Notes under the pieces: model-generated | Told to the model about the DNA's origin: nothing | The model's database searches: none | The model's input: only the letters and a program-made list of their open reading frames with translations | Source: Solirubrobacterales bacterium | GTDB lineage: Bacteria > Actinomycetota > Thermoleophilia > Solirubrobacterales > 70-9 | Length of the DNA stretch: 61,591 nt | Assembly (NCBI GenBank): GCA_035996525.1 | Contig: DASYJK010000100.1 | Location: forward strand, 1-61,591 | Reading direction: 5' to 3' | Shown: one piece after another, positions 1 to 61,591 of the stretch | Layout: the number at the start of each line of letters is the position of its first letter | How positions within the stretch are numbered: position 1 is the first letter of the stretch | Position numbers and translations under genes: made by a program

Positions 1-864
1 GGCTGCGGCGCCTCCAACGCGACGTCGGACTCGTCCAAGCCTGCTCCTTTCTCGAAGGTTGCCCAGGTCCCGTCGGCTTCGCACACCGTGCTGATCGTGC
101 TCGAGAACCATGAGCTAAACGAAGTGATCGGGGCCTCCGACGCTCCCTACCTCAACCAGTTGGCCTCACGGGGTGCGCTGGCCGTCAACTACCACGCGAT
201 CACCCATCCGTCGCTCCCCAACTACCTTGCCCTCGCAGGCGGCTCCACGTTTGGCATCAACGAAGACTGCACCGACTGCCTCGCCTCGGGCCCGAACCTG
301 GCCACGCAGCTCTCGGCCGCAGGCAAGACCTGGCGCGCCTACATGGGCGCGATGCCCAGTCCTTGTTTTGCCGGTGCCGAAGTCGGCAACTACGCCAAAA
401 AGCACAACCCGTTCATGTACTTCCCGTCGGTTACTTCAAGTCCCTCGCTCTGCGCGCGGGACGTTCCCGAAGCTCAGCTTCAGGCCGACCTCGCGCATCA
501 CCGCCTGCCGGCGTTTGCCTGGATCAGCCCCGATCTCTGCGATGACGCTCATAGCTGCGGGTTCGGCTCGGCAGATCGATACCTCCGCGGGATCGTCCCG
601 CAACTGCTTGGCACGCTAGGACCGGATGGCCTGCTCGCGATCACCTTCGACGAGGGAACGACGAATGCAAGCTGCTGTGACGGTGCGGCGGGCGGTCGCA
701 TCGCGACGATCCTGCTCGGCCCGCGGATCCGAAGCGGGGCTCGCCTTCACGCCGCCTACTCGGAGTATTCGCTTCTCGCCACGATCGAGGACCGCTTTGG
801 CCTGGCGCGCCTGCGCAACGCCCGCACCGCACCTGCGCTCGGCCCGGCTTTCACCACCGGCTGA
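1..864 (+). CDS. Phosphoesterase-family protein (AcpA / phospholipase-C-like), probable lipoprotein; 5' end cut by window edge
   Basis: Frame 1 is open from nt 1 (GCGASNATSDSSKPAP... looks like lipobox Cys + linker) and continues into listed ORF 88..864; blocks VLIVLENHE, HPSLPNYLALAGG, KKHNPF, ITFDEG are typical of the phosphoesterase family. Confidence 0.8.
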   Translation, partial: GCGASNATSDSSKPAPFSKVAQVPSASHTVLIVLENHELNEVIGASDAPYLNQLASRGALAVNYHAITHPSLPNYLALAGGSTFGINEDCTDCLASGPNLATQLSAAGKTWRAYMGAMPSPCFAGAEVGNYAKKHNPFMYFPSVTSSPSLCARDVPEAQLQADLAHHRLPAFAWISPDLCDDAHSCGFGSADRYLRGIVPQLLGTLGPDGLLAITFDEGTTNASCCDGAAGGRIATILLGPRIRSGARLHAAYSEYSLLATIEDRFGLARLRNARTAPALGPAFTTG

Positions 865-952
865 GATCTCATTTGCGCTTTATCCAGCTTGCGTAGCTTG
901 CCGCCCCATCCACGGAACCTGGTCTAAACGCACCCGTCCCCGGCACTCGAAG

Positions 953-1723
953 GTGCCCGAGGTGACCGCCTTCTTCTGGATCGTCAAGGCGCTGACGACC
1001 GGGATGGGCGAGTCGACCTCGGACTTCCTCGTCCACAAGCTCGTTCCCGAGATCGCCGTCGTCCTCGGCGGCATCGCTCTCGTGGTGGCGCTGTATCTGC
1101 AGTTCTCGACCGATCGCTACGTCCCCTGGCGCTACTGGCTCGCGGTGGCGATGGTCGGCGTCTTCGGCACGATGGCCGCCGACGTGCTGCACGTCGGCCT
1201 CGGCGTCCCCTACATCGCCTCGACGATCTTCTACGCGGTCGTCCTCGCCGTCGTTTTCCGCACCTGGTACGTGAGCGAGGGAACGCTCTCGATTCACAGC
1301 ATCACCACGGAGCGCCGTGAGATCTTCTACTGGGCCGCTGTCCTGGCAACCTTCGCCCTCGGCACCGCGGCCGGGGACCTGACCGCCGTCACCTTCGGGC
1401 TCGGCTACTTCGCCTCGGGGCTGATGTTCGCCGCGATCATCGCCGTGCCGGCGATCGGCTACTGGCGCTTCGGCATGAACTCGATCCTGGCCTTCTGGTT
1501 TGCCTACGTGGTCACCCGCCCGCTCGGCGCGTCCTTTGCCGATTGGCTTTCGGTCTCATCCGCCCGCGGCGGTCTCGCGCTCGGCACCGGGCCGGTCAGC
1601 TTCGTGCTGGCGGCGACGATCGCGGGATTCGTCGCCTACCTGACCGTGTCGGGCAAGGACACGCCGGCCCGCGAGGACGGCCTCGACCTGACCGCGCCGG
1701 AGGCATCGGGCTCGACCGCCTAG
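953..1723 (+). CDS. COG4705-type polytopic membrane protein (unknown function)
   Basis: Only the distal part of ORF 626..1723 looks coding; GTG 953 gives [26 protein letters not shown], the N-terminal signature I associate with COG4705, followed by about 6-7 hydrophobic helices. Start approximate. Confidence 0.6.
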
Positions 1724-3708
1724 CTAGCCGCATTCGCCAGCTCGCCCGAAAGCCGCGCGATCATCGCGTCGAGCTCGGGCGCCTCGGATTCCCAGTCGGC
1801 GACGAGGCTGGTGAGGCTGCGCTGGCGAGCGGCGAGCAGCCGCTCGCGGACGGTCAGGCCGGCCTCGGTGAGCCGCGCCGGCGGGTCCAGCGAGGGCTCG
1901 GCCATGCCGCGTCCGCGCAGGCGTTCGACCGCCTCCGCCAGAAGCGCTTGGTCGTTCGCATCGCCGGCTTCGAGCGCCTCGCCGGGGATCGCGCCGTCAA
2001 CCGCCCGGCCGAGCAGCCAGACCTCGGCCGGGGTCAGCTCGACCTCGGCTATCTCGATCACGCCTTCGATGAAGCGGCGAGTGCGCTCGCGGCCGACGAG
2101 CCGGCTCAGCTCGCGGGTGATCTCGCGCAGCGAGTCGGTGTCCTGGGGCGGGGCGAAGGCGTCGCCGACGCCGCTGTCCTCGATCGTCTTGCGCAGCGGT
2201 CGCTCCTCCAGGATCCAGGCGAGCAGGAAGGCGACGGTGACGACCGCGGCAGCGATCAGGAAGACGGTCGAGATCGAATCGGTAAACGAGTGCACGTAGC
2301 TGTCGTGCAGCGCCGCCGGCAGTGCCTTCAGCTGGGCCGGGTCGATCTGGCCGGAGGCGAGCCCGGCGGCGGCCGGCGAGCCCGACGGCAGGCTGCCGGC
2401 CAGCTCGTCGGCGAGGCGATTGGCGAAGATCGCGCCGAGGATCGCGGTGCCGAGCGAGCCGCCGATCGAGCGGAACAGGGTCGCCGACGAGGTGGCGACG
2501 CCGAGCTGTGAGTAGGGCACCGCGTTCTGCACAGCCAGGACCAGCACCTGCATCGTGAAGCCGAGGCCGACGCCGAGCACGAGCATGTAGAAGGCGGCCT
2601 CGAAGGAGCCAGTGCCGGGCTCGAGGCGGGAAAGCAGCAGCAGGCCGATGGCGGCGATCGCGGTGCCGGCGATCGGGAAGCGCTTGTAGCGACCGTTGCG
2701 CGAGATCAGCTGGCCGGAGCCGATCGAGGCGGCCAGCAGGCCGATCATCAGCGGCACCAGCTGCAATCCCGAGGCGGTCGGGCTGAGCCCGCGCACTACC
2801 TGCTGGAAGAGCGGCAGGTAGGTCAGCGCGCCGAAGAGCGCGAAGCCGACGACGAAGCCGATCGCGCTGGTGACGCGGAAGACCGGGTTGCGGAACAGCT
2901 CCGGCGGCAGGATCGGCTCCGGCGCGGTGTGCTCGACCCGGACAAAGGCGGCCAGCGCCAGCGCCGACAGCGCCGCGAGCCCAACGATCGTGGCCGAGTC
3001 CCAGGCGTAGGTGGTGCCGCCGAGCGTGGTCAGCAGCACCAGCGAGGCCAGCGCCGTGCCGAGCAGCGCCGTGCCGAGGTAATCGACCCGGTGCTGCTTG
3101 CGCTCGCTGACGCCCGGCAGGGCGATCGCCAGCACGACCAGCGCCAGCGCTCCCAGCGGCAGGTTGATGTAGAAGATCCAGCGCCAGCTGGCGTGGCTGG
3201 TGAAGAAGCCGCCGATCAGCGGTCCGGCGACGCTGGCGACGCCGAAGACGGCGCCGAAGAGGCCCATGTAGCGGCCGCGCTCGCGCGGCGAGACAACGTC
3301 GCCGACGGCAGCCTGGGCGCTCACCATCAGGCCGCCGCCGCCGAGTCCCTGGATCGCGCGGAAGCCGATCAGCTCGGTCATCCCCTGCGCCTGGCCGCAG
3401 AGCGCGGAGCCGATCAGGAAGAGGATCAGCGCCCCCTGGAGGACGATCTTGCGGCCGTAGAGATCGCCCAGCTTGCCGTAGAGGGGCGTGACGATCGTGA
3501 TCGCCAGCAGGTAGGAGGTGACGACCCAGGAGAGGTGATTGAGCCCGCCGAGTTCCCCGACGATCGTCGGCAGCGCGGTCGAGACGATCGTCTGGTCCAG
3601 CGCCGCCAGCAGCATCGTCAGCATCAGCGCGCCGATCACGATCAGCACGCGCCGTTTCGGCGTCGCCTCCGCGGCCTCCGCGATGTCGGGTGCGGTCGCC
3701 TCCGCCAT
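1720..3708 (-). CDS. MFS transporter, DHA2 (EmrB/QacA-like, 14-TM) drug exporter with about 150-aa cytoplasmic C-terminal extension
   Basis: [33 protein letters not shown], many TM segments; C-terminal soluble tail (LRKTIEDSG...[12 protein letters not shown]). Confidence 0.9.
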
Positions 3709-3754
3709 GCCGGTCAGGGTAACCGCCGCCTGCCGCCGGCTCGCGGTCCAGGAG

Positions 3755-4051
3755 CTAGCGGCTGTGCAGCAGGCGCCCGACGGCGCCCATCATCTCCTCG
3801 GTCAGCTCCTCGCGGTCGGCGGGGTCGGCGGCGCCGATCACGCAGTGGCGCGCGTGCTCACCGAGCAGGGCCAGGGCGACCTTGTCGAGCGCCGCTTGCG
3901 CGGCCGAGATCTGGGTGAGGATGTCGATGCAGTAGCGCTCCTCCTCGACCATCCGCTCGAGGCCGCCGACCTGGCCCGAGATCCGCCGCAGGCGGTTCTT
4001 GATCTTGTCCTTGTCCTCGATGTAGCCGGGGTGCTCCGGGCGCTTGGCCAT
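3755..4051 (-). CDS. csoR: CsoR/RcnR-family metal-sensing transcriptional repressor
   Basis: 98 aa, [37 protein letters not shown]..., Cys/His ligand pattern C-H-C of CsoR; divergent from a copper ATPase. Confidence 0.9.
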
Positions 4052-4090
4052 CTCGCTCCTTTTCGGGGTCGTCTTAGCGGAGTGTATCCG

Positions 4091-4107
4091 ATACCCCCCT
4101 AGGGTAT
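4091..4107. promoter_or_regulatory. Candidate CsoR operator in csoR/copA divergent promoter
   Basis: ATACCCCCCTAGGGTAT: GC-tract-centred inverted repeat (ATACCC...GGGTAT) 13 nt upstream of copA ATG, matching the TACCC-N-GGGTA style of described CsoR boxes. Confidence 0.6.
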
Positions 4108-4119
4108 GATGGTGAGGAT

Positions 4120-6369
<2,250 letters not shown>

Positions 6370-6378
6370 AGAGGACCG

Positions 6379-6870
6379 TCAGAAGGGCGCATCGGGCGGG
6401 TCGGCGGGCTCACTTGCCCCTTCGATCGTCTGCCATTCATCTTCCCGTTCGAATCGTTCCCTGAGCGGGAGCGTCGGGTCGGGGCGGCGGACGACCAGGT
6501 CGAATAGCTCGCGCAGGTCCTCCTCGTGGACCTGCCGGTACAGGTCGTCACCGCGGTATTCGAAGGCGTTTGCCTCGTCGTCGAGATGGATGTATCGGCG
6601 GGTCCAGTAGTGCTTGTACGCCTGCAGGCGCTTCCCGCCCTTAAGCTCGATCTCGACCGTCCACATGAATTCATCGACGTAGATGCGAGCCAGATAGAGG
6701 ATCGGCTCCCAGTTGGGCTCCGACCAGTTGATGCATTGCCGCGCTTTGACCTTGGTTGCTTCCTCTTCGGTTCCATCGGCCGATCCTGGCTGGCCAAACT
6801 TGACCGAACAAGACGTGTGCGTGCCGATTACGTGCCGGGACCGAGGCGGCTTCGGATCGGCGTTTCTCAC
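6379..6870 (-). CDS. Hypothetical protein (no recognised domain), lower-GC orphan
   Basis: Only the 3' third of ORF 6379..7794 looks coding (…INWSEPNWEPILYLARIYVDEFMWTVEIELKGGKRLQAYKHYW…); GTG 6870 overlaps the TGA of the upstream gene as GTGA. Start tentative. Confidence 0.5.
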   Translation of the reverse strand: MRNADPKPPRSRHVIGTHTSCSVKFGQPGSADGTEEEATKVKARQCINWSEPNWEPILYLARIYVDEFMWTVEIELKGGKRLQAYKHYWTRRYIHLDDEANAFEYRGDDLYRQVHEEDLRELFDLVVRRPDPTLPLRERFEREDEWQTIEGASEPADPPDAPF

Positions 6871-7958
6871 CGCTGCGGCAGCGTGAACACCGGCAGCGGC
6901 TTGTCGATCGGCTCGCACAGCGCCGCCGGCATTTCCTCGCGCACGAGGGTGCGGCGCAGCTGGAAGAAGGCGACGGCGCCGAGGATCGCCGGGATTCCGA
7001 GCTGGACGACCCGGTAGGCGAGCACGGCCGCCGTCGCCTGTGAGAGCGGGCTGCCGTAGAGGGTGAGGGCGCCGATCAGGCCGCCGTCGATTCCCCCGAT
7101 CCCGCCCGGCAGCGGAATCAGCCCGCCGAGCTGGCCGATCACGTAGGCGAAGACGAAGGCGGCGAAGGGCGGGGTGCTGCCGAAGGCGGCAAAGGCGGCG
7201 GCGAGGGCGACGACGTCGAGCGCCATGTAGCCGATCGAGCCGAGCAGGGCGTAGGGCTGTCCCGACCGCAGCAGGACGGCCGCGTCGTGAACGCCGTCGG
7301 CGATGGAGACGGCGGCGCGGCCGACGAAGTGGACGGCGCGGGCGCGCCTGCCCTCGGGCGCCACGGCTCCGCTCCGCTCCGGCCCGACCTGGCGCAGGAT
7401 CCGCGGCAGCACCGCGACCAGGACGATCGCCGCCACCGCCAGGCCGCCCAGCGCCCAGGTGAGGATCAGCGGTCCGCCGCCCGGCAGAGCCCCGGTCGCC
7501 AGCGCCAGCCCGAAGAAGGCGGCGCAGAGAAAGTTCGGGGCACTGGTGAGGACGAAGAAGGCGACGCTGCGCCGCGCGATCCGGTCGGCGTTCATCCCGC
7601 CCTGCCGCAGTGCCCAGGCTCCCAGCGCCAGCCCGCCGACCCCGCCCGCCGGCACCAGCACGTTCGTCCCCTGCTCGGCCATCCCGATCTCGTAGCTGAA
7701 CCGCCACCCCAGCCGTGTGCAGAAGACCCCCCGGAACGCCACCACATAGGAGAGGCAGGAAGCGACCTCGAGGAAGAACAGCGCCACCAGCCACCCCGCC
7801 TGCGCGTGCGCAAACCGCTGCCGCACCTCGTCCAGTCCAGGCAAGGTGCTTATAAGGAGCGCAACGATCACCCCGACGAGCACCAGCCCACCGGCACGGC
7901 GAGCGAACCCGCCGACGCTCAGTTCGCGCGGAAGCGGTTCCGGGACTGGAAGAGACAT
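6867..7958 (-). CDS. Flippase-like / lysylphosphatidylglycerol-synthase-TM-region family (UPF0104) membrane protein
   Basis: 363 aa, about 8 TM helices, glycine-rich C-terminal block GQLGGLIPLPGGIGGIDGGLIGAL typical of this family. Confidence 0.7.
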   Translation of the reverse strand: MSLPVPEPLPRELSVGGFARRAGGLVLVGVIVALLISTLPGLDEVRQRFAHAQAGWLVALFFLEVASCLSYVVAFRGVFCTRLGWRFSYEIGMAEQGTNVLVPAGGVGGLALGAWALRQGGMNADRIARRSVAFFVLTSAPNFLCAAFFGLALATGALPGGGPLILTWALGGLAVAAIVLVAVLPRILRQVGPERSGAVAPEGRRARAVHFVGRAAVSIADGVHDAAVLLRSGQPYALLGSIGYMALDVVALAAAFAAFGSTPPFAAFVFAYVIGQLGGLIPLPGGIGGIDGGLIGALTLYGSPLSQATAAVLAYRVVQLGIPAILGAVAFFQLRRTLVREEMPAALCEPIDKPLPVFTLPQR

Positions 7959-8006
7959 CTCGGCGATCTTCGCAGCCGCCGGTGCCGGGCTCGGGAGGGC
8001 GCGGTC

Positions 8007-8684
8007 TCAGGCGGAGGGAAAGTGCCGGGCCAGCGCCGCGGCGATCTCCTGGATCTGCTCTGGGCCCAGATCGCCCGGTTGGTTTAGATACTTGGCGAGC
8101 TTGCGTGGGGAGAAGAGCGAGTGCCCGCGGATGCTGAGCGTGCGCAGCAGTGGGATACCCCTTCCGCTCGATCGCCCGGCCGGGGTGAGGAAGCAGAGGC
8201 AGGCCGCGACGGGAACCCCCGGCGCGATCCCGCCGACCGCCGACTCGACCGCTTGGGCCTGTCGCTCCAGACCATCGACGAGCTTGGTCTTATCGCGGCC
8301 GCGAATGACCAGCTTCGCGTCGCCGAAGAACGGCTTGAGGACCTCGATCTTCCCCTTGTAGCGCTTCGCGTCGATGACGTAGACGCCCGAAGGGGCAATC
8401 GCGAGATGGTCGATGTTCGCGCGACTGCGGGGCATCCGCCGGTCGTGGAGGACGATCACGCCAGGGCAGCGACGCAATAAGGAGGCCGCGAGCTCCTCCT
8501 CGCCGGCCGCTCCCGTCGCCCAGGCCTTCTCATGCTCGGGCGCGTCTTGCAGCTTCAGGAGCAGATTGCCGATCCGGGGGTGACGCTCCCGCACCGCGTC
8601 CTCCCGCTTCGCCCGCCGCCGCTCGTACTCACGTCGCCCACTGGCTCCGGCGATCCCGCGATTGATATCTGTTTGATCAGCCAT
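8007..8684 (-). CDS. NERD (nuclease-related) domain protein
   Basis: GAAGEEELAASL..., VLHDRRMP.SRANIDHLAIAPSGVYVIDAKRYKGKI is the NERD core; ATG 8684 preceded by AAGGTCGGGG; alternative start 8759. Confidence 0.7.
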   Translation of the reverse strand: MADQTDINRGIAGASGRREYERRRAKREDAVRERHPRIGNLLLKLQDAPEHEKAWATGAAGEEELAASLLRRCPGVIVLHDRRMPRSRANIDHLAIAPSGVYVIDAKRYKGKIEVLKPFFGDAKLVIRGRDKTKLVDGLERQAQAVESAVGGIAPGVPVAACLCFLTPAGRSSGRGIPLLRTLSIRGHSLFSPRKLAKYLNQPGDLGPEQIQEIAAALARHFPSA

Positions 8685-8788
8685 CCCCGACCTTATCGGT
8701 GAGTTGCCGGGCCACTTGAGGGTCGCTGGTTCGTCGCGAGGCGGCTTCGCAGCGCTCAAAGGAGGTCATCCGCTTTAGGGTTCTATCC

Positions 8789-9721
8789 ATGCCGCCGAAG
8801 TGGGAACTGAAACCTGGCGCCAGGATCGAGCGCGTCGCGATGCAGAAAGAGCTCGGTGGTAGTCGCCAAGGAGGGATCGCCCCCTCACGACAGAGCCCGA
8901 ACGTCTTTGTCTTCTCTGACCCGGTCGCGGGGGAGCAGCACGGGTACTACGACGGTTGGCTTGGAGATGGATGCTTCCATTACACCGGCGAGGGTCAGCG
9001 CGGTGATCAGGTGATGAAGGCGGGCAATGCGGCGATCCTCAACCACCACGCTGAGGAACGCGCTCTCCGGGTTTTCATGGGCGCTCGCCAAACCATTACT
9101 TATCTCGATGAGTTCGAAGTGGACGACGCGGAACCGTTCTACCGAACCGACGCGCACGAGACCAAGAACGGGCCACTTAGAGAGGTCATCGTCTTTCGGT
9201 TGCGTCCCAGGAACATCGAACCGACGGAGCCAACCTCGAAACTTGCCGACGTTCTTACCGGTCCAACGAGGAAAGATGTACCGATTGAGCAGCAGCACAC
9301 CGAGAAGGCGTATGTGTCTCCTGCCAGTGAGCCGTACGAGTCTGATCGACGCGAGCAGCGCTTGGTCCTTGCTCTCGAACTTCATCTCCGCCACCTCGGA
9401 CACGAGGTTGTCCGGCAGCAGCTTCTTCCCCCGGGTGAGGCGCGTCCGCTCCTAACGGACCTCTTTGACGCAACCACCAACACCTTGGTTGAGGCAAAGG
9501 GGACCGTTGAGCGAAACGCGATTCGCATGGCGATTGGCCAACTCGCCGACTACAAGCGTTTCTACGGAGAGGGCCAACCCAATCACTTAGCGGTTTTGGT
9601 GCCCTCAGAGCCCCGGAAAGATCTGTGCGAGCTCTTGTTCAGCCAGGGAATCGATCTGATTTACCAGACCCCGTCGGGCTTCGAAGATTCCACTGGAGGC
9701 GCCTTGGTCACCGGCAGCTGA
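8789..9721 (+). CDS. SRA(YDG)-like domain fused to PD-(D/E)xK nuclease; candidate modification-dependent (type IV) restriction endonuclease
   Basis: N-term GYYDGWLGDGCFHYTGEGQRGDQVMKAGNAAILNH...ALRVF parallels the SRA core (Y.DD...F.YTGSGG...DQ...N.AL...VRV); C-term DLFDATTNTLVEAKG = D-x(n)-E-x-K. Confidence 0.6.
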   Translation: MPPKWELKPGARIERVAMQKELGGSRQGGIAPSRQSPNVFVFSDPVAGEQHGYYDGWLGDGCFHYTGEGQRGDQVMKAGNAAILNHHAEERALRVFMGARQTITYLDEFEVDDAEPFYRTDAHETKNGPLREVIVFRLRPRNIEPTEPTSKLADVLTGPTRKDVPIEQQHTEKAYVSPASEPYESDRREQRLVLALELHLRHLGHEVVRQQLLPPGEARPLLTDLFDATTNTLVEAKGTVERNAIRMAIGQLADYKRFYGEGQPNHLAVLVPSEPRKDLCELLFSQGIDLIYQTPSGFEDSTGGALVTGS

Positions 9722-10146
9722 TGTGGATCCAGCGGACGATCCGGTTGCGGGCCCGCCCCCGCGGCTTCCACCTCGTCACCGCGGAGGTGCTCGACGCGCT
9801 GCCGGAGCTGAGCGATCTCTCGGTCGGGATCCTGCACCTGCTGATCCAGCACACCTCGGCCTCGCTGGGGCTGAGTGAGAACGCCTCGCCGGAAGTGCGC
9901 CATGACTTCGAGGCCTGGTTCGACCGTGCCGTGCCCGAAGGCGCCCCGTACTGGACCCACACCCTGGAGGGCGACGACGACATGCCCGCCCACGTCAAGG
10001 CGGCTCTGCTCGGGCCGTCCCTGACCCTGCCGCTGAGCGACGGACGCCCGGCGCTGGGCACCTGGCAGGGCATCTACCTCTGCGAGCACCGTGACCACGG
10101 CGGCTCCCGCTCGCTGGTCGCGACCGCCTCGGGCGAAGCTCGGTGA
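9721..10146 (+). CDS. YjbQ/UPF0047 family (secondary thiamine-phosphate synthase-like) protein
   Basis: MWIQRTIRLRARPRGFHLVT..., HTSASL..NENA.P.V..D, HVKAALLG.S..LP: family hallmarks; ATG 9721 overlaps previous TGA by 1 nt (TGATG). Confidence 0.85.
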   Translation: MWIQRTIRLRARPRGFHLVTAEVLDALPELSDLSVGILHLLIQHTSASLGLSENASPEVRHDFEAWFDRAVPEGAPYWTHTLEGDDDMPAHVKAALLGPSLTLPLSDGRPALGTWQGIYLCEHRDHGGSRSLVATASGEAR

Positions 10147-10248
10147 CGTTCCGCCGGCCCGCTGTCCTTTTCGGCCGATCCCGTTCGTCTTTGAATTAGC
10201 TCCGCGCTCAGCACGGGCGTGCGACCATCCCAGATCAAGGAGGCCTCA

Positions 10249-10593
10249 ATGCAATACATGCTGCTGATCTACTCGGGCGACTCGATGGAGGAGTTCGACC
10301 GGCTCTCGGAGTCGGAGCAGAAAGCGATTCTCGGCGAGTACTACGCGATCTCCGAGCTCCCCGCCGTCATTGGCGGCGACCAGCTGCAGCCGTCCCAGAC
10401 GGCGACCACGATCCGGGTCGAGGACGGCCGCACCCTGACCACCGACGGTCCCTTCGCGACGACGAAGGAGGTGCTCGGCGGCTACTACCTGCTCGAGGCC
10501 GACGACATCGACGCGGCGCTGGAGATCGCCGCCCGCATCCCGGCCGCCCGGCTCGGCGGCGCGATCGAGGTGCGGCCGGTGGTGGAGCGCTGA
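10249..10593 (+). CDS. YciI-family (DGPF) protein
   Basis: MQYMLLIY..., TDGPFATTKEVLGGYYLLEADDIDAALEIAARIP; AGGAGG 6 nt upstream of ATG 10249. Confidence 0.85.
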   Translation: MQYMLLIYSGDSMEEFDRLSESEQKAILGEYYAISELPAVIGGDQLQPSQTATTIRVEDGRTLTTDGPFATTKEVLGGYYLLEADDIDAALEIAARIPAARLGGAIEVRPVVER

Positions 10594-11753
10594 TCGAGGG
10601 CGTCTTCCGCCGCGAGTGGGGGCGGGTCCTCGCCACCCTGATCGGCTTCCTCGGCGATTTCGACCTCGCCGAGGAAGTCACTCAGTCCGCATTTGCGACC
10701 GCCGCGGAGCGTTGGCCGCGAACCGGCGAGCCCGAGAACCCCCGCGCCTGGCTGATCGCGACCGCCCGCAACCTGGCGATCGATCGAATCCGCCGCGAGC
10801 GCACCCTCGCCGCCAAGACCCGCCTGCTGGAGGTGCCGGAACAGATGGACGCAGAGCCCGTGGACATCGCCTTCCCCGACGAGCGGCTCGAGCTGATCTT
10901 CACCTGCTGCCACCCGGCGCTCGGGACCGAGGCGCAGGTGGCGCTGGCGCTGCGCACGCTCGGCGGGCTGAGCACGGCCGAGATCGCCCGCGCCTTCCTG
11001 GTCTCTGAGCCGACGATGTCGAAGCGGCTGATCCGCGCCAAAGCGAAGATCCGCGATGCCGGGATCCCCTTCCGGGTGCCGCCCGCCCATCTCCTGCCCG
11101 ACCGGCTGGCGATGGTGCTCGGGGTCGTCTACCTGATCTTCAACGAGGGCTACGGCGGGCGCAACGAGCTCGCGGCCGAGGCGATCTGGCTCGGCGGGGC
11201 GCTGGTCGAACTGATGCCCGACGAGCCCGAAGCCCAGGCTCTGCTGGCCCTGATGACCTTGCACGACGCCCGCCGCGATGCCCGCTTCGCCGACGGCTCC
11301 CTGGTCTTGCTGGGGGACCAAGACCGGTCGCTGTGGGACCGCGGGCAGATCGAGCGCGGACGCGCCTCCCTCGACCGGGCGATCGCACTCGGCGGCAGGG
11401 GCCAGTACTCGCTCGAGGCCGCGATCGCCTCCCTCCACCTCGGGGATCCACCCGACTGGCCGCAGATCGCCGCCCTCTACGGCCAGCTGTACTCGCTGAC
11501 CGGCTCGGCGGTGGTCGAGCTGAACCGGGCGGTGGCGATCGCGGAGGCCGGAGACGCCGCGGCCGGGCTCGCCGCGCTGGAGCCGCTCGAGCTGGAGCGC
11601 TACCACCACTTCCACGCGGCCCGGGCGGAGCTCCTGCGCCGGCTCGGCCGCGAGCAGGAGTCCCGTGCCGCCTACGACCTTGCCTTACGGCTGGTCCACT
11701 CCGACCCCGAGCGGACCTTTCTGGAGCGCCGCCGCGGTGAACTCGGCCCCTGA
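10590..11753 (+). CDS. Sigma-70 family ECF-like factor of the COG4941 class (sigma regions 2 and 4 + C-terminal helical-repeat domain); start non-canonical
   Basis: Region 2 (FRREWGRVLATLIGFLGDFDLAEEVTQSAF...NPRAWLIATARNLAIDRIRR) lies upstream of listed ORF 10833..11753 in the same frame with no ATG/GTG/TTG; CTG 10590 overlaps YciI stop. Region 4 LSTAEIARAFLVSEPTMSKRLIRAK. Confidence 0.75.
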   Translation: MIEGVFRREWGRVLATLIGFLGDFDLAEEVTQSAFATAAERWPRTGEPENPRAWLIATARNLAIDRIRRERTLAAKTRLLEVPEQMDAEPVDIAFPDERLELIFTCCHPALGTEAQVALALRTLGGLSTAEIARAFLVSEPTMSKRLIRAKAKIRDAGIPFRVPPAHLLPDRLAMVLGVVYLIFNEGYGGRNELAAEAIWLGGALVELMPDEPEAQALLALMTLHDARRDARFADGSLVLLGDQDRSLWDRGQIERGRASLDRAIALGGRGQYSLEAAIASLHLGDPPDWPQIAALYGQLYSLTGSAVVELNRAVAIAEAGDAAAGLAALEPLELERYHHFHAARAELLRRLGREQESRAAYDLALRLVHSDPERTFLERRRGELGP

Positions 11754-11793
11754 GTCGGCGCGCGCCGAAGCAATGGCGCCGGGAGCAGCTCCG

Positions 11794-13686
11794 CTAAACC
11801 GCGGCCGGGTCCTGCTTGGGCAGCTGCGCGACCGCGCGCTCGACGGAGCTGACGTCGCGGACGGCGCCGGTGTCGGCGGAGGTCGCCATCGCCGCGTAGG
11901 CGCGCAGGGCGGGGGAGACGGCGCGCTCGCGCGCCACCGGGGCGTAGCCGCCGGCCTCCTCCAGCTGCCCGCGGCGCTCGGCCAGCTCCTCGTGGTGCAG
12001 CTCGAGGTTGATCTCCCGGGCCGGGATGTCGATCGAGATCGTGTCTCCGTTCTGGACCAACGCGATCGCGCCGCCCGCTGCCGCCTCGGGGGAGACGTGC
12101 CCGATCGAGAGGCCGGAGGTGCCGCCGGAGAAGCGGCCGTCGGTGATCAGCGCGCACTCCTTGCCGAGCCCGAGGCCCTTGATGTAGGAGGTCGGGTAGA
12201 GCATCTCCTGCATGCCGGGGCCGCCGCGCGGGCCCTCATAGCGGATCACCATCACGTCGCCGGGCTTGACGCCGCCGCTGAGGATCAGGTCGACCGCCTG
12301 GTCCTGGGACTCGACCACGACGGCGGGCCCGCTGAAGGTCAGCAGCGACTCGTCGACGCCCGCGGTCTTGACCACGCAGCCGCGCTCGGCGAGGTTGCCA
12401 TAGAGGACCGCGAGGCCGCCTTCGGCGCTGTAGGCATGCTCGACGTCGTGGACGCAGCCCTCGGCGCGGTCGAGGTCGAGCGAGTCCCAGCGCTCGGACT
12501 GCGAGAACGCGGTCGCCGAACGCACGCAGCCGGGCGCCGCGTGGAACAGCTCGACCGCCACCTCGGACGGTTTCGGCCCGCCGACGTCCCAGGTCTCGAG
12601 CCACTCGTCCATCGTCTTCGCGTGGACGGTGCCGACGTCTTCGTTGAGCAGGCCGCCGCGGCGCAGCTCGCCGAGGATCGCCGGGATCCCGCCCGCCCGG
12701 TGCACGTCCTCCATCAGGTAGTCGCCGTTCGGCGCCACCTTGCAGATGCAGGGGACGCGGCGCGAGAGCTCGTCGATGTCGCGCATCGTGAAGTCGACCT
12801 CGCCCTCGTGGGCGGCGCTGAGCAGGTGGAGGATGGTGTTGGTCGAGCCGCCCATCGCGATGTCCATCGTCATCGCGTTCTCGAAGGCGTCGCGGGTCGC
12901 GATCGCGCGCGGCAGCACGCTCTCGTCGTCCTCGTCGTAGTAGCGCCCGGCGATCTCCACCACCACGCGCCCGGCGTCCTCGTAGAGCTGCCGGCGGGCC
13001 GTGTGCGTGGCCAGGGTCGAGCCGTTCCCCGGCAGCGCCAGGCCCAGCGCCTCGGTCAGGCAGTTCATCGAGTTGGCGGTGAACATCCCCGAGCAGGAGC
13101 CGCAGGTCGGGCAGGCAGCCTCCTCGATCCGGTCCATGTCCTCGTCGCTGACGTCGGTGGCGACGGCGTCGGCGATCGCCGTGATCAGGTTCAGCCGTTT
13201 GCGCACCGTGCCGTCGACCAGCTCGGTGGTCCCGCCCTCCATCGGGCCGCCGGAGACGAACACGGTCGGGATGTTCAGCCGCAGGGCGGCGTTGAGCATG
13301 CCCGGGGTGATCTTGTCGCAGTTGGAGATGCAGATCAGGGCGTCGGCGCAGTGGGCGTTGACCATGTACTCGACGCTGTCGCTGATCAGATCGCGCGAGG
13401 GCAGCGAGTAGAGCATGCCGCCATGGCCCATCGCGATCCCGTCGTCGACGGCGATCGTGTTGAACTCGCGGGCGATGCCGCCGGCCGCCTGGACCGCGTC
13501 ACAGACGACCTGGCCGACGGGCGCCAGGTGGGTGTGGCCGGGGACGAACTGGGTGTAGGAGTTGGCGACCGCGACGATCGGCTTCTTGCCGATGTCCTCG
13601 CGCGCGACCCCGGCCGCCCGCAGCAGCGAGCGGGCGCCGGCCATGTTGCGGCCATGGGTGACGGTGCGTGACCTCAGGTCTGGCAT
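11794..13686 (-). CDS. ilvD: Dihydroxy-acid dehydratase
   Basis: 630 aa; [29 protein letters not shown], full-length IlvD/Edd pattern. Confidence 0.95.
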
Positions 13687-13736
13687 CTGAAGCCAAGGAT
13701 AGCCACCCGAAGCGCCCCGCTCGAGCTACCGGCCGG

Positions 13737-14513
13737 TTACTGGCCGATCGGCGTACAGGGCAGATCGTGGGTTATCTGCAGGGTCGGGCCACCGGTGAAT
13801 TGGACTTTGCCTTCGGTGTAGTAGTGGCCGGTCGGGCAGCTGGCGGTCAGGTAGCTCTGCTTCTTGCCCTTGTAGGTGAAGGAGCGTTTGATCGTCAGCT
13901 GGAATTTGGTCACCGAGCCGGCCCCGCCGGCGATCCTCGGGATCGTCGAGACCGAGTGCAGACCGAAGTGGCCGCGGTGGATGTGGGTGATCTTGACCGT
14001 GGCGACGACTGCAGTCGGCGCCGGGACGTTGACGTAGGTGTGGATGTAGAGGATCGTGGTGCCACCATGAACGCCGCCGTTGAAGAGGAGGATCGGGCCG
14101 GTGGCGCCGAACGGCGCCTGTTCGGGGAAGGCGACTTCGACTTCGGCCGTGCCGGTGCCGACGATCGCGTCGGGGCAGGCCTTTTCCGCGTCCTTGGAGG
14201 AGCGCGCCACGAGCTGGCCTTCGCTGCAGACCGGGAGGCCTTTAGCGTTGACCTGGATGTTCTGGTCGAAGTCGGCGATGACGCTGCTGATCGCGGGCGG
14301 ATGGCTGCCGTCGGTGGTCTTGATCAGGCCGTTGATGTTCGCCCCGATCGGCGCCTGTTCGTGCCTGGGCAGCTTGGTCGGGAAGATCCCGCCGTTGTCC
14401 CTGAGCATCAGGTTGCCGACCCGGACCACCTCCGGCTTGGCGAGAGCGCTCGACGCGATCGCGGCTGCGATCGCGGTCCCGATGACCGCGGCGCGAATCA
14501 GGTGCTTGCTCAT
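13737..14513 (-). CDS. Secreted hypothetical protein
   Basis: Signal peptide MSKHLIRAAVIGTAIAAAIASSALA, beta-rich body with paired Cys; no recognised domain. Confidence 0.65.
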   Translation of the reverse strand: MSKHLIRAAVIGTAIAAAIASSALAKPEVVRVGNLMLRDNGGIFPTKLPRHEQAPIGANINGLIKTTDGSHPPAISSVIADFDQNIQVNAKGLPVCSEGQLVARSSKDAEKACPDAIVGTGTAEVEVAFPEQAPFGATGPILLFNGGVHGGTTILYIHTYVNVPAPTAVVATVKITHIHRGHFGLHSVSTIPRIAGGAGSVTKFQLTIKRSFTYKGKKQSYLTASCPTGHYYTEGKVQFTGGPTLQITHDLPCTPIGQ

Positions 14514-14566
14514 TCCCTGCCCCCCACGAGCTCGTCTAGCTGACTGCTAGAATCTAAGGCAACTGT

Positions 14567-15331
14567 ATGACAACGCTAACACAGTCGAACCCGTTCGCGC
14601 TACCCCCCGAGAGCGACGTTCCGCTGGGCGTGCAGCTCGCCTGGCGCCTGCGGGCGCTGATCGTCACCGGCCGGCTGGCGGCGGGCGAGTCGCTGCCGAG
14701 CCTGCGCCGGATCGCCGACTGGGCCGGCGTCACCGTCAACACGGTGCGGGCGGCCTACGAGTCCTTGGAGGCGGACGGGTTGATCGTCAGCCAGCAGGGC
14801 CGGGGGACTTTCGTCGCCGAGGACGTCGTCTCCGAGCCGGACCTGGAGACGATCGCGCTCGAGGCCCTGCAGCGGGGACAGCGGTCCGGCCAGGACCCGA
14901 AGGACGTGGCGCTCGTGGTGATGGCCTGCGCCAACATGCTCGGCCCGGAGGAACAGCTCGCGGCGCCCGCGGCGGAGGCGGATATCGACGGCGCCGAGGA
15001 CAGCGAAACGATCGAGGTGCGGCAGGAGCTGCGCCGCCAGATTGCCCGGCTGGAGGCCGAGCTCACCGCCTATGTCAGGGATCTGCCGGAGCTGTACACC
15101 GCCACCCCGCGCGCGAAAGCGCGGATCACCGGCGTTGACGAGCTCGAGCGCACGCGCGACACCCTGATCGCGAAACTCTCGGAGGCCCAGAAGGCGGCCG
15201 AGCAGCGGGCGAGGCGGGAAGGCGAGGCGAGGCTGGAGCAGCGGGGCGCGCCCAACCAGGGACCGCTGGCGAGCGCGAAGAGCTGGTGGAGCGACTCCGC
15301 CGAGCCTCCTACGCGCAAGCGCTCGGGCTGA
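14567..15331 (+). CDS. GntR-family HTH regulator with coiled-coil C-terminus
   Basis: LPSLRRIADWAGVTVNTVRAAYESLEADGLIVSQQGRGTFV = GntR winged helix. Confidence 0.8.
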   Translation: MTTLTQSNPFALPPESDVPLGVQLAWRLRALIVTGRLAAGESLPSLRRIADWAGVTVNTVRAAYESLEADGLIVSQQGRGTFVAEDVVSEPDLETIALEALQRGQRSGQDPKDVALVVMACANMLGPEEQLAAPAAEADIDGAEDSETIEVRQELRRQIARLEAELTAYVRDLPELYTATPRAKARITGVDELERTRDTLIAKLSEAQKAAEQRARREGEARLEQRGAPNQGPLASAKSWWSDSAEPPTRKRSG

Positions 15332-15432
15332 CGAACCGCGGGGTCTAACTCGCGGCGCGTCGGCCGCCACTTTGACCGGCGGCTGTCACCGGTTTCGAAT
15401 TAAGTCGATAATCTTGATAGACTTAGACAGGA

Positions 15433-16371
15433 ATGGAGAAAGTAGACGTCCATCAGCACCTTCTCTCCGAGTCGCTGATCGCCGAGCTGGCGCGGCGCCG
15501 CCGGCCGCCGGCGCTCGTTCGCCGGCGCGAGGGGTGGACGTTTCGCGTCAGCGGGGAGCCCGACAGCATCCTCTCCTTCGATGCGACGAACGTCGCCCTG
15601 CGGAGTGTGGAGCTGCGTCGCGGAAACTTCGACCGGGCGCTGGTCGCGCTCTCGACCGCGCTTGGGATCGAGACGCTTCCGGGCGAGGAGGCCGTGCCGC
15701 TGCTGGAGGCCCACCACCTCGGCATCGAGACCCTGCCAGCCGACTTCGACGGCTGGGGTGCCGTGCAGCTGGAGGCGCCCGACCCGGCCGAGGTCGACAC
15801 GGTGATCGCCCGCGGCTGCGTGGGCATCTCGCTGCCGGCGGGCGCCCTCGCCACCCCCGACGCGCTGCGGCGGATCGCGCCGCTGCTCGCCCGGCTCGAG
15901 GCGCATGATGCCCCCCTGTTCGTCCACCCTGGCCCGGTCGCCCACCCCGACCGGGGTGGGCCCGGCGCCTCGCTGCCGCCCTGGTGGCCCGCCCTGACCG
16001 ACTACGTCGCCCAGATGCAGGCTGCCTGGTTCGCCTTCCTGCACGCCGGGCGCCGCGCCCATCCGCGCCTGAGGGTGCTGTTCGCGATGTTGGCCGGCGG
16101 CGCGCCCCTGCAGCTCGAGCGGTTCGCGGCCCGCGGCGGGGTGCCGCCGGCCGCACCTGACCCGCTGGTCTTCTACGACACCTCCTCTTACGGGCCGCGG
16201 ATGCTCGAGGCGATGATCGGCGCGGTCGGGGTGGAGCAGCTCGTCTACGGCTCCGACCGGCCCGTCGTCGACGCCGAGGCGTCACAGCTGGACGCCACGC
16301 TCAGGCAAGCGTTGCTGAGCACGAACCCCCATCGCCTGTTGACTCCCGCAGGGGAAGGAGACTTCGCGTGA
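15433..16371 (+). CDS. Amidohydrolase-2 (ACMSD-like) family metal hydrolase/decarboxylase
   Basis: N-terminal VDVHQHL metal motif, later FVHPG, YGSDRP; TIM-barrel amidohydrolase pattern. Confidence 0.7.
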   Translation: MEKVDVHQHLLSESLIAELARRRRPPALVRRREGWTFRVSGEPDSILSFDATNVALRSVELRRGNFDRALVALSTALGIETLPGEEAVPLLEAHHLGIETLPADFDGWGAVQLEAPDPAEVDTVIARGCVGISLPAGALATPDALRRIAPLLARLEAHDAPLFVHPGPVAHPDRGGPGASLPPWWPALTDYVAQMQAAWFAFLHAGRRAHPRLRVLFAMLAGGAPLQLERFAARGGVPPAAPDPLVFYDTSSYGPRMLEAMIGAVGVEQLVYGSDRPVVDAEASQLDATLRQALLSTNPHRLLTPAGEGDFA

Positions 16372-16895
16372 TCGAGCCGATCGAGCCGATCGTCCGACCG
16401 CACGGACGCGACCTCACCGACGCGGAGCTGCTCGCCGTCGCGACCCAGGTCGCGACGCGACCGGCACTCTGGCTGGCGTATGTCCAGCACGATCCGGAGC
16501 AGCGGACCTACGAGCAGCTGCTTCGAGATGACCACCTCGACGTCTGGCTGCTCTGCTGGTCGCACGACCAGGACACCGGCTTTCACGACCACGACCTCTC
16601 GGCCGGCGCGGTCGCCGTCGTCGCCGGTGGCGTGCGGGAGGAGCGACTCGTCCTCGGCAGGCCGGTGGACGCGCCGATCGGCCGCGTCGCCAAGGCCGGC
16701 TCGTCGTTCACCTTCGGAGCGAGCGACATCCACCGGGTGCTGCACGCGGGCACCGAGCCCGCCGTGACCATTCACGCTTACTCGCCGCCGCTGACCCGGA
16801 TGGGCAGCTACACGATCGAGTCGAGCGGGCAGCTTCGCCGCCAGGCCGTCTCCCACGAGCAGGAGCTGCGCCAGCTCGACGTCGCCTCGAGCTGA
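16368..16895 (+). CDS. Cysteine-dioxygenase-like cupin
   Basis: WLLCWSHDQDTGFHDHD...IHRV.H.....VTIHAYSPPL; 4-nt overlap (GTGA) with upstream amidohydrolase. Confidence 0.7.
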   Translation: MIEPIEPIVRPHGRDLTDAELLAVATQVATRPALWLAYVQHDPEQRTYEQLLRDDHLDVWLLCWSHDQDTGFHDHDLSAGAVAVVAGGVREERLVLGRPVDAPIGRVAKAGSSFTFGASDIHRVLHAGTEPAVTIHAYSPPLTRMGSYTIESSGQLRRQAVSHEQELRQLDVASS

Positions 16896-17474
16896 CTACG
16901 CGGGCCGGTAGGCGGCGACGATCACGCCGGTGGGGGTGGCGGTGGCGCTGAGCAGCCGCAGCTCGGCGAAGGGGTCGCCGCGGTCGAAGAGCCGCTGCCC
17001 GGAGCCGAGCAGAAGCGGGTGGATCATCAGCAGGTATTCGTCGATCAGCCCGCGGGGAAGCAGCGAGCGGATCAGCCGGCCGCTGCCCATGATCGCCAGG
17101 TTGCCGCCCTCCCTCTCCTTCAGCTCGGCGACGCGGGCGGGAACGTCGCCGTGGAGGAGGGTCGAGTTCGGCCACTCGAGCTGTGTGGTCGGGCTGCTCG
17201 AGACGACGTACTTGGGAGTCGCGTTGAGTCCCTCCTTGAAGGGGCCACCTTTCTCGTTCCAGGTGGCCAGCATGTCCTCGTAGCTGCGATGTCCCAGCAG
17301 CAGGCCGCCGTCCGGCTGGCCCATCCGCTCGCCAGTCGCCTCGACCAGCATCGGGTCGCTTCTTCGCGCCGCCCAGCCGCCGTGCACGAAGCCGCCGCGG
17401 GTGTCCTCGTCGGGCCGGCCGGGGCCCTGCATGACCCCGTCGAGGGTGATGTGGTTGATGACGACGATGCGCAC
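16896..17474 (-). CDS. Dihydrofolate-reductase-family (RibD C-terminal domain) protein
   Basis: MRIVVINHITLDGVMQGPG..., GGNLAIMGSGRLIRSLL..GLIDEYLLMIHPLLLGSG. Confidence 0.85.
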   Translation of the reverse strand: MRIVVINHITLDGVMQGPGRPDEDTRGGFVHGGWAARRSDPMLVEATGERMGQPDGGLLLGHRSYEDMLATWNEKGGPFKEGLNATPKYVVSSSPTTQLEWPNSTLLHGDVPARVAELKEREGGNLAIMGSGRLIRSLLPRGLIDEYLLMIHPLLLGSGQRLFDRGDPFAELRLLSATATPTGVIVAAYRPA

Positions 17475-17520
17475 GGGCCTCCAGTTACCCGGCCATGGCG
17501 GATTCAGGCACGGGGGTTCG

Positions 17521-18993
17521 CTATGGCGCGGCGGGCGGCCCGAACCAGGTGGTCAGCGCCTCGGTAAGGCCGGCGTCGATGCCTTCTCCGACCCAGGCGA
17601 CGTAGCCGTCGGGGCGGATCAGGACGGCGGTAGGGGCGGCGACCGCGCCGAGCACCGGCAGCTCCCACTCCCCCTCATAGCTCGCGTCGATCAGCTGGAT
17701 CCGGTCGGCCCAGGGCGCGATCTCGAGGCCGCCGGGCTCGCCGAGGTTGAGCAGCACCGGCCGGGCGCCGTGCAGCAGCTCGTAGACCCGCGGCGGGCCG
17801 CCGGCGCTGACGAGGTCGAGATCGGGCATCCGGCGCCCGAGCAGCGGGTGCCCCTCGCCGAGGTCGTAGTGGATGTCCAGTCCGGAGATCAGCCCGGCGA
17901 TCCGCTTGCGCGGCTCATCCATGGTCGCCAGCTCGGTGACCACGTCGACCAGGGCCCGCATGCGCTCGTCCCGGCGCTGCAGCGCGGCCTGAGCCATCGT
18001 GTGCTGGATCGCGCGGGCGGCGACCGGGTGGCGCTCCTCCTGGTAGGTGTCCAGCAGCCGCTCCGGGGAGGTCCCGTCGACCACCTGGGCCAGCTTCCAG
18101 CCCAGGTTGACCGCGTCCCCGACGCCGAGGCTGAGGCCCTGCCCACCCGCCGGGTAGTGCACGTGCGCCGAGTCGCCGGCCAGCAGCACCCGTCCCACCC
18201 GGTAGGACGCGGCCTGCCGGGTCATGTCGGTGAACCGGGAGATCCAGGTGGGGTTGTGGACCCCGAAGTCGGTTCCGTAGACCGTGATCAGCGCCTCGCT
18301 GAGATCGCCCAGGGTAGGCTCGCTGCCGGGCCCGAGCTGGCGCTCGGTGACGATCACCCGCACCGTCTTGCCGTCCTCCATCAGGTTGAGGGCGTGGATG
18401 CCGGTGGCGTCGTGCTTGATGCCCGGCGGCGGCTCCTCGGTCGTTTCTACCTCGGCGATCAGGTTGCTCCGGGTCGGGTCCCAGCCGGGGAACTCGATGC
18501 CGGCGGCCTTGCGGATGAGGCTGCGCCCGCCGTCGCAGCCAACGAGATACCGCGCTCGCAGCGACCGGTCGCCGGAGAGCTCGATGTCGACGCCGCTGCC
18601 GTCCTGCGCGAAGCCCGTCACCTCACATCCGTAATAGATCCGCACCGGCAGCTCGGCGATCCAGGCGGCCATGATCCGCTCGATCTGGTTCTGCCAGATC
18701 CCGAGCGAGTACGGATGCCGCGTCGGAAAATCGCCCATGTCCAGCACGGTCGCCGCCAGCATCGCGGCCTGAGCCGTCTTGCCCTCGGCGAGAAAGCGGT
18801 CAACGACCCCCCGCTGATCGAGGATCTCGATCGTGCGCGAGTGAAACCCGCCCGCCCGTGAGCCGGCGAGGACATGGTCCGGCCGTTTCTCGACGACCGC
18901 GACGTCGACCGCCGCCAGCGCCAGCTCGGCCGCCAGCATCATTCCCGCCGGGCCTCCGCCAGCGATCACCACCGCATGCTCGCTGATACCCAT
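17521..18993 (-). CDS. FAD-dependent aromatic-ring monooxygenase (PheA/TfdB-like) with thioredoxin-like C-terminal domain
   Basis: VVIAGGGPAGMMLAAELAL (GxGxxG), GCDGGRS, LLAGDSAHVHYPAGGQGLSLGV; ATG 18993 chosen over 19065. Confidence 0.85.
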   Translation of the reverse strand: MGISEHAVVIAGGGPAGMMLAAELALAAVDVAVVEKRPDHVLAGSRAGGFHSRTIEILDQRGVVDRFLAEGKTAQAAMLAATVLDMGDFPTRHPYSLGIWQNQIERIMAAWIAELPVRIYYGCEVTGFAQDGSGVDIELSGDRSLRARYLVGCDGGRSLIRKAAGIEFPGWDPTRSNLIAEVETTEEPPPGIKHDATGIHALNLMEDGKTVRVIVTERQLGPGSEPTLGDLSEALITVYGTDFGVHNPTWISRFTDMTRQAASYRVGRVLLAGDSAHVHYPAGGQGLSLGVGDAVNLGWKLAQVVDGTSPERLLDTYQEERHPVAARAIQHTMAQAALQRRDERMRALVDVVTELATMDEPRKRIAGLISGLDIHYDLGEGHPLLGRRMPDLDLVSAGGPPRVYELLHGARPVLLNLGEPGGLEIAPWADRIQLIDASYEGEWELPVLGAVAAPTAVLIRPDGYVAWVGEGIDAGLTEALTTWFGPPAAP

Positions 18994-19095
18994 CCAATCC
19001 CTCCCAACTCCGTGGCTTCCGGCCTCCGGCCGGGCATTGTGAGGGGTGCCCAGGGCTTGAAACAAGCCCCCCTGTCGGCTATAAATTGGGTATGG

Positions 19096-19121
19096 AAAGG
19101 GCGCTTGGCGCTCTTTTTTTT
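19096..19121. terminator. Hairpin + T8 tract (intrinsic-terminator-like, possibly bidirectional)
   Basis: aaAGGGCGC-ttg-GCGCTCTtttttttt; 7-bp stem with one G.U; lies just downstream of the minus-strand gene ending at 19208, but the long T tract is on the + strand. Confidence 0.4.
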
Positions 19122-19207
19122 CGCTCCTCTACGGCAGGTAGATGCCCGAGTCCCTGGCCAGGGTCAGCGACGAGCCGCCACGTGGACGAGCTGATCGGGA
19201 TCGCGCG

Positions 19208-20611
19208 TCAATGCTTGTGGTGGCGGTGGCCTTTCTTTCTCACGCACTTGCCGTGCTTGAGCTTCTTGCCTTTCTTACATTTCTTGTGCTTGGGCTTCGG
19301 CTTCGGTTGGGGAGGGGGGCCGGCCGCCACGGCCGGAGTCGTAAAGCCGATGTCGGTACCGAAAGCATTGAGTCCGACCGCGTCTAGGGCAACGATCCGG
19401 TAGTGATACGTCGTGGCGGGCGACAAGCCCGGAATCGTCTGCGAGACGACGTGGTCTGAACCATCCGCGCCTACAGCCGCCGATGCGACGGGGATCTTGG
19501 ACCCGTAGGAGCCGGTCGGTCCGTATTCGAAGTAGTAGCTCGTTGCGTTCGAGTTCGGATTGACCGTGCCGTTGAGCGTCGCGCTCGTGGCCGATACCGC
19601 CGTGGCTGGACCGGTAGTCGCGTTCGGTGCGATCACTTTCGTCACGACGCCCGGGAAGCCGGCGGCGTCAGGACTGGAGCCTTCGCCGTGGGGGCAGCAG
19701 CTGCTGGTGGTCCTCACTCCTGACGCTCCCCCGCCAGTGTTGGCGGTTCCGCTCGCCATCAGGGTCTTGAACTGGTAGGCGATCCGGCCTCCACTGCCGC
19801 CCCCGCCATCGCCACAGCACCCACCCAATCCGCCGGCGCCGCCTGAGGCATCAAGGGTCCCGGTCACCTCGACGAGGTCTCCATGGATGAGAATCGCTCC
19901 ACCCGAGCCTCCACCCGATGCGCCCCCGGCCCCGGTGGCGCCCCCACCACCGCGCGCGACCACCGTGCCGCTGATCGTGACCGAGGAGCCGAACAGTGCC
20001 ACGGCGCCGCCGCCTCCGCCACCACCGGTAGTGGCGCCCCCCCCACCGCCGCTGCCGCCCTGCAGGGATGCGTTGAGATCCCCATATGAGCCGCCTCCGG
20101 TGCCAACCGGGCTGCTGTTGGCGGGAACGCGGCCGCCTCTGGCCCCGGCTCCCCCGAATCCACCGCCACCGCCACCGTTATTGATGTCGGCAGTGCCGCC
20201 TCCGCCTCCGGGACCGAGGCCCGGAACGTTGGTAGTGGAACCGCCGGCTCCGCCACCCGGGCCACCGGGATTCGCGGCGGCGGTGAAGTCAGTGGCACTG
20301 ACGCCGTCGGCATTGATGATGCCGGCCATGGCGAGACTGCCGGTGGCCAGGAGCTTGAACGGACGGGCGCCTTGTACGTTGAGCGTCGCTCCAGCGGGAA
20401 TGCTCACGTTGTCGAAGCTGAACACCGCAACGCCCCCTTGATCGGTGCCCATCGTGTTCGTCGCCGGTCCGCTGAACGTCAGCGCGGTCGTGTCGACCGT
20501 GTAGGTGCCGGCGCCGAGATTCAGGTCGGCCGCGCTCGCGCTCGCTCCTCCGGCCAGGGCAAACAGCATGCCGAGGACGGCGACTAGGCAAATTCCTGCT
20601 CTCTTTGGCAA
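19208..20611 (-). CDS. Secreted glycine-rich (beta-helix-like) protein with FN3-like domain and Lys/His-rich C-terminal tail
   Basis: Signal peptide MPKRAGICLVAVLGMLFALAGGASASA; long GGxGG tracts alternating with short beta strands; ...TSYYFEYGPTGSYG...TTYHYRIVA (FN3-like); tail PKPKPKHKKCKKGKKLKHGKCVRKKGHRHHKH. Confidence 0.7.
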   Translation of the reverse strand: MPKRAGICLVAVLGMLFALAGGASASAADLNLGAGTYTVDTTALTFSGPATNTMGTDQGGVAVFSFDNVSIPAGATLNVQGARPFKLLATGSLAMAGIINADGVSATDFTAAANPGGPGGGAGGSTTNVPGLGPGGGGGTADINNGGGGGGFGGAGARGGRVPANSSPVGTGGGSYGDLNASLQGGSGGGGGATTGGGGGGGAVALFGSSVTISGTVVARGGGGATGAGGASGGGSGGAILIHGDLVEVTGTLDASGGAGGLGGCCGDGGGGSGGRIAYQFKTLMASGTANTGGGASGVRTTSSCCPHGEGSSPDAAGFPGVVTKVIAPNATTGPATAVSATSATLNGTVNPNSNATSYYFEYGPTGSYGSKIPVASAAVGADGSDHVVSQTIPGLSPATTYHYRIVALDAVGLNAFGTDIGFTTPAVAAGPPPQPKPKPKHKKCKKGKKLKHGKCVRKKGHRHHKH

Positions 20612-20677
20612 CGGGGCTCCCCTGTTCAGCGACGGTTGAGGTGTCGTACGTCGCTTTGCAGCGTACCCGCGGAAGCC

Positions 20678-20947
20678 TTACTTGACCAGGGGCCGCTCGC
20701 GGTGCTTGCAGCCCGGCCAGCAACAAGGTCGGCGCTGGCCTTCTTCCAGCTCCTCCCGGGTCCGGCGAATGCGCCGTTCGCGAGTCTTCGCCTGCTTGGC
20801 GTCCTCGACCCAGCAGATGAACTCGTTGCGGGCCAGGGGCGTGATGTCCTCCCAGGCGTCGAGGACCGTGGCGTCGGCGATCAGCGCCTCCCGCAGGTCC
20901 GCGGGCAGCTCGTGCACGACGCCACCGGGGACTTGCTGAGTGCCCAT
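20678..20947 (-). CDS. YdeI/OmpD-associated (OmdA) family protein
   Basis: LPADLREALIADATVLDAWEDITPLARNEFICWVEDAKQAKTRERRI; ATG 20947 preferred over 21007. Confidence 0.7.
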   Translation of the reverse strand: MGTQQVPGGVVHELPADLREALIADATVLDAWEDITPLARNEFICWVEDAKQAKTRERRIRRTREELEEGQRRPCCWPGCKHRERPLVK

Positions 20948-20993
20948 CGAGCGATCGTACCCTCGGTCGAGCGGGCGCAGTACCGTCAGCCCG

Positions 20994-21872
20994 ATGCGGA
21001 TCGCCACCTGGAACGTGAACTCGGTGAAGCAGCGGCTGCCACGATTGCTCCCGTGGCTGGACGAACGCGCTCCGGACGTGGTCTGCCTGCAGGAGACGAA
21101 GCTCGCCGACGGGGCTCTGCTCGACCTGCTCGCCGACGAGCTGACGGACCGCGGCTACGAGGTTGCCGTCCACGGTGAGGCGAGCTGGAACGGCGTCGCG
21201 ATCTTCTCGCGCGTCGGGTTGGAGGACGTGGTGCCGGGCCTTGTGGGCGCGCCCGGCTTCCCGCACCCCGAGGCGCGGGCGCTGGCGGCTACCTGCGGCG
21301 GGATCCGGGTCTACTCGGTCTACGTGCCGAACGGGCGTGAGCCGGGCTCCGAGCACTACGAGTACAAGCTCGCCTGGCTGGCCGCGCTGCGCGACGCGGT
21401 GGAGGCGGAGCCCGAGGCGACGGTCGTCTGCGGCGACGTCAACATCGCCCCGACCGACGAGGACGTGTTCGACCCGGCTGCCTACGCGGGGGAGACGCAC
21501 GTGACGGCGCCCGAGCGGGCCGCGCTGGCGGAGCTGCGGGCGCTGGGACTGCGCGACATCGTCCGCGACCGCTGGCCGGACGAGCGAATCTTCAGCTACT
21601 GGGACTACCGGGCCGGGATGTTCCACCGCGACCTGGGGATGCGGATCGACCTGATCCTCGCTGCCGCACCCGTCGCCGCACGGGTCCGCGCCGCCTGGGT
21701 CGACCGGCAGGCGCGCAAAGGCAAAGGCCCGAGCGACCACGCACCGGTGATCGTCGATCTCGACGAGGCTCCCGACGGCGACATCGGCCCCGTCGTGCCG
21801 CCGCCGTCGGCGCCGGTCACGGAGCGGGGAGCGGCCAGGCTGCCGCAGTCGCGGCCCGGGGATGGCTCGTAA
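20994..21872 (+). CDS. xthA: Exodeoxyribonuclease III
   Basis: MRIATWNVNSVKQRLP.LL.WL....PDVVCLQETK, ...SDHAPVIVDL. Confidence 0.9.
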   Translation: MRIATWNVNSVKQRLPRLLPWLDERAPDVVCLQETKLADGALLDLLADELTDRGYEVAVHGEASWNGVAIFSRVGLEDVVPGLVGAPGFPHPEARALAATCGGIRVYSVYVPNGREPGSEHYEYKLAWLAALRDAVEAEPEATVVCGDVNIAPTDEDVFDPAAYAGETHVTAPERAALAELRALGLRDIVRDRWPDERIFSYWDYRAGMFHRDLGMRIDLILAAAPVAARVRAAWVDRQARKGKGPSDHAPVIVDLDEAPDGDIGPVVPPPSAPVTERGAARLPQSRPGDGS

Positions 21873-22000
21873 CCGGACGGGCAATCACCGGTGTAGGCGT
21901 ACGCGGTTTGGCGTAGATGGGGGAGCCGATTGGGAAAGACATCCAACTACGATCCCCGGTCCGACCGAGGATCACCCAGCGACCGCAAGGAGTTACCTGG

Positions 22001-22564
22001 ATGAAAGCCCGCATCGTTGCCGTCCTGTTCGCCACCGTGGCGCTTGCCCTTCCGGCAGCCGCCCAGGCGACGTTGCCGAAGACGACCAACACCCTGATCG
22101 TGCCGGGGAAGTCGATCGGCGGGGTCGCTCTCGGTGGGTCGGTCGCGTCGGTGACGAAAGCCTGGGGCCCGAACAAAACCTGCGAATACCAGTGCCTGTA
22201 AGAAGGCAAAGCGGGCCCGACCGAATCGGCCGCCCTGGGAAGTGCTCTGCTGGAGACCGGCGCCAAAGGCGGTGCGTCCAAGGTCTGGGAGGTCTTCATC
22301 GATGTCGGCCAGAACGACACCGGGACGAATCCGACCCCGAACTTCAACACCCCGCTGACCCGGTTCAAGACGGCCAAGGGGATCGGCCTCGGCTCGAAGG
22401 TGAGCGAACTCAAGCAGGCCTACCACGCGGCTAAAAAGCAGGCCGTCGGTGCCGGCCTGACCCTCTACACGATCAAGGGCCCGAAGGAAATCGCGACGAT
22501 CTTCACCGTCGGCGCTACCGGCCAGGTCACCGGGATCAACGTCGAGTCCCATCCAGGCGGCTGA
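22001..22564 (+). pseudogene. Secreted/lipoprotein-like gene interrupted by an in-frame TAA (22199..22201)
   Basis: AAGGAG + ATG 22001, signal peptide MKARIVAVLFATVALALPAAAQA; after ...CEYQCL-TAA the same frame stays open with GC3-rich codons (EGKAGPTES...FKTAKGIGLGSKVSELKQAY...GINVESHPGG) to TGA 22564. Confidence 0.6.
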
Positions 22565-22966
22565 GCCGACCGCACCCCAGGGCCCAGGGCTTCTAGCGGC
22601 GGGCTTGCTTGCCTTGATCGTCGCCGGCAGCGTCCCGGTCACCGAGCGCTGGCCCTCGGTGACCTCGAGCTTCGGTCCAGTTGCGATCAGCGCCAAGTGC
22701 TTTTTCGCCGCGAAGAGCGCGGGGCGCCGGCGGCTTTGATCTGTTTGCCGGTCAAGAGGTTGTAGAAGAAGGCGCGGCCCTCGCAGCTTTCTTCTTCAGG
22801 ACCGACCGGCGGGCAGTGCAGGTGGTGGGCAGCGCCCGGTTCTCTCGGCCCTCCAGCACCGTGGGCCGGGACTGGAAGGCCCTTGTGACAGCGGCAAGAT
22901 GACCTTCTCCGCCACGCACGAATAGCTCCTGCCGACGATGACCCCTATTCCGGTACCTCGACGACC

Positions 22967-23285
22967 ATGGGCCAGAGCTTCGAAACGAAGGGCGGGGTGT
23001 ACGTCCGCAAAGGAAACGTCAGCCTCAACGTCTCGGTCCGCGCGCTGATGAGCTGCGCCGATGGCAGCACGGAAACCCTCGATCAGGGATTCGTCGCCAG
23101 GCCAAGGCAAAACCTTCGAAGTCAAAGCGAGCGGCGCCAGCGGATCCACCGGCTATTACCACTACGAACTGAGCGGCAAGTTCACCAGCAGGACCTCGTT
23201 CAGCGGCACCTTCAACGTCAAAGGCACCTCGAACGCGGCGGGCAGCTGCTCGGGCACGAGCCAGTTTTCGCTCAAGAAGGGATAG
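22967..23285 (+). pseudogene. Frameshifted remnant of a small beta-rich protein gene
   Basis: Frame of 22967 reads ...MGQSFETKGGVYVRKGNVSLNVSVRALMSCADGSTETLDQGFVA, then sense continues in the frame of 23061..23285 (GQGKTFEVKASGASGSTGYYHYELSGKFTSRTSFSGTFNVKGTS...SLKKG*); shift near 23095. Confidence 0.35.
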
Positions 23286-23326
23286 GAAGCTTAATGACTC
23301 GAATATGGGTCAATAAATAGGTTAAT

Positions 23327-23342
23327 AACTCATATATGAGTT
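23327..23342. promoter_or_regulatory. Perfect 16-bp palindrome in AT-rich hipBA promoter (candidate HipB operator)
   Basis: AACTCATATATGAGTT, 21 nt upstream of the hipB-like ATG, inside a roughly 70-nt AT-rich island in otherwise GC-rich DNA. Confidence 0.5.
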
Positions 23343-23363
23343 TTATATGCTAGGTTATTGAGC

Positions 23364-23735
23364 ATGGCAGAGGACTCTCCCAACGAGGCAGGAATTGAAA
23401 GGGAGAGGCGGTTACGGCGCACTCCTCCCGCAATTAGACGAGCCACGCGTGGTTTGGCCAAAGACATCGCTGCCTGGCGCAAGCTGCGTGGGCTTACCCA
23501 GGCGCAGTTGGCGGATCGTGCCGGCATTGGGCGGGCAACGCTTGCTCGCTTCGAGCAGGGCGACGGCGGAATCAGCCTGGAGAGTCTCCTGCGAGTACTC
23601 CGTGCCCTGGGCATCTTGGAGAATTTGATCAGGGCGCTGGATCCCCATGAATCGGACATCGGGCGGTTGCGCTCCGATGAAGAGCTGCCGCGGCGTGTTC
23701 GACCGTTGAGCTTGACCGGGGAGGAAGATGCCTGA
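23364..23735 (+). CDS. hipB: XRE-family HTH antitoxin (HipB-like)
   Basis: IAAWRKLRGLTQAQLADRAGIGRATLARFEQGDGGISLESLLRVLRALG; overlaps the hipA start by 8 nt. Confidence 0.8.
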   Translation: MAEDSPNEAGIERERRLRRTPPAIRRATRGLAKDIAAWRKLRGLTQAQLADRAGIGRATLARFEQGDGGISLESLLRVLRALGILENLIRALDPHESDIGRLRSDEELPRRVRPLSLTGEEDA

Positions 23736-24990
23736 CCGGGCGGTTGAAGTCTTCGTACAGCTTGCCGGGAAGGACGTGCGCGCCGGCCGGCTCTGGTCCC
23801 ATCGGCGCCAAAACGTCGAGTCGGCCACCTTTGTCTATGCCGCCGAATATCTTGCGAGAAGAGACAGCTATTCGCTGGACCCAGCGCTCCCTCTTGTCTC
23901 GGGCCAGCTTCAAACTCCTGCAAGCCGGAACATCTTCGGGGCACTCTCTGACTGCTCACCTGACCGCTGGGGAAGAATGCTCATCCGCCGGCGCCACGGC
24001 AAGACCGAGGTGGACGACAACACTGGGGATCAGAGCTTTGGCGAGATCGACTACCTCCTCGGCGTCCGCGATGACCTGCGCCAAGGTGCGCTCCGATTTC
24101 GCGATCCCGACGCTGGCGAGTTCCTGGCTGATGAGGAGGAGGGCGTCCCGCATCTCATCGACCTGCCGCGCCTGCTCGACTACGCCGACCGCGCTGAACG
24201 CGACGTCGCGAACCAGGAGGAGCTCGACATCTTGCTCAAGGGTGGGAGCTCCTTGGGCGGCGCTCGCCCGAAGGCCCACGTGATCGATCGGAAGGGGCGC
24301 ATTGCCATAGCGAAGTTCCCGAAGTCCGAAGGCGATGAATGGGACGTGACTGGTTGGGAGGCCGTCACGCTCAGCCTGGCAAGAGAGGCTGGAATCAACG
24401 CCGCCTCCTCTGAGCTCGAGGAGATAGCCGGCCGGCCGGTCCATATCGTCGATCGCTTTGACCGCCGGGGTGGCCTGCGGGTTGGATACGCGAGCGCGAT
24501 GACGCTGCTGGAGGCGACCGATGGGGAGTCCCGCAGCTACCTCGACCTCGTGGAGGTGATCGAAGAAAATTCCGATCGAGCCACGGCCGACCTTCGCGAG
24601 CTATGGCGTCGAATTGCCTTCTCGATCCTGGTCAGCAACACGGATGACCACCTTCGAAACCACGGCTTTCTGCGAGCCACCAGCGGCGGCTGGTCGCTCT
24701 CGCCGGCGTTTGACATCAACCCGAATCCCGAACCAGGGCCGAAGTTCCTACATACCTCCATCGATGGCAGATCAAATGCCGCGAGCATCGACCTCCTCCT
24801 GGGCGTCGCGGAGTTCTTTCGCCTGGATCGAGAGGAAGCCCAGGGGATCCTCGTCGAGGTCAGCGAGGCAACCAGCCGCTGGCAGGAGGCAGCACGCCGC
24901 CTCGGTTTCGATCGCGCCTCAATCGACCAGATGCGACCCGCGTTCGAGCACGAATCGGCTGACCTTGTCCGCGATCAGATTGCTGTTTGA
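23728..24990 (+). CDS. hipA: HipA-family Ser/Thr kinase toxin
   Basis: Coupling domain (…VGRLW…FVYAAEYL), SDCSPDRWGR, GGSSLGGARPKA, VDRFDRR, NTDDHLRNHGFL, SPAFDINPNP. Confidence 0.9.
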   Translation: MPDRAVEVFVQLAGKDVRAGRLWSHRRQNVESATFVYAAEYLARRDSYSLDPALPLVSGQLQTPASRNIFGALSDCSPDRWGRMLIRRRHGKTEVDDNTGDQSFGEIDYLLGVRDDLRQGALRFRDPDAGEFLADEEEGVPHLIDLPRLLDYADRAERDVANQEELDILLKGGSSLGGARPKAHVIDRKGRIAIAKFPKSEGDEWDVTGWEAVTLSLAREAGINAASSELEEIAGRPVHIVDRFDRRGGLRVGYASAMTLLEATDGESRSYLDLVEVIEENSDRATADLRELWRRIAFSILVSNTDDHLRNHGFLRATSGGWSLSPAFDINPNPEPGPKFLHTSIDGRSNAASIDLLLGVAEFFRLDREEAQGILVEVSEATSRWQEAARRLGFDRASIDQMRPAFEHESADLVRDQIAV

Positions 24991-26942
24991 GAGCAGATCC
25001 TGTGACGGAACCCCAAGCACCAAGTGACGGAGTCCTGGAGAGACGAGATGGGAGAACGCCGGGATCGCGACCTGGACGGACACTCGCTTTGTGCCTGGGA
25101 GCCGTCCTCCTGGGACTCGCTTTCGCGCGGTGGACGCCGACCGCCACGGCCGCCGCCGCGCCGACCTGTCTCGGCAGGCCCGCGACGATCGCCGGCCACG
25201 GTGTGCTCCACGGCACCGGCCATGCCGACGTGATCGTCGGCAGCCAGGGAGCCGACACGATCATCGGCGGTGGTGGCAACGACCGGATCTGTGCCGCCGG
25301 TGGTGGCGACACGATCGAAGGTGGCGAAGGGAGTGACCGGATCGACGCGGGCTCGGGCGATGACGAAGTGATCGGCGGCAACGGCTCCGACTTCGTCCTC
25401 GCCGGCCCAGGTGCCGACACCGTCTTCGGCAGGCGTGGCAACGACCGTCTCTACGGCGGCCCGGCGACCGACTATCTGGGCTCGGGGCTGGGCGACGACA
25501 CCCTCGACGGCGGCCCGGGCGGCGACGATCAGGTGATCGGCGGGGTCGGCAACGACCATCTCTCCGGCGGCCCCGGTGACGGCGACGTGCTCGAGGGCGA
25601 CTACGGGACCGATTCGATCGATGGCGGGCCGGGCGTCGAAGACACCGCCTCCTTCGCGATGGCCGGCACCGGCGGGACCGCATCCGGCACCAGCAACGGG
25701 GTCGACGTCGACCTGGCGACCGGGACCGCCGACGGCGACGGCTCAGACACCGTCAGCGGCATCGAGGACGTGGTCGGCAGCCCCTTCGCCGACACGCTCG
25801 TCGGCGACGCCGGACCGAACAGGCTCTTCGGTGGCGGCGGGATCGATGAACTCCTCGGCGGTGGAGGCGGCGACCAGGCCTTCGGCGGCAGCGGCCTCGA
25901 CCGCTGCCTCGAAGCCGCCGTCGCCGAATCGTGCGAGATGAGCGGCGGCCGCGCCCACGACGCGCTCGGCGAAGCGATCCTTCTTGAACTGGTCCAACCG
26001 CAGCCATTCCACCCCACGCTCGAGGTCGACCTCGCGGGCCGGTTGGGCGTCCTCACCGCCGTCGTCGAATGGGGCATCCACCTGGAGAACCAGGCGGGCA
26101 TCCAGATGCACGTCTCCTTCGCCGAAGGCGCCTGGATCGTCGAAGAGCATGGCGTGCCGATCGCCGCCGGCGAAGGCTGTGCGCTCGCCGGCCCGCAGGC
26201 GGCGCGCTGCCCGATCGCGACGGTGCCGACCGGGCTCTTCCTCAACGGCAGCGGTGGCGCCGACACGATCGTCGTCGAACCCTCGGTGCCAGTCACGGCC
26301 TCGGCGACGATCATCGGCGGCCTCGGCATCGACGAACTGGTCGGCGGCGCCGGCGACGACAGCCTCGACGCCAACGCCGGCGGAGTCGCCGGCGACGTCG
26401 TGCGGGGGGGACCCGGCGACGACGCGCTCACCGGCGCCACGGTGGTGGAGGGCGCCGGCGGCTCCGACCTGCTGATCGCCGCGCCCTGCGAAGAGACGAT
26501 CGACGGCGGGCCGGGGATCGACAGCGTCTCCTTCGCCCGCATGAAGCAGGGGGTCGAAGCGACGCTCGGCGGCACCGCCGGCTTCGCCCCGGGCCCGGGG
26601 CTGATCGGCGGCTGCGGATTCGGAGGCCCGCCTTCGACCCAGATCTCCAGTTCGGTCGAGAGCATCGAGGGCAGCGCCTTCGGCGACCTGCTCGACGGCG
26701 ACTCCGGCCCCAACATCATCCTCGGCCGCGGCGGCGATGACACCATCCACGGCGCCGCCGGCGCCGACTTCCTGGTCGGCGGCCTCGGCATCGACTCGAT
26801 CCACGGCGACGGTGGCGCCGATCGCCTCTACGCCCGCGACAACGGGCCCGACCGGGCGATCGACTGCGGCTCCGGAATCCGGGGCGACGTCGCCTTCACC
26901 GACCCCTCCGACCCTCCGGCCCGAGGCTGCGCCACGCCCTAG
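24987..26942 (+). CDS. Secreted calcium-binding protein with hemolysin-type (RTX) nonapeptide repeats
   Basis: Hydrophobic signal LALCLGAVLLGLAFA; dozens of GGxGxDxL/I repeats (GGGGNDRI, GGEGSDRID, GGNGSDFV ...). Start uncertain (TTG 24987 or GTG 25002). Confidence 0.8.
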   Translation: MRADPVTEPQAPSDGVLERRDGRTPGSRPGRTLALCLGAVLLGLAFARWTPTATAAAAPTCLGRPATIAGHGVLHGTGHADVIVGSQGADTIIGGGGNDRICAAGGGDTIEGGEGSDRIDAGSGDDEVIGGNGSDFVLAGPGADTVFGRRGNDRLYGGPATDYLGSGLGDDTLDGGPGGDDQVIGGVGNDHLSGGPGDGDVLEGDYGTDSIDGGPGVEDTASFAMAGTGGTASGTSNGVDVDLATGTADGDGSDTVSGIEDVVGSPFADTLVGDAGPNRLFGGGGIDELLGGGGGDQAFGGSGLDRCLEAAVAESCEMSGGRAHDALGEAILLELVQPQPFHPTLEVDLAGRLGVLTAVVEWGIHLENQAGIQMHVSFAEGAWIVEEHGVPIAAGEGCALAGPQAARCPIATVPTGLFLNGSGGADTIVVEPSVPVTASATIIGGLGIDELVGGAGDDSLDANAGGVAGDVVRGGPGDDALTGATVVEGAGGSDLLIAAPCEETIDGGPGIDSVSFARMKQGVEATLGGTAGFAPGPGLIGGCGFGGPPSTQISSSVESIEGSAFGDLLDGDSGPNIILGRGGDDTIHGAAGADFLVGGLGIDSIHGDGGADRLYARDNGPDRAIDCGSGIRGDVAFTDPSDPPARGCATP

Positions 26943-27121
26943 ATCGCGCCACCGCCGGCCGGGCTGACCCGAAAAGCGTGCGCGCGCGGATTCCGAGGTC
27001 ACGGTGACTCGCCGTCCCGATGAGCGCGGCGGGTTCGGTTCCGGCGTCGTAGAAAATGCCGCTGCCGTTGGTTCAAAGTTCCCCGGGAATACGAAGCTGC
27101 GCGTTGCGGGGGGTGTGGGTG

Positions 27122-27165
27122 AGTGGAGCTAGGCGGATTCGAACCGCCGACCTCCTGGGTGCGAT
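27122..27165 (-). repeat. att repeat: orphan 3' half of tRNA-Ala(CGC) (far end of island)
   Basis: AGTGGAGCTAGGCGGATTCGAACCGCCGACCTCCTGGGTGCGAT is identical to 51144..51187; no D-arm/5' acceptor follows, so it is not a functional tRNA. Confidence 0.85.
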
Positions 27166-27333
27166 GTCACTGCTCTGGACGCATTTTGGCAGCGAAAACC
27201 TGCTGATTTGCAGGACTTTACGTATAGCAGTCGGAGCGTTCTGAACTCGCAGATATGCGCGGATTAGCGGCGATGGTGGGCGTTTCGGGCACTCTGCACC
27301 GCGAGTGCCCGGGCTCAGGGCCAAACACCGGCC

Positions 27334-28881
27334 TCAAGGATGCCCGTCAGGCAGCCCTGCCTCTCGCAGGCGCCGGGCTGCCCGTACGAAGCCGTCTTGC
27401 AGCTCGGTCAGCTGCTGGGGAGGACGCGCTTTCGCAGCGGGATCGCCAAAGCGCGCGGTTGCCCAGTCCGACCGCCATTTCGCCATTCGCGCTCCAAGGT
27501 GGCTGTGGTCTGCCGTCTCGGCGCGCGGCTCGGCCAGGACCTGCCCGAGGTGGTTTGCCTGGCTCACCCGTTTCCCCATATCCGGAATTTGGTCATTCTC
27601 GTCAAGGCAGTGGCGAAGCAGGATCGTCTTGATGATCGAGGTGTGGTCGAAGAGGATCCGCTCACCGGCCGCGTCACGGGCCGTCGATCGAGGTGGCACG
27701 AACGGAGAGACGATCAGCGCCGGCACGCGCACGCCGTAGCGGTTGAACTTGGGGTCGTCGTCCGGGGAGGGCGGCGGCGAAACGTGGTCGAAGAAGCCGC
27801 CGTGCTCGTCGTAGGTGATGAGAAAGAGGGTCTTCGGCCATGCCTTGCTGCGGCGCAGGGCGTGGTAGATCGTGAGGACCAGATCCTGCCCGGCGGTTAC
27901 GTCCTCGGGAGGATGGTCGTCGTTGGAGTTGGGCCCCAGCATGTGGGCGTCCTTGAAGTGGGGGTCGATCCAGGAGACGGCCGGCAGGTTGTCGTGGGCC
28001 GCGTCATCAAGGAAGGACGGCCCCTCCTCGAGAAAGCCACCGACGACCCGCTCTTTGACACTGAGCTTTCGCTTGTCGAAATACGAGAATCGATCGTGGT
28101 GGGACAGCCGATACTCCGGGTCGATCATCCGCAGACTTGCGGGGTCGGTCGAATACCACCGCCAGTCGACTCCGGTCTGATCTAGGAAGCGAGGGAAGCT
28201 CGGTAAGTCGTAGAGGGGCGGACTGAGATCGTCGTGGGAGCCTTCGGCCCGCCCGGCCACCGCATAGAGGCGATTGGGCCAAGTTGCTCCTGGGACCGAG
28301 CTGAACCAGTGATCGCAGACCATAAAGTGCTCCGCCAGGAAGTCGTAGACCGGCAGATCCTCGGCGTCGTAGTAGCCCATCACGAGTCCGGGGTCCGGCA
28401 TCGGCCCGCCTTCCTTGGCTACGTAGTGCGCGGCATGCTTGGCGAAGTTGGCGGCGAAGCCGGTGTTTTCATTGGCCAGCTGCTCGCGCACATCGGAGCC
28501 GCTGTGGCCGGGATCCTCTGCCTCGGTCGCGAGCTTGGTGCGATCGAGGTGATGTGAGGCATAGGTGCTGCCTTCGTAGGTGTTGACCTGGCGCGGGTCG
28601 GCTGGGAGTCCCTCGATATCGCTGCGCCCGCCCTCCTGCGAGAGATACCCGAGCATGTGATCGAAGGAGCGGTTCTCAAGCATCAGCACGACGATGTGCT
28701 CCACCTGACCGAGGCGCTCGATCGCCTCGTCCCTCTCGATCTTGACCTTCCCGGTGGGCGTGGCCGGAACGGGAGCATTGAGAAGGTCGATGTCACCGCG
28801 GAACTTTGCGGGAAGCAATGGCTTCAGCAAGCGCAGGAGCCAGCCGACGCCCCCGGTCCCGGAGTCAGGGTTACTGCTCAT
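27334..28881 (-). CDS. Phosphoesterase-family protein (non-haemolytic phospholipase-C-like), no signal peptide seen
   Basis: HIVVLMLENRSFDHMLGYL, NRLYAVAG, ITYDEHGGFFDHV, GVRVPALIVSPF; ATG 28881 preferred over 28968. Confidence 0.8.
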   Translation of the reverse strand: MSSNPDSGTGGVGWLLRLLKPLLPAKFRGDIDLLNAPVPATPTGKVKIERDEAIERLGQVEHIVVLMLENRSFDHMLGYLSQEGGRSDIEGLPADPRQVNTYEGSTYASHHLDRTKLATEAEDPGHSGSDVREQLANENTGFAANFAKHAAHYVAKEGGPMPDPGLVMGYYDAEDLPVYDFLAEHFMVCDHWFSSVPGATWPNRLYAVAGRAEGSHDDLSPPLYDLPSFPRFLDQTGVDWRWYSTDPASLRMIDPEYRLSHHDRFSYFDKRKLSVKERVVGGFLEEGPSFLDDAAHDNLPAVSWIDPHFKDAHMLGPNSNDDHPPEDVTAGQDLVLTIYHALRRSKAWPKTLFLITYDEHGGFFDHVSPPPSPDDDPKFNRYGVRVPALIVSPFVPPRSTARDAAGERILFDHTSIIKTILLRHCLDENDQIPDMGKRVSQANHLGQVLAEPRAETADHSHLGARMAKWRSDWATARFGDPAAKARPPQQLTELQDGFVRAARRLREAGLPDGHP

Positions 28882-29019
28882 TTGCCCGAACCTGCCCGGA
28901 TGCGAAGCACCGGCCGATCCTAGGTTGGATCGCAAGCAACCGCAACCTAAACGCCTGAGTGACTTCATCTGCCATCGGTCGGGTTGTTAGTGTGAAACCG
29001 TCGAGGCGAGGAGATGGCA

Positions 29020-30717
29020 ATGAGCGCACAACTTCGGTTTTCGGTCCATCGCGGTGACGGCGCCGCGCTGCTCGCTTTCGACGTAGACGGGAGCCTGGCT
29101 CCTGAACTTGCCGGCTTTGCGGTCGAGTGCGAACCGCCGGGCGCGGCCGCCTACCCGATCCTCAACCGCCTCAGCTTCGGCCACGCGGTTACGGCAGATA
29201 CGACTCCTAGCGAACGCCGCTGGACTCCCACCACCGAAGCACCAATCCAGAAATTTCACTGGATTCACTATCCGAAAGACGTCCCCGCAGGAACCTTCAC
29301 CTACAGGGCAACGGCGATGCTCTTTGCGGCCGGGAGCGAGAGCGAGCTCGTGGCGGGCCCAACCGCAGAGTTCTCCCTTGAGCTCCGTGACGGAGGTTAC
29401 GGCGACTTCAAGCTCGGATTCACCCGCGGCTACATCTCCTCGCAGGCTTACGCCGAGCGCTTCGAGAACGCCGCGATCGAGCCGGACTCGCCGACGATCG
29501 GTTTCGACACCGCTCCCTACGAGGACCAGTATCGCTGGCTGGGTGCCCATGCACGCAAGCTGCTTTTCGAATTGATCGATGAGACGGTCGCTGACCCACA
29601 ACTCAGCCTCGACGTCTTCGCCTACGACTTCGATGAGCCCGATGTGATTACCAAGCTCGCGGAACTTGGTCCACGCTTGCGCCTGTATCTCGACAACTCG
29701 TCAAGCCATGTCGCCGGCAAAGGCTCCTCCCGCCAGCCGCGAGAGGTAGAAGCGCTAGAGAAGATCACGGCCTCAGCGGGCGCCGACAACGTGAAGGTCG
29801 GCCATTTCTCTCGGTATGCCCACGACAAGATCTTGATCCAGAAGCGGGGGGAAGATGCGATCAAGGTCCTCAGCGGCTCTGCCAACTTCTCCGTGAGGGG
29901 TCTCTATGTTCAATCGAACAACGTCTTCGTCTTCGACGATCCGACTGTCGCAGCGCTCTACGAGCAGGCGTTCACTCAAGCCTGGACGGATGCCAGTGGC
30001 TTCGGCAAGAGCTCGATCGCCGCTCAATGGTTCCCCGAACCGCATGGCACGAAGCCAAAACTGCCGGACTTCCAGGTCAGCTTTGCTCCCCATAGCGACC
30101 CGGAAGTCTCCCTGCGCCCGGTCGCGGACGCGATCAAAGAGGCGAAAAGCTCGGTTCTCTTTTCGATTATGGAGATCGGCACCGGCAGCGGAGCCGTTCT
30201 CGACGCCGTTCGGGCATTGCCAGATCGTTCTGAGATCTACGCGTTCGGCACGACCCAGCGTCTCGACGGTTCGCTGAAAGTTACTTCGCCGGGAACGAGC
30301 AGCCCTGTCTTCATTCCGTTCGAGTATCTGCACTCAAAGGTTCCAAAGCCCTTCCGCGTAGAGATCAGTGGTGGGTCAGGGCAAGTGATCCATCACAAGT
30401 TCGTCGTGGTCGATTTCACCGGCCCCGATGCGGTGGTATTCGCCGGATCATCGAATCTCGCCGCGGGCGGGGAGCACGAGAACGGAGACAACTTGCTCGC
30501 CTTCCGCGGTCCGGCAGTTGCTTCCACCTACGCAGTCGAGGCGATCCGACTTGTCGACCACTATCGGTTTCGGGAGGCCATGCTCGAAGCCACCGAAGAC
30601 GCCCCGTTGCAACTCGCGACCAGGAGCGCCAATTGGACGGCTCCCTACTTCGACACTTCTACGCCGAAGTATCGAGAGCGGATGCTCTTTGCGCCAGCGA
30701 GGCCGGAGACGCCCTAA
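29020..30717 (+). CDS. Phospholipase-D-superfamily protein with two HKD motifs and N-terminal beta-sandwich-like domain
   Basis: HDKILIQKRGEDAIKVLSGSANFS and HHKFVVVDFTGPDAVVFAGSSNLAAGGEHENGDN (HxK..D...GS.N twice); GAGGAG 6 nt before ATG 29020 (alt ATG 29014). Confidence 0.85.
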   Translation: MSAQLRFSVHRGDGAALLAFDVDGSLAPELAGFAVECEPPGAAAYPILNRLSFGHAVTADTTPSERRWTPTTEAPIQKFHWIHYPKDVPAGTFTYRATAMLFAAGSESELVAGPTAEFSLELRDGGYGDFKLGFTRGYISSQAYAERFENAAIEPDSPTIGFDTAPYEDQYRWLGAHARKLLFELIDETVADPQLSLDVFAYDFDEPDVITKLAELGPRLRLYLDNSSSHVAGKGSSRQPREVEALEKITASAGADNVKVGHFSRYAHDKILIQKRGEDAIKVLSGSANFSVRGLYVQSNNVFVFDDPTVAALYEQAFTQAWTDASGFGKSSIAAQWFPEPHGTKPKLPDFQVSFAPHSDPEVSLRPVADAIKEAKSSVLFSIMEIGTGSGAVLDAVRALPDRSEIYAFGTTQRLDGSLKVTSPGTSSPVFIPFEYLHSKVPKPFRVEISGGSGQVIHHKFVVVDFTGPDAVVFAGSSNLAAGGEHENGDNLLAFRGPAVASTYAVEAIRLVDHYRFREAMLEATEDAPLQLATRSANWTAPYFDTSTPKYRERMLFAPARPETP

Positions 30718-30796
30718 GCGGGACCGTCAACGGCGCGGACCGATACTCGGTCTCCCCTCTTCGCTCTGTGCGCGAGGATGGCACACCCAGGTAGTT

Positions 30797-31702
30797 CTAA
30801 CTGAGCCTCCTCTTCACACTCGTCGGGGATTCGCCGACGAGCTCTTTGAACAGCTCGGTTGCGTCGGTCCAGCCATCTACGGCCTGCTGCCTCGTGCTAA
30901 GTCCGGTGTTCATCAGGACGTTTCGGAGGGTCCGGTGTCTCCTCCTCTCATCCTTGCTCCAGATATTGTCGATCCGCTTCGACAGTAGTAACTTTTCATC
31001 GGCAATCAGGTACGCATCGACGGCTTCTCGGGCGAATTTCTCCAGGTCGAGGTTTCCGACAAGAATTGTGTCCATCTGTTCGATCAACCGATGAGATCCA
31101 CGAATCATGGTCGTGGTCTCCTTGAATCGAGGAGCGCTGCCTTCATCAAAGCGAGCGAGAAAGGCCTCTACGTCGAGTCCGGCGTATTCCGACCGGACCC
31201 TTTCCTTGTTCGCTATTAGCGTGTCGCGTGCTGCGACGGTCGGCTTTCCGGTCGAGGTGCGGTGCAAAAGCCGATGGCGCCACTTACGAGCAACTTGGGC
31301 CAGTGCCCATGGCGCATTGTTGTTGACTCCGCAGAGGTCGGCCAGAGCCTCGAAGCGCTTGGTCGAATCGGACTGTCTTGCGAGGATTTTCGCCGTAGCC
31401 TGATCTTGGAGAAGCGTCGGTTTCGACGTGATGTCAGAGACGTAGGCATCGAGTCCGTCGATCAAGAGTGCCAGCGCGGCGAGTGACGCGAAACCGCTGC
31501 TCCGGTCCGCCGATCGCCTCGGATCTCTCGGGTCCCAGCTCGTCCACGAAGGACTAGACGCGTCCGCCCGGCCCTGACGAACGGCGTCGAGGCCCACCTC
31601 GATGGTGATCAGGAATTGGTTGGCCTGGCCGAGGTTCTCTTTGAAATTACGTCGGGCCGGAGATATCTCAAGGTTGATGAACTCCATCAAACCGCCCGAC
31701 AC
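30797..31702 (-). CDS. Hypothetical all-helical protein with an Rx4H (HEPN-like) motif
   Basis: Lower-GC ORF, no recognised family; central WRHRLLHR fits R-x4-H; alternative start ATG 31687 (MEFINLE...). Confidence 0.5.
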   Translation of the reverse strand: MSGGLMEFINLEISPARRNFKENLGQANQFLITIEVGLDAVRQGRADASSPSWTSWDPRDPRRSADRSSGFASLAALALLIDGLDAYVSDITSKPTLLQDQATAKILARQSDSTKRFEALADLCGVNNNAPWALAQVARKWRHRLLHRTSTGKPTVAARDTLIANKERVRSEYAGLDVEAFLARFDEGSAPRFKETTTMIRGSHRLIEQMDTILVGNLDLEKFAREAVDAYLIADEKLLLSKRIDNIWSKDERRRHRTLRNVLMNTGLSTRQQAVDGWTDATELFKELVGESPTSVKRRLS

Positions 31703-31915
31703 GACTCGAACGTGTATTTCCGGCTTTTAGGGGCCTCGTTGGAGGCAGCTGAAGGCCGGCGTCTATCCAATTGACCACAGGCGGAACGTCCGCAGTATCG
31801 ATTATCTGCCCGGATCGCGCGGCTCTCGGATATCGCGACGACCTACCGCTTCCAGTGCCTGACCGAAGGCGCCTATTAGGCGAATCTCGCCATCTGCCCA
31901 CAAAGCGTTCTTGCC

Positions 31916-32341
31916 TCAATCGGCTTTCCGCCCGCGGCGAGCCCGTTCGGACTCGGGGACCGAGCGCCTGATCGCGTGCCAGATGAACGCCCAGTCCTCG
32001 GGGTCCTCGGGTTGCTTGCCGCGGAAGTTGATCTGGGCGAGCATCGCGCGGTCGCGGGCGCCGAGGCCCTCTCGATCTGCGAAGGTGATCAGGGCGGGGG
32101 GTAGTTCGCTCGGATCGTCGACTAGGACCGATTTGCCCATCAGCGCCGACATCGAGGTGCCGAGCGCCCGCGAGATCTTGTAGAGGGTCTCGGCCGACGG
32201 GCGCGCTTCGACGTCGCCTTTCTCGAGCTTCCAGAGGTATCCCTTGCTGACGCCCGCATCCTCGGCCAACCGGCCGAGAGAGCGGCCGCTCTCCACACGA
32301 TGACGTCTGATCTCCCTGCCGATGTTCTGCGCCTCAGCCAT
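31916..32341 (-). CDS. XRE-family HTH regulator (CapH-like / ImmR-like)
   Basis: IRRHRVESGRSLGRLAEDAGVSKGYLWKLEKGD...PSAETLYKISRALG; start ATG 32341 overlaps the stop of the upstream peptidase gene by 8 nt (alt GTG 32350). Confidence 0.75.
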   Translation of the reverse strand: MAEAQNIGREIRRHRVESGRSLGRLAEDAGVSKGYLWKLEKGDVEARPSAETLYKISRALGTSMSALMGKSVLVDDPSELPPALITFADREGLGARDRAMLAQINFRGKQPEDPEDWAFIWHAIRRSVPESERARRGRKAD

Positions 32342-33209
32342 CGGCCTCACCGACCCTGCGGAAGATCGCGATCACCCGTCGGCCCAGCTCACCGCCCCGG
32401 CTGTATCCGAACACCCTCGCACTGACCTCGACCGTGCCCTCGCTCATAAGACCGAACTCCTCCAACCCTGCCTTCTCTCTGACCATCTCGCCGTCCAACG
32501 CTCGCACCAGCACGCCATCCTCCAGCGCTGATTTGTTCTTCGGGATGAACGGCCATGCTCCGGGGGGATAGGGCCATGCCGATACGACTCTGAGCTTCGC
32601 GACCGCCTCCGGATCGTCCCGCTCGTCTCGACGTAGGCCTGGCTCAAGGATTACCACAAGCGTCGGCTCGGGCCAGAAGTGGGCGAAGCGGTAGGCCGTC
32701 GCCTCGCGGCTCGCCTCGTATCGGTCCGACAGGTCCACGACCGAGGCGATCGAGAAATCCGACTCGAGGGTTGCCGGCCCGAAGTGATCGCGTGGTAGAA
32801 GCAACTCGGATGCGGCGACGTCGGCGAGCGTCTCGCGGTCGGCGCCCGGCCGCCTCACCGGGCTCGGCGCCGCGCAGCGAAAGAGCGTCAGCTCCCGGTA
32901 GCCCGGCTGGAAGGTGTGGCCGACCTCGTGGAAGCCGGTGAACCGTCGCCGCCGCGGCGAGTCCTCGGCGCGCAGGCGCATCTCCAGGTTCCGCGGACCG
33001 GGCGCCAGGGAGCCTGCCTGCTCCATCGCCACCACCTGGATGTCGGCGATGTCGCGGAAGGAGGCGACGACCTCCAGCGGGATCGGCGGCTCGACCCCGA
33101 GCTCGGCGACCAGTCGGGCCGCGATGTCGGCGACCCGCTCGGCGTCAGTCTTACGTGGCGAGCGCCTGCGCTCTTCCTCGAGCAGCGAGAGAGGGGTCGG
33201 AGAGGACAT
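32334..33209 (-). CDS. ImmA/IrrE-family zinc metallopeptidase (CapP-like / ImmA-like)
   Basis: FTGFHEVGHTF (HExxH) followed by ...ASELLLPRDHF and AYRF, the COG2856 pattern; start ATG 33209 (alt TTG 33242). Confidence 0.75.
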   Translation of the reverse strand: MSSPTPLSLLEEERRRSPRKTDAERVADIAARLVAELGVEPPIPLEVVASFRDIADIQVVAMEQAGSLAPGPRNLEMRLRAEDSPRRRRFTGFHEVGHTFQPGYRELTLFRCAAPSPVRRPGADRETLADVAASELLLPRDHFGPATLESDFSIASVVDLSDRYEASREATAYRFAHFWPEPTLVVILEPGLRRDERDDPEAVAKLRVVSAWPYPPGAWPFIPKNKSALEDGVLVRALDGEMVREKAGLEEFGLMSEGTVEVSARVFGYSRGGELGRRVIAIFRRVGEADG

Positions 33210-33268
33210 CGTTCTTGACCGAGAATCTACCCGTTCTCGCAAGACACATTTTCTGCTACGGTCGATTC

Positions 33269-33284
33269 GTTCTCTCTAGAGAAC
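33269..33284. promoter_or_regulatory. Inverted repeat GTTCTC-N4-GAGAAC in the divergent promoter (candidate repressor operator)
   Basis: Perfect 6-bp arms 35 nt upstream of the nucleotidyltransferase ATG; related half-sites GTTCT at 33211 and 33233 and AGAAT at 33222. Confidence 0.4.
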
Positions 33285-33318
33285 ACTACCGTGAACGATC
33301 AAGAAAGCGAGGCGGCAG

Positions 33319-34413
33319 ATGCCGACCACCCAAGACCCACCGAACCGAAGCTACACCGCACCTGCAAATGCCGCCTTGGCGGAGATCCTCAAAGAGATCT
33401 CCGTGCCGATGGCGGTGCTCGAAGAGGCTCGCCGCCGCCGCGACCGCGTGCTGGTGATCGCCGAGACCCATGATGCCGCCCGAGACGGTGCTGGCTTCGC
33501 CTCCGGGAGCGTCGCCCACGGCACTACCAACCGCCCACTCGAGGATGCCGACTGCGGAGTCAAGGTGAACCGTCGCTACGAGGAGTTCCGTGCCTTCGGG
33601 CCCGACTCGTCGACCGACCGCGGACCTGAGGCCTTCATCGCGCTCTTCTCGCAGTTCGTCCTGCCGCGGCTGCGCAAGCGCCATCCCCGCGCCGAGGTCG
33701 ACCTCGGCGGCAACCGCGCGATCAAGTTCATGTTCAACGAGCCTGTCGAGATCGACGAGTGGGGTCCGGTCGACCCCTACGTCGAGCTCATCGTCGGCCT
33801 CGACCGTGTCGACCAGCCCGGCATCTGGATCCCCAATCGTCGCCAGCGCAGCTGGGATCCCGCCGACCCCGAGTACCACACCCTGCTGATGACCGCGCGC
33901 CACCCCCAGGATCTGCGCACCCTCCGTGCACACGTGCTGCGGCTGGTCAAGCGCGCGGTGAAGCGCGACGCGGCCGAAGGCGGCGTCGCGGTGATCTGCA
34001 GCTGGAACTTGAGCGCGCTCGCCCTCGAGCTGATCACCGAGACCGGGCCGCTGGCCCAAACCATGTACGGGTTCCTTCGCGGCGCCTCGGCGGGCATCGC
34101 CGCCAGCCTCACCGAGGACCCCGCGCCCGCCGTCGTCGAGCCGATCAAGCTGCCCGAGGGGGTCACCCGTGCCCAGGCGGCGGCGCGCCTCGCCGAGATG
34201 GCGGAGAGCGTCGGCGCCGCCCTCGGTGCTCGCTCCAAGGAGGGCGCCCGTGCCCATCTAGACACCCTCTTTGGCCCCGAGATCGAAGGAATCTTGGCGC
34301 GCGAGCGGCGTGGCCTCGCCGCGGGTCTCGTAGGTGGCGAGGGGGCTGCCGCGGTCGGCGCTGGCCTCCTTGGCGGCCGGATGCCGAAGCCGACGCGCTC
34401 GGGCGGAGCATGA
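33319..34413 (+). CDS. Pol-beta-fold nucleotidyltransferase, CD-NTase/SMODS-like (candidate signal synthase)
   Basis: GSVAHGTTNRPLEDADCGV (GS..GT...[DE]xD), VELIVGLD...GIWIPNRRQRSWDPADPEYH, VLRLVKRAVKR...SWNLSALALEL follow the CD-NTase order; Gly-rich tail ending TRSGGA. Confidence 0.6.
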   Translation: MPTTQDPPNRSYTAPANAALAEILKEISVPMAVLEEARRRRDRVLVIAETHDAARDGAGFASGSVAHGTTNRPLEDADCGVKVNRRYEEFRAFGPDSSTDRGPEAFIALFSQFVLPRLRKRHPRAEVDLGGNRAIKFMFNEPVEIDEWGPVDPYVELIVGLDRVDQPGIWIPNRRQRSWDPADPEYHTLLMTARHPQDLRTLRAHVLRLVKRAVKRDAAEGGVAVICSWNLSALALELITETGPLAQTMYGFLRGASAGIAASLTEDPAPAVVEPIKLPEGVTRAQAAARLAEMAESVGAALGARSKEGARAHLDTLFGPEIEGILARERRGLAAGLVGGEGAAAVGAGLLGGRMPKPTRSGGA

Positions 34414-34883
34414 GCGAGCTCGCCCTGCGCGACCACGAGCGGGCCGGCGACCTCGTCACCGATGTCGCCGGCCAGTACCTGCTCGAGGCCGACGCTCGTC
34501 GCGACGGCATCGCCTTCGAGCGCGAGTTCACCGCCGGCGCCCTGGTCTACCGATTCGCCGTCGGTGTCCCTGCCTCCACCGAAGAGCGGAACGTCAGTGT
34601 CGGGTTCCACCCGGGCCAGGAGCAGCCGGCCGTCCATGCCGACGGGCCGCCGTGCCTTCGCCACCGCTGGTCGGACGAGTCGCTATGCATGTGGGATCCT
34701 GACGGGCCTCGCAGCGAGCGCTGGGTCACCGGCGACGGCCTCGCGAGCCTCGCCGCCCAAGTCCAGGTCCATCTCTTCTGCGAGTCGCAGTGTCGGGCTG
34801 GTGGGCTTTGGCCGAAGGCCGAGATGGCCGGGAAGCACCCGCGAAAAAGGGCCTGCCCAAGCTGCGGCGGCCGCGGCCGGTGA
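34410..34883 (+). CDS. E2 (ubiquitin-conjugating)-like small protein
   Basis: ATG overlaps NTase stop (ATGA). FHPGQEQPAVHADGPPCLRHRWSDESLCMWDPDGPRSERW resembles HPN-x(n)-C...W of UBC folds; C-terminal CPSCGG. Confidence 0.5.
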   Translation: MSELALRDHERAGDLVTDVAGQYLLEADARRDGIAFEREFTAGALVYRFAVGVPASTEERNVSVGFHPGQEQPAVHADGPPCLRHRWSDESLCMWDPDGPRSERWVTGDGLASLAAQVQVHLFCESQCRAGGLWPKAEMAGKHPRKRACPSCGGRGR

Positions 34884-35428
34884 CCCAGCTCGCAGCGATC
34901 AGCCCGGGGGTGGGAGGTGCCGCGATCGGCGCCGCCGTCGGCCTCTTCGGCGTCCTCGTCGGGCTGTGGATCAACGGCGACCGGGCCGAGCGGGGACGCC
35001 GCCGCGATCTGCACGCCCGCGCCCTCGCGGCCGTGCTCGACTACGGCGAGATGCCGTTCATGATCCGCCGCCGGCGCGCCGAGCCGGCGGAGCGAAGCGC
35101 CGAGCGGATCCGCCTCTCCGACCACTTCTCCGCCGTGAAAGCCGAGATCTCGACCTGCCAGGTGCTGCTCTCCGCCGACGGCGCGCAGGCCATCGCCGGT
35201 GCCTACGACCGCCTGGTCGACACCGCTCGTGCCGTGGTCGGCAAAGAGGCCCACGAGGCCTGGACCGAGGAGCCGATCACCACCGACGCGGAGATGAACA
35301 TGGGGCCGCTGTTCCAGCGACTTGCGGGACTCCGGACCCAGCTCGACGAGTTCGAGGCCGAGCTCGCCTGGGCGACTCTTCCACGCCGCAGACGACTCTG
35401 GCGTCGGCTGAGGCGACGGGGGCCCTAG
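34880..35428 (+). CDS. Single-pass membrane protein with helical cytoplasmic domain and Arg-rich tail (candidate effector)
   Basis: GTG overlaps E2-like stop (GTGA); N-terminal TM GVGGAAIGAAVGLFGVLVGLWI, then charged helical region, tail LPRRRRLWRRLRRRGP; no known domain recognised. Confidence 0.5.
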   Translation: MTQLAAISPGVGGAAIGAAVGLFGVLVGLWINGDRAERGRRRDLHARALAAVLDYGEMPFMIRRRRAEPAERSAERIRLSDHFSAVKAEISTCQVLLSADGAQAIAGAYDRLVDTARAVVGKEAHEAWTEEPITTDAEMNMGPLFQRLAGLRTQLDEFEAELAWATLPRRRRLWRRLRRRGP

Positions 35429-35739
35429 GCCGTGAGGTCTGCGCAGCCGTTGGCAATTTTGCATACCGAGCCAGGACGGCCTGCGAGTCTGGCGGTCCCC
35501 GTCGCGGAACGTCGTGGTTCAGAGCCGTAGCTTGTTACCGCCATCCGGCGGAATCTTCTCGACTCGGTGGGCGCCTGAGAACAGATCGAGCCGCCCCACC
35601 CAGACGACCACGCCCATTGCGAGTTCTGCGGCGCCAAGTTCATGGGATCCCGCCATCAGTCTGCACTCTCTCGAAGCGCCCAGACCATTCCTCCAATTAG
35701 GATTTCCAGAACGGTAGAGCTAAGCCTAGGGAGGCGTCT

Positions 35740-37146
35740 ATGAATACCGGTGGGGAGGATAGCGTCGAGGTTGATCAGAGCGTTCCGCTTTTCGGCGCTC
35801 GCAAGCGGGCCAAGGAGCTCGCGGCAGAAACTTCTGAGCTCCGACGGGAGCTCGACCGGCTCGGCGGCCTTACCGTGCTTGAACTGGAAGCAAAGAAGCA
35901 GGCTTTGGCCGACGAGATAGAGGCCCAGCGCGAGCGTTTGGACAGCGAGAAGACCGCGGGCGTCGAGGCGCTAAGCAGGCAGATTGAGGAGGCGACGGCT
36001 GCGCTGAACGCCGAGCTGGCTGCAGCAAAATTGCAGAAAACAGAGCTCGAGCGCCAGATCGCCGAGCTGAACCAGCAAGTCGTGGTGACCGAGGAGACGG
36101 CGCTTCTCCAGGAAGCCGGTGTCTACGACTATCACCATCCGCTCAGCGATTCCGTCGAGTATCAAGAGGCACTGAAGGCGGTTCGTGAGCAGGTTAAAGC
36201 AATGACGCGCAAGGACGGCGGCGCGGTTAGGGGCGCCACTCAGTGGACCGTCAACGGTTCACTCCCCCAAGGCCGAAAGATGGTCCGGGACTTCTCGAAA
36301 CTGATGCTTCGTGCCTATAACGCCGAGGCAGACAACCTGGTTCGCAGCTTGAAGCCCTACAAGCTCGATGCCGCCAAGGAGCGCCTAACGAAGGTTGTCG
36401 CGACGATTGCACGCCTCGGACGGACGATGGACATCCACATATCGGGGCCCTATCACGAGTTGCGTGAATACGAGCTGGAGCTGACCGCCGACTACCGACA
36501 GAAGCTCGCCGAGGAGAAGGAGCGCGAGCGCGAAGAAAAAGAGCAGCTTCGCGAAGAGCGAAAAGCCCAGCAGGAAATGGAGCGCGAGCGGGCTCGGCTG
36601 GAAAAGGAGCGGCAGCACTATCTGAACGCATTGGAGTCGCTGCGCGAGAAAGGGGACGCGGAAGCAGTGGCCAGGCACGAGGCCGAGCTCGAGAGGATCC
36701 AACGGGCGATCGACGACGTCGACTATCGGGCAGCGAACATCCGCGCCGGCTACGTCTACGTGATCTCGAACGTGGGCTCATTCGGCGAGGGCGTCGTGAA
36801 GATCGGCTTGACCCGACGGCTCGATCCCTCGGAACGCGTGCGCGAGTTAGGCGACGCCTCAGTTCCCTTTCGTTTCGACACGCACGCGTTGCTGTTCTCA
36901 AAGGACGCGGTTGGGATCGAGGCAAGTCTTCATCAGCGCCTTGCCGCGTGCCGCGTAAACCGGATCAACACCCGCCGCGAGTTTTTCTACGCGACTCCCG
37001 CAGAGGTCAAGGCACATCTGCTGGATGTAGCGGGAGAGCTCCTGTCATACGAGGAGACTCCCGAGGCGCTGGAATTCCGTCAAAGCCAGAACATGGCCGC
37101 CGCTGAAACCGCCGATCGGGCATCGAACACTCTGCCGACGGTCTGA
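35740..37146 (+). CDS. DUF4041-like + T5orf172/MUG113 (GIY-YIG-superfamily) nuclease-domain protein
   Basis: GGGAGG + ATG; coiled coils; C-terminal GYVYVISNVGSFGEGVVKIGLTRRLDPSERVRELGDASVPFRFDTHALLFS...LHQRL...REFF is the T5orf172 signature. Confidence 0.75.
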   Translation: MNTGGEDSVEVDQSVPLFGARKRAKELAAETSELRRELDRLGGLTVLELEAKKQALADEIEAQRERLDSEKTAGVEALSRQIEEATAALNAELAAAKLQKTELERQIAELNQQVVVTEETALLQEAGVYDYHHPLSDSVEYQEALKAVREQVKAMTRKDGGAVRGATQWTVNGSLPQGRKMVRDFSKLMLRAYNAEADNLVRSLKPYKLDAAKERLTKVVATIARLGRTMDIHISGPYHELREYELELTADYRQKLAEEKEREREEKEQLREERKAQQEMERERARLEKERQHYLNALESLREKGDAEAVARHEAELERIQRAIDDVDYRAANIRAGYVYVISNVGSFGEGVVKIGLTRRLDPSERVRELGDASVPFRFDTHALLFSKDAVGIEASLHQRLAACRVNRINTRREFFYATPAEVKAHLLDVAGELLSYEETPEALEFRQSQNMAAAETADRASNTLPTV

Positions 37147-37167
37147 GAGGAAGACTGAGCGCCAAAA

Positions 37168-39771
37168 ATGGAGACCCCGGAGTTCAACCAGTTTCTCGAT
37201 GGACTCGAGTCGGAGCGGTTTGGAGAGCTAAGGCCTGCCCAAGCCGCTGTCCTCAACGAATACGCATTAGATCATCTCGAGACGCCAGATCTCGCCATCG
37301 AGCTCCCGACCGGCGCCGGTAAGAGCTTGGTAGCACTCCTAATCGGAGAGGCATGGCGTCAGCAAGGACGAACGGTGGCCGTACTCACCGGTAACAAAAC
37401 CCTTGCAACTCAGATGGAGCGAGAGGGTAACGACCTCAATGCCCCCGTCGCACGGATGGAGGGTCGCGGTCCCGACATCCCCTTGAGCTTAAGACGGCGG
37501 TATCGACGCGCCGCAGCAATTGGCGTGATGAATTACTGGGTGATGTTCAACACGAATCCAGTGGTCGACTCCGCAGATCTTTTGGTGATCGACGATGCCC
37601 ACCTCGCGGAGAATGCCCTCCAGAGCCTATTTTCGATGCGGATAGACCGCTACGCACATCCGCAACTCTTCTCGATGCTCGTTACGGAGCTTTCTGCACG
37701 CCTCCCGGACTATGCGAGTCTGGAGGATGCCCAAAGTGATGATCCCTATCCTCGCGCGGGCGTCGAGCTGATGTCCTTCCTGGATCAGGCGGGTGTGGCG
37801 GGCCGCATCCGGGAGGTCGTGGAGGGCGCGCCAGAGCTCGTCACTGATCGAGACCTACCATTTCGCTGGCGTGGCGTTCGAGACCGGCTCGCCGAGTGCA
37901 ACGTCTACCTATCCCAGCGGTCAATCACGATACGACCGTTCTGTCTGCCCGTGCAAACTCTGCCGCGCTGGAGCGATCCGACGCAGCGTCTCTACCTCTC
38001 GGCCACTATCGGAGATCCTGCTGACCTCCAACGCCGACTTGGATGTGGTCCCATCACCAAGATCGGCTCTGACGCTGATACCCCGACCTTAGGTCGAAGG
38101 TTGATCGTGCTCAATAACGACATAGAGGCACCCCAAGATCAGTTGCTGCCGGAGCGGGCAGCATCTGTTGTACTCGACGCGCTTCGCGTTACGCCGAAGG
38201 CAATTTGGCTTTGCGCATCGACCGCGCAGGCGGAGAGCTGGATGACGGCAATCCCTCCATGGTTGAATGCCCATGGGGTGCCCGTTGGGCCGGTGTGGCT
38301 ATTGAGCTCGATGGGAGATGAGATTGAGCTCTTCCAGTCTGCAGCTGCTGGTCACCTCTTCGTCGCTGGGCGGTTCGACGGAATGGATTTCGCCGGGGAT
38401 CAGTGCAGATTAGTTGTGCTGGCAACGTTGCCTCGCGCTGTAAACGATCAGGAGCAGTTCATCTCGGACTACTTACGTGATGCGTCGTTCCTGACGGGGC
38501 GGACTAACGAACGAATCATTCAGGCACTCGGTCGCTGCAATCGACATGCCGGTGATTTCGCTGTGTACGTGCTTGCGGATCGACGTTTCGCTGCTCACTT
38601 GGGGCAGGAGGCGAACCGGACCGGGTTGTCGGCTGCGATACAGGCTGAGCTTGATCTCGCAGAGGAGCTCGATGAGGTAGGGGACGCCGAGCTCTCAAGT
38701 CGAATCACGGAATTTCTAAACGGCGACTTCGCGGCCTACGATCAGCAGCTGGCTGAACTCAGGTACGAGCTGCCGCCGCCTTTGCTTCCCGCACCCGACG
38801 AAGCGGACGAGGAAGTTCGGGGTTGGCTCGCGCTGAACGGCCGGCAAGACTACTTGGCGGCGGAGACTCACTTTCGCAAGCGGCAAGAAGAACTTGGTTC
38901 CTTGGAGCTCCGGGAGCTCGGAGCCTTCATGCAGTACACGCAGGCAAAGGCGTCATTTCTTGAGGGATCGCGCGGGGATGCGGCTGCTGCAGCCCGCAGC
39001 AGGGTCGCGATGGATGGTGCAATTGAGCGAGGCGGGAGTTCGAGCGCTTGGTTTAACCGACTGCGCTCTTCCGTAGCGCGAAGCAGTCAGACGGACGAAG
39101 CGATAACTGTCAGCGGAAACGAGTTTCGAGCCGTTTGCGTGCGCAGCATTGATGAGCAGCTCGAGAGAACCCCGCCGGGATCGAAGCTTGACCGCTGGCG
39201 ACAACGGCTCGCAGATCAGCTGTCTTCAGGCTCGCATAACGAGTACGCGGCAGGTCTTGGCGCCATCGGAGGATTGCTGGGCTACAGCGCTGTCTTCCCC
39301 AAGTACGGTGCCGCAACTGACTGCCGGTGGCGCGGAGTATTTGGGAATGCCCGAGAGGCAATTACCTTCGAGTGCAAGATCGAGCACAAGCCGGGTTCTG
39401 AGATCGACGCACGGGCAGTGGGACAAGCTCACAATCAACGTGCCCGTGCGGTCACTGAGCTGGAGAAGAGTGGGTATGCAGTACGGGGTCTGATCGTCAC
39501 CCATCTCGATCGCCTCGCGGCCGATGCCGCCCCAGGCTTAGGCGAGATCGTGGTTATGTCGGCTGAGGCTGTTGCCGCCTTGCGATCCCGACTGGATCAG
39601 CTCTTGGCCAGCCTGGCCAGCGGATGGTCCCTCGAGGATCCACAGGCCCGGGTCGCTGCTGGTGAGGAGCTGGCTTCGAGGCTGCCGGACACTGGCTGGT
39701 TGATCGATGCGATCGATAATGCCGATCGATTCTTGAACGCTGAGTCGTTGCTGGCAGACTGGCCTGACTGA
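37168..39771 (+). CDS. SF2 (DExH-type) helicase fused to C-terminal PD-(D/E)xK nuclease-like domain
   Basis: ELPTGAGKS (I), LLVIDDAHL (II), LYLSATIGD (III), FVAGRFDGMDFAG (V), QALGRCNRH (VI); C-term ATDCRWRGVFGNAREAITFECKIEH = D..E.K. Confidence 0.8.
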   Translation: METPEFNQFLDGLESERFGELRPAQAAVLNEYALDHLETPDLAIELPTGAGKSLVALLIGEAWRQQGRTVAVLTGNKTLATQMEREGNDLNAPVARMEGRGPDIPLSLRRRYRRAAAIGVMNYWVMFNTNPVVDSADLLVIDDAHLAENALQSLFSMRIDRYAHPQLFSMLVTELSARLPDYASLEDAQSDDPYPRAGVELMSFLDQAGVAGRIREVVEGAPELVTDRDLPFRWRGVRDRLAECNVYLSQRSITIRPFCLPVQTLPRWSDPTQRLYLSATIGDPADLQRRLGCGPITKIGSDADTPTLGRRLIVLNNDIEAPQDQLLPERAASVVLDALRVTPKAIWLCASTAQAESWMTAIPPWLNAHGVPVGPVWLLSSMGDEIELFQSAAAGHLFVAGRFDGMDFAGDQCRLVVLATLPRAVNDQEQFISDYLRDASFLTGRTNERIIQALGRCNRHAGDFAVYVLADRRFAAHLGQEANRTGLSAAIQAELDLAEELDEVGDAELSSRITEFLNGDFAAYDQQLAELRYELPPPLLPAPDEADEEVRGWLALNGRQDYLAAETHFRKRQEELGSLELRELGAFMQYTQAKASFLEGSRGDAAAAARSRVAMDGAIERGGSSSAWFNRLRSSVARSSQTDEAITVSGNEFRAVCVRSIDEQLERTPPGSKLDRWRQRLADQLSSGSHNEYAAGLGAIGGLLGYSAVFPKYGAATDCRWRGVFGNAREAITFECKIEHKPGSEIDARAVGQAHNQRARAVTELEKSGYAVRGLIVTHLDRLAADAAPGLGEIVVMSAEAVAALRSRLDQLLASLASGWSLEDPQARVAAGEELASRLPDTGWLIDAIDNADRFLNAESLLADWPD

Positions 39772-39926
39772 CGCGGGCTCCGCGGCCGCTGGGATCCGAA
39801 GGCGTGAACCTCTGCAGGACTCAGTAGGGAATTGACGTGAGGCAGGAGGGGCGATTCACGGCCAAGACGCTCGCCTGACTGATGGTTGAGTGATTCGACG
39901 GATAGGAGCGTTAGGGTCAGGTCGGG

Positions 39927-40712
39927 ATGGCGCGCAAGACCCAGACGCTGAGTGCGGAGAAGATCGGCAAGCCCGGCCGTGCGCCATTGCAGGCTGCACT
40001 GGTCGAGATGCGTGAGATGGGTGCCCGGACTTTCCTGCAGGTTGAGGAGATCTATCTGGGGGCGATGCGGGAATTCGACCAATTGGTCGCAGACGGCACG
40101 GCCGATGCCGGCGACATGCGGAACGGCAAGGGCGACTTCTTCAACGACATGCTGGCTCTGTTGCTCGCCAACTGTTCGGGCAAGGAGCTCCACAGCAGGC
40201 CGGGGGTCCCAGGACTCAGCTTTAAGAAGCACAAACTTGATGTCGCTTACCCGGCGAGGGGCGCTGTCGACCTCGTGATCGAGACCAAGGCGACGGGCCT
40301 CCCCAAACACCCCGGCAATGAGAAGCAGAAGAACCCGGAAGGGCGACCGGGGTCCGCAGATCTTGAGAAGAGAATCAAGGAGGCGAGCTTCAAGAACATC
40401 GACATCAAGGCTGAGCAGGCGCGGCTCGCTGGCGAAGGCGGGGGTCCGACCTCCGACCTCGGGACGTGGATCAGACGTGCTCCACCCCTCTGCTACATGT
40501 TCCTAGCCGTGCGCACGATCGATGCGGTCGACCTGAGGCGCACGATCGACTACGGACATGTGGCGAGCGTCTGGTTCGACGCCTGCGGGGTCTACTGCTA
40601 CGGCTGGAACGAGCGCAAGGATGCCTACGTTGCCAAGGACGTCAGGGCGGCGAACATCGAGCTCGACAGGGTCCTCTCCCAGGTCTGCACGGCGCTGCGG
40701 AACCTGCCCTAG
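39927..40712 (+). CDS. Probable type II restriction endonuclease (PD-(D/E)xK)
   Basis: NGKGDFFNDMLALLL and LDVAYPARGAVDLVIETKATG (D...E.K); convergent with, and overlapping by 4 nt, a DNA methyltransferase gene. Confidence 0.55.
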   Translation: MARKTQTLSAEKIGKPGRAPLQAALVEMREMGARTFLQVEEIYLGAMREFDQLVADGTADAGDMRNGKGDFFNDMLALLLANCSGKELHSRPGVPGLSFKKHKLDVAYPARGAVDLVIETKATGLPKHPGNEKQKNPEGRPGSADLEKRIKEASFKNIDIKAEQARLAGEGGGPTSDLGTWIRRAPPLCYMFLAVRTIDAVDLRRTIDYGHVASVWFDACGVYCYGWNERKDAYVAKDVRAANIELDRVLSQVCTALRNLP

Positions 40713-42430
40713 CTTTGGACGGCGACTGGACGGGCGCCGCGCGACCGGCGCCTGGCACGGAGCTGCGCACCGCCATCGCGAAGCGCGCGGATCTCTTCAC
40801 CCGAGAGCCCCAAACCCTCGCCGAGGACGATCGGATCGATGAGGTCGAGGGCCGCCTCCAGTTCGCGGCTGCGGATCAGCCCATCGACCTCGTCCAGTAA
40901 TTCACCCAGGTTCTCGGGCACGGGGGGCAGGATCAATGAGCCGGCCTCGGTCGGCTCGAGCTTCAAGACGCCGCCGCCGTAGCTGCGTCCGACGAGCTCC
41001 GCGCTGAGGAGCGTGAGGCTGTTGTAGAAGGCAACACCGAGCGAAGCCGCGTCCATGGGGGTCTTGAGATAGACGCCGTGGATCGTGTTCGTTTGGAGGA
41101 CGCCGGCCTCGTTGAGGACAAGGCGCGGATGCTCACTCGCGAAGTAGGTGAGGAGAAGATCCGCGACGCCGCGCCTTGGAATCGGCACCGACCACCAAGG
41201 CTCGCGGACGCGGCATTTGTAGGCGTCGGGTACCCCCATCTCCTCGCCCACCGCGATCCGGTTCTGCACGGCCGGACTTCGTGGCTTCGAGCCGGTGTCG
41301 GCCACGAACATGAGCCCTTTTCGTCCGTCGGCCAGAAGCCGGGAGTGATCCTCGGCGGAGAGGCGCGCTCCAGCGATCTGCGCAGCCTTGCTTACCGCCG
41401 GGTGGACCACCCGTCTGGGCATGCCTTTGGCCTCGGCGCGAGTCAGCAGGAAAAAGTCGTTGGAGCCAGTAACGGCACCGATGTCGACTGCTGCAATGTC
41501 TGCGAGTTTCGTCGTCTCGGGTCTGCCGGAGAGCTCGGTGAGAAGGTCCCGAGTCTCCGCGGGAAGGAGCCTGCCCAAGAGCTTCCCAGGTGCGTGCGAG
41601 TCGCCGGACTGGTTGATCGCGGGAAAGAGCTGCGAGGTGTCGAGCTCTGCGAGGGACTCGAATGAGACGAGATCGACTGAGCCTTGGGCGTCGATGTTCC
41701 GCCCCTCGGCGAAGAGGAGGACGACCTCCTCTAGTGCCCCCGGGAAGACTCGTTGGTCGAAGACGGCGATTGCGATGCGGTCGAAGTTCGCCGCCAGATG
41801 ACGCGTAATCCCCGTCGCGTACTGGGCATGGATCAACTCCGCTGGGAGGACCTGGGCCATCCGCCCTCCGTCGCTGACGAAACTGGTCGCGTGGATTAGG
41901 AAAGGCGCCCACGAGGAGGCGAGGCGGGTGAGTGGCACGCCGGCCTCAGCGGCGATCCGATGAGCGACCTCGGCGGTGCCGTTGAAGTCCTGATAGCGGA
42001 CGTAAGGCGGGTTGCCGACTACGGCCTCGACCCGCGGAGTCTCCTCGCCGGGCCGCATGTCGAAGAAGTCGCCACGATGGAGCGTAGCCTCCTCGGTCCC
42101 TGCGAGTGGCCGGAGGAACGCGCCCTCATCGACGTCGGCGCCAAAGACTTGTGCTTGGGTGGCCTTGGGATTTGCCCCGAGCAGCTTGAGCCTCCGCAGC
42201 GCAGCTTCCAGGAACACGAATCCGCCGAAGCTGGGATCGAAGACCCGATCATCCGGCGAGCGCACCGCCCAGTCGACAAGGGCGGCCGCCATCTCGGGGG
42301 GCGTATAGAAGGCGCCGAGCGCCTTTCTGGCTTGGCGCTCGGTCAGCGTCGCGGTCATCCCAGCGACTTTATGGATGCCGGCGGATCGTTGATCGGTCTT
42401 GAACCCAGGGAGCGTGTCTTGCCGGTGCAT
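40709..42430 (-). CDS. N6-adenine DNA methyltransferase (gamma-class, Eco57I/TaqI-like) with C-terminal TRD
   Basis: GAFYTPPEMAAALVDW, VFDPSFGGFVFL (motif I), VVGNPPYVRYQDF (motif IV NPPY); alt start 42358. Confidence 0.85.
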   Translation of the reverse strand: MHRQDTLPGFKTDQRSAGIHKVAGMTATLTERQARKALGAFYTPPEMAAALVDWAVRSPDDRVFDPSFGGFVFLEAALRRLKLLGANPKATQAQVFGADVDEGAFLRPLAGTEEATLHRGDFFDMRPGEETPRVEAVVGNPPYVRYQDFNGTAEVAHRIAAEAGVPLTRLASSWAPFLIHATSFVSDGGRMAQVLPAELIHAQYATGITRHLAANFDRIAIAVFDQRVFPGALEEVVLLFAEGRNIDAQGSVDLVSFESLAELDTSQLFPAINQSGDSHAPGKLLGRLLPAETRDLLTELSGRPETTKLADIAAVDIGAVTGSNDFFLLTRAEAKGMPRRVVHPAVSKAAQIAGARLSAEDHSRLLADGRKGLMFVADTGSKPRSPAVQNRIAVGEEMGVPDAYKCRVREPWWSVPIPRRGVADLLLTYFASEHPRLVLNEAGVLQTNTIHGVYLKTPMDAASLGVAFYNSLTLLSAELVGRSYGGGVLKLEPTEAGSLILPPVPENLGELLDEVDGLIRSRELEAALDLIDPIVLGEGLGLSGEEIRALRDGGAQLRARRRSRGARPVAVQS

Positions 42431-42505
42431 ATTCCTTTGAGTCCCGGCGAGCCACGGATTCTCCCCTCCTCAAGAGAAGCTCGGCTTATGAGGGCGACAG
42501 AAGTC

Positions 42506-42540
42506 TCACGCGAGCGTCCACCCCGTGGGCGCTCGCGTGA
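42506..42540. other. Long inverted repeat (16-bp stem, 3-nt loop) in 484-bp intergenic region; candidate oriT/regulatory hairpin
   Basis: TCACGCGAGCGTCCAC-ccc-GTGGGCGCTCGCGTGA (one T.G position); upstream of both the methylase and the coupling-protein genes, so not a terminator for either. Confidence 0.35.
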
Positions 42541-42914
42541 TCCAGTTGTCGGCCGGCCTGGACGACCTATCGGAGCGCCGTCGTATCCGCGCAAAACACG
42601 CAGAAATCTGAGCCACCCCCCAAATGTATTAGCGCGGATTACCGGGGATTGCCCTCGATTGGGGAATCCGATTTTTTCGACTTGACTTCTCCATTTCGCG
42701 GAGCTACTCCGGAAGGAATGAACACCTTCCACTGCTATAGGAGGCCCCGTTTGAACGCAACTGAGCTCGTTCTCTTATTCACACACCCGACCGCACAACA
42801 AACCGCTTATCCGACCGCTCACGATCGGGCCGCGACCCCACCTATCCCGCGCTGTCTGTGCGCTTCCGCCGTCGCGATTTTGCCGACATCTCTGCTCCCC
42901 GTCGAGGTCGGTCC

Positions 42915-45518
42915 ATGAGCTCGGGCGATCGACAGGACCCGAGGCCGATGATCGCGATCCTCGTCGGCGCTCTCAGCATCGCCGCCTGGCGGACCATCTC
43001 GCCCATCAGCCCCGGCCAGGTGCTCTCCGCCGTCGGCTCGCTCGCGCCCCTCGCTCTCGGCGCCCTCGCTATCGCCTCCGCGCTGGCTATGCAGCGGCTG
43101 CTCTTGACCAACCGCACGCTCGCCAGTCGCCGGGAGGTGGCCGTAGTGCCGGCCGACGACTTCGACCCCAAGACCGACGCCGTCCTTCGCTTCGCCGCCG
43201 AGCTCGCCGCGACCGAACGCCGTCTGCGCGGCCGGTTCGATCGCCGCGCCCAGGCGGTGCGGGTGCGACTCACCAACGACGCCGAGGGTCGGCTTGTCTA
43301 CCTGCTGAGCGTGCCGGAGCGGTCGGGCAAGGCTCTGCGGGGAGCCCTCGGCGCCTACGAGGGCTTCGAGGTGCGCGAGCCCAAGGACGTGCTCGGCGAG
43401 CGAAAGGGCGCCGAGGAGTTGGCCACCGTCCGAACCGAGCTGACCCTCGCCCGCTCGAGTCTCGAGCCCTTGGCCCAGCTCTCCTTGGAGCCCGATCCGC
43501 TGCAGGGCTTCGCCTCGGCCCTCGAGGTCTCCCGGTCGAAGAAGGGGGAGGAGGTCAGCGTCTGCATTGACCTACTCCCAGCCTCTGGCCATCGCCGCGA
43601 ACGCCTGCGCCGCTCCCTGCGCCGACGGGCCGCCCGCAAGTACGGCGAGCGCCCGAGTCTGCTCGAGCGCCTCGAAGGCAACGAGCGCAGCAAGGGTCGC
43701 CCCGGCCCGGACAAGCTGCTCGAGCGCCGGATGGTCAACGACGCTCTGGAGGAGAAACTGCGCGACGCCGGCACGCTCTTCGAAGCGCAGATCCTGCTGC
43801 GCTGCCGGGCCGTCGATCGCGCTCGCGCCAAGTCGACGATGCAGCTCCTGCTCGGCGCCTTTGCGCCCTTCACCGCCCAGAATTGGCTGCGCGCCCGCGG
43901 CCTCTCGCTCGGCCTTGCCTTCCTCGGCTCCGACCTGCCGCTGCGGCGCGCGCGCTTCGACCGCCGCATGGACACCGGCCTCTTCGCTCCGCCCAAGCGC
44001 GCGGTCCTGACCGCCAGCGAGATGGCCGGCTTCCTCAAGCCTCCGAGCATGCACTGCAGGGGCGACAACGTCGCCCGGGCCGGGACGCTGCTCGCAGCGG
44101 CGCCGAAGCTGCCGGAGTTCAGGCCGGACAAGGCCGACGTGATCCCCCTCGGCAAGGTCGGCACCAACGGCTCTGAGCGCGTCCTCGGCGTCAGGGCCGC
44201 CGACACCTTCTTCTCCTACATCGCCGGCCGCTCGCGTTATGGCAAGACCGAGCTCGCGATCGCCCAGTTCGTCCACCTGGTCCGCTCGGGCCATGGCGGC
44301 TTCTTCCTCGACCCCCACGGCGATGCCCTGGAGCGGATCCGTCCCTACCTGAGCGATCCGAAGCTGCGCAGCCGGGTGGTGGAGATCGACCTCGGCCCCG
44401 GCCATGCCGCGGCTCAGCCCGGCTGGAACCTCTTCGAGCTCGGCGGCGAGGACGGAGGGGAGGAGCGGGTCGCCGCGTTGGTCGACGCCTTCTCCTCGGT
44501 GCTCGAATGGGGCGAGCGCTCGACGCGGGCGATCAACCTGACGAGTCACGCCGCGGCCGCCCTGGTGCGGATCGCCAAGGTGTTGCCGCCCGAGTTGGCG
44601 CCGACGATCTTTCAGCTGCCGACCCTGCTCTCCGACAAGATCTGGCGGGAGGCGACCATGCCCTTCCTGCCCGCGGCCTCCCGGCGCTTCTGGCGCGACC
44701 GCTTCCCGCTGCTCAGTCCCGAGGCGATCACCCCGGTCACCAACCTCGTCGACCGCCTGCAGCTCTCAAGCGCTATGCGCACCCTGCTCGGCCAGAGCCA
44801 GGGCAGCTTCCGCATCCGCGAGGCGATGGACGAGGGGCTAATCGTCCTCGCCTGCCCGGGCGCCGGCCACTCGCAGGAGCGCTTGCTGGCGAACCTGCTG
44901 GTCTTCGACCTCCTGCACTCCGCTCGCAGCCGCGGCGAGCTGGCCGCGAAGAGGCGAAAGCCCTTCTGGGTCTTCCTCGACGAGGTGCAGAGCTATGACG
45001 GCGGGGGCTCGGGCAGCCTCGCCGCTCTGCTCGAGCAGAGCGCCAAGTTCGGGCTGCGGGCCGTACTCCTGAACCAGAACCCCGAGCGGCTCTCCGCCCA
45101 GACCCTGAACGCGCTCACCACCAACCGCTCCCACATGCTGGCCACCGCGCTCAACTCCCACGCGGCGGCGCTGCTGACCAAAGAGTGGGGTGGGCAGCCG
45201 AGCCCCGCTGTCATGGTCGGGCTGCCGCGCTTTCAGTTCGTCACCCAGGTCACCCACGAAGGAGAGCTAAGCCGCCCCTTTGCCCTTCGAGGGATCCGGG
45301 TCGAGGACGTGCACGAGAAGTCGGAGGCCGGTACCGGCGGACCCCTCGGCGGTGCCGTCCGGCGGGCGGAGCCCGCGCAGGTCTCCGAGCACTTGGAGAC
45401 GCTCGATGACCGGATCCTCGCTCACCTGAAGGGCCTCGCCCCACCCGCCGAGGAGGAGCCCGAAGAGCCCGAGGAGGAGAGTCCGTACTGGCTCGGAGGC
45501 AAGACCGGTGGCAACTGA
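42915..45518 (+). CDS. TraD/VirD4-like (type IV coupling protein-like) membrane-anchored P-loop ATPase
   Basis: Two N-terminal TM helices, Walker A GRSRYGKT, Walker B FWVFLDEVQSY; followed by a replication-relaxation gene. Confidence 0.7.
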   Translation: MSSGDRQDPRPMIAILVGALSIAAWRTISPISPGQVLSAVGSLAPLALGALAIASALAMQRLLLTNRTLASRREVAVVPADDFDPKTDAVLRFAAELAATERRLRGRFDRRAQAVRVRLTNDAEGRLVYLLSVPERSGKALRGALGAYEGFEVREPKDVLGERKGAEELATVRTELTLARSSLEPLAQLSLEPDPLQGFASALEVSRSKKGEEVSVCIDLLPASGHRRERLRRSLRRRAARKYGERPSLLERLEGNERSKGRPGPDKLLERRMVNDALEEKLRDAGTLFEAQILLRCRAVDRARAKSTMQLLLGAFAPFTAQNWLRARGLSLGLAFLGSDLPLRRARFDRRMDTGLFAPPKRAVLTASEMAGFLKPPSMHCRGDNVARAGTLLAAAPKLPEFRPDKADVIPLGKVGTNGSERVLGVRAADTFFSYIAGRSRYGKTELAIAQFVHLVRSGHGGFFLDPHGDALERIRPYLSDPKLRSRVVEIDLGPGHAAAQPGWNLFELGGEDGGEERVAALVDAFSSVLEWGERSTRAINLTSHAAAALVRIAKVLPPELAPTIFQLPTLLSDKIWREATMPFLPAASRRFWRDRFPLLSPEAITPVTNLVDRLQLSSAMRTLLGQSQGSFRIREAMDEGLIVLACPGAGHSQERLLANLLVFDLLHSARSRGELAAKRRKPFWVFLDEVQSYDGGGSGSLAALLEQSAKFGLRAVLLNQNPERLSAQTLNALTTNRSHMLATALNSHAAALLTKEWGGQPSPAVMVGLPRFQFVTQVTHEGELSRPFALRGIRVEDVHEKSEAGTGGPLGGAVRRAEPAQVSEHLETLDDRILAHLKGLAPPAEEEPEEPEEESPYWLGGKTGGN

Positions 45519-46413
45519 GACGAGCGCCCGGCCCGCCGCCGGCCTGCCCGAGACGGCGGTCGAGATCCTCGCCTCCCTGATCCAGCACCGAGTGCTCACG
45601 ACCGAGCAGGTGAGGGAGGTCCACCTGCCCGCGAGTCACAGTCGCTGGGCGCAGCAGGTGCTGGGCCGATTGAGGGAGGCGGAGCTGGTTGCCTTCAGCC
45701 GCCCACCGCATTCCGGCCAGAGGCTCTGGTTTGCGACCGAGCATGGGCTGAGGCTGGCGCAGGAGGCCCACGCCCTGGAGGAGAGCCCGAGGCCGCTGTC
45801 GGCGAGCGACGTCGCCGGACAGCTCCGCGCCCACACTCTCGCCGTCAACGACGCCGGCATCGCCTTCCTGCGCGCGGCGCGCGAGCGGGGCGATGAGTTC
45901 GGGCCGCTCTCATGGCGCCACGAGGTAGCGCATCCACTCTCCCGCGGCCGCGGCCGTCGACGCCGCACCCTCATCGCCGACGCGGTGCTTACCTACCTGC
46001 GAGAGGAGGGAGGGCGCCTCGCCCTCGAGCAGCGCTTCCTGGAGCTCGACCGGGCGACCCTCTCGGTCGACCGCCTGGTCGCCGAGCTCGCCCGCTACGC
46101 GGAACTGCATCGGTTCAAGGGCAGCGACGGGGAGCCGGTCTGGAAGCAGCACTACCCGCGCTTCCCGAGGGTCCACTGCGTCCTCGCCGGCGCCTCCCGA
46201 GCCGCGCTCGAGCGCCGACAGGCCAGCGTCAGCGCCCTGCTCTGTGGCAACCCTCGGTTCGCCGGGGCGCGTGCGGTGCGGATCTCGATCTGCCTTCTGG
46301 GGGACCTTGTGAGTCAGGGACCCTTCGCACCGATCTTCGGCGACGTCCGCCAACCCGAGCGGGCGGTCGACTGGCTCGGGAGCCCGCCGGCTGGCGAGGA
46401 GAGGAAGCGCTAG
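45508..46413 (+). CDS. Replication-relaxation family protein (relaxase-like)
   Basis: ILASLIQHRVLTTEQV..., HTLAVNDAGIAF, ADAVLTY...LELDRAT; GGAGG 8 nt before GTG 45508, overlaps the upstream stop. Confidence 0.7.
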   Translation: MATETSARPAAGLPETAVEILASLIQHRVLTTEQVREVHLPASHSRWAQQVLGRLREAELVAFSRPPHSGQRLWFATEHGLRLAQEAHALEESPRPLSASDVAGQLRAHTLAVNDAGIAFLRAARERGDEFGPLSWRHEVAHPLSRGRGRRRRTLIADAVLTYLREEGGRLALEQRFLELDRATLSVDRLVAELARYAELHRFKGSDGEPVWKQHYPRFPRVHCVLAGASRAALERRQASVSALLCGNPRFAGARAVRISICLLGDLVSQGPFAPIFGDVRQPERAVDWLGSPPAGEERKR

Positions 46414-46889
46414 TGGTGGACCGTGGAAGCAACGCACGCCGGGGGCACCAGGGCGAGACCCGCCATCGCTCGCGCCATCCCGAGGAGGTTCGTCTCACCA
46501 GCGAGACGATCGAGGTTCTGGCTCAGCGGATCGCCAAGCTGGTGAGGGTAGATCGCCCGACCGCGCAGCCGCCCCGACTGATGAACGCTGCCGAGGTCGC
46601 GCAGTGGTGCGGCGTCGATCGCTCCTGGGTCTACACCCATGCCGATGAGCTCGGGGCCCGCCGGCTCGGCGGTGGAGAGCGCCCGCGACTGCGCTTCGAT
46701 CCGAGCGAGGTGAGCGCCCGGATCGACACGATCGGGGCCTCCGAGTCTCGCCTTGGGCCTGGATCGGTGTCGATTGCCGGCGATGCCCGCCGCGACTCGC
46801 TTCCACGCCGACACAGAGCTATTGTCGGCAGGCAAGCAAGAACGGCCGGGCGGCGCAGGAACGCCCCCGGCCCGGCGCCGGAGAAGTGA
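46413..46889 (+). CDS. Excisionase-like (MerR-type) HTH protein
   Basis: LMNAAEVAQWCGVDRSWVYTHADELGARRLGGGERPRLRFDPSEV; directly upstream of the integrase; start uncertain (GTG 46413 overlapping TAG). Confidence 0.5.
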   Translation: MVDRGSNARRGHQGETRHRSRHPEEVRLTSETIEVLAQRIAKLVRVDRPTAQPPRLMNAAEVAQWCGVDRSWVYTHADELGARRLGGGERPRLRFDPSEVSARIDTIGASESRLGPGSVSIAGDARRDSLPRRHRAIVGRQARTAGRRRNAPGPAPEK

Positions 46890-46989
46890 CCTACGGCGCG
46901 ATGATCAGCCTAGAGGCGAGGAGGTCCCTGTCGCCACTTGGCGGTCGCGCCTGCCGTGCTCCGACGCCCCCGGACAGGAGGTGATCCGA

Positions 46990-48285
46990 GTGGCTGGAAG
47001 ATCGGAAGGGCAGGTTCTGGAGAGGCGATGGAAGAGCGGTCGCGGATACGCCCTTCGCTTCCGCGCCTACGGGGAGCGCCAGTACCTGACGCTCGGCCTG
47101 GAGTCCGAAGGCTGGACCCGCAAGCGCGCCGAGCAGGAGCTCGACAACGTAATGGCCGATGTGAGGCGCGGACTTTGGGTTCCTCCGCCGCGGGGCCGAA
47201 AGGCCGCCGATGAGCGGGCCACGCAGACGATGCCGACCTTCGGTGAGTTCGCCTTGCGCCTGCACGAGGCGCGCCGAGGTGAAGTCAGCCGGCACACCCA
47301 CGAGTACATGGAGTGGTCGCTCAGCCACCTGATCCCCTACTTCGGCGACTGGCCGCTGGACGAGATCGACGTCCCGGCGGTCGACGCCTACCGTCGCTAC
47401 ATGGTCGAGCTCTCCGATGCCCGGCGCCGCGCGATCGAGGCCGAAAACCCGATGCGCAACAAGCACGGGCAGGTTCTGCGGCCGCTCGGCGCCTCGACGA
47501 TCAACAAAGCGATCGACGGGCTGCAGTGGGTTCTTTCGATGGCGGTGGAGTACGAACACATCCACCGCAATCCGGCGCTGGGCAGACGCCGCCGGCTCAA
47601 GGTGACGAAGCGCGCACCCGTGCACCTCGACTCGGTTGAGCAGATCAAGACGCTGCTGGAGGCCGCTGGCCAGCTTGACCGCGACTGCCACTTTCACACG
47701 ACCGACCGTCGTCCGATCATCGCGACGCTCCTCTTCGCCGGCCTCAGAGCCAACGAACTCTGCGCTCTGACCTGGCGCGACGTCGATCTCGCCAACGGCC
47801 GCCTTCACATCGCGCGCTCGAAGACCACGGCCGGGCTGCGGGAGATCCACCTGCTGCCGATCCTCCGCGACGAACTCGCAATGCAGAAGGCGCGTGCCGC
47901 TCGCACCGGAGCTGACGATTCGGTCTTTCCCACCAGCGCGGGCGGTCGGCGGGACAAGGACAACCTGCGCAACCGAGTCCTCGCCTCTGCCGTTAAACGG
48001 GCGAACGAACTGCTGGAGGAACGGGGCGCGATGCCGCTACCGCGTGGTCTGACGCCGCACAAACTGCGGCACACCTTCGCCTCGATCCTCGTCGCGACCG
48101 GCGAGGACCCCGCCTCGGTGATGACCCAGCTCGGCCACACCGATCCGAAGTTCACCCTGCGCGTCTACACCCACATCATGCGCCGGGGAGATGCGGAGCG
48201 GGACCGGCTCAAGGCGCTGGTCAACGGGGAGAGCTTCGAGGAAAGAGGGTTGGATCTAGCCGACGAGAAAGGGGCGCGTCAGTGA
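46990..48285 (+). CDS. int: Tyrosine site-specific integrase
   Basis: AGGAGG 8 nt before GTG 46990; N-terminal SAM-like core-binding region, LFAGLRANEL (Arg I), HKLRHTFAS (H-x-x-R), LGHTDPKFTLRVYTH (catalytic Tyr). Confidence 0.9.
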   Translation: MAGRSEGQVLERRWKSGRGYALRFRAYGERQYLTLGLESEGWTRKRAEQELDNVMADVRRGLWVPPPRGRKAADERATQTMPTFGEFALRLHEARRGEVSRHTHEYMEWSLSHLIPYFGDWPLDEIDVPAVDAYRRYMVELSDARRRAIEAENPMRNKHGQVLRPLGASTINKAIDGLQWVLSMAVEYEHIHRNPALGRRRRLKVTKRAPVHLDSVEQIKTLLEAAGQLDRDCHFHTTDRRPIIATLLFAGLRANELCALTWRDVDLANGRLHIARSKTTAGLREIHLLPILRDELAMQKARAARTGADDSVFPTSAGGRRDKDNLRNRVLASAVKRANELLEERGAMPLPRGLTPHKLRHTFASILVATGEDPASVMTQLGHTDPKFTLRVYTHIMRRGDAERDRLKALVNGESFEERGLDLADEKGARQ

Positions 48286-48497
48286 CTGCATCGGCGATCG
48301 GCATCTTGATCCTCGCCCTCCTGGGCTTCTGGTTCCTCGGCGGGCTGCTGCTGCGGGTCGGCGGTGTGCTCCTCGTTCTCCTCGGCGCGATGGGCCTCGC
48401 CGTCACCGGCAACGCCAGCGGCGTCATCCCACTTGCCGTGGGTGCGTGTCTTTGGTTCGCCGGCAGGCTGCACTACGCCGCGCGTCACCGCGCCTGA
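48282..48497 (+). CDS. Small hydrophobic (2-3 TM) protein
   Basis: GTG overlaps integrase stop (GTGA); 71 aa almost entirely hydrophobic. Confidence 0.45.
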   Translation: MTASAIGILILALLGFWFLGGLLLRVGGVLLVLLGAMGLAVTGNASGVIPLAVGACLWFAGRLHYAARHRA

Positions 48498-48547
48498 CCC
48501 ACAGGCGCGCTCGTGCCTACACGCATCAGGAAATAGCAAGGGATGAT

Positions 48548-49099
48548 TTGAGAACAGATAGGGTTCTCGCCGTGTCTGCCTGGGGATGGTTGAGACTCGC
48601 CGCGACGGCGCTCATGGTCGCCGTACTTGCTGGGTGTGGAACCGCATCGCATTCAACTGCGGGCTCCGCAACGGTGTCGCAGCCGCCCAAGCAGCAGATG
48701 TCCGAGCGGGAACACCGGCGTGCGGTCCGTGAAACCCGTGAAGCCGAAGAAACCGCTGAAATGGCCCGCCGACGGAAGGCAGCGCGTCGCCGCGCCAAGG
48801 CACACGCGGCGCACACGGTGGCTTCCGGCGTGGCGCCGCTCACTGAGCAGTTGTATCGCCAGTGGACGGGGGTTGAAAGGGACAACTTCCAGCTCGCGTA
48901 TGAAATCTGCGGATCCCAGCCCATGTCGCAGTCGGCCGAAGAATGGGAAACGTCGGACGACCCGTCTTCCATTGCCCATGCCTATGGCCTCGAATATCAG
49001 GAATGGGCTCGGGCGCCTGTCGAAGAGGGGTGCCTGCGGGCATTTTTGGACTCCAGTGCCCAATGGGAAGCAGAGCTTGAAGCCCACAGCAAGCTCTGA
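48548..49099 (+). CDS. Putative lipoprotein
   Basis: LRLAATALMVAVLAGCG lipobox; several possible starts (TTG 48548, GTG 48572, TTG 48590). Confidence 0.55.
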   Translation: MRTDRVLAVSAWGWLRLAATALMVAVLAGCGTASHSTAGSATVSQPPKQQMSEREHRRAVRETREAEETAEMARRRKAARRRAKAHAAHTVASGVAPLTEQLYRQWTGVERDNFQLAYEICGSQPMSQSAEEWETSDDPSSIAHAYGLEYQEWARAPVEEGCLRAFLDSSAQWEAELEAHSKL

Positions 49100-49141
49100 G
49101 GCTTCTGCGGTAGCGGCTTCAGTCCAGGAGACGCTGCGCGC

Positions 49142-49468
49142 CTATTCATCAGGACGGTCGGGTTCCACCTCGAACTTGACCTCGTAGCCGGCGTCGTATT
49201 CAAGCTCCACGACGGCGGGAGTCCATGTCACCCCGGCGAGAAGGTCGTCGAGGGTGATGCCGAGCCCTCCGGCGAGCCTGACGTAAGTGTCGAGTAGCCC
49301 GAGAACCTTTCCATTCTCGATGTCACCGATCCCGCCGGGAGACACCATCGCCCGCCTGCCAAGTGCTTCCTGGGAGTAGCCGGCGCGCTTTCGCTGCAGG
49401 AAAAGGTTGTCGGCGAGCCTCGCCCTCGCCTCATAGGAGAGGTCCCCGGGTCTCCCGGCAGCGTTCAT
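49142..49468 (-). CDS. XRE-family HTH protein, paralogue 4 of tandem array
   Basis: RLADNLFLQRKRAGYSQEALG...DIENGKVLGLLDTYVRLAGGLGITLDDLLAGVTW. Confidence 0.75.
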   Translation of the reverse strand: MNAAGRPGDLSYEARARLADNLFLQRKRAGYSQEALGRRAMVSPGGIGDIENGKVLGLLDTYVRLAGGLGITLDDLLAGVTWTPAVVELEYDAGYEVKFEVEPDRPDE

Positions 49469-49815
49469 CGAGCCTGTCTACGCAGGGCGGCGACCTCCGC
49501 CGTGAGCGCTTTGTCGTCCGGAACGTCAAAACCTCCCGACGCCAGGATTACCTCTGCTGGTACCCAGAGAATCCCGGCCGTCAGGTCGTTGGGAGTCGTC
49601 CCCAATGCTCCGGCCACCCGAATGAAGGTATCGATCCGGGGCAGCGTCTGTCCCAGCTCCTGCGCCGAGATGGCGGTCTTGTGGGTCTCGGCGCGGAATG
49701 CGAGCTCTTCCTGGCTGATACCCAGACCCAGACGCTTGCGGCGATCGTGCAGGTTGGCGCCGAATCGCGCCCGGAGTTCATCAGAGGGTGGACCGGATCT
49801 CCTGGGCCGGCTCAA
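49465..49815 (-). CDS. XRE-family HTH protein, paralogue 3
   Basis: RFGANLHDRRKRLGLGISQEELAF...ELGQTLPRIDTFIRVAGALGTTPNDLTAGILW; ATGA overlaps on both sides. Confidence 0.75.
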   Translation of the reverse strand: MSRPRRSGPPSDELRARFGANLHDRRKRLGLGISQEELAFRAETHKTAISAQELGQTLPRIDTFIRVAGALGTTPNDLTAGILWVPAEVILASGGFDVPDDKALTAEVAALRRQAR

Positions 49816-50117
49816 TGCGAACCTCGCCTGACACGAGCAAGTCGCTCGGATCCGTCTTCGATGAAGTACTGGCCCGCCACGTAATGGCCGGCCTGCCAGT
49901 GCATTCCCTCCAGCAGGTTGCAGGTCGAGACCTCCAAGCCCGCCGCCAGTTTGAGGATCGTGTCCAGGCGGGGGAGTCGCTGTCCGCGCTCGAGCTCGCC
50001 GACGTCAGCCCTGTGGAGCTCGCTCAAGTGGGCGAGCTCCTCTTGGCTGAAGCCGGCGTGTCGGCGCGAGCGCCAGACGTTGCGGCCGAATCGGGTGGCG
50101 AGCTGGGACTCCATCAA
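49812..50117 (-). CDS. XRE-family HTH protein, paralogue 2
   Basis: RFGRNVWRSRRHAGFSQEELAHLSELHRADVGELERGQRLPRLDTILKLAAGLEVSTCNLLEGMHW. Confidence 0.75.
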   Translation of the reverse strand: MMESQLATRFGRNVWRSRRHAGFSQEELAHLSELHRADVGELERGQRLPRLDTILKLAAGLEVSTCNLLEGMHWQAGHYVAGQYFIEDGSERLARVRRGSH

Positions 50118-50422
50118 CCACCCCTGGTGCTGTCGCTACCAGCGTAGGAACCGGAGTGCTGGACCCAGCTTCCGAGCCGCCACGCCATCCCGGCCAAGAG
50201 CTCGCAGGGCTCGGCTTCGATTGCGCCGCCGAGCTTCACGATCGTGTCCAGGCGCGGCAGCCGCAGGCCGCGCTCCAGCAGGCTGATCTGGGTCCTGTGC
50301 AGGCCGGCGCGCTCGGCGGTCTGCTCCTGAGAGAGATCGACCCGATCGCGGAGCACGATGAGGTTCTCGGCGAAGCGTCGTTTGAGATCGGCACGTGTGG
50401 AGATGGCTGCGGGCGGCGTCAC
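50114..50422 (-). CDS. XRE-family HTH protein, paralogue 1
   Basis: RFAENLIVLRDRVDLSQEQTAERAGLHRTQISLLERGLRLPRLDTIVKLGGAIEAEPCELLAGMAW. Confidence 0.75.
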   Translation of the reverse strand: MTPPAAISTRADLKRRFAENLIVLRDRVDLSQEQTAERAGLHRTQISLLERGLRLPRLDTIVKLGGAIEAEPCELLAGMAWRLGSWVQHSGSYAGSDSTRGG

Positions 50423-50820
50423 CCGGCGCCTCCGCCTCGGCTAATGGCGCCCAGGACCCGGCCGCATGCCTCGACAGCCAGGTCGGTCCGGTGCAGGACC
50501 TCGCGGTCATCGCCCGAGCGCGGCAGCGTGTCGGCGTAGAGCTGGGAGGCTTCGTCGCGTAGGCGCTCGATCACTCGCTTCAGGTCCTCGACCGGCATCG
50601 TCAACTCGACGCTCCCATCGGCCGGTAGATCGGAGTGATCGGGCCAGCCAAGGTCCTCGAGCAGCAGCCGTAGGTCATCGGCGAAGGCGTGGCCGAGGGT
50701 GCCTGCCTTCTCGTATTCGCGTGACTCGATGGCGAGCCAGAGGTCTCCGATTCCACTCAGGTGGTCGAGGACCTGCGTGTAGAGGGCCTCGCGCTGGGCG
50801 GCGGTAATGGTGACGGGCAT
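50419..50820 (-). CDS. Hypothetical helical protein, first gene of the XRE-array operon
   Basis: GAGGAGGG 4-5 nt before ATG 50820 (MPVTITAAQREALY...); stop overlaps next start (ATGA). Confidence 0.55.
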   Translation of the reverse strand: MPVTITAAQREALYTQVLDHLSGIGDLWLAIESREYEKAGTLGHAFADDLRLLLEDLGWPDHSDLPADGSVELTMPVEDLKRVIERLRDEASQLYADTLPRSGDDREVLHRTDLAVEACGRVLGAISRGGGAG

Positions 50821-51145
50821 GGCGCCCTCCTCTCGGTAGGGCACCGAGGCGCAGCCGTGATGCCGCCCGATCGCTAGATCGGCGAGTACGGTTCCTCGTG
50901 CATCGAAGGCTTCTACTTCGGTGCCGGCCCCGGGGTGTTCATGCACCGCCGGGGCACTATCTATCTGTTGCCCGACCGTAGCTCTGTGCGCCGCTCAAAG
51001 CGAGTCCGAATCGGCGTCAATCGCCACCAATCCGCGCATATCGGCGCCATTTGAGGCACTCGTGCCCGAAAAAGTGCCCAAAGGACGGCGCTTCTCCGTG
51101 GCGAGTAAAACGCGGAAGTCGCCGACGTGCAGGGACTTCCAGAAG

Positions 51146-51218
51146 TGGAGCTAGGCGGATTCGAACCGCCGACCTCCTGGGTGCGATCCAGGCGCTCTGC
51201 CAGCTGAGCTATAGCCCC
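51146..51218 (-). tRNA. tRNA-Ala (anticodon CGC)
   Basis: GGGGCTA/TAGCTCC acceptor with G3:U70, D arm GCTC..GAGC, anticodon loop ATCGCAC, T arm GGCGG-TTCGAAT-CCGCC, discriminator A; CCA not encoded. Confidence 0.9.
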
Positions 51219-51302
51219 GCGATGCTTGGCTGGGAAGTTGATCCCATTGCCGCGCAAGCGCAAGGATAACCGCATAGTCTTTGGCAGCCTCACGGAACCG
51301 CC

Positions 51303-52253
51303 ATGAGCATCCTCGACGACGCAATCCGAGAGCACCTTGAACTGAAGCGCGCCCATGGCGCGGACGAAGCCGAGGTCAAAAGGCTCGAGGACGAGGCCTT
51401 CGGGCCGCCGCGGCGACCGGATGAGCACGACCCGTTTGCCGAGGCGCCGACCGAGTTCCTGGTCGCGCCCGAGGTCGACGCGGGGGAGCAGCCCGACGGG
51501 GAACCGGGCGAGCGCCGCGTCCCCAACATCGCCGATCTGCAGGAGGCGCCCGAGCCGCGCCAGGCCCCCCAGCCCGCTGAGCCGATCGCCGACGCCGGCC
51601 CCTCGACCGAGGAGCGCCACGCGATCGCCGACCAGCCGACCGAAATGTTCGACGTCGAGGCCCAGTTCGAGGACGCCGCCACCGAGTCCGACGCGCCCTC
51701 CGACGAGGAGCTGGTCGACGCCGAGCTGGCCGAGCCGCGGCTCGCCCCGGTCGATCCGCTCGCCGGGATCGAGGCCAGCGTCGGCACCACCGCCGACGCG
51801 CCCGCCGATCCCGCGCCTGCAGAGGACGAGCCGGCCGACGAATTCGACGAGTTCTTCAGCGAGCAGCGCCTCTCCGACGAGCTCAACCAGGCGCTGGAGG
51901 CGCCGCTCCCGGACGAGCCCGGCGCCTCCGCCACCGAGGAAGCCCCGGCCGTCTTCATCGACCTCGACGACGAAGAGGACGCGCCCGCGCCCGTGACCGA
52001 GGTCGCCTTCGAGGACGAGGAGCTCGAGGACGAGGAACCCTCTGCCGAGTACGAGATCGCCGAGCCTGAGGCGCCCGCCGCGCCCGAGGTCCCGGCCGAG
52101 CCGGAGGAAGACACCCCGCTCCCGCCCGCCGCCTCCAGCTCCCAGCACGAGGACGTGCTCGAGGACACCCCGGAGTTCCTCGAGGGCGCCCCCGAGGACG
52201 ACGAGCTCTGGTTCGAGCAGAAGCCGCCGAAGGATTTCGACTTCGACGATTAG
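51303..52253 (+). CDS. Highly acidic, low-complexity conserved hypothetical protein
   Basis: Ordered N-terminus MSILDDAIREHLELKRAHG, long D/E/P/A-rich middle, C-terminus DDELWFEQKPPKDFDFDD. Confidence 0.65.
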   Translation: MSILDDAIREHLELKRAHGADEAEVKRLEDEAFGPPRRPDEHDPFAEAPTEFLVAPEVDAGEQPDGEPGERRVPNIADLQEAPEPRQAPQPAEPIADAGPSTEERHAIADQPTEMFDVEAQFEDAATESDAPSDEELVDAELAEPRLAPVDPLAGIEASVGTTADAPADPAPAEDEPADEFDEFFSEQRLSDELNQALEAPLPDEPGASATEEAPAVFIDLDDEEDAPAPVTEVAFEDEELEDEEPSAEYEIAEPEAPAAPEVPAEPEEDTPLPPAASSSQHEDVLEDTPEFLEGAPEDDELWFEQKPPKDFDFDD

Positions 52254-52288
52254 CCGAGGCCGGCGGCGGGCATGAGTAGGTTGCCCGC

Positions 52289-53254
52289 ATGAGTGTCGAC
52301 TTCGCCATCGAAGCTGAGGGGCTGCGCAAGTCCTACAAGGACGTGTGCGCGCTCGACGGCGTCGACCTGCGCGTCCCGGCCGGCACCGTGCTCGGGCTGC
52401 TTGGGCCCAACGGCGCCGGCAAGACGACCGCGGTCCGCATCCTCACCACCCTGCTCCCGCCCGACGGCGGCAGCGCCCGTGTTGCCGGGCTCGACGTCGC
52501 CAGCCAGGCGCCGCAGCTGCGCTCGAAGATCGGCCTCGCCGGCCAGTACGCGGCGGTCGACGAAAACCTCACCGGGGCCGAGAACCTGGAGATGGTCGGC
52601 CGCCTCTACCACCTGCCCAAGGGCGAGCCGCGCGCCCGCGCCGCCGAGCTGCTGGAGCGCTTCGACCTCAGCGACGCCGCCGACCGCCTCGTCCGCACCT
52701 ACTCGGGCGGGATGCGGCGGCGCCTCGACCTCGCCGCCGCCCTGGTCGCCCGGCCACCGGTCCTCTTCCTCGACGAGCCAACCACCGGACTTGATCCGCG
52801 CAGCCGCATCGCCCTCTGGGAGACGATCGAAGGCCGGGTCGCCGACGGCACCACGGTGCTGCTCACGACTCAGTACCTGGACGAGGCCGACCGCCTCGCC
52901 GACCGGATCTCGGTGATCGACCGCGGTCGCGTGATCGCCGAGGGCAGCTCCGACGAGCTCAAGGACCAGCTCGGTGGCGAGCGGCTCGACGTCACCCTCG
53001 AGGACGTCGCCGACGCCGAGGCGGCGATCGCGGCGCTGGAGCCGATCGCCGCCGAGCGCCCGACCCTGGTCGACGGGGTTCTGCGGATGCCGATCCACCA
53101 GCGCAAGGGCACGATCGGGGCGGCGGTGCTGCGGCTGAACGACGCCGGCATCGGGATCGACGACGTGGCGATGCGCCGCCCCTCGCTCGACGAGGTCTTC
53201 CTCACCCTCACCGGCCACACGGCCGAGGAAGAGGAAGGGGAGGAGGAGGGATGA
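52289..53254 (+). CDS. ABC transporter ATP-binding protein (DrrA-like)
   Basis: GLLGPNGAGKTT (Walker A), YSGGMRRRLDLA (signature), VLFLDEPTTGLD (Walker B). Confidence 0.9.
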   Translation: MSVDFAIEAEGLRKSYKDVCALDGVDLRVPAGTVLGLLGPNGAGKTTAVRILTTLLPPDGGSARVAGLDVASQAPQLRSKIGLAGQYAAVDENLTGAENLEMVGRLYHLPKGEPRARAAELLERFDLSDAADRLVRTYSGGMRRRLDLAAALVARPPVLFLDEPTTGLDPRSRIALWETIEGRVADGTTVLLTTQYLDEADRLADRISVIDRGRVIAEGSSDELKDQLGGERLDVTLEDVADAEAAIAALEPIAAERPTLVDGVLRMPIHQRKGTIGAAVLRLNDAGIGIDDVAMRRPSLDEVFLTLTGHTAEEEEGEEEG

Positions 53255-54024
53255 GCGGCTTCCGCTACGCCCTCTCCGACACCCTGGTCCTGGCCAAGCG
53301 CAGCCTCCTGCGGATCCCCCGGGCGCCCGACCTGCTGCTCTCCTTCACCGTGCAGCCGATCATGTTCGTGCTGCTCTTCGCCTACGTCTTCGGCGGCGCG
53401 ATCGAGACCCCCGGCTACAGCTACATCGACTTCCTGATGCCGGGGATCATCGTCCAGACGATGTCCTTCGGCGGCTTCATCACCGCCCTCGGCCTCTCCG
53501 AGGACCTGAAGAAGGGCCTGATCGACCGCTTCCGCTCGCTGCCGATGTCCCGCGGCGCCGTCCTCGCCGGCCGCACCCTGGGCGATGTCGCCACCAACTC
53601 GATCTCGATCACGGTGATGCTCGTGGTCGGCGTCATCGCCGGCTTCTCCTTCGACGCGCCTCTGCTCCACATCGTCGCCGGCATCCTGCTCCTGCTGCTC
53701 TTCGGCTACGCCTTCTCCTGGGTCTTCGCCTTCGTCGGCCTCACCTCGAGCTCGCCCGAGGCCGCCCAGTCGCTCGGCTTCATCGTCATCTTTCCGCTCA
53801 CCTTCGTCTCCTCCGCCTTCGTCCCGGTCGAATCGATGCCCGGCGCGCTCCAGGCCTTCGCCGAAGTCAACCCCTTCACGATCGTCGTCGACGCCATGCG
53901 CTCGCTCTTCCTCGGCGCCCCCGCGGGCAACGATGTCTGGGGAGCGGTTGCCTGGTCCCTCGGCATCGCCGCCGTCTTCGCCTCCCTCTCCGTGCGTCGC
54001 TACAAACGCGCCGTCGTTCGCTGA
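53251..54024 (+). CDS. ABC-2 type exporter permease (DrrB-like)
   Basis: ATGA overlap with the ATPase gene; 6 TM helices, typical ABC-2 layout. Confidence 0.85.
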   Translation: MSGFRYALSDTLVLAKRSLLRIPRAPDLLLSFTVQPIMFVLLFAYVFGGAIETPGYSYIDFLMPGIIVQTMSFGGFITALGLSEDLKKGLIDRFRSLPMSRGAVLAGRTLGDVATNSISITVMLVVGVIAGFSFDAPLLHIVAGILLLLLFGYAFSWVFAFVGLTSSSPEAAQSLGFIVIFPLTFVSSAFVPVESMPGALQAFAEVNPFTIVVDAMRSLFLGAPAGNDVWGAVAWSLGIAAVFASLSVRRYKRAVVR

Positions 54025-54068
54025 GCAGCTTGGGCCGGCGGGATGAGGCCGCTTACAATTTGCGGCGA

Positions 54069-54141
54069 GGGGCCATAGCTCAGCTGGCAGAGCGTCGCGT
54101 TTGCAACGCGAAGGCCGCGGGTTCGAATCCCGCTGGCTCCA
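54069..54141 (+). tRNA. tRNA-Ala (anticodon TGC)
   Basis: GGGGCCA/TGGCTCC acceptor with G3:U70, anticodon loop TTTGCAA, T arm GCGGG-TTCGAAT-CCCGC, discriminator A. Confidence 0.9.
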
Positions 54142-54176
54142 CTATCTCGATTTGAGCCTCGGTATATGGTCGGGGT

Positions 54177-54665
54177 ATGGCAAGTAATAAAGGGAGTTCG
54201 ATACGCGGGCCGATCGCCTGGTTGGGCGACCACTTGGTCAGCGCGATCGTGAGCTTCTTCGTGGCCCTTTTGCTGGGCGGCTTACTGGTCGCCGACAGCG
54301 GCTCCAAGGGCGGTACGGCACACTCCGCAAGCTTGCACCCTCAACACACCCCCAAGCCGATCAACGATCGGGTGCATCTGGACAGCTGGCCTGACGGTGT
54401 CTCCGCTTGGACCGTCGTACTTGCTTCGGCCCCGACTCACGGCCAGGCGGAGGCGAGCCTCGATCTGGCGAGGCGGATATCGAGTCGAGGGTTAAACCTG
54501 GGAGTCCTGCGTTCAGACGATTACGTGGATCTGGACAGTGGCTACTGGGTTGCCTTTGCGGGACAGTTTGATGATGTGGGGGAAGCCCAGCGCGAGGCGG
54601 ATCGCTACCGCGGCCTCTTTCCAACTTCCTACCAACGCTTTATCGAGGAAAGTAGCGCCGGTTAA
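54177..54665 (+). CDS. Membrane-anchored protein with SPOR-like C-terminal domain
   Basis: One TM (LVSAIVSFFVALLLGGLLV); C-term WTVVLASAPTHGQAEA...GYWVAFAGQFDDVGEAQREADRY resembles SPOR repeats. Confidence 0.5.
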   Translation: MASNKGSSIRGPIAWLGDHLVSAIVSFFVALLLGGLLVADSGSKGGTAHSASLHPQHTPKPINDRVHLDSWPDGVSAWTVVLASAPTHGQAEASLDLARRISSRGLNLGVLRSDDYVDLDSGYWVAFAGQFDDVGEAQREADRYRGLFPTSYQRFIEESSAG

Positions 54666-54676
54666 AGGCGCGGCGC

Positions 54677-55648
54677 CTAAGCGATCAGGCTCTCGGCCCG
54701 CTTGCCCTCCGGCAGGTTCTGGTCCGCGTGGTAGCTGCTGCGCACCAGTGGCCCTGACGCGACGGACTCGAACCCCAGGTCGTACGCCACTTTCTCCAGG
54801 GCGGCGAACTCGTCGGGGTGCCAGTAGCGGACCACCGGGAGGTGGTTCTCGGTCGGGCGCAGGTACTGGCCGACGGTGAGGACCTGGACGCGGTGTTCGC
54901 GGAGCAGGCCGAAGGTCTCGACCATCTCCTCGAAGCTCTCGCCGAGGCCGACCATCAGGCCGGACTTGGTGACGACGTCGGGGCCGCCCATCTCCTTCGC
55001 CATCCGCAGGACGCGGGCGGAGCGGAGGAACTGGGAGCCGCGGCGGGCGACGGGATAAAGGCGGGGCACGGTCTCGACGTTGTGGTTGAAGACGTCGGGC
55101 TTCTCGTGCACGACCTTGGCCAGCGGCATCTCCTGGCCGCGGAAGTCGGGGGTGAGGATCTCGACCTTGCAGCTCGGCGCCAGCATCCGGATCGAGCGGA
55201 TCACGCCGACGAAGGCGCTCGCCCCGTAATCGGGCAGGTCATCGCGGTCGACCGAGGTGACGACTGCGTGGCGCAGCCCCATCGCCTTCACCTGGTTGGC
55301 GACGCGCAGCGGCTCCAGCGGGTCGTTCCAGCTCGGCTTGCCGGTCTGCACGTTGCAGAAGCCGCAGCGGCGGGTGCAGACGTCGCCGAGGATCATGAAG
55401 GTCGCGGTGCCGCGCTCCCAGCACTCGCCGACGTTGGGGCAGTTGGCCTCCTCGCAGACCGTGTGCAGGTTGTCGGAGCCGATCGTCGCCTTCAGGCGCC
55501 GGTAGTTGGGGCCGCCCGGGGCCGGCACCTTCAGCCACGGCGGCTTGCGGGCGCGCTTGAAGGGGACGGTGCCGTCGGCGTCGCTGGCGGTGCCGCCCGG
55601 CTTGGCGCGGGAGCGGGTGACGTGGATGCGCTCGGAGACCTCGGTCAC
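54677..55648 (-). CDS. lipA: Lipoyl synthase
   Basis: CEEANCPNVGECW and CTRRCGFCNV (two Fe-S cluster motifs), SGLMVGLGE; GTG 55648 just after the lipB stop; the longer listed ORF (to 56437) is an artefact. Confidence 0.9.
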   Translation of the reverse strand: MTEVSERIHVTRSRAKPGGTASDADGTVPFKRARKPPWLKVPAPGGPNYRRLKATIGSDNLHTVCEEANCPNVGECWERGTATFMILGDVCTRRCGFCNVQTGKPSWNDPLEPLRVANQVKAMGLRHAVVTSVDRDDLPDYGASAFVGVIRSIRMLAPSCKVEILTPDFRGQEMPLAKVVHEKPDVFNHNVETVPRLYPVARRGSQFLRSARVLRMAKEMGGPDVVTKSGLMVGLGESFEEMVETFGLLREHRVQVLTVGQYLRPTENHLPVVRYWHPDEFAALEKVAYDLGFESVASGPLVRSSYHADQNLPEGKRAESLIA

Positions 55649-55650
55649 GG

Positions 55651-56370
55651 TTAGGACCTGAGCGTAGCGGCCGGCAGCTCCAGGCCCAGATCGGCCGGAT
55701 CGGTGGCGCGCGGGACGCGGTCGTAGACGGCGCCGAAGCGGGCCGCGACCGTGTCGGCGAACGCGCCCAGGTCCTGCTCGGCGTCGAGCTCGCGCGAGAG
55801 CGAGGTCATCGCCACCCCCTCGATCCCGCAGGGGACGATCCACTCGAACGGCTGCAGGTCGTTGCTGATGTTGACCGCCAGTCCGTGGGTGGTGACGCCG
55901 CGGCCGACGTGCACCCCGATCGAGCCGATCTTGCGACCGGCGGTTCGGGCGGCGCCGCGCGTCCAGACGCCGGTCAGGCCCTCGATCAGGCCCGCCTCGA
56001 CGCCGTGCTCCGCGAGCGCCTCGATCATCACCCGCTCCAGGCGCCGCACGTACTCGAGCACGTCGTCGCCGTAGGGGCGCAGGCTCACGATCGGGTAGGC
56101 GACCAGCTGGCCGGGGCCGTGGTAGGTGACGCGGCCGCCGCGGTCGGTGTCGCGCACTTCGATCCCCTGCATCTCGTACCACTGGGCGCCCATCGGCAGC
56201 TCCTCGGGGCTGGAGCGGCGGCCGCGGGTGTAGACGGGCGGGTGCTCGAGCAGCAGCAGGACGTCGGCGATCTCCCCGCGCTGGCGGCCCTCCGCCAGGC
56301 GCCGCTGGGCCTCGCGCGCCTCCTCGTAGGGGACGATTCCGCAGCGGACAACCAGGATCTCGGCGCTCAC
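55651..56370 (-). CDS. lipB: Octanoyltransferase
   Basis: LLLLEHPPVYTRGRR, GGRVTYHGPGQLVAYPI, KIGSIGVH, CG motif. Confidence 0.9.
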   Translation of the reverse strand: MSAEILVVRCGIVPYEEAREAQRRLAEGRQRGEIADVLLLLEHPPVYTRGRRSSPEELPMGAQWYEMQGIEVRDTDRGGRVTYHGPGQLVAYPIVSLRPYGDDVLEYVRRLERVMIEALAEHGVEAGLIEGLTGVWTRGAARTAGRKIGSIGVHVGRGVTTHGLAVNISNDLQPFEWIVPCGIEGVAMTSLSRELDAEQDLGAFADTVAARFGAVYDRVPRATDPADLGLELPAATLRS

Positions 56371-56403
56371 TCTTGAAATCGTTGCAGGACACGCCCGTAT
56401 CCT

Positions 56404-58026
56404 TTGCCGTCCCCCCTGATGGTCCAGTCAAAGCCACTCCGCCCTGAATGGCTCCCGGCCGTCGCCCTCAGCTCCCTGCTGGCGCTGGCGATGTTGCTCT
56501 GGAGCCCGCCCGTCGGCGACCTCGCCGCGCAGGTCTTCCGCACCGAGCTGTTCAAGCAGGCGGGCCTGGCGATCTGGAACGGCAGCTGGTACGGCGGCCA
56601 CTACACCCTCACCTACAGCGTCCTCTTCCCGCCGCTGGCGGCGCTGATCGGCCCGCAGATCGTCGGCGGGCTCGCCGTCGTCTCCTCCTCCTACCTCTTC
56701 GACCGCCTGGTCCGCGACCGCTGGGGGGTGGAGGCGCGCTGGGCGACCCTCTGGTTCGCCGCCGGCGTGGTCACCCTGCTGGCCGACGGCCAGCTCACCT
56801 TCGCGCTCGGGGTCGCCTTCGGCCTCGGCTCGCTGCGCGCCCTGCAGACCGGGCGCTCGCCGCTGGCCCTCGCCGCCGCCGCGGCCTGCGCCCTGGCCAG
56901 CCCGGTCGCCGCCGCCTTCCTCGCCGGCGTCGTGCTGGCGGGAGCGGTGGAGCGGGGGAGCCGCGCCAGCCGCGCCGCGCTCGCCGTCGCCGGCCTGGCG
57001 CTGGCGCTGACCGTCGTCCCCAACCTCGCCTTCCCGGAACCGGGCACCTTCCCCTTCGCCTTCACCTCCTTCATCGCGATCCCGCTCTTCTGCGGCGGCG
57101 CCCTCTTCGTCATCCGCGGCCTGCCGGAGGAGCGGCAGCTGCGCCGGGTCCTGGTCGGCTACGTGCTGGCGGCGACGCTGATCTGGCTGGTCCCGAACGC
57201 GATGGGCGGCAACGCGGTCCGCCTCGGCGCCCTCTTCGGCGGCCCGGTCCTGGCCGCCGTGGTGCTCGCCCGCCGTCCCCGGGTGGCGCCCTGGTTCCTG
57301 GCCCTGATCATGGCCGGCGGGCTCTACTGGCAGCTGACCGCGAGCGTCAACCAGATCGCCCGCAGCGTCGATGATCCCTCCACCTCCTCGGCCTACTTCC
57401 AGCCCGCCGCGAGCTGGCTGCGCGCGCACGGGGGGGAGGGGGCCCGGATCGAGGTGCCCCCGACCGCCAACCACTGGGAGTCGGCCTACCTGGCGCCGAA
57501 GTTCGAGCTCGCCCGCGGTTGGCTGCGCCAGCTCGACACCACCCGCGACGACGTCTTCTACGACCAGGGCGAGCTGACCGACGCCACCTACGGCGCCTGG
57601 CTGCGCCGCAACGCGATCTCCTACGTCGCCCTGCCCGATGCCCCGCTCGACTACTCCTCGGCCACCGAGCGCCGGCTGATCCTCGCCGCCCCCCCGTACC
57701 TGAGCCTGCGCTACCGCTCCTCGCACTGGCGGATCTACGCGGTGCGGGGCGCCAAGCCGCTGGTGGCGCCGCTCGGGGGCGCGCAGGCACGCACGCTCTC
57801 GGTCGGCCGCCAGGGCTTCTCGCTCGATGTCACCCACCCCGGCGAGTTCCTCGTCCGCGTCAGCTTCACTCCGTACTGGTCGATCGCCCGCGGCGCCGGC
57901 TGCATCCTCCGCCGCGGCGACTGGACCGTCGCCCGCGCCTCCCATCCCGGCGTCTTCCGCGTCGCCGCCGACTTCTCGCTGGGCCGGGCGTGGAACGCCG
58001 TCACCGGCGCCCGCAAGACCTGCTGA
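56404..58026 (+). CDS. Large polytopic membrane protein (possibly GT-C-type glycosyltransferase)
   Basis: About 10 N-terminal TM helices plus about 200-aa soluble C-terminal domain; function inferred only from topology. Confidence 0.5.
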   Translation: MPSPLMVQSKPLRPEWLPAVALSSLLALAMLLWSPPVGDLAAQVFRTELFKQAGLAIWNGSWYGGHYTLTYSVLFPPLAALIGPQIVGGLAVVSSSYLFDRLVRDRWGVEARWATLWFAAGVVTLLADGQLTFALGVAFGLGSLRALQTGRSPLALAAAAACALASPVAAAFLAGVVLAGAVERGSRASRAALAVAGLALALTVVPNLAFPEPGTFPFAFTSFIAIPLFCGGALFVIRGLPEERQLRRVLVGYVLAATLIWLVPNAMGGNAVRLGALFGGPVLAAVVLARRPRVAPWFLALIMAGGLYWQLTASVNQIARSVDDPSTSSAYFQPAASWLRAHGGEGARIEVPPTANHWESAYLAPKFELARGWLRQLDTTRDDVFYDQGELTDATYGAWLRRNAISYVALPDAPLDYSSATERRLILAAPPYLSLRYRSSHWRIYAVRGAKPLVAPLGGAQARTLSVGRQGFSLDVTHPGEFLVRVSFTPYWSIARGAGCILRRGDWTVARASHPGVFRVAADFSLGRAWNAVTGARKTC

Positions 58027-58035
58027 GAGACCGAC

Positions 58036-58476
58036 TTAGGCGTAGGTCGCCAGCCGCACCGTCTCGAAGGCGAGCACGTCGTTCGCGGCGCGACCCTCGG
58101 TCTCGGCGACCACAGTCACCTTCGCCGCTTTGACGTCGCGCTCGAGCAGGGCGCGGACCGGGTCGGTGACGGTGAGGATGCGAATCGCCGGCTCCAGCTG
58201 GTGGGCGGGCCGGAGGTCGAAGGGGTCGCACGCGGCGGGGATGTCGCAGTGGCCGACCTCGCCGAAGCAGCCGCCGTGGCCGAGGATGAAGAAGGAGCCG
58301 ACGTAGGCGCGGTGGTCGCTGCCGGCGTCGCGGTTGACGCCGCGGGGGTCGACGAAGACCCGGGCCTCGAAGGAGGCGCCGGAGTGGTCGAGGCCGTAGA
58401 AGATCAGGTCGCAGCGCTCGAAGGCGTGGTCGGCGGGCGGCAGCTCGATCGGCTCCGTGGTGAATTTCTCAACCAT
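58036..58476 (-). CDS. Hypothetical protein translationally coupled to tyrosinase (possible lid/chaperone domain)
   Basis: ATG 58476 overlaps tyrosinase stop by 8 nt; 146 aa, His/Cys-rich centre (GHGGCFGEVGHCDIP). Confidence 0.5.
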   Translation of the reverse strand: MVEKFTTEPIELPPADHAFERCDLIFYGLDHSGASFEARVFVDPRGVNRDAGSDHRAYVGSFFILGHGGCFGEVGHCDIPAACDPFDLRPAHQLEPAIRILTVTDPVRALLERDVKAAKVTVVAETEGRAANDVLAFETVRLATYA

Positions 58477-59266
58477 GACCGGGCCCTCTCGCCGCCGCGG
58501 TCGCCGCCGCGTAGTCGTAGCCGAGCTGGGAGACCTCGAGGGTGTCGCGCACCGTCATCGGGAATGGGGCCAGCGCCCGGTCGAGCAGGGAGGCGGGCAC
58601 TCCCGCGCCGGGGTGACGCAGCTGCCAGAGATACCAGAGGCGGTCGATCATCGTGTGGTGGGCCCAGAAGAGCGGGTCGTAGGCGGAGGTGGCGATGCTC
58701 CCCATCGTGCCGCCGACCCAGACGTGGACACCGTCGTGGATGCTCTCGAGCTGGGTCTGGAAGGTGAAGAAGTCACGGTTCTCGAGCACCGCCTCGACCG
58801 CCGTGACCGAGGGCAGTCGGCCCGGCCCCCCCGGCGCGCGGGTAGTTCGTTTCTGCCCCGGCGATTCCCGGCCCGACAGCTGGATCGGCGAGTCGAAGAG
58901 CGGGTTTTTCCTACCGTTCGCTTTGCGCCGGGCGTACGGTCCCGGCACCCCCTCGGAGTGGTTGGTCCAGTCCCACCAGGGCAGGGTGACCCCGGCGACC
59001 CGGTCCTGCAGCGCCTTCTCGAAGAAGTAGAGGTAGGCGCGGTGCCAGGGGAGGAACAACTCGCGGTGGTGGACGCAGGAGATCGGCAACGGCAGGCCGT
59101 GGATCCCGGCCCAGTACTGGTAGCCGCGATCGTCTCCGACCGCCTGCGCACCACTTATCGCCTGGCGGAAGTCCTCTTGCTGCCCTTGGGTGAGGCGCCG
59201 GGCGCTGCGCCGGTGGCGCAGCGCCCGCGGCGCCAGTTGAGCGGCGGGAGGCGACGCCCCGCTCAT
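58469..59266 (-). CDS. Tyrosinase (type-3 copper protein)
   Basis: CuA: HG.......H...FLPWHRAYL; CuB: HDGVHVWVGG...DPLFWAHHTMIDRLW. Confidence 0.85.
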   Translation of the reverse strand: MSGASPPAAQLAPRALRHRRSARRLTQGQQEDFRQAISGAQAVGDDRGYQYWAGIHGLPLPISCVHHRELFLPWHRAYLYFFEKALQDRVAGVTLPWWDWTNHSEGVPGPYARRKANGRKNPLFDSPIQLSGRESPGQKRTTRAPGGPGRLPSVTAVEAVLENRDFFTFQTQLESIHDGVHVWVGGTMGSIATSAYDPLFWAHHTMIDRLWYLWQLRHPGAGVPASLLDRALAPFPMTVRDTLEVSQLGYDYAAATAAARGPGHG

Positions 59267-59482
59267 GGGCGCCGCCTGGGCGTACTGGGGCTCCGTCGTT
59301 TGCCCGCCCGTCGCCGCACCATCCGCTCGCGCAGTTTCAGACTCGCGATCCCGCCCGTGGCCACCACGACCGGCGCCAGGCTCAGCGCCGTCTCCTCGAC
59401 CGGGATACCCGCGATGTGCGCGAACATTGGCGCACCATCTCAGACGCCTCCTGACTACACAAGCGTTTTCAAAAGGTGAGGT

Positions 59483-60868
59483 CTAGAGCGCCAGCGAGAG
59501 CGGCTCTTCGAGCAGCGTCCGCACCCGGGCGAGGAACTCGGCGGCGGGGGCGCCGTAGAGGATGCGGTGGTCGCAGGCGAGGGTTACACCGAGCATGTGG
59601 GCGGGGACGATCTCGCCGTCGCGGACGACCGGCCGCTGCTTGATCGCGCCGACCGCGAGGATCGCCGCTTGCGGGGTGTTGATGACGGCGCTGAAGTTGT
59701 CGATCCCGTACATCCCCAGGTTGGAGACGGTGAAGGTTCCGCCCGAGAGCTCCGGCGGCGTCACCTGGCCGTCGCGGACCTTCTGGGCGAGCGCCCGCGA
59801 CTCGGTCGCGATCTGCCGCAGGCCCTTGCGATCGGCGTCGAAGACGGTGGGGACGACGAGCGCGTCCTGGGCGGCGACGGCGACGCCGACGTTGACCCGC
59901 GAGTAGAGCTCGAAGCGGCCGTCGCGGTAGGCGCCGTTGGCCCGCGGATGCTCGCGCAGCGCCAGCGCGCAGGCTTTGACGATCATGTCGTTGAACGAGG
60001 GGACGACCTCGCCCTCGCCCGCCGTCGCCTTCAGCCGCGCCCGCGCCTCGACCGCCCTGCTCATATCGATCTCCGCTTCCAAATAAAAGTGCGGCGCCGT
60101 CGCCTTCGACTCCGACATGCGGCGGGCGATCGTGGACTGCAGCTTCGAAAGATCCTCGAACGTGGTCTGGCCCTTGGCGGTCTCGGGTGAGATGGATGAG
60201 GGACCAGCCGTTGCGCCGACGGGTCCTGCCGCGGCGGCATCCCCCACGGTGCTCGGCTGCTCCGCAGCCTCCGCGCCGCGGGGGACCCCCGCCCCCGCGT
60301 CACCCGTCGAGGCAGCGACCCGCTTGACGTCCTTCTTGACGATGCGCCCTCCCGGCCCGGATCCCTGAATGCTCGCCAGGTCCACGCCTTTCTCCTTAGC
60401 TATCCGGCGCGCGACCGGCGAAGCTTTGATCCGGTCTGAACTCTCCTCGCTCTCGGGACCGTCTGCGCCATCGGAGTCCGACTGGTCTGCTGAATCCGCC
60501 GGGGGATCAGACGATTCACCTGCGGGTGGCGGGGTGGCGGGGGTCTCCCGCGGCGCGGAGCCGCCTCCGGCGGCGAGCACCGTGGGGGATGCCGCCCCGA
60601 CAGGACCCGCAGTTGAGCGGTCCGAGCCCTCACCCGAATCCCCAACTCGCGCTATAGGACTGCCGATAGCCAGCGTCTCGCCCTCTTGAGCCAAGATCTC
60701 CGTCAGCGTCCCCGCCACGTCGCTCTCGTAAGCCATGTTCGCCTTATCCGTCTCGATTTCCACGATCTCGTCCCCGACGGCGATCTCGTCCCCGACCTGC
60801 CTCATCCAGGTCAGGATCGTGCCCTCCTCCATCGAGTCGGACAGGCGTGGCATCACGATGTCGGCCAT
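59483..60868 (-). CDS. Dihydrolipoamide acyltransferase (E2) of a 2-oxoacid dehydrogenase complex
   Basis: Lipoyl domain EIETDKANMAYES, PSBD (ASPVARRIAKEKGVDL), catalytic DHRILYGA. Confidence 0.9.
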   Translation of the reverse strand: MADIVMPRLSDSMEEGTILTWMRQVGDEIAVGDEIVEIETDKANMAYESDVAGTLTEILAQEGETLAIGSPIARVGDSGEGSDRSTAGPVGAASPTVLAAGGGSAPRETPATPPPAGESSDPPADSADQSDSDGADGPESEESSDRIKASPVARRIAKEKGVDLASIQGSGPGGRIVKKDVKRVAASTGDAGAGVPRGAEAAEQPSTVGDAAAAGPVGATAGPSSISPETAKGQTTFEDLSKLQSTIARRMSESKATAPHFYLEAEIDMSRAVEARARLKATAGEGEVVPSFNDMIVKACALALREHPRANGAYRDGRFELYSRVNVGVAVAAQDALVVPTVFDADRKGLRQIATESRALAQKVRDGQVTPPELSGGTFTVSNLGMYGIDNFSAVINTPQAAILAVGAIKQRPVVRDGEIVPAHMLGVTLACDHRILYGAPAAEFLARVRTLLEEPLSLAL

Positions 60869-61591
60869 CAGATCGATCCCTCCAGGGTCGCCAGGGCGGC
60901 GCTCACCACGTGCTCCTCGTGGGGAATCGCCGCTTGCTCCAGTCGTTTCGAATACGGCATGTGGACGTCGGCGCCGGTCACCCGCTGCACCGGCGCGTCG
61001 AGGTCGTCGAAGGCCTGCTCGGTGATCAGGGTCGCGAGGTTGGCGCCGACGCCGCCGTGCGGCCAGCCCTCCTCGACGATCACCGCGCGGTTGGTCTTGC
61101 GGACCGACTCGAGGATCGTGTCGAGGTCGAGCGGGCGCAGGGTGCGGGGGTCGATCACCTCGGCCTCGACCCCGTGCTCCTCGGCCAGCACCGCCGCCGC
61201 CCGCTCCGCCACCTGAGCCATCTTCAGCACCCCGACGATGGTCACGTCGCCGCCCTCGCGCCGCACCGCCGCTTCGCCGAAGCGCAGCACCTCGTCGCCG
61301 CCCTCGGGCACCTCGCCTTTGACCCCGTAGAGGCTCTCGTGCTCGATGAAGATGACCGGGTTGTCGTCGCGGATCGCCGCCTTCAGCAGCGCCTTGCCGT
61401 CGGCCGGGGTAGAGGGGCAGGCGACCAGCAGGCCGGGCACCTGCAGGAACAGCGCCTCGAAGCTGTGCGAGTGGGTGGGGCCGAGCTGGTGGCCGCCGCC
61501 GCCCGGCATCCGGATCACCATCGGCACCCGGGCCTGGCCGTTGAACATGTAGGGGATCGCGGCGGCGTGGTTGACGATCTGGTCCAGCGCC
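60868..61591 (-). CDS. 2-oxoacid dehydrogenase E1 beta subunit; N-terminus beyond window end
   Basis: ...HSHSFEALF..VPGL.V..PS.P.D.KGLL..AIRDDNPV.F.EH; stop overlaps E2 start (ATGA). Confidence 0.9.
   Translation of the reverse strand, partial: ALDQIVNHAAAIPYMFNGQARVPMVIRMPGGGGHQLGPTHSHSFEALFLQVPGLLVACPSTPADGKALLKAAIRDDNPVIFIEHESLYGVKGEVPEGGDEVLRFGEAAVRREGGDVTIVGVLKMAQVAERAAAVLAEEHGVEAEVIDPRTLRPLDLDTILESVRKTNRAVIVEEGWPHGGVGANLATLITEQAFDDLDAPVQRVTGADVHMPYSKRLEQAAIPHEEHVVSAALATLEGSI

Follow-up and report, generated by a model that had tools for sequence, protein, structure and literature searches.

A 24-kb defence-gene island in the tRNA-Ala(CGC) gene of an uncultured Solirubrobacterales bacterium: a probable integrative mobilizable element

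Introduction

Two identical 44-bp sequences, one of them lying in a tRNA gene, are found about 24 kb apart in a 61,591-nucleotide stretch of DNA from an uncultured Solirubrobacterales bacterium (the window, which was analysed as a whole), and a reading made from the letters alone took them to be the ends of an element inserted by a tyrosine integrase. This raises the question of whether the repeats bound mobile DNA and, if so, what kind of element it is, how it could be transferred and what it carries. A full-text literature search gave no description of mobile elements of Solirubrobacterales or Thermoleophilia, an abundant uncultured soil group, and the locus provides a well-delimited example of defence-system movement in that group.

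Limits of the element and tRNA insertion site

The 44-mer AGTGGAGCTAGGCGGATTCGAACCGCCGACCTCCTGGGTGCGAT was found by exact-repeat search of the window in exactly two copies on one strand (27122-27165 and 51144-51187), against a chance expectation of 0 (100 shuffles), which confirms the same-orientation direct repeat reported earlier. No third copy is present in the window at <=3 mismatches, nor did a Hamming scan give any other same-orientation copy at <=16/44 mismatches. Rfam places a minus-strand tRNA-Ala(CGC) at 51146-51218 with 66.9 bits, and ARAGORN calls it at 51145-51218; the right repeat therefore corresponds to nt 32-73 of this intact tRNA plus 2 downstream nt, just as had been read from the sequence. 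The left copy is devoid of a D-arm and 5′ acceptor, no tRNA is called there by ARAGORN or Rfam, and sequence divergence begins right at both repeat ends, so that the description of this copy in the sequence-only reading also held. The landmarks of the insertion are as follows.

27122..27165, minus strand: attL, a partial tRNA-Ala(CGC) copy, identical over 44 bp and in the same orientation to 51144-51187 (tRNA nt 32-73 and 2 downstream nt)
27166..27310, plus strand: left att arm; features: phased GATT repeat, degenerate (27261-27285); inverted repeat I2, left arm (27248-27295)
50947..51143, plus strand: right att arm; features: phased GATT triple (51009-51033, minus); I2, right arm (50999-51046); palindrome GGCACTCGTGCC (51056-51067)
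51144..51218, minus strand: attR within the intact tRNA-Ala(CGC) (tRNA 51146-51218; repeat 51144-51187)

So delimited, the element measures 24,066 bp, from 27122 to 51187. The two arms of I2 are 77% complementary, the right att arm is strongly conserved in three related elements (L083, L085 and L086), and the left end of L083 matches the region 27092-27310, which spans the left att arm, at 74% identity. GC content is 0.60-0.65 at 27-32 kb and 36-43 kb, whereas the flanks and the 43-47 kb part of the backbone reach about 0.70-0.72; this profile bears out the less GC-rich stretches noticed earlier, and the element falls into a cargo part (27.3-42.4 kb) of lower GC and a backbone part (42.7-51.1 kb) of host-like GC. 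A 'tRNA-Leu(cag)' called by ARAGORN inside the element (31691-31784) is probably a false call, and Rfam gives no match there even at E<=10.

The left junction was recovered in contigs of two JGI samples (L087, 99.995%; L088, 100%) and the right junction in L001 (99.66%). The stretch 27122-51187 is a real mobile island, and the proposed attL/attR arrangement, with a tyrosine-integrase element inserted into the 3′ part of tRNA-Ala(CGC), is supported by an intact integrase and by siblings at the same tRNA. Two further checks had been proposed, an empty site in relatives and a circular attP junction: the attB scan matched other species only and revealed no truly empty site, and no circular attP junction was present in the viral contigs scanned. 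As neither junction was obtained from this population, current activity and excision can only be inferred.

Integration, transfer and regulatory genes

The backbone part comprises the following features.

42431..42947, plus strand: non-coding leader of the transfer operon, candidate operator or oriT (hairpin, GATT triple, palindromes)
42948..45518, plus strand: 856-aa membrane P-loop ATPase of VirB4/VirD4 fold, putative coupling protein (fold, Walker motifs, gene context)
45508..46413, plus strand: Replic_Relax protein (MOBC-type, PD-(D/E)XK-fold), putative relaxase (PF13814, 9.2e-27)
46413..46889, plus strand: 158-aa wHTH protein, candidate excisionase (RDF) or regulator (phrog_66 'excisionase and transcriptional regulator', 9.4e-6)
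46990..48285, plus strand: tyrosine integrase, 431 aa (Phage_integrase, 2.3e-21; phrog_1, 8.5e-56)
48282-48497, plus strand: 71-aa ORF, conserved in L085 and L086
48674-49099, plus strand: 141-aa ORF, at a second, small variable spot
49142-49468, 49465-49815, 49812-50114 and 50114-50422, minus strand: four tandem Xre-type HTH genes (HTH_3, 1e-8 to 1e-10)
50419-50946, minus strand: 175-aa unknown protein adjoining the Xre genes

The catalytic residues of the integrase are all in place: Arg (GLRANE), HxxR (HKLRHTF), His (LGH) and Tyr (VYTH). Both the integrase and the replication-relaxation protein had been named from the sequence, and both names were upheld by the profile matches. The best candidate for the Xis-like HTH protein is encoded upstream of the integrase gene; this 158-aa wHTH protein has weak HTH_29 and HTH_17 matches, and we infer an RDF role for it, whereas the downstream 71-aa ORF is without matches. 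Neither the 71-aa nor the 141-aa ORF matches a family in Pfam or PHROGs, and the stretch from the 71-aa ORF to the HTH genes varies in content among siblings. The four Xre regulators share 32-45% mutual identity, and their module (49142..50946) is also present in L083, L085, L086, L019 and L101.

In the structural model of the 856-aa ATPase there are two helices of hydrophobic sequence at the N-terminus (putative transmembrane segments), and the protein carries Walker A (GRSRYGKT) and Walker B (FLDEVQ) motifs. With models of moderate confidence (pLDDT 65-70, TM 0.3-0.44), the best Foldseek matches were to TrwK/VirB4 (2e-6 for the full length, 8e-6 for the N-terminal domain alone), followed by Cagbeta/VirD4 (1e-3), and no FtsK structure was among the 50 matches listed in either search. 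There is no sequence-level match to any solved protein and no Pfam family, TrwB_AAD_bind reaching E=0.044. In its modelled structure the protein resembles VirB4, N-terminal domain included, more closely than canonical T4CPs. The coupling role implied by the earlier label of coupling-protein-like ATPase is putative and is suggested by gene context.

The ATPase matches phrog_5156, a PHROG of unknown function, and belongs to a family of 6818 clusters at 50% identity, with homologues at 30-36% identity in Streptomyces linear plasmids and at 60% in L103, an ICE-like Solirubrobacterales locus. A Replic_Relax gene lies directly downstream of the ATPase homologue in NZ_CP107897 and L103, and in the Streptomyces plasmids and L103 the ATPase/relaxase pair stands beside a separate AAA_10 VirB4, VirB6-like and TcpE-like proteins and a cell-wall hydrolase. 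This ties to conjugative DNA processing an 'ATP/GTP-binding protein' family that is large, unannotated and present on Streptomyces plasmids.

In the putative relaxase, the Replic_Relax match spans profile positions 1-178 of 191, and D158, E179 and D181 are invariant in six homologues, down to 34% identity. PF13814 has been assigned to the MOBC family (PMC5357655, PMC3424549), and judged by its sequence the protein fits MOBC relaxases, with catalysis being predicted. The leader upstream contains a hairpin at 42492-42554 with 30-nt arms (inverted repeat I14), a phased GATT triple at 42636-42660 and conserved palindromes at 42699-42730; from 42677 onward, conservation in siblings is 93-96%. In the whole window there are only two such GATT triples, one here and one in the right att arm, versus 0 expected.

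Profile searches for T4SS genes (AAA_10/VirB4, VirB6, TcpE, hydrolase) found none in the element or in the rest of the 61.6-kb window, and the element would therefore be mobilizable rather than conjugative. A T4SS-type ICE was considered and rejected, the element having a single ATPase, beside the relaxase, and no other MPF genes.

Cargo genes

PADLOC and Pfam matches confirmed the nuclease/defence-type cargo that had been suspected.

27334..28881, minus strand: phosphoesterase, phospholipase C/acid phosphatase family (PF04185, 1.6e-70; gene call from L087)
29014..30717, plus strand: PLD-like nuclease-type protein (PLDc_2, 7.6e-15; weak DrmC match, 5.8e-6)
30797..31687, minus strand: 296-aa protein of unknown function
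31916-32341, minus strand: CBASS regulator capH, HTH (PADLOC, 1.7e-10; Pfam HTH_3)
32334-33209, minus strand: CBASS regulator capP, M78 peptidase (PADLOC, 7.6e-24; Pfam Peptidase_M78)
33319-34413, plus strand: CBASS CD-NTase (PADLOC cyclase, 4.4e-61)
34410-34883, plus strand: CBASS E2-like Cap2 (PADLOC E2, 1.3e-18)
34880-35428, plus strand: CBASS 1TM effector (PADLOC, 1.1e-28)
35740..37146, plus strand: PD-Lambda-1, DUF4041 plus T5orf172 nuclease domain (PADLOC, 5.7e-115; Pfam domains)
37168..39771, plus strand: PDC-S28 candidate defence helicase, DinG-like (PADLOC, 5.6e-77; Pfam Helicase_C_2, DEAD)
39927-40712, plus strand: type II RM REase (PADLOC REase_II, 4.4e-9)
40709-42358, minus strand: type II RM Eco57I-like N6 methyltransferase (PADLOC MTase_II, 4.8e-116)

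The CBASS locus combines CD-NTase and effector with the optional E2 and CapH/CapP. The 296-aa protein has no match in Pfam, PADLOC, NCBIfam or PHROGs. The REase/methyltransferase pair is also found in L086 and, adjoining the tRNA, in L015.

Sibling elements and the tRNA hotspot

L083 and L085 occupy the same tRNA-Ala(CGC) target, and segments 42677-48499 and 49170-51148 are 88-96% identical between them and the element, while their cargo is entirely different; L083 is a 20.2-kb sibling with both repeat copies on one contig. Sibling backbones of 93-96% identity with wholly different cargo in different metagenomes indicate recent spread and cargo turnover. Other, more distant siblings have other targets or recombinases (tRNA-Gly for L100, serine recombinases for L101 and L103). 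Of the six distinct siblings examined, five (L083, L085, L086, L100 and L101) possess the ATPase/relaxase pair only and no T4SS genes, the exception being L103, which carries the T4SS genes that the element is without. That the siblings are mostly T4SS-free fits an IME, and would equally fit a minimal self-transfer system.

In eight related genomes, 2-3 copies of the same tRNA segment are placed around defence islets, and many relatives harbor integrase-less islets between the same tRNA repeats. The best reading is that tRNA-Ala(CGC) is a hotspot gathering defence islets across Solirubrobacterales. The 56 bp left of attL resemble sequence adjoining the intact tRNA in other species and are probably an arm of another islet family, in which case the left 'flank' in the window (HipBA/RTX, 21.9-27.1 kb) would be an older accreted islet.

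Proposed mode of transfer and alternatives

We consider it probable that the element, which comes from an uncultured Solirubrobacterales bacterium, is an IME dependent on a helper T4SS, with the mechanism and cargo outlined here. As the anatomy shows, recombination by a tyrosine integrase between an attP with tRNA nt 32-73 and the tRNA-Ala(CGC) of the chromosome rebuilt the tRNA at attR and left the 44-bp partial copy at attL. Excision may be brought about by the integrase with the 158-aa wHTH protein as directionality factor, and the phased GATT repeats of both arms could be protein-binding (arm-type) sites. The MOBC-type nuclease would nick an oriT probably situated within the conserved 42.4-42.95 kb leader, and the membrane ATPase would link the relaxase-DNA complex to a T4SS that a co-resident conjugative element would provide in trans; relatives of the module with T4SS genes exist. 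The four Xre regulators presumably keep the transfer operon silent. Exchangeable cargo, mainly anti-phage (CBASS, PD-Lambda-1, PDC-S28, type II RM, PLD nuclease), makes up the left two thirds, which are low in GC, and the element would therefore serve as a portable set of defence genes within a tRNA hotspot.

It is unlikely that the Pfam-less ATPase represents an undescribed, very large actinobacterial family (more than 6,800 clusters at 50% identity), membrane-anchored and of VirB3/VirB4-like architecture, which serves as relaxase-coupling ATPase instead of a canonical VirD4 and, in a two-gene module with the MOBC nuclease, might suffice for ssDNA transfer without a separate T4SS. That the element itself is a self-transmissible minimal conjugative element, in which a VirB3-VirB4-fusion-like ATPase and the relaxase act without helper by analogy with TraB, we regard as unlikely. 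Streptomyces TraB is a single-protein transfer system and uses no relaxase. The order of the ATPase domains (two apparently membrane-spanning helices, then VirB4-like N- and C-terminal domains), the very large size of its family and the five siblings with the pair alone would all agree with self-transfer. However, in loci with T4SS genes the ATPase is accompanied by a distinct AAA_10 VirB4 as well as by a VirB6-like protein and a hydrolase, which indicates an accessory or coupling component rather than the whole machine. The element also lacks any pore or cell-wall-hydrolase gene, and IMEs are typically more numerous than ICEs in well-studied groups (PMC5357655).

Decidedly unlikely is a fixed island, integrated in the past and only vertically inherited since, with backbone genes decaying or being repurposed. 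The failure of the scans to recover attB/attP junctions, the equal GC of backbone and host and the integrase-less islets of many relatives are compatible with it, but the 44-bp repeats are perfect, every backbone ORF is intact, integrase catalytic residues included, and the siblings from different metagenomes combine backbones of 93-96% identity with wholly different cargo. A prophage, a phage satellite or a classical AICE moving dsDNA by an FtsK/TraB translocase would account for tRNA integration, for the integrase, excisionase-like and Xre repressor-like genes and for the phrog_5156 match, yet is very improbable: Pfam and PHROGs searches gave no capsid, terminase, portal, primase or Rep gene, there is no FtsK_SpoIIIE (PF01580) match and no FtsK among the 50 listed fold matches of either search, and a relaxase, unused by TraB systems, is present. 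Although the window is metagenome-derived, a chance repeat or assembly chimera is effectively refuted by the expectation of 0 matches, by junctions in independent assemblies of different samples and by the same architecture on one contig in L083.

As the probable IME that we favor, the element is an ordinary kind of mobile DNA in a poorly studied lineage and leaves the present understanding of integrative elements unchanged. The clean separation of backbone and cargo, together with the hotspot at tRNA-Ala(CGC), offers a practical handle for mining soil metagenomes for new defence genes, two examples being the PLD-like gene and the 296-aa gene that has no annotation.

Comparison with known systems

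The streptococcal IME_Class_8 comprises a VirD4 coupling protein, a Rel_PF13814/MobC relaxase and an integrase (Coluzzi et al. 2017, PMC5357655). The element shares with it a compact order of coupling-type ATPase, PF13814 relaxase, (excisionase) and integrase, the lack of a T4SS, site-specific integration and cargo alongside. In contrast, a serine integrase and a canonical VirD4 are found there, in Firmicutes, whereas here a tyrosine integrase targets a tRNA, the ATPase belongs to no Pfam family and has an N-terminal domain like that of VirB4, and the host is a member of Thermoleophilia, with four tandem Xre regulators in the element. The T4SS-type clusters of Streptomyces linear plasmids (NZ_CP107897, NZ_CP109080) and L103 have a homologous ATPase in common with the element, but encode AAA_10 VirB4 and VirB6-like or TcpE-like proteins, and on the plasmids also a lytic transglycosylase/C40 hydrolase, none of which is present here.

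AICEs such as pSAM2 are actinobacterial elements with a tyrosine integrase and Xis that insert into tRNA 3′ ends with a repeat of about 40-60 bp, move dsDNA by an FtsK-like Tra and have genes for Rep, Spd and Nudix proteins. The actinobacterial host, the tyrosine integrase, a candidate Xis and insertion in the 3′ part of a tRNA with a repeat in this size range are shared, whereas the element encodes a relaxase together with an ATPase of VirB4/VirD4 fold and is without FtsK-like Tra, Rep, Spd and Nudix. Finally, integrated mobile elements are known to carry defence islands at tRNA and other hotspots (PMC10121019, PMC10201445). Like these, the element bears an integrase and variable multi-system cargo, differs in cargo from its siblings and sits at a recurrent hotspot; it differs in lineage and backbone, and in that its hotspot also holds integrase-less islets with the same tRNA repeat.

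Boundaries and target site of the element

An exact-repeat search of the window returned the 44-bp direct repeat claimed by the sequence-only reading in exactly two same-orientation copies, at 27122-27165 and 51144-51187, with no extra copy in the window at ≤3 mismatches and 0 occurrences of the 44-mer in 100 shuffles. A minus-strand tRNA-Ala(CGC) was called at 51145/6-51218 by both ARAGORN and Rfam, and the right copy therefore corresponds, as proposed, to tRNA nt 32 (in the anticodon loop) to 73, with two further bases downstream. As proposed too, the tRNA 5′ half is missing from the left copy, and the sequences diverge immediately beyond both repeat ends. The geometry from which attL and attR had been recognized is thus confirmed, and its interpretation as the product of a tyrosine-integrase insertion into the 3′ part of tRNA-Ala(CGC) is supported. 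The less GC-rich stretches noticed earlier were recovered in the GC profile of the window (0.60-0.65 at 27-32 kb and 36-43 kb); the flanking DNA lies near 0.70, and the 43-47 kb interval is at 0.70-0.72. An assembly artefact can be ruled out: window segments 23319-34457, 25577-44413 and 41303-56397 recur at 100%, 99.995% and 99.66%, respectively, in contigs from a Logan assembly and two JGI samples, so that both junctions have been seen independently. ARAGORN also called a 94-nt tRNA-Leu(cag) at 31691-31784 (minus strand), overlapping the start of a 296-aa unknown gene in the element; it has no Rfam match even at E≤10 and is probably a false positive.

Gene content

Gene calls were adopted from public contigs. 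The element comprises a cargo region to the left and a backbone to the right:

Cargo, 27.3-42.4 kb: phosphoesterase, PLD-like protein and the 296-aa unknown
Cargo: complete CBASS, with capH and capP divergent from CD-NTase, E2 and 1TM effector
Cargo: PD-Lambda-1; candidate system PDC-S28
Cargo, 39927-42358: type II REase/MTase pair
Backbone, 42.4-51.1 kb: conserved leader, then the 856-aa ATPase, 42948-45518 (+)
Backbone, 45508-46413 (+): Replic_Relax, putative relaxase (PF13814, 9e-27)
Backbone: 158-aa wHTH protein with a match to an excisionase PHROG
Backbone: 431-aa tyrosine integrase with every catalytic residue present
Backbone, after the integrase: 71-aa ORF, then a small variable spot
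Backbone, right end: four tandem Xre HTH genes and a 175-aa unknown, then the right arm

These assignments bear out what had been noticed without database searches, namely a cargo rich in nuclease and defence functions (CBASS, PD-Lambda-1, PDC-S28, type II RM and the PLD-like protein), a replication-relaxation protein, an Xis-like HTH protein and an integrase. The four Xre-type paralogues (49142-50422, minus strand) overlap and share 32-45% mutual identity. The same four-gene module was found in the related loci L083, L085, L086, L019 and L101, and is a conserved hallmark of the element family.

Sibling elements and mobility

Homologues of the ATPase number at least 897, all of them unannotated and all from the same clade. 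Close siblings are L083 (ATPase 98% identical) and L085 (96%), two elements that adjoin the same tRNA-Ala(CGC) and share window positions 42677-48499 at 93-95%, and positions 49170-51148 onwards at 88%. Their cargo is unrelated to that of the window, consisting of RES-Xre and an SMC-like ATPase in L083 and of AIPR, RelA_SpoT and MTase in L085. In L083 both copies of the repeat are present, separated by 20.2 kb, and the left arm and the left flank resemble those of the window. Another close sibling, L086, has 84% backbone DNA identity and an RM pair in common with the window and adjoins a different sequence; neither ARAGORN nor Rfam detected a tRNA at its right junction (18330-18420), and this element may use an alternative target site. 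The end sequence there is only loosely T-arm-like. In more distant siblings the ATPase and relaxase are found with other integration modules: a different tyrosine integrase beside tRNA-Gly in L100, and large serine recombinases in L101 and L103. Near-identical backbones, exchanged cargo and swapped integration modules argue, from sequence comparison, that the element belongs to a living family of mobile elements. This pattern accords in spirit with the check on relatives proposed earlier, and it contradicts the potential counter-evidence put forward there, namely relatives with the same 24 kb in place and no duplicated tRNA segment.

Both arms of the element contain phased pentamers that are candidates for protein binding. 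The pattern SGATT-N5-SGATT-N5-SGATT occurs exactly twice in the window versus 0 expected, at 51009-51033 (minus strand) in the right arm and at 42636-42660 upstream of the ATPase gene, and a degenerate copy is located in the left arm (27261-27285) within a 48-nt inverted repeat pairing both arms. The pentamers are phased at 10 bp and are inverted between the two att arms; they could be sites for the integrase arm domain, an RDF or a regulator. Scanning the 42.4-43.0 kb leader for promoters and terminators returned none. The leader also holds a near-perfect hairpin (42492-42554; 30-nt arms, 3-nt loop) between the divergent MTase and ATPase genes, conserved in L086 only.

The ATPase and the mode of transfer

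PF13814 belongs to the MOBC relaxase superfamily, nucleases of PD-(D/E)XK fold (PMC5357655, PMC3424549), and residues D158, E179 and D181 of Replic_Relax are invariant in homologues down to 34% identity. The ATPase has hydrophobic N-terminal helices (putatively transmembrane) and Walker A and B motifs. Its sequence gave nothing significant in Pfam, NCBIfam or PDB (the latter by phmmer and profile); the only informative approaches were comparison of folds and the gene neighbourhood. With the full-length AF2 model (pLDDT 70), the best Foldseek match was TrwK/VirB4 of R388 (E 2e-6, about 790 aligned columns), followed by Cagbeta/VirD4 (E 1e-3). With the N-terminal domain alone (pLDDT 65), TrwK/VirB4 was the only protein among the best matches (E 8e-6, TM 0.44), and no FtsK structure was among the matches listed for either model. 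As for gene context, the Streptomyces plasmid NZ_CP109080 encodes a 30-36% homologue downstream of a separate AAA_10 (VirB4-type) ATPase, with a weakly VirB6-like protein and a lytic transglycosylase/C40 peptidase also upstream; NZ_CP107897 has the same order plus a Replic_Relax gene directly downstream of the homologue, and in L103, from Solirubrobacterales, TcpE-like and AAA_10 genes precede a 60% homologue and Replic_Relax. From this gene context we infer that the protein would be the relaxase-adjacent, second ATPase of a T4SS, i.e. that it has a coupling role. The earlier description of a coupling-protein-like ATPase is thereby refined to an ATPase of VirB4-like fold with a putative coupling role.

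The family as a whole comprises 6818 clusters (50% identity) at E≤1e-3 and has no Pfam model. On 121 Streptomyces plasmids its members are annotated just as 'ATP/GTP-binding protein' or 'hypothetical', and in the two plasmids examined (L098 and L099) the homologue is located inside T4SS-like gene clusters.

The element contains no T4SS genes besides the ATPase and relaxase, and is best read as mobilizable, not conjugative. Helper-dependent mobilization is the best-supported mode of transfer; the element would be mobilized by a helper, for which T4SS-bearing relatives are plausible candidates.

tRNA-Ala(CGC) as a site of tandem accretion

The outer flanks of the window encode ordinary chromosomal functions (MFS transporter, P-type ATPase, IlvD, sigma factor, LipA/LipB and 2-oxoacid dehydrogenase E2). 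All 80 loci gathered by anchoring on the ABC-2 permease gene (53251-54024) are from uncultured Solirubrobacterales or Thermoleophilia MAGs, and in about 40 of the 80 the order tRNA-Ala(CGC)-acidic protein-ABC ATPase-permease-tRNA-Ala(UGC)-LipB is kept. Conserved genes are those for the tRNA, the acidic protein and the ABC transporter; 3′ of tRNA-Ala(CGC) the DNA is different in almost all related genomes, which is why no clean empty site could be recognized by synteny in 80 GTDB genomes. Eight genomes (L007, L008, L010, L011, L030, L042, L049 and L051) contain two to three direct copies of the tRNA 3′ segment, 0.17-7.6 kb apart. The islets between copies in the four of these that were checked (L007, L008, L011 and L051) are small and integrase-less, and carry among them AbiEi, a type ISP RM enzyme, DUF4062, DndB-like and Dam, and a KAP NTPase. 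Integrases of elements such as that of the window may act in trans to mobilize these islets. In L015, another MAG, the REase/MTase pair of window 39927-42358 recurs at 5101-7601 (94% and 81% protein identity), directly beside tRNA-Ala(CGC) and without the backbone; it seems that islands at this hotspot exchange RM modules. Taken together, tRNA-Ala(CGC) is a site of tandem accretion. L045 has two full tRNA-Ala(CGC) genes (688-760 and 987-1059), 300 bp apart and about 7 kb off the usual position.

A metagenome scan for the left flank joined to an intact tRNA returned eight contigs, all from other species (right flank ≤94% identity), and no empty site of the same population; a search of IMG/VR for the attP junction pattern of a circular form gave 0 matches. 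Immediately left of attL, 56 bp (27066-27121) show about 78% similarity to DNA directly 3′ of an intact tRNA in L008, L012 and eight metagenome contigs, which could be taken as an empty-site signature. Three observations on the 129-bp segment 3′ of the tRNA argue otherwise: its distal half resembles the right arm of the window's element at equal distance from the tRNA, in L008 it lies ahead of two of the three att copies, and some metagenome contigs carry 22 bp of right-arm-like sequence before the distal att copy. These lead us to think that the segment represents an arm belonging to a related family of islets. With the segment read in this way, the 21.9-27.1 kb stretch is probably an older, decayed, accreted islet, which the 24-kb element, inserting later, would have displaced outward. 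GC falls to 0.60-0.65 at 22-25 kb within this left 'flank', the closest syntenic relative, L004, has none of the content of 21900-27121, and the last left-side gene in common is Exo_endo_phos (20940-21872, 89% DNA identity to L004). An ungapped scan of the window for a third, degenerate att copy marking the end of the older islet found none in the same orientation at ≤16/44 mismatches. The stretch encodes HipB (93 aa), HipA (23728-24990) and a 617-651-aa RTX calcium-binding repeat protein.

tRNA-Ala(CGC) (51144-51221) and tRNA-Ala(UGC) (54066-54143) are 78% complementary as an inverted pair separated by 2.8 kb, and bracket the acidic-protein and ABC-transporter genes. Since the UGC copy is inverted in some relatives and adjoins HTH-type genes at several loci, it may be a second insertion site. 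Far outside the element, a NERD-domain nuclease gene (8007-8759, minus strand) lies beside a local GC dip (0.62 at 9000-10000), and this region may be another small acquired segment.

Comparison with known elements

A literature search on mobile elements of Solirubrobacterales found nothing relevant. IMEs carrying defence islands at tRNA hotspots are a known kind of element (PMC10201445, PMC10121019), and the element of the window belongs among them; its novelty is mild and lies in the lineage, the unannotated ATPase family and the four-regulator module. Its gene order mirrors that of the streptococcal IME_Class_8, with VirD4, MobC and integrase (PMC5357655).

Follow-up and report, generated by a model that had tools for sequence, protein, structure and literature searches.

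Adjacent SNIPE-family and Hna-family genes on an integrative element in tRNA-Ala are probably two independent single-gene anti-phage systems

Results

Two co-directional genes in a low-GC part of an integrative element

The window, a 61,591 nt stretch of DNA assigned to a Solirubrobacterales bacterium, contains two co-directional genes, here called gene 1 and gene 2, which both start with ATG and lie 21 nt apart (Table 1). The ORFs are exactly as described in the earlier note, which had also placed them in a lower-GC patch: the GC content is 0.595-0.616 at 36-40 kb versus ~0.70 in the rest of the window. The GC3 of gene 2 (~0.65) is below that of the host genes, which fits recent acquisition. 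A 412-aa ORF upstream of gene 1 (34462-35700) was rejected as a shadow ORF, so that gene 1 is preceded by a non-coding gap of 311 nt; another 155 nt of non-coding DNA follow gene 2.

No terminator-like hairpin was found in the 21-nt spacer. With this spacing and the flanking gaps, the pair resembles a single bicistronic unit, and judging from the sequence the two genes are probably co-transcribed. The leader of gene 1 contains a TANNNT-type -10-like hexamer, TAGGAT (35698-35703), and a ribosome-binding site, AGGGAGG (35727-35734), located 5 nt ahead of the start codon, and a sigma-70 consensus scan detected no promoter in this region. The leader is the probable promoter and 5′UTR for both genes.

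Both genes are carried by a ~24-kb integrative element that is inserted in tRNA-Ala and has a perfect 44-nt direct repeat at its two ends. The element also encodes an integrase, a Replic_Relax gene, a CapH/CapP-CBASS and a type II restriction-modification system, and the gene pair sits between the latter two.

Table 1. Coordinates of the gene pair, its parts and the ends of the element in the window
Feature	Position	Strand	Description or basis
attL	27122-27165	.	left copy of the perfect 44-nt direct repeat; repeat family D6, 100% identity
Leader of gene 1	35684-35739	+	probable promoter/5′UTR of the gene 1-gene 2 transcript
Gene 1	35740-37146	+	SNIPE / PD-lambda-1 family nuclease, 468 aa; PADLOC PD-Lambda-1, Pfam, AlphaFold
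Spacer between gene 1 and gene 2	37147-37167	+	21 nt, purine-rich GAGAGGAAG tract
Gene 2	37168-39771	+	Hna-family (PADLOC PDC-S28) DinG-like SF2 helicase + PD-(D/E)xK nuclease, 867 aa; PADLOC, PDB searches, Foldseek
Gene 2, helicase half	37219-38700	+	aa ~18-511; motifs, Pfam, AlphaFold model
Gene 2, C-terminal NUC domain	39052-39639	+	aa ~629-824; PDC-S28 profile, AlphaFold model, invariant residues
attR	51144-51187	.	right copy of the 44-nt repeat; 3′ part of tRNA-Ala(CGC)
tRNA-Ala(CGC)	51146-51218	-	overlaps attR

Gene 1 encodes a SNIPE / PD-lambda-1 homolog

Gene 1 belongs to the SNIPE / PD-lambda-1 family. It matched the PADLOC PD-Lambda-1 model PDLC03976 at E 5.7e-115 (aa 30-459 against positions 39-479 of 491), and a second PD-Lambda-1 model, PDLC03977, at E 6.9e-107; it is full length against the family, aligned end to end with the profile. 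Pfam identified DUF4041 (PF13250, now labelled SNIPE) at aa 187-242 with E 1.5e-17 and 63.7 bits, the cut-off being 27 bits, as well as T5orf172 (E 2.1e-14) and MUG113 (E 9.9e-14) at aa 337-427. The protein is composed of a disordered N-terminus, a coiled coil (aa 20-113), DUF4041 (~138-242), a helix (236-336) and a GIY-YIG/T5orf172 nuclease (337-436) with the motifs GYVYV, KIG, RR and RREFF, the glutamate of which (E414) is retained by 90% or more of 52 homologs. The AlphaFold model is elongated and helical, with long helices at 46-113 and 236-336 and a globular domain at 138-235. Pfam and AlphaFold therefore agree with the earlier reading of this protein as coiled coils followed by a C-terminal T5orf172/MUG113 domain. 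Its statement that DUF4041 + T5orf172 proteins are stand-alone anti-phage nucleases was also right: PD-lambda-1, now SNIPE, is a single-gene DUF4041 + GIY-YIG system in which both domains are essential (Vassallo et al., 2022, PMC9519451; Saxton et al., 2026, PMC13190303).

Gene 1 shares with E. coli SNIPE a variable N-terminus, DUF4041, a long helix and the C-terminal nuclease domain with its conserved glutamate, and its genomic neighborhoods are those of a single gene. Unlike in E. coli SNIPE, no membrane-targeting domain can be recognised in its first 113 aa, which form a coiled coil, and it comes from a high-GC, actinobacterium-like host; the nearest relatives carry the label Solirubrobacterales. 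No transmembrane segment was found in gene 1, where the Kyte-Doolittle hydropathy over a 19-residue window peaks at 1.12; none of its 120 closest relatives exceeds 1.6 within the first 120 aa, and at the place of an N-terminal membrane anchor the AlphaFold model has only the coiled coil. An N-terminal transmembrane (TM) anchor is present in 66% of SNIPE homologs and none is predicted in ~34% (PMC13190303), so that its absence from gene 1 is compatible with family membership. The anchor is needed against self-cleavage in E. coli SNIPE (PMC13190303); gene 1, which lacks it, would need some other restraint.

Gene 2 encodes an Hna-family helicase-nuclease

Gene 2, whose layout had been called reminiscent of Hna, is an actual member of the Hna family. 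Its aa 18-514 matched positions 34-508 of the 846-position PADLOC profile PDC-S28 (PDLC04987) at E 5.6e-77, and its C-terminus (aa 629-824) gave a separate match to positions 614-814 at E 3.3e-10. As residues 32-514 of the Sinorhizobium meliloti Hna chain (10UJ) matched the same profile at E 4e-198, PDC-S28 represents the Hna family. The HMM matches of the two genes, at E 1e-77 to 1e-115, exclude chance for both. Among PDB sequences, gene 2 matched S. meliloti Hna (10UJ) through its helicase half only (phmmer E 1.3e-20; profile E 8.8e-33), and the C-terminal 348 aa alone matched no PDB sequence; the NUC half is thus tied to Hna by the PADLOC profile and by fold only. The AlphaFold model of gene 2 (pLDDT 87, pTM 0.81) found the Hna monomer 9YHN as its best Foldseek match, over the full length (E 1.2e-29, TM 0.62/0.65, 886 columns), followed by DinG (E 8.5e-13) and by XPD and CasDinG (~1e-12).

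The helicase motifs listed in the earlier note are present, namely GAGKS (Walker A, 49-53), DDAH (142-145), SAT (278-280) and QALGRCNR (QxxGRxxR, 452-459), and are invariant across 68 homologs together with the nuclease residues D718, E735, C736 and K737. The proposed D and E-C-K core is thus there, but with the spacing D-x16-E-C-K rather than x17, and the helical region joining helicase and nuclease core, previously put at about 150 aa, spans ~200 aa in the model (residues ~489-703). Pfam assigned DEAD/ResIII and Helicase_C_2 domains. Motifs II and III are separated by a reduced Arch-like helical insertion (aa 146-277 in the model), and no cysteine occurs between motifs I and II (aa 54-141), which indicates that there is no Fe-S cluster.

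Hna was originally described by Sather et al., 2023, as cited in PMC13381803, and its structures 9YHN/10UJ and 9YKJ were reported by Hooper et al., 2026 (PMC13381803). Like S. meliloti Hna, gene 2 is one polypeptide of ~850 aa, with DinG-like SF2 domains HEL1 and HEL2, a reduced Arch, no Fe-S cluster and a C-terminal PD-(D/E)xK NUC domain, whose catalytic lysine is about equally far from the C-terminus in both proteins (K737 in gene 2, K729 in Hna); it is also a stand-alone gene in its genomic contexts, and PDC-S28 is common to both. However, the two are only ~18% identical over the structural alignment, and the NUC domain of gene 2 is recognisable by profile (E 3e-10) and fold only. Its trigger and nuclease polarity could therefore differ from those of S. 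meliloti Hna. Gene 2 also shares the XPD/DinG-type SF2 fold and Helicase_C_2 with DinG, ExoDinG and CasDinG of type IV-A CRISPR, and matched the PADLOC typeIV_DinG model at E 3.8e-24. These proteins lack the C-terminal PD-(D/E)xK domain, gene 2 has no CRISPR association, and their structural E-value to the gene 2 model is ~1e-12 versus 1e-29 for Hna.

The gene 2 clade is distinct and well conserved, with proteins of 865-870 aa and 47-88% internal identity, and occurs in Solirubrobacterales, Acidobacteriota, Chloroflexota and Planctomycetota. Hna is kept under purifying selection, with dN/dS ~0.07 with or without SNIPE alongside.

The pairing of the two genes is not conserved

We compared the neighbors of relatives of both genes. 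Gene 1 was detected by tblastn near gene-2 relatives in none of 80 genome loci with flanks of up to ±10 kb each, and no conserved neighbor of any kind was found in these 80 loci. At the HMM level, intact SNIPE was present in 0/84 loci of gene-2 relatives, and Hna in 0/84 loci of gene-1 relatives, a sample in which many loci are short and 54 of 80 reach at least 1 kb downstream. The Hna relative at 87% identity, in a related element, has DUF1508 upstream and SIR2+SMC-like genes downstream; the one at 76% adjoins an MmeI-type restriction-modification system, and those at 72-74% adjoin TIR, toxin-antitoxin antitoxins, CBASS or a kinase. Likewise, the closest SNIPE relatives (79-86% identity) adjoin AbiE, PemK/PIN or RecA, and the neighbors of those at 49-86% are varied, none being Hna.

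DNA similarity to the relatives ends at the gene borders (35770-37112 for SNIPE and 37149-39775 for Hna). On its left side, the Hna gene cassette thus begins within the spacer, at 37149, where similarity to contigs L081 and L082 begins. Contig L083 carries an intact Hna gene (88% identity) preceded by a SNIPE gene that an internal deletion has cut to a 68-aa head-to-tail remnant, the only further trace of the pair outside the window. The leader is the sole upstream DNA conserved with L083, where it would now drive the SNIPE remnant and Hna. As read from these sequences, the adjacency is inherited by descent in the window and at least one other lineage, L083, and has persisted for some time. 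Across genomes, the SNIPE-Hna pairing is not conserved, and in evolution the two genes do not depend on each other.

Discussion

The earlier note had proposed either a new two-component system or two stacked single-gene systems, and the latter stood. A genuine two-component system would mean that the SNIPE-like protein without a TM helix and the Hna-like protein act jointly, with the operon as the functional unit; one protein might, for example, sense or nick phage DNA and the other degrade its ends. The co-directional genes with their terminator-free gap and isolation by 311 and 155 nt of non-coding DNA, the adjacency ancestral to the window and L083, and the fact that a TM-less SNIPE must somehow avoid self-cleavage (PMC13190303) point in this direction. 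However, homologs are essentially never neighbors and each gene matches a defined single-gene system, both of which the earlier note had named as telling against its idea. The neighbors already differ in relatives as close as 87% identity for Hna and 86% for SNIPE, and L083 lost SNIPE while its Hna stayed intact under purifying selection. Nor does the missing anchor require Hna: TM-less gene-1 relatives with sampled context, which belong to the 120 lacking a hydrophobic N-terminus, were never beside it, so that the TM-less state is independent of Hna. Since SNIPE (PMC13190303; PMC9519451) and Hna of S. meliloti (PMC13381803) were each shown experimentally to work alone, and the co-occurrence is 0/84 and 0/84, a new two-component system is refuted at the level of the families, and we consider joint action at this locus very improbable.

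A module without current function, with one gene or both being cargo that is inactive or in decay, is very improbable. Cargo of defense islands turns over fast, as the deleted SNIPE of L083 illustrates, and the low GC3 of gene 2 would agree with a recent arrival; against this, both ORFs are full length relative to their families, gene 1 over the whole PD-Lambda-1 profile, all catalytic motifs are intact, and Hna evolves at dN/dS ~0.07. It is hardly credible that the genes encode housekeeping DNA-repair proteins, a DinG-like helicase and a GIY-YIG endonuclease. The helicase half is matched by DinG, XPD and FANCJ structures, but defense-specific models and the Hna structure match best, with the Foldseek E-value of DinG ~17 orders of magnitude worse, and gene 2 has no Fe-S cluster. 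The location in an att-bounded mobile island, with CBASS on one side and restriction-modification on the other, the patchy distribution and the variable defense-gene neighbors also speak against a housekeeping role.

Hachiman (HamA/HamB), cited in PMC13381803, is a two-gene defense system in which a nuclease gene stands beside an SF2 helicase gene, with sensing of phage SSB or DNA ends as themes. Gene 1 and gene 2 resemble it in this adjacency. However, the helicase here has its own nuclease and the partner gene is not conserved, and neither gene gave an HMM match to HamA/HamB or any multi-gene PADLOC model.

We therefore favor, with a probability of roughly 0.85, two independent single-gene anti-phage systems that stand back to back, are probably co-transcribed and travel as cargo of the ~24-kb tRNA-Ala element. 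The analysis itself shows to which families the genes belong, that their catalytic motifs are intact, that they lie in a mobile island and that their pairing is not conserved; the biochemical mechanisms may be sketched from the literature. [quoted passage not shown] By analogy, gene 1 would be retained at the cell envelope, its DUF4041 would bind DNA and the phage tape-measure protein, and its GIY-YIG domain would cut incoming phage DNA during injection. As gene 1 has no membrane helix, only the N-terminal coiled coil could direct it to a membrane or a partner. S. meliloti Hna is an ATP-inhibited 3′-5′ ssDNA exonuclease that is activated by phage SSB and causes abortive infection (PMC13381803). 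Gene 2 may likewise rest as an auto-inhibited, ATP-bound dimer; a phage factor, such as phage SSB, would free it to act through its PD-(D/E)xK domain as a 3′-5′ ssDNA exonuclease, leading to abortive infection.

A lineage-specific functional coupling, in which the SNIPE-Hna bicistron protects synergistically, beyond what either gene achieves by itself, seems a long shot. If true, phage DNA, incoming or replicating, would be cut by the TM-less SNIPE, and the co-expressed Hna exonuclease would degrade the resulting 3′ ends or ssDNA, or else Hna would restrain or localise the anchor-less SNIPE. Under the favored reading of two independent systems, the two genes are further members of already characterised families rather than a new two-part system.

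Layout of the gene pair and its integrative element

The open reading frames of gene 1 and gene 2 lie exactly where the earlier note had placed them, separated by a 21-nt spacer (37147-37167), and the lower-GC patch claimed there is also present (0.595-0.616 across 36-40 kb versus about 0.70 for most of the window). No terminator-like hairpin was found in the spacer, and judging from the sequence the two genes are probably carried on one transcript. Co-transcription of unrelated cargo genes is common in such islands. Non-coding DNA flanks the pair, with 155 nt after gene 2 and 311 nt before gene 1, the latter because the 412-aa ORF upstream (34462-35700) is a shadow ORF. This ORF was rejected as the CBASS effector, as it has no family matches, an Arg/Pro/Ala-rich translation and the wrong GC3 phase; the true coding frames switch at about 34790, inside it.

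Two identical copies of a 44-nt direct repeat (27122-27165 and 51144-51187), which corresponds to the 3′ part of tRNA-Ala(CGC), delimit an integrative element of about 24 kb, and all defence genes of the region are its cargo. The stretch 31916-35428 is a complete short type II-like CBASS with the divergent regulators CapH and CapP, and 39927-42430 holds a convergent type II restriction-modification pair whose 3′ ends overlap by 4 nt. At the left end (27334-30717), the genes for the phosphoesterase-family and PLD-like proteins may add to the defence or accessory cargo. Just outside this end, a HipA-like kinase toxin gene (23728-24990) is followed by an RTX calcium-binding repeat protein with many 27-nt-periodic repeats (24987-26942). 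ARAGORN also called a 94-nt tRNA-Leu(CAG) at 31691-31784 (-), overlapping the start of an ORF at 30797-31702. It was rejected as the attachment site, since the att repeat belongs to tRNA-Ala; the Rfam tRNA model stays below the gathering threshold there, and the call is probably spurious or marks a degraded tRNA.

Genes of the integrative element and regions of the gene 1 protein
Feature	Position	Strand	Remarks
Phosphoesterase-family protein	27334-28968	-	
PLD-like protein	29014-30717	+	weak DrmC-like match
CapH	31916-32350	-	
CapP	32334-33242	-	
CD-NTase (CBASS cyclase)	33319-34413	+	
E2-like protein	34410-34883	+	overlaps cyclase stop
1-TM CBASS effector	within 34790-35428	+	
Gene 1	35740-37146	+	468 aa; SNIPE
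Gene 1, coiled coil	aa 20-113		AlphaFold model
Gene 1, globular DUF4041 region	aa 138-235		AlphaFold model
Gene 1, long helix	aa 236-336		AlphaFold model
Gene 1, nuclease domain	aa 339-436		AlphaFold model
Gene 2	37168-39771	+	867 aa; Hna
Type II restriction enzyme	39927-40712	+	
Eco57I-like (Eco57I/N6_Mtase-type) methyltransferase	40709-42430	-	
886-aa protein	42858-45518	+	
Replic_Relax	45508-46413	+	
Tyrosine integrase	46753-48285	+	
tRNA-Ala(CGC)	51146-51218	-	

Gene 1 is a SNIPE homologue devoid of a transmembrane segment

PADLOC, which the earlier note had proposed to run on both proteins, assigned each to a family, while NCBIfam gave no informative match for either. The PD-Lambda-1 models match gene 1 end to end (E 5.7e-115, aa 30-459 versus profile positions 39-479 of 491), and Pfam recovered the domains expected from the first reading, namely DUF4041 (E 1.5e-17) and T5orf172 and MUG113 (E 2e-14 and 1e-13, respectively). 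The GIY-YIG signature residues are kept (GYVYV, KIG, RR, and RREFF with E414). The AlphaFold model (pLDDT 75) is elongated, a predicted layout that it would share with SNIPE.

The transmembrane (TM) segment is the one SNIPE family feature that gene 1 lacks: none was detected in the protein (maximum 19-residue hydropathy 1.12), and a hydrophobic N-terminal segment occurs in 0 of 120 close homologues. The DUF4041 domain of SNIPE is DNA-binding and probably also contacts the tape-measure protein; 34% of SNIPE homologues have no predicted TM segment and may have other routes to the membrane (PMC13190303). Absence of the segment is thus compatible with the family, and gene 1 falls into a known but uncharacterised TM-less subclass. 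Gene 1 is a new, divergent member of the known single-gene system SNIPE.

Gene 2 is a divergent Hna

In gene 2, Pfam detected DEAD/ResIII and also Helicase_C_2, a C-terminal helicase domain of the DinG/Rad3 type. The helicase motif set recognized earlier, GAGKS (49-53), DDAH (142-145), SAT (278-280) and QALGRCNR (452-459), is invariant in 68 homologues, as is the nuclease core D718...E735-C-K737. The D, E, C and K residues named for this core are therefore present, but their spacing is D-x16-E-x-K rather than x17, and the preceding helical region measures about 200 aa, not about 150 aa.

The description of this layout as Hna-type held. Gene 2 matches PDC-S28, a PADLOC candidate family, over aa 18-514 (E 5.6e-77), and a separate match links its C-terminal aa 629-824 to profile positions 614-814 of 846 (E 3.3e-10), so that both halves are collinear with the family. 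Among PDB sequences, gene 2 had one strong match, to chain 10UJ_A (together with 9YHN and 9YKJ); the E-value was 1.3e-20 when the single sequence served as query and 8.8e-33 for a 14-sequence profile. These entries, solved by cryo-EM, show S. meliloti Hna, a single-effector system of 845 aa. Its HEL1/HEL2 domains are DinG-like, it lacks an Fe-S cluster and its Arch domain is reduced; at the C-terminus lies a PD-(D/E)xK nuclease (NUC) domain in which K729 is catalytic (PMC13381803). When Hna residues 32-514, recovered from the alignment of gene 2 with 10UJ, were scanned against PADLOC, they matched PDC-S28 at E 4e-198; PDC-S28 and the Hna family are therefore one and the same.

The AlphaFold model of gene 2 (pLDDT 87, pTM 0.81) finds the Hna monomer 9YHN as its best full-length PDB match by Foldseek (E 1.2e-29, TM 0.62/0.65), followed by DinG, XPD and CasDinG structures at about E 1e-12. 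In the model, D718 lies just ahead of the second strand and E735-x-K737 ends the third. There is no cysteine between motifs I and II and hence no Fe-S cluster, as in S. meliloti Hna. Gene 2 and S. meliloti Hna share only about 18% identity over the structural alignment. As phmmer with the C-terminal 348 aa against the PDB gave noise only (E > 0.1) and left the NUC half unaligned, homology of this domain was taken from the PADLOC profile and the fold. Gene 2 falls into a tight clade of 865-870 aa and 47-88% identity, with members in Solirubrobacterales, Nocardia, Acidobacteriota, Chloroflexota, Planctomycetota and others. It is a new, divergent member of the known single-gene system Hna.

SNIPE and Hna do not co-occur in the other loci sampled

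The earlier note had proposed that the pair is either a new two-component system or two stacked single-gene systems. We searched for gene 2 in one genome per species, yielding 80 loci, each including as much as 10 kb of flanking DNA to the left and right. In these loci tblastn detected no gene 1 at E <= 1e-3, and neighbour clustering revealed no conserved partner of any kind. The largest real cluster comprised 5 loci; the top clusters were rejected as partners, since they consisted solely of shadow ORFs lying within the helicase gene of a divergent actinobacterial group. Conversely, no gene-2 relative was found in 80 metagenomic loci of gene-1 relatives (49-76% identity; in 54 of them, the downstream sequence was 1 kb or longer). 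When six-frame translations were scanned with family HMMs, SNIPE and Hna occurred together in 0/84 gene-2 loci and 0/84 gene-1 loci, and in this sample the homologues are essentially never neighbours elsewhere. With both genes matching known single-gene systems, a new two-component system was not borne out, whereas the family matches and the variable neighbours of the relatives bear out two stacked single-gene systems. Their side-by-side position is local and unstable in evolution; functional synergy of the two genes finds no support in the comparative data and is highly improbable.

The neighbours differ even among close relatives. Loci L081 and L082, whose Hna is 87% identical to gene 2, belong to a related integrative element; its counterparts of the window's 886-aa protein and Replic_Relax show 71% and 77% identity, respectively. 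DUF1508 lies upstream of this Hna, SIR2 and an SMC-like ATPase downstream, and AbiEi/AbiEii nearby. In L081 (JGI Ga0376689_0000071), the element at 6462-22604 keeps the 870/886-aa and Replic_Relax backbone, and its cargo runs from AbiEi/AbiEii through a 399-aa protein and DUF1508 to Hna, then SIR2_2 and the SMC/AAA_23-like ATPase. The L081 element exemplifies the swapping of cassettes at a single hotspot. Other Hna relatives, with 72-76% identity, adjoin MmeI-type restriction-modification, a TIR protein, toxin-antitoxin antitoxins, CBASS or a kinase, and SNIPE relatives at 79-86% identity adjoin AbiE, PemK/PIN or RecA. In L165, which carries the closest relative of gene 1, the upstream gene matches nothing that precedes gene 1 in the window. 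DNA similarity spans 35770-37112 for SNIPE relatives and 37149-39775 for Hna relatives, the latter being the gene with 19 nt upstream and 4 nt downstream. Since similarity stops at the gene borders, each gene moves as a gene-sized cassette.

A decayed SNIPE gene precedes an intact Hna gene

Contig L083 (Logan SRR29932438_92539) encodes an Hna 88% identical to gene 2. Its DNA alignment with the window extends beyond Hna over 37052-37167, the last 95 nt of gene 1 and the spacer, and also covers 35684-35801, the gene-1 leader and first 20 codons. The corresponding region (621-906), directly upstream of Hna, contains a 68-aa ORF (678-884) in which the SNIPE head is fused in frame to the tail (aa 427-468; 52% identity, E 9e-12), and the leader with its GGAGG site (RBS) is retained. 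Because leader, head, tail and spacer all align, the SNIPE-Hna adjacency is ancestral to the window and L083; no SNIPE trace was found at the other gene-2 loci.

About 1.25 kb of SNIPE is deleted in L083 and Hna is intact with all motifs; the remnant region is a naturally occurring derivative of the window's module with a deletion in SNIPE. For Hna, each of the three pairwise comparisons gave a dN/dS of about 0.07, whether SNIPE lies upstream or not. The SNIPE loss, the intact Hna and the unchanged dN/dS together argue that Hna is independent of SNIPE.

The retained leader suggests that Hna may be transcribed from a promoter upstream of gene 1. A sigma-70 promoter scan of 33000-40800 found nothing, so this assignment comes only from the conservation with L083. 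The leader (35684-35739) has a near-palindrome around TCCTCCAATTAGGATT, kept in L083 as AATCCTCCAATTAGGATT, which could be an operator or promoter element.

Discussion

Two independent defence layers are the best-supported reading of the module. By analogy with E. coli SNIPE and S. meliloti Hna, gene 1 would cut phage DNA on entry, and gene 2 would act as an ATP-inhibited 3′-5′ ssDNA exonuclease, triggered by a phage factor and causing abortive infection (PMC13190303; PMC13381803). The main value of the analysis is bookkeeping: the module is to be annotated as SNIPE (PD-lambda-1) plus Hna and not as a new system. It also delineates, within the Hna family, a divergent and well-conserved clade with lengths of 865-870 aa and a wide distribution among soil phyla, and the related elements of the window, L081 and L083 illustrate gene-sized cassette exchange and decay in the defence islands of integrative elements. 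Finally, gene 1 adds a TM-less SNIPE lineage from high-GC bacteria, which could help explain how an anchor-less SNIPE spares host DNA.
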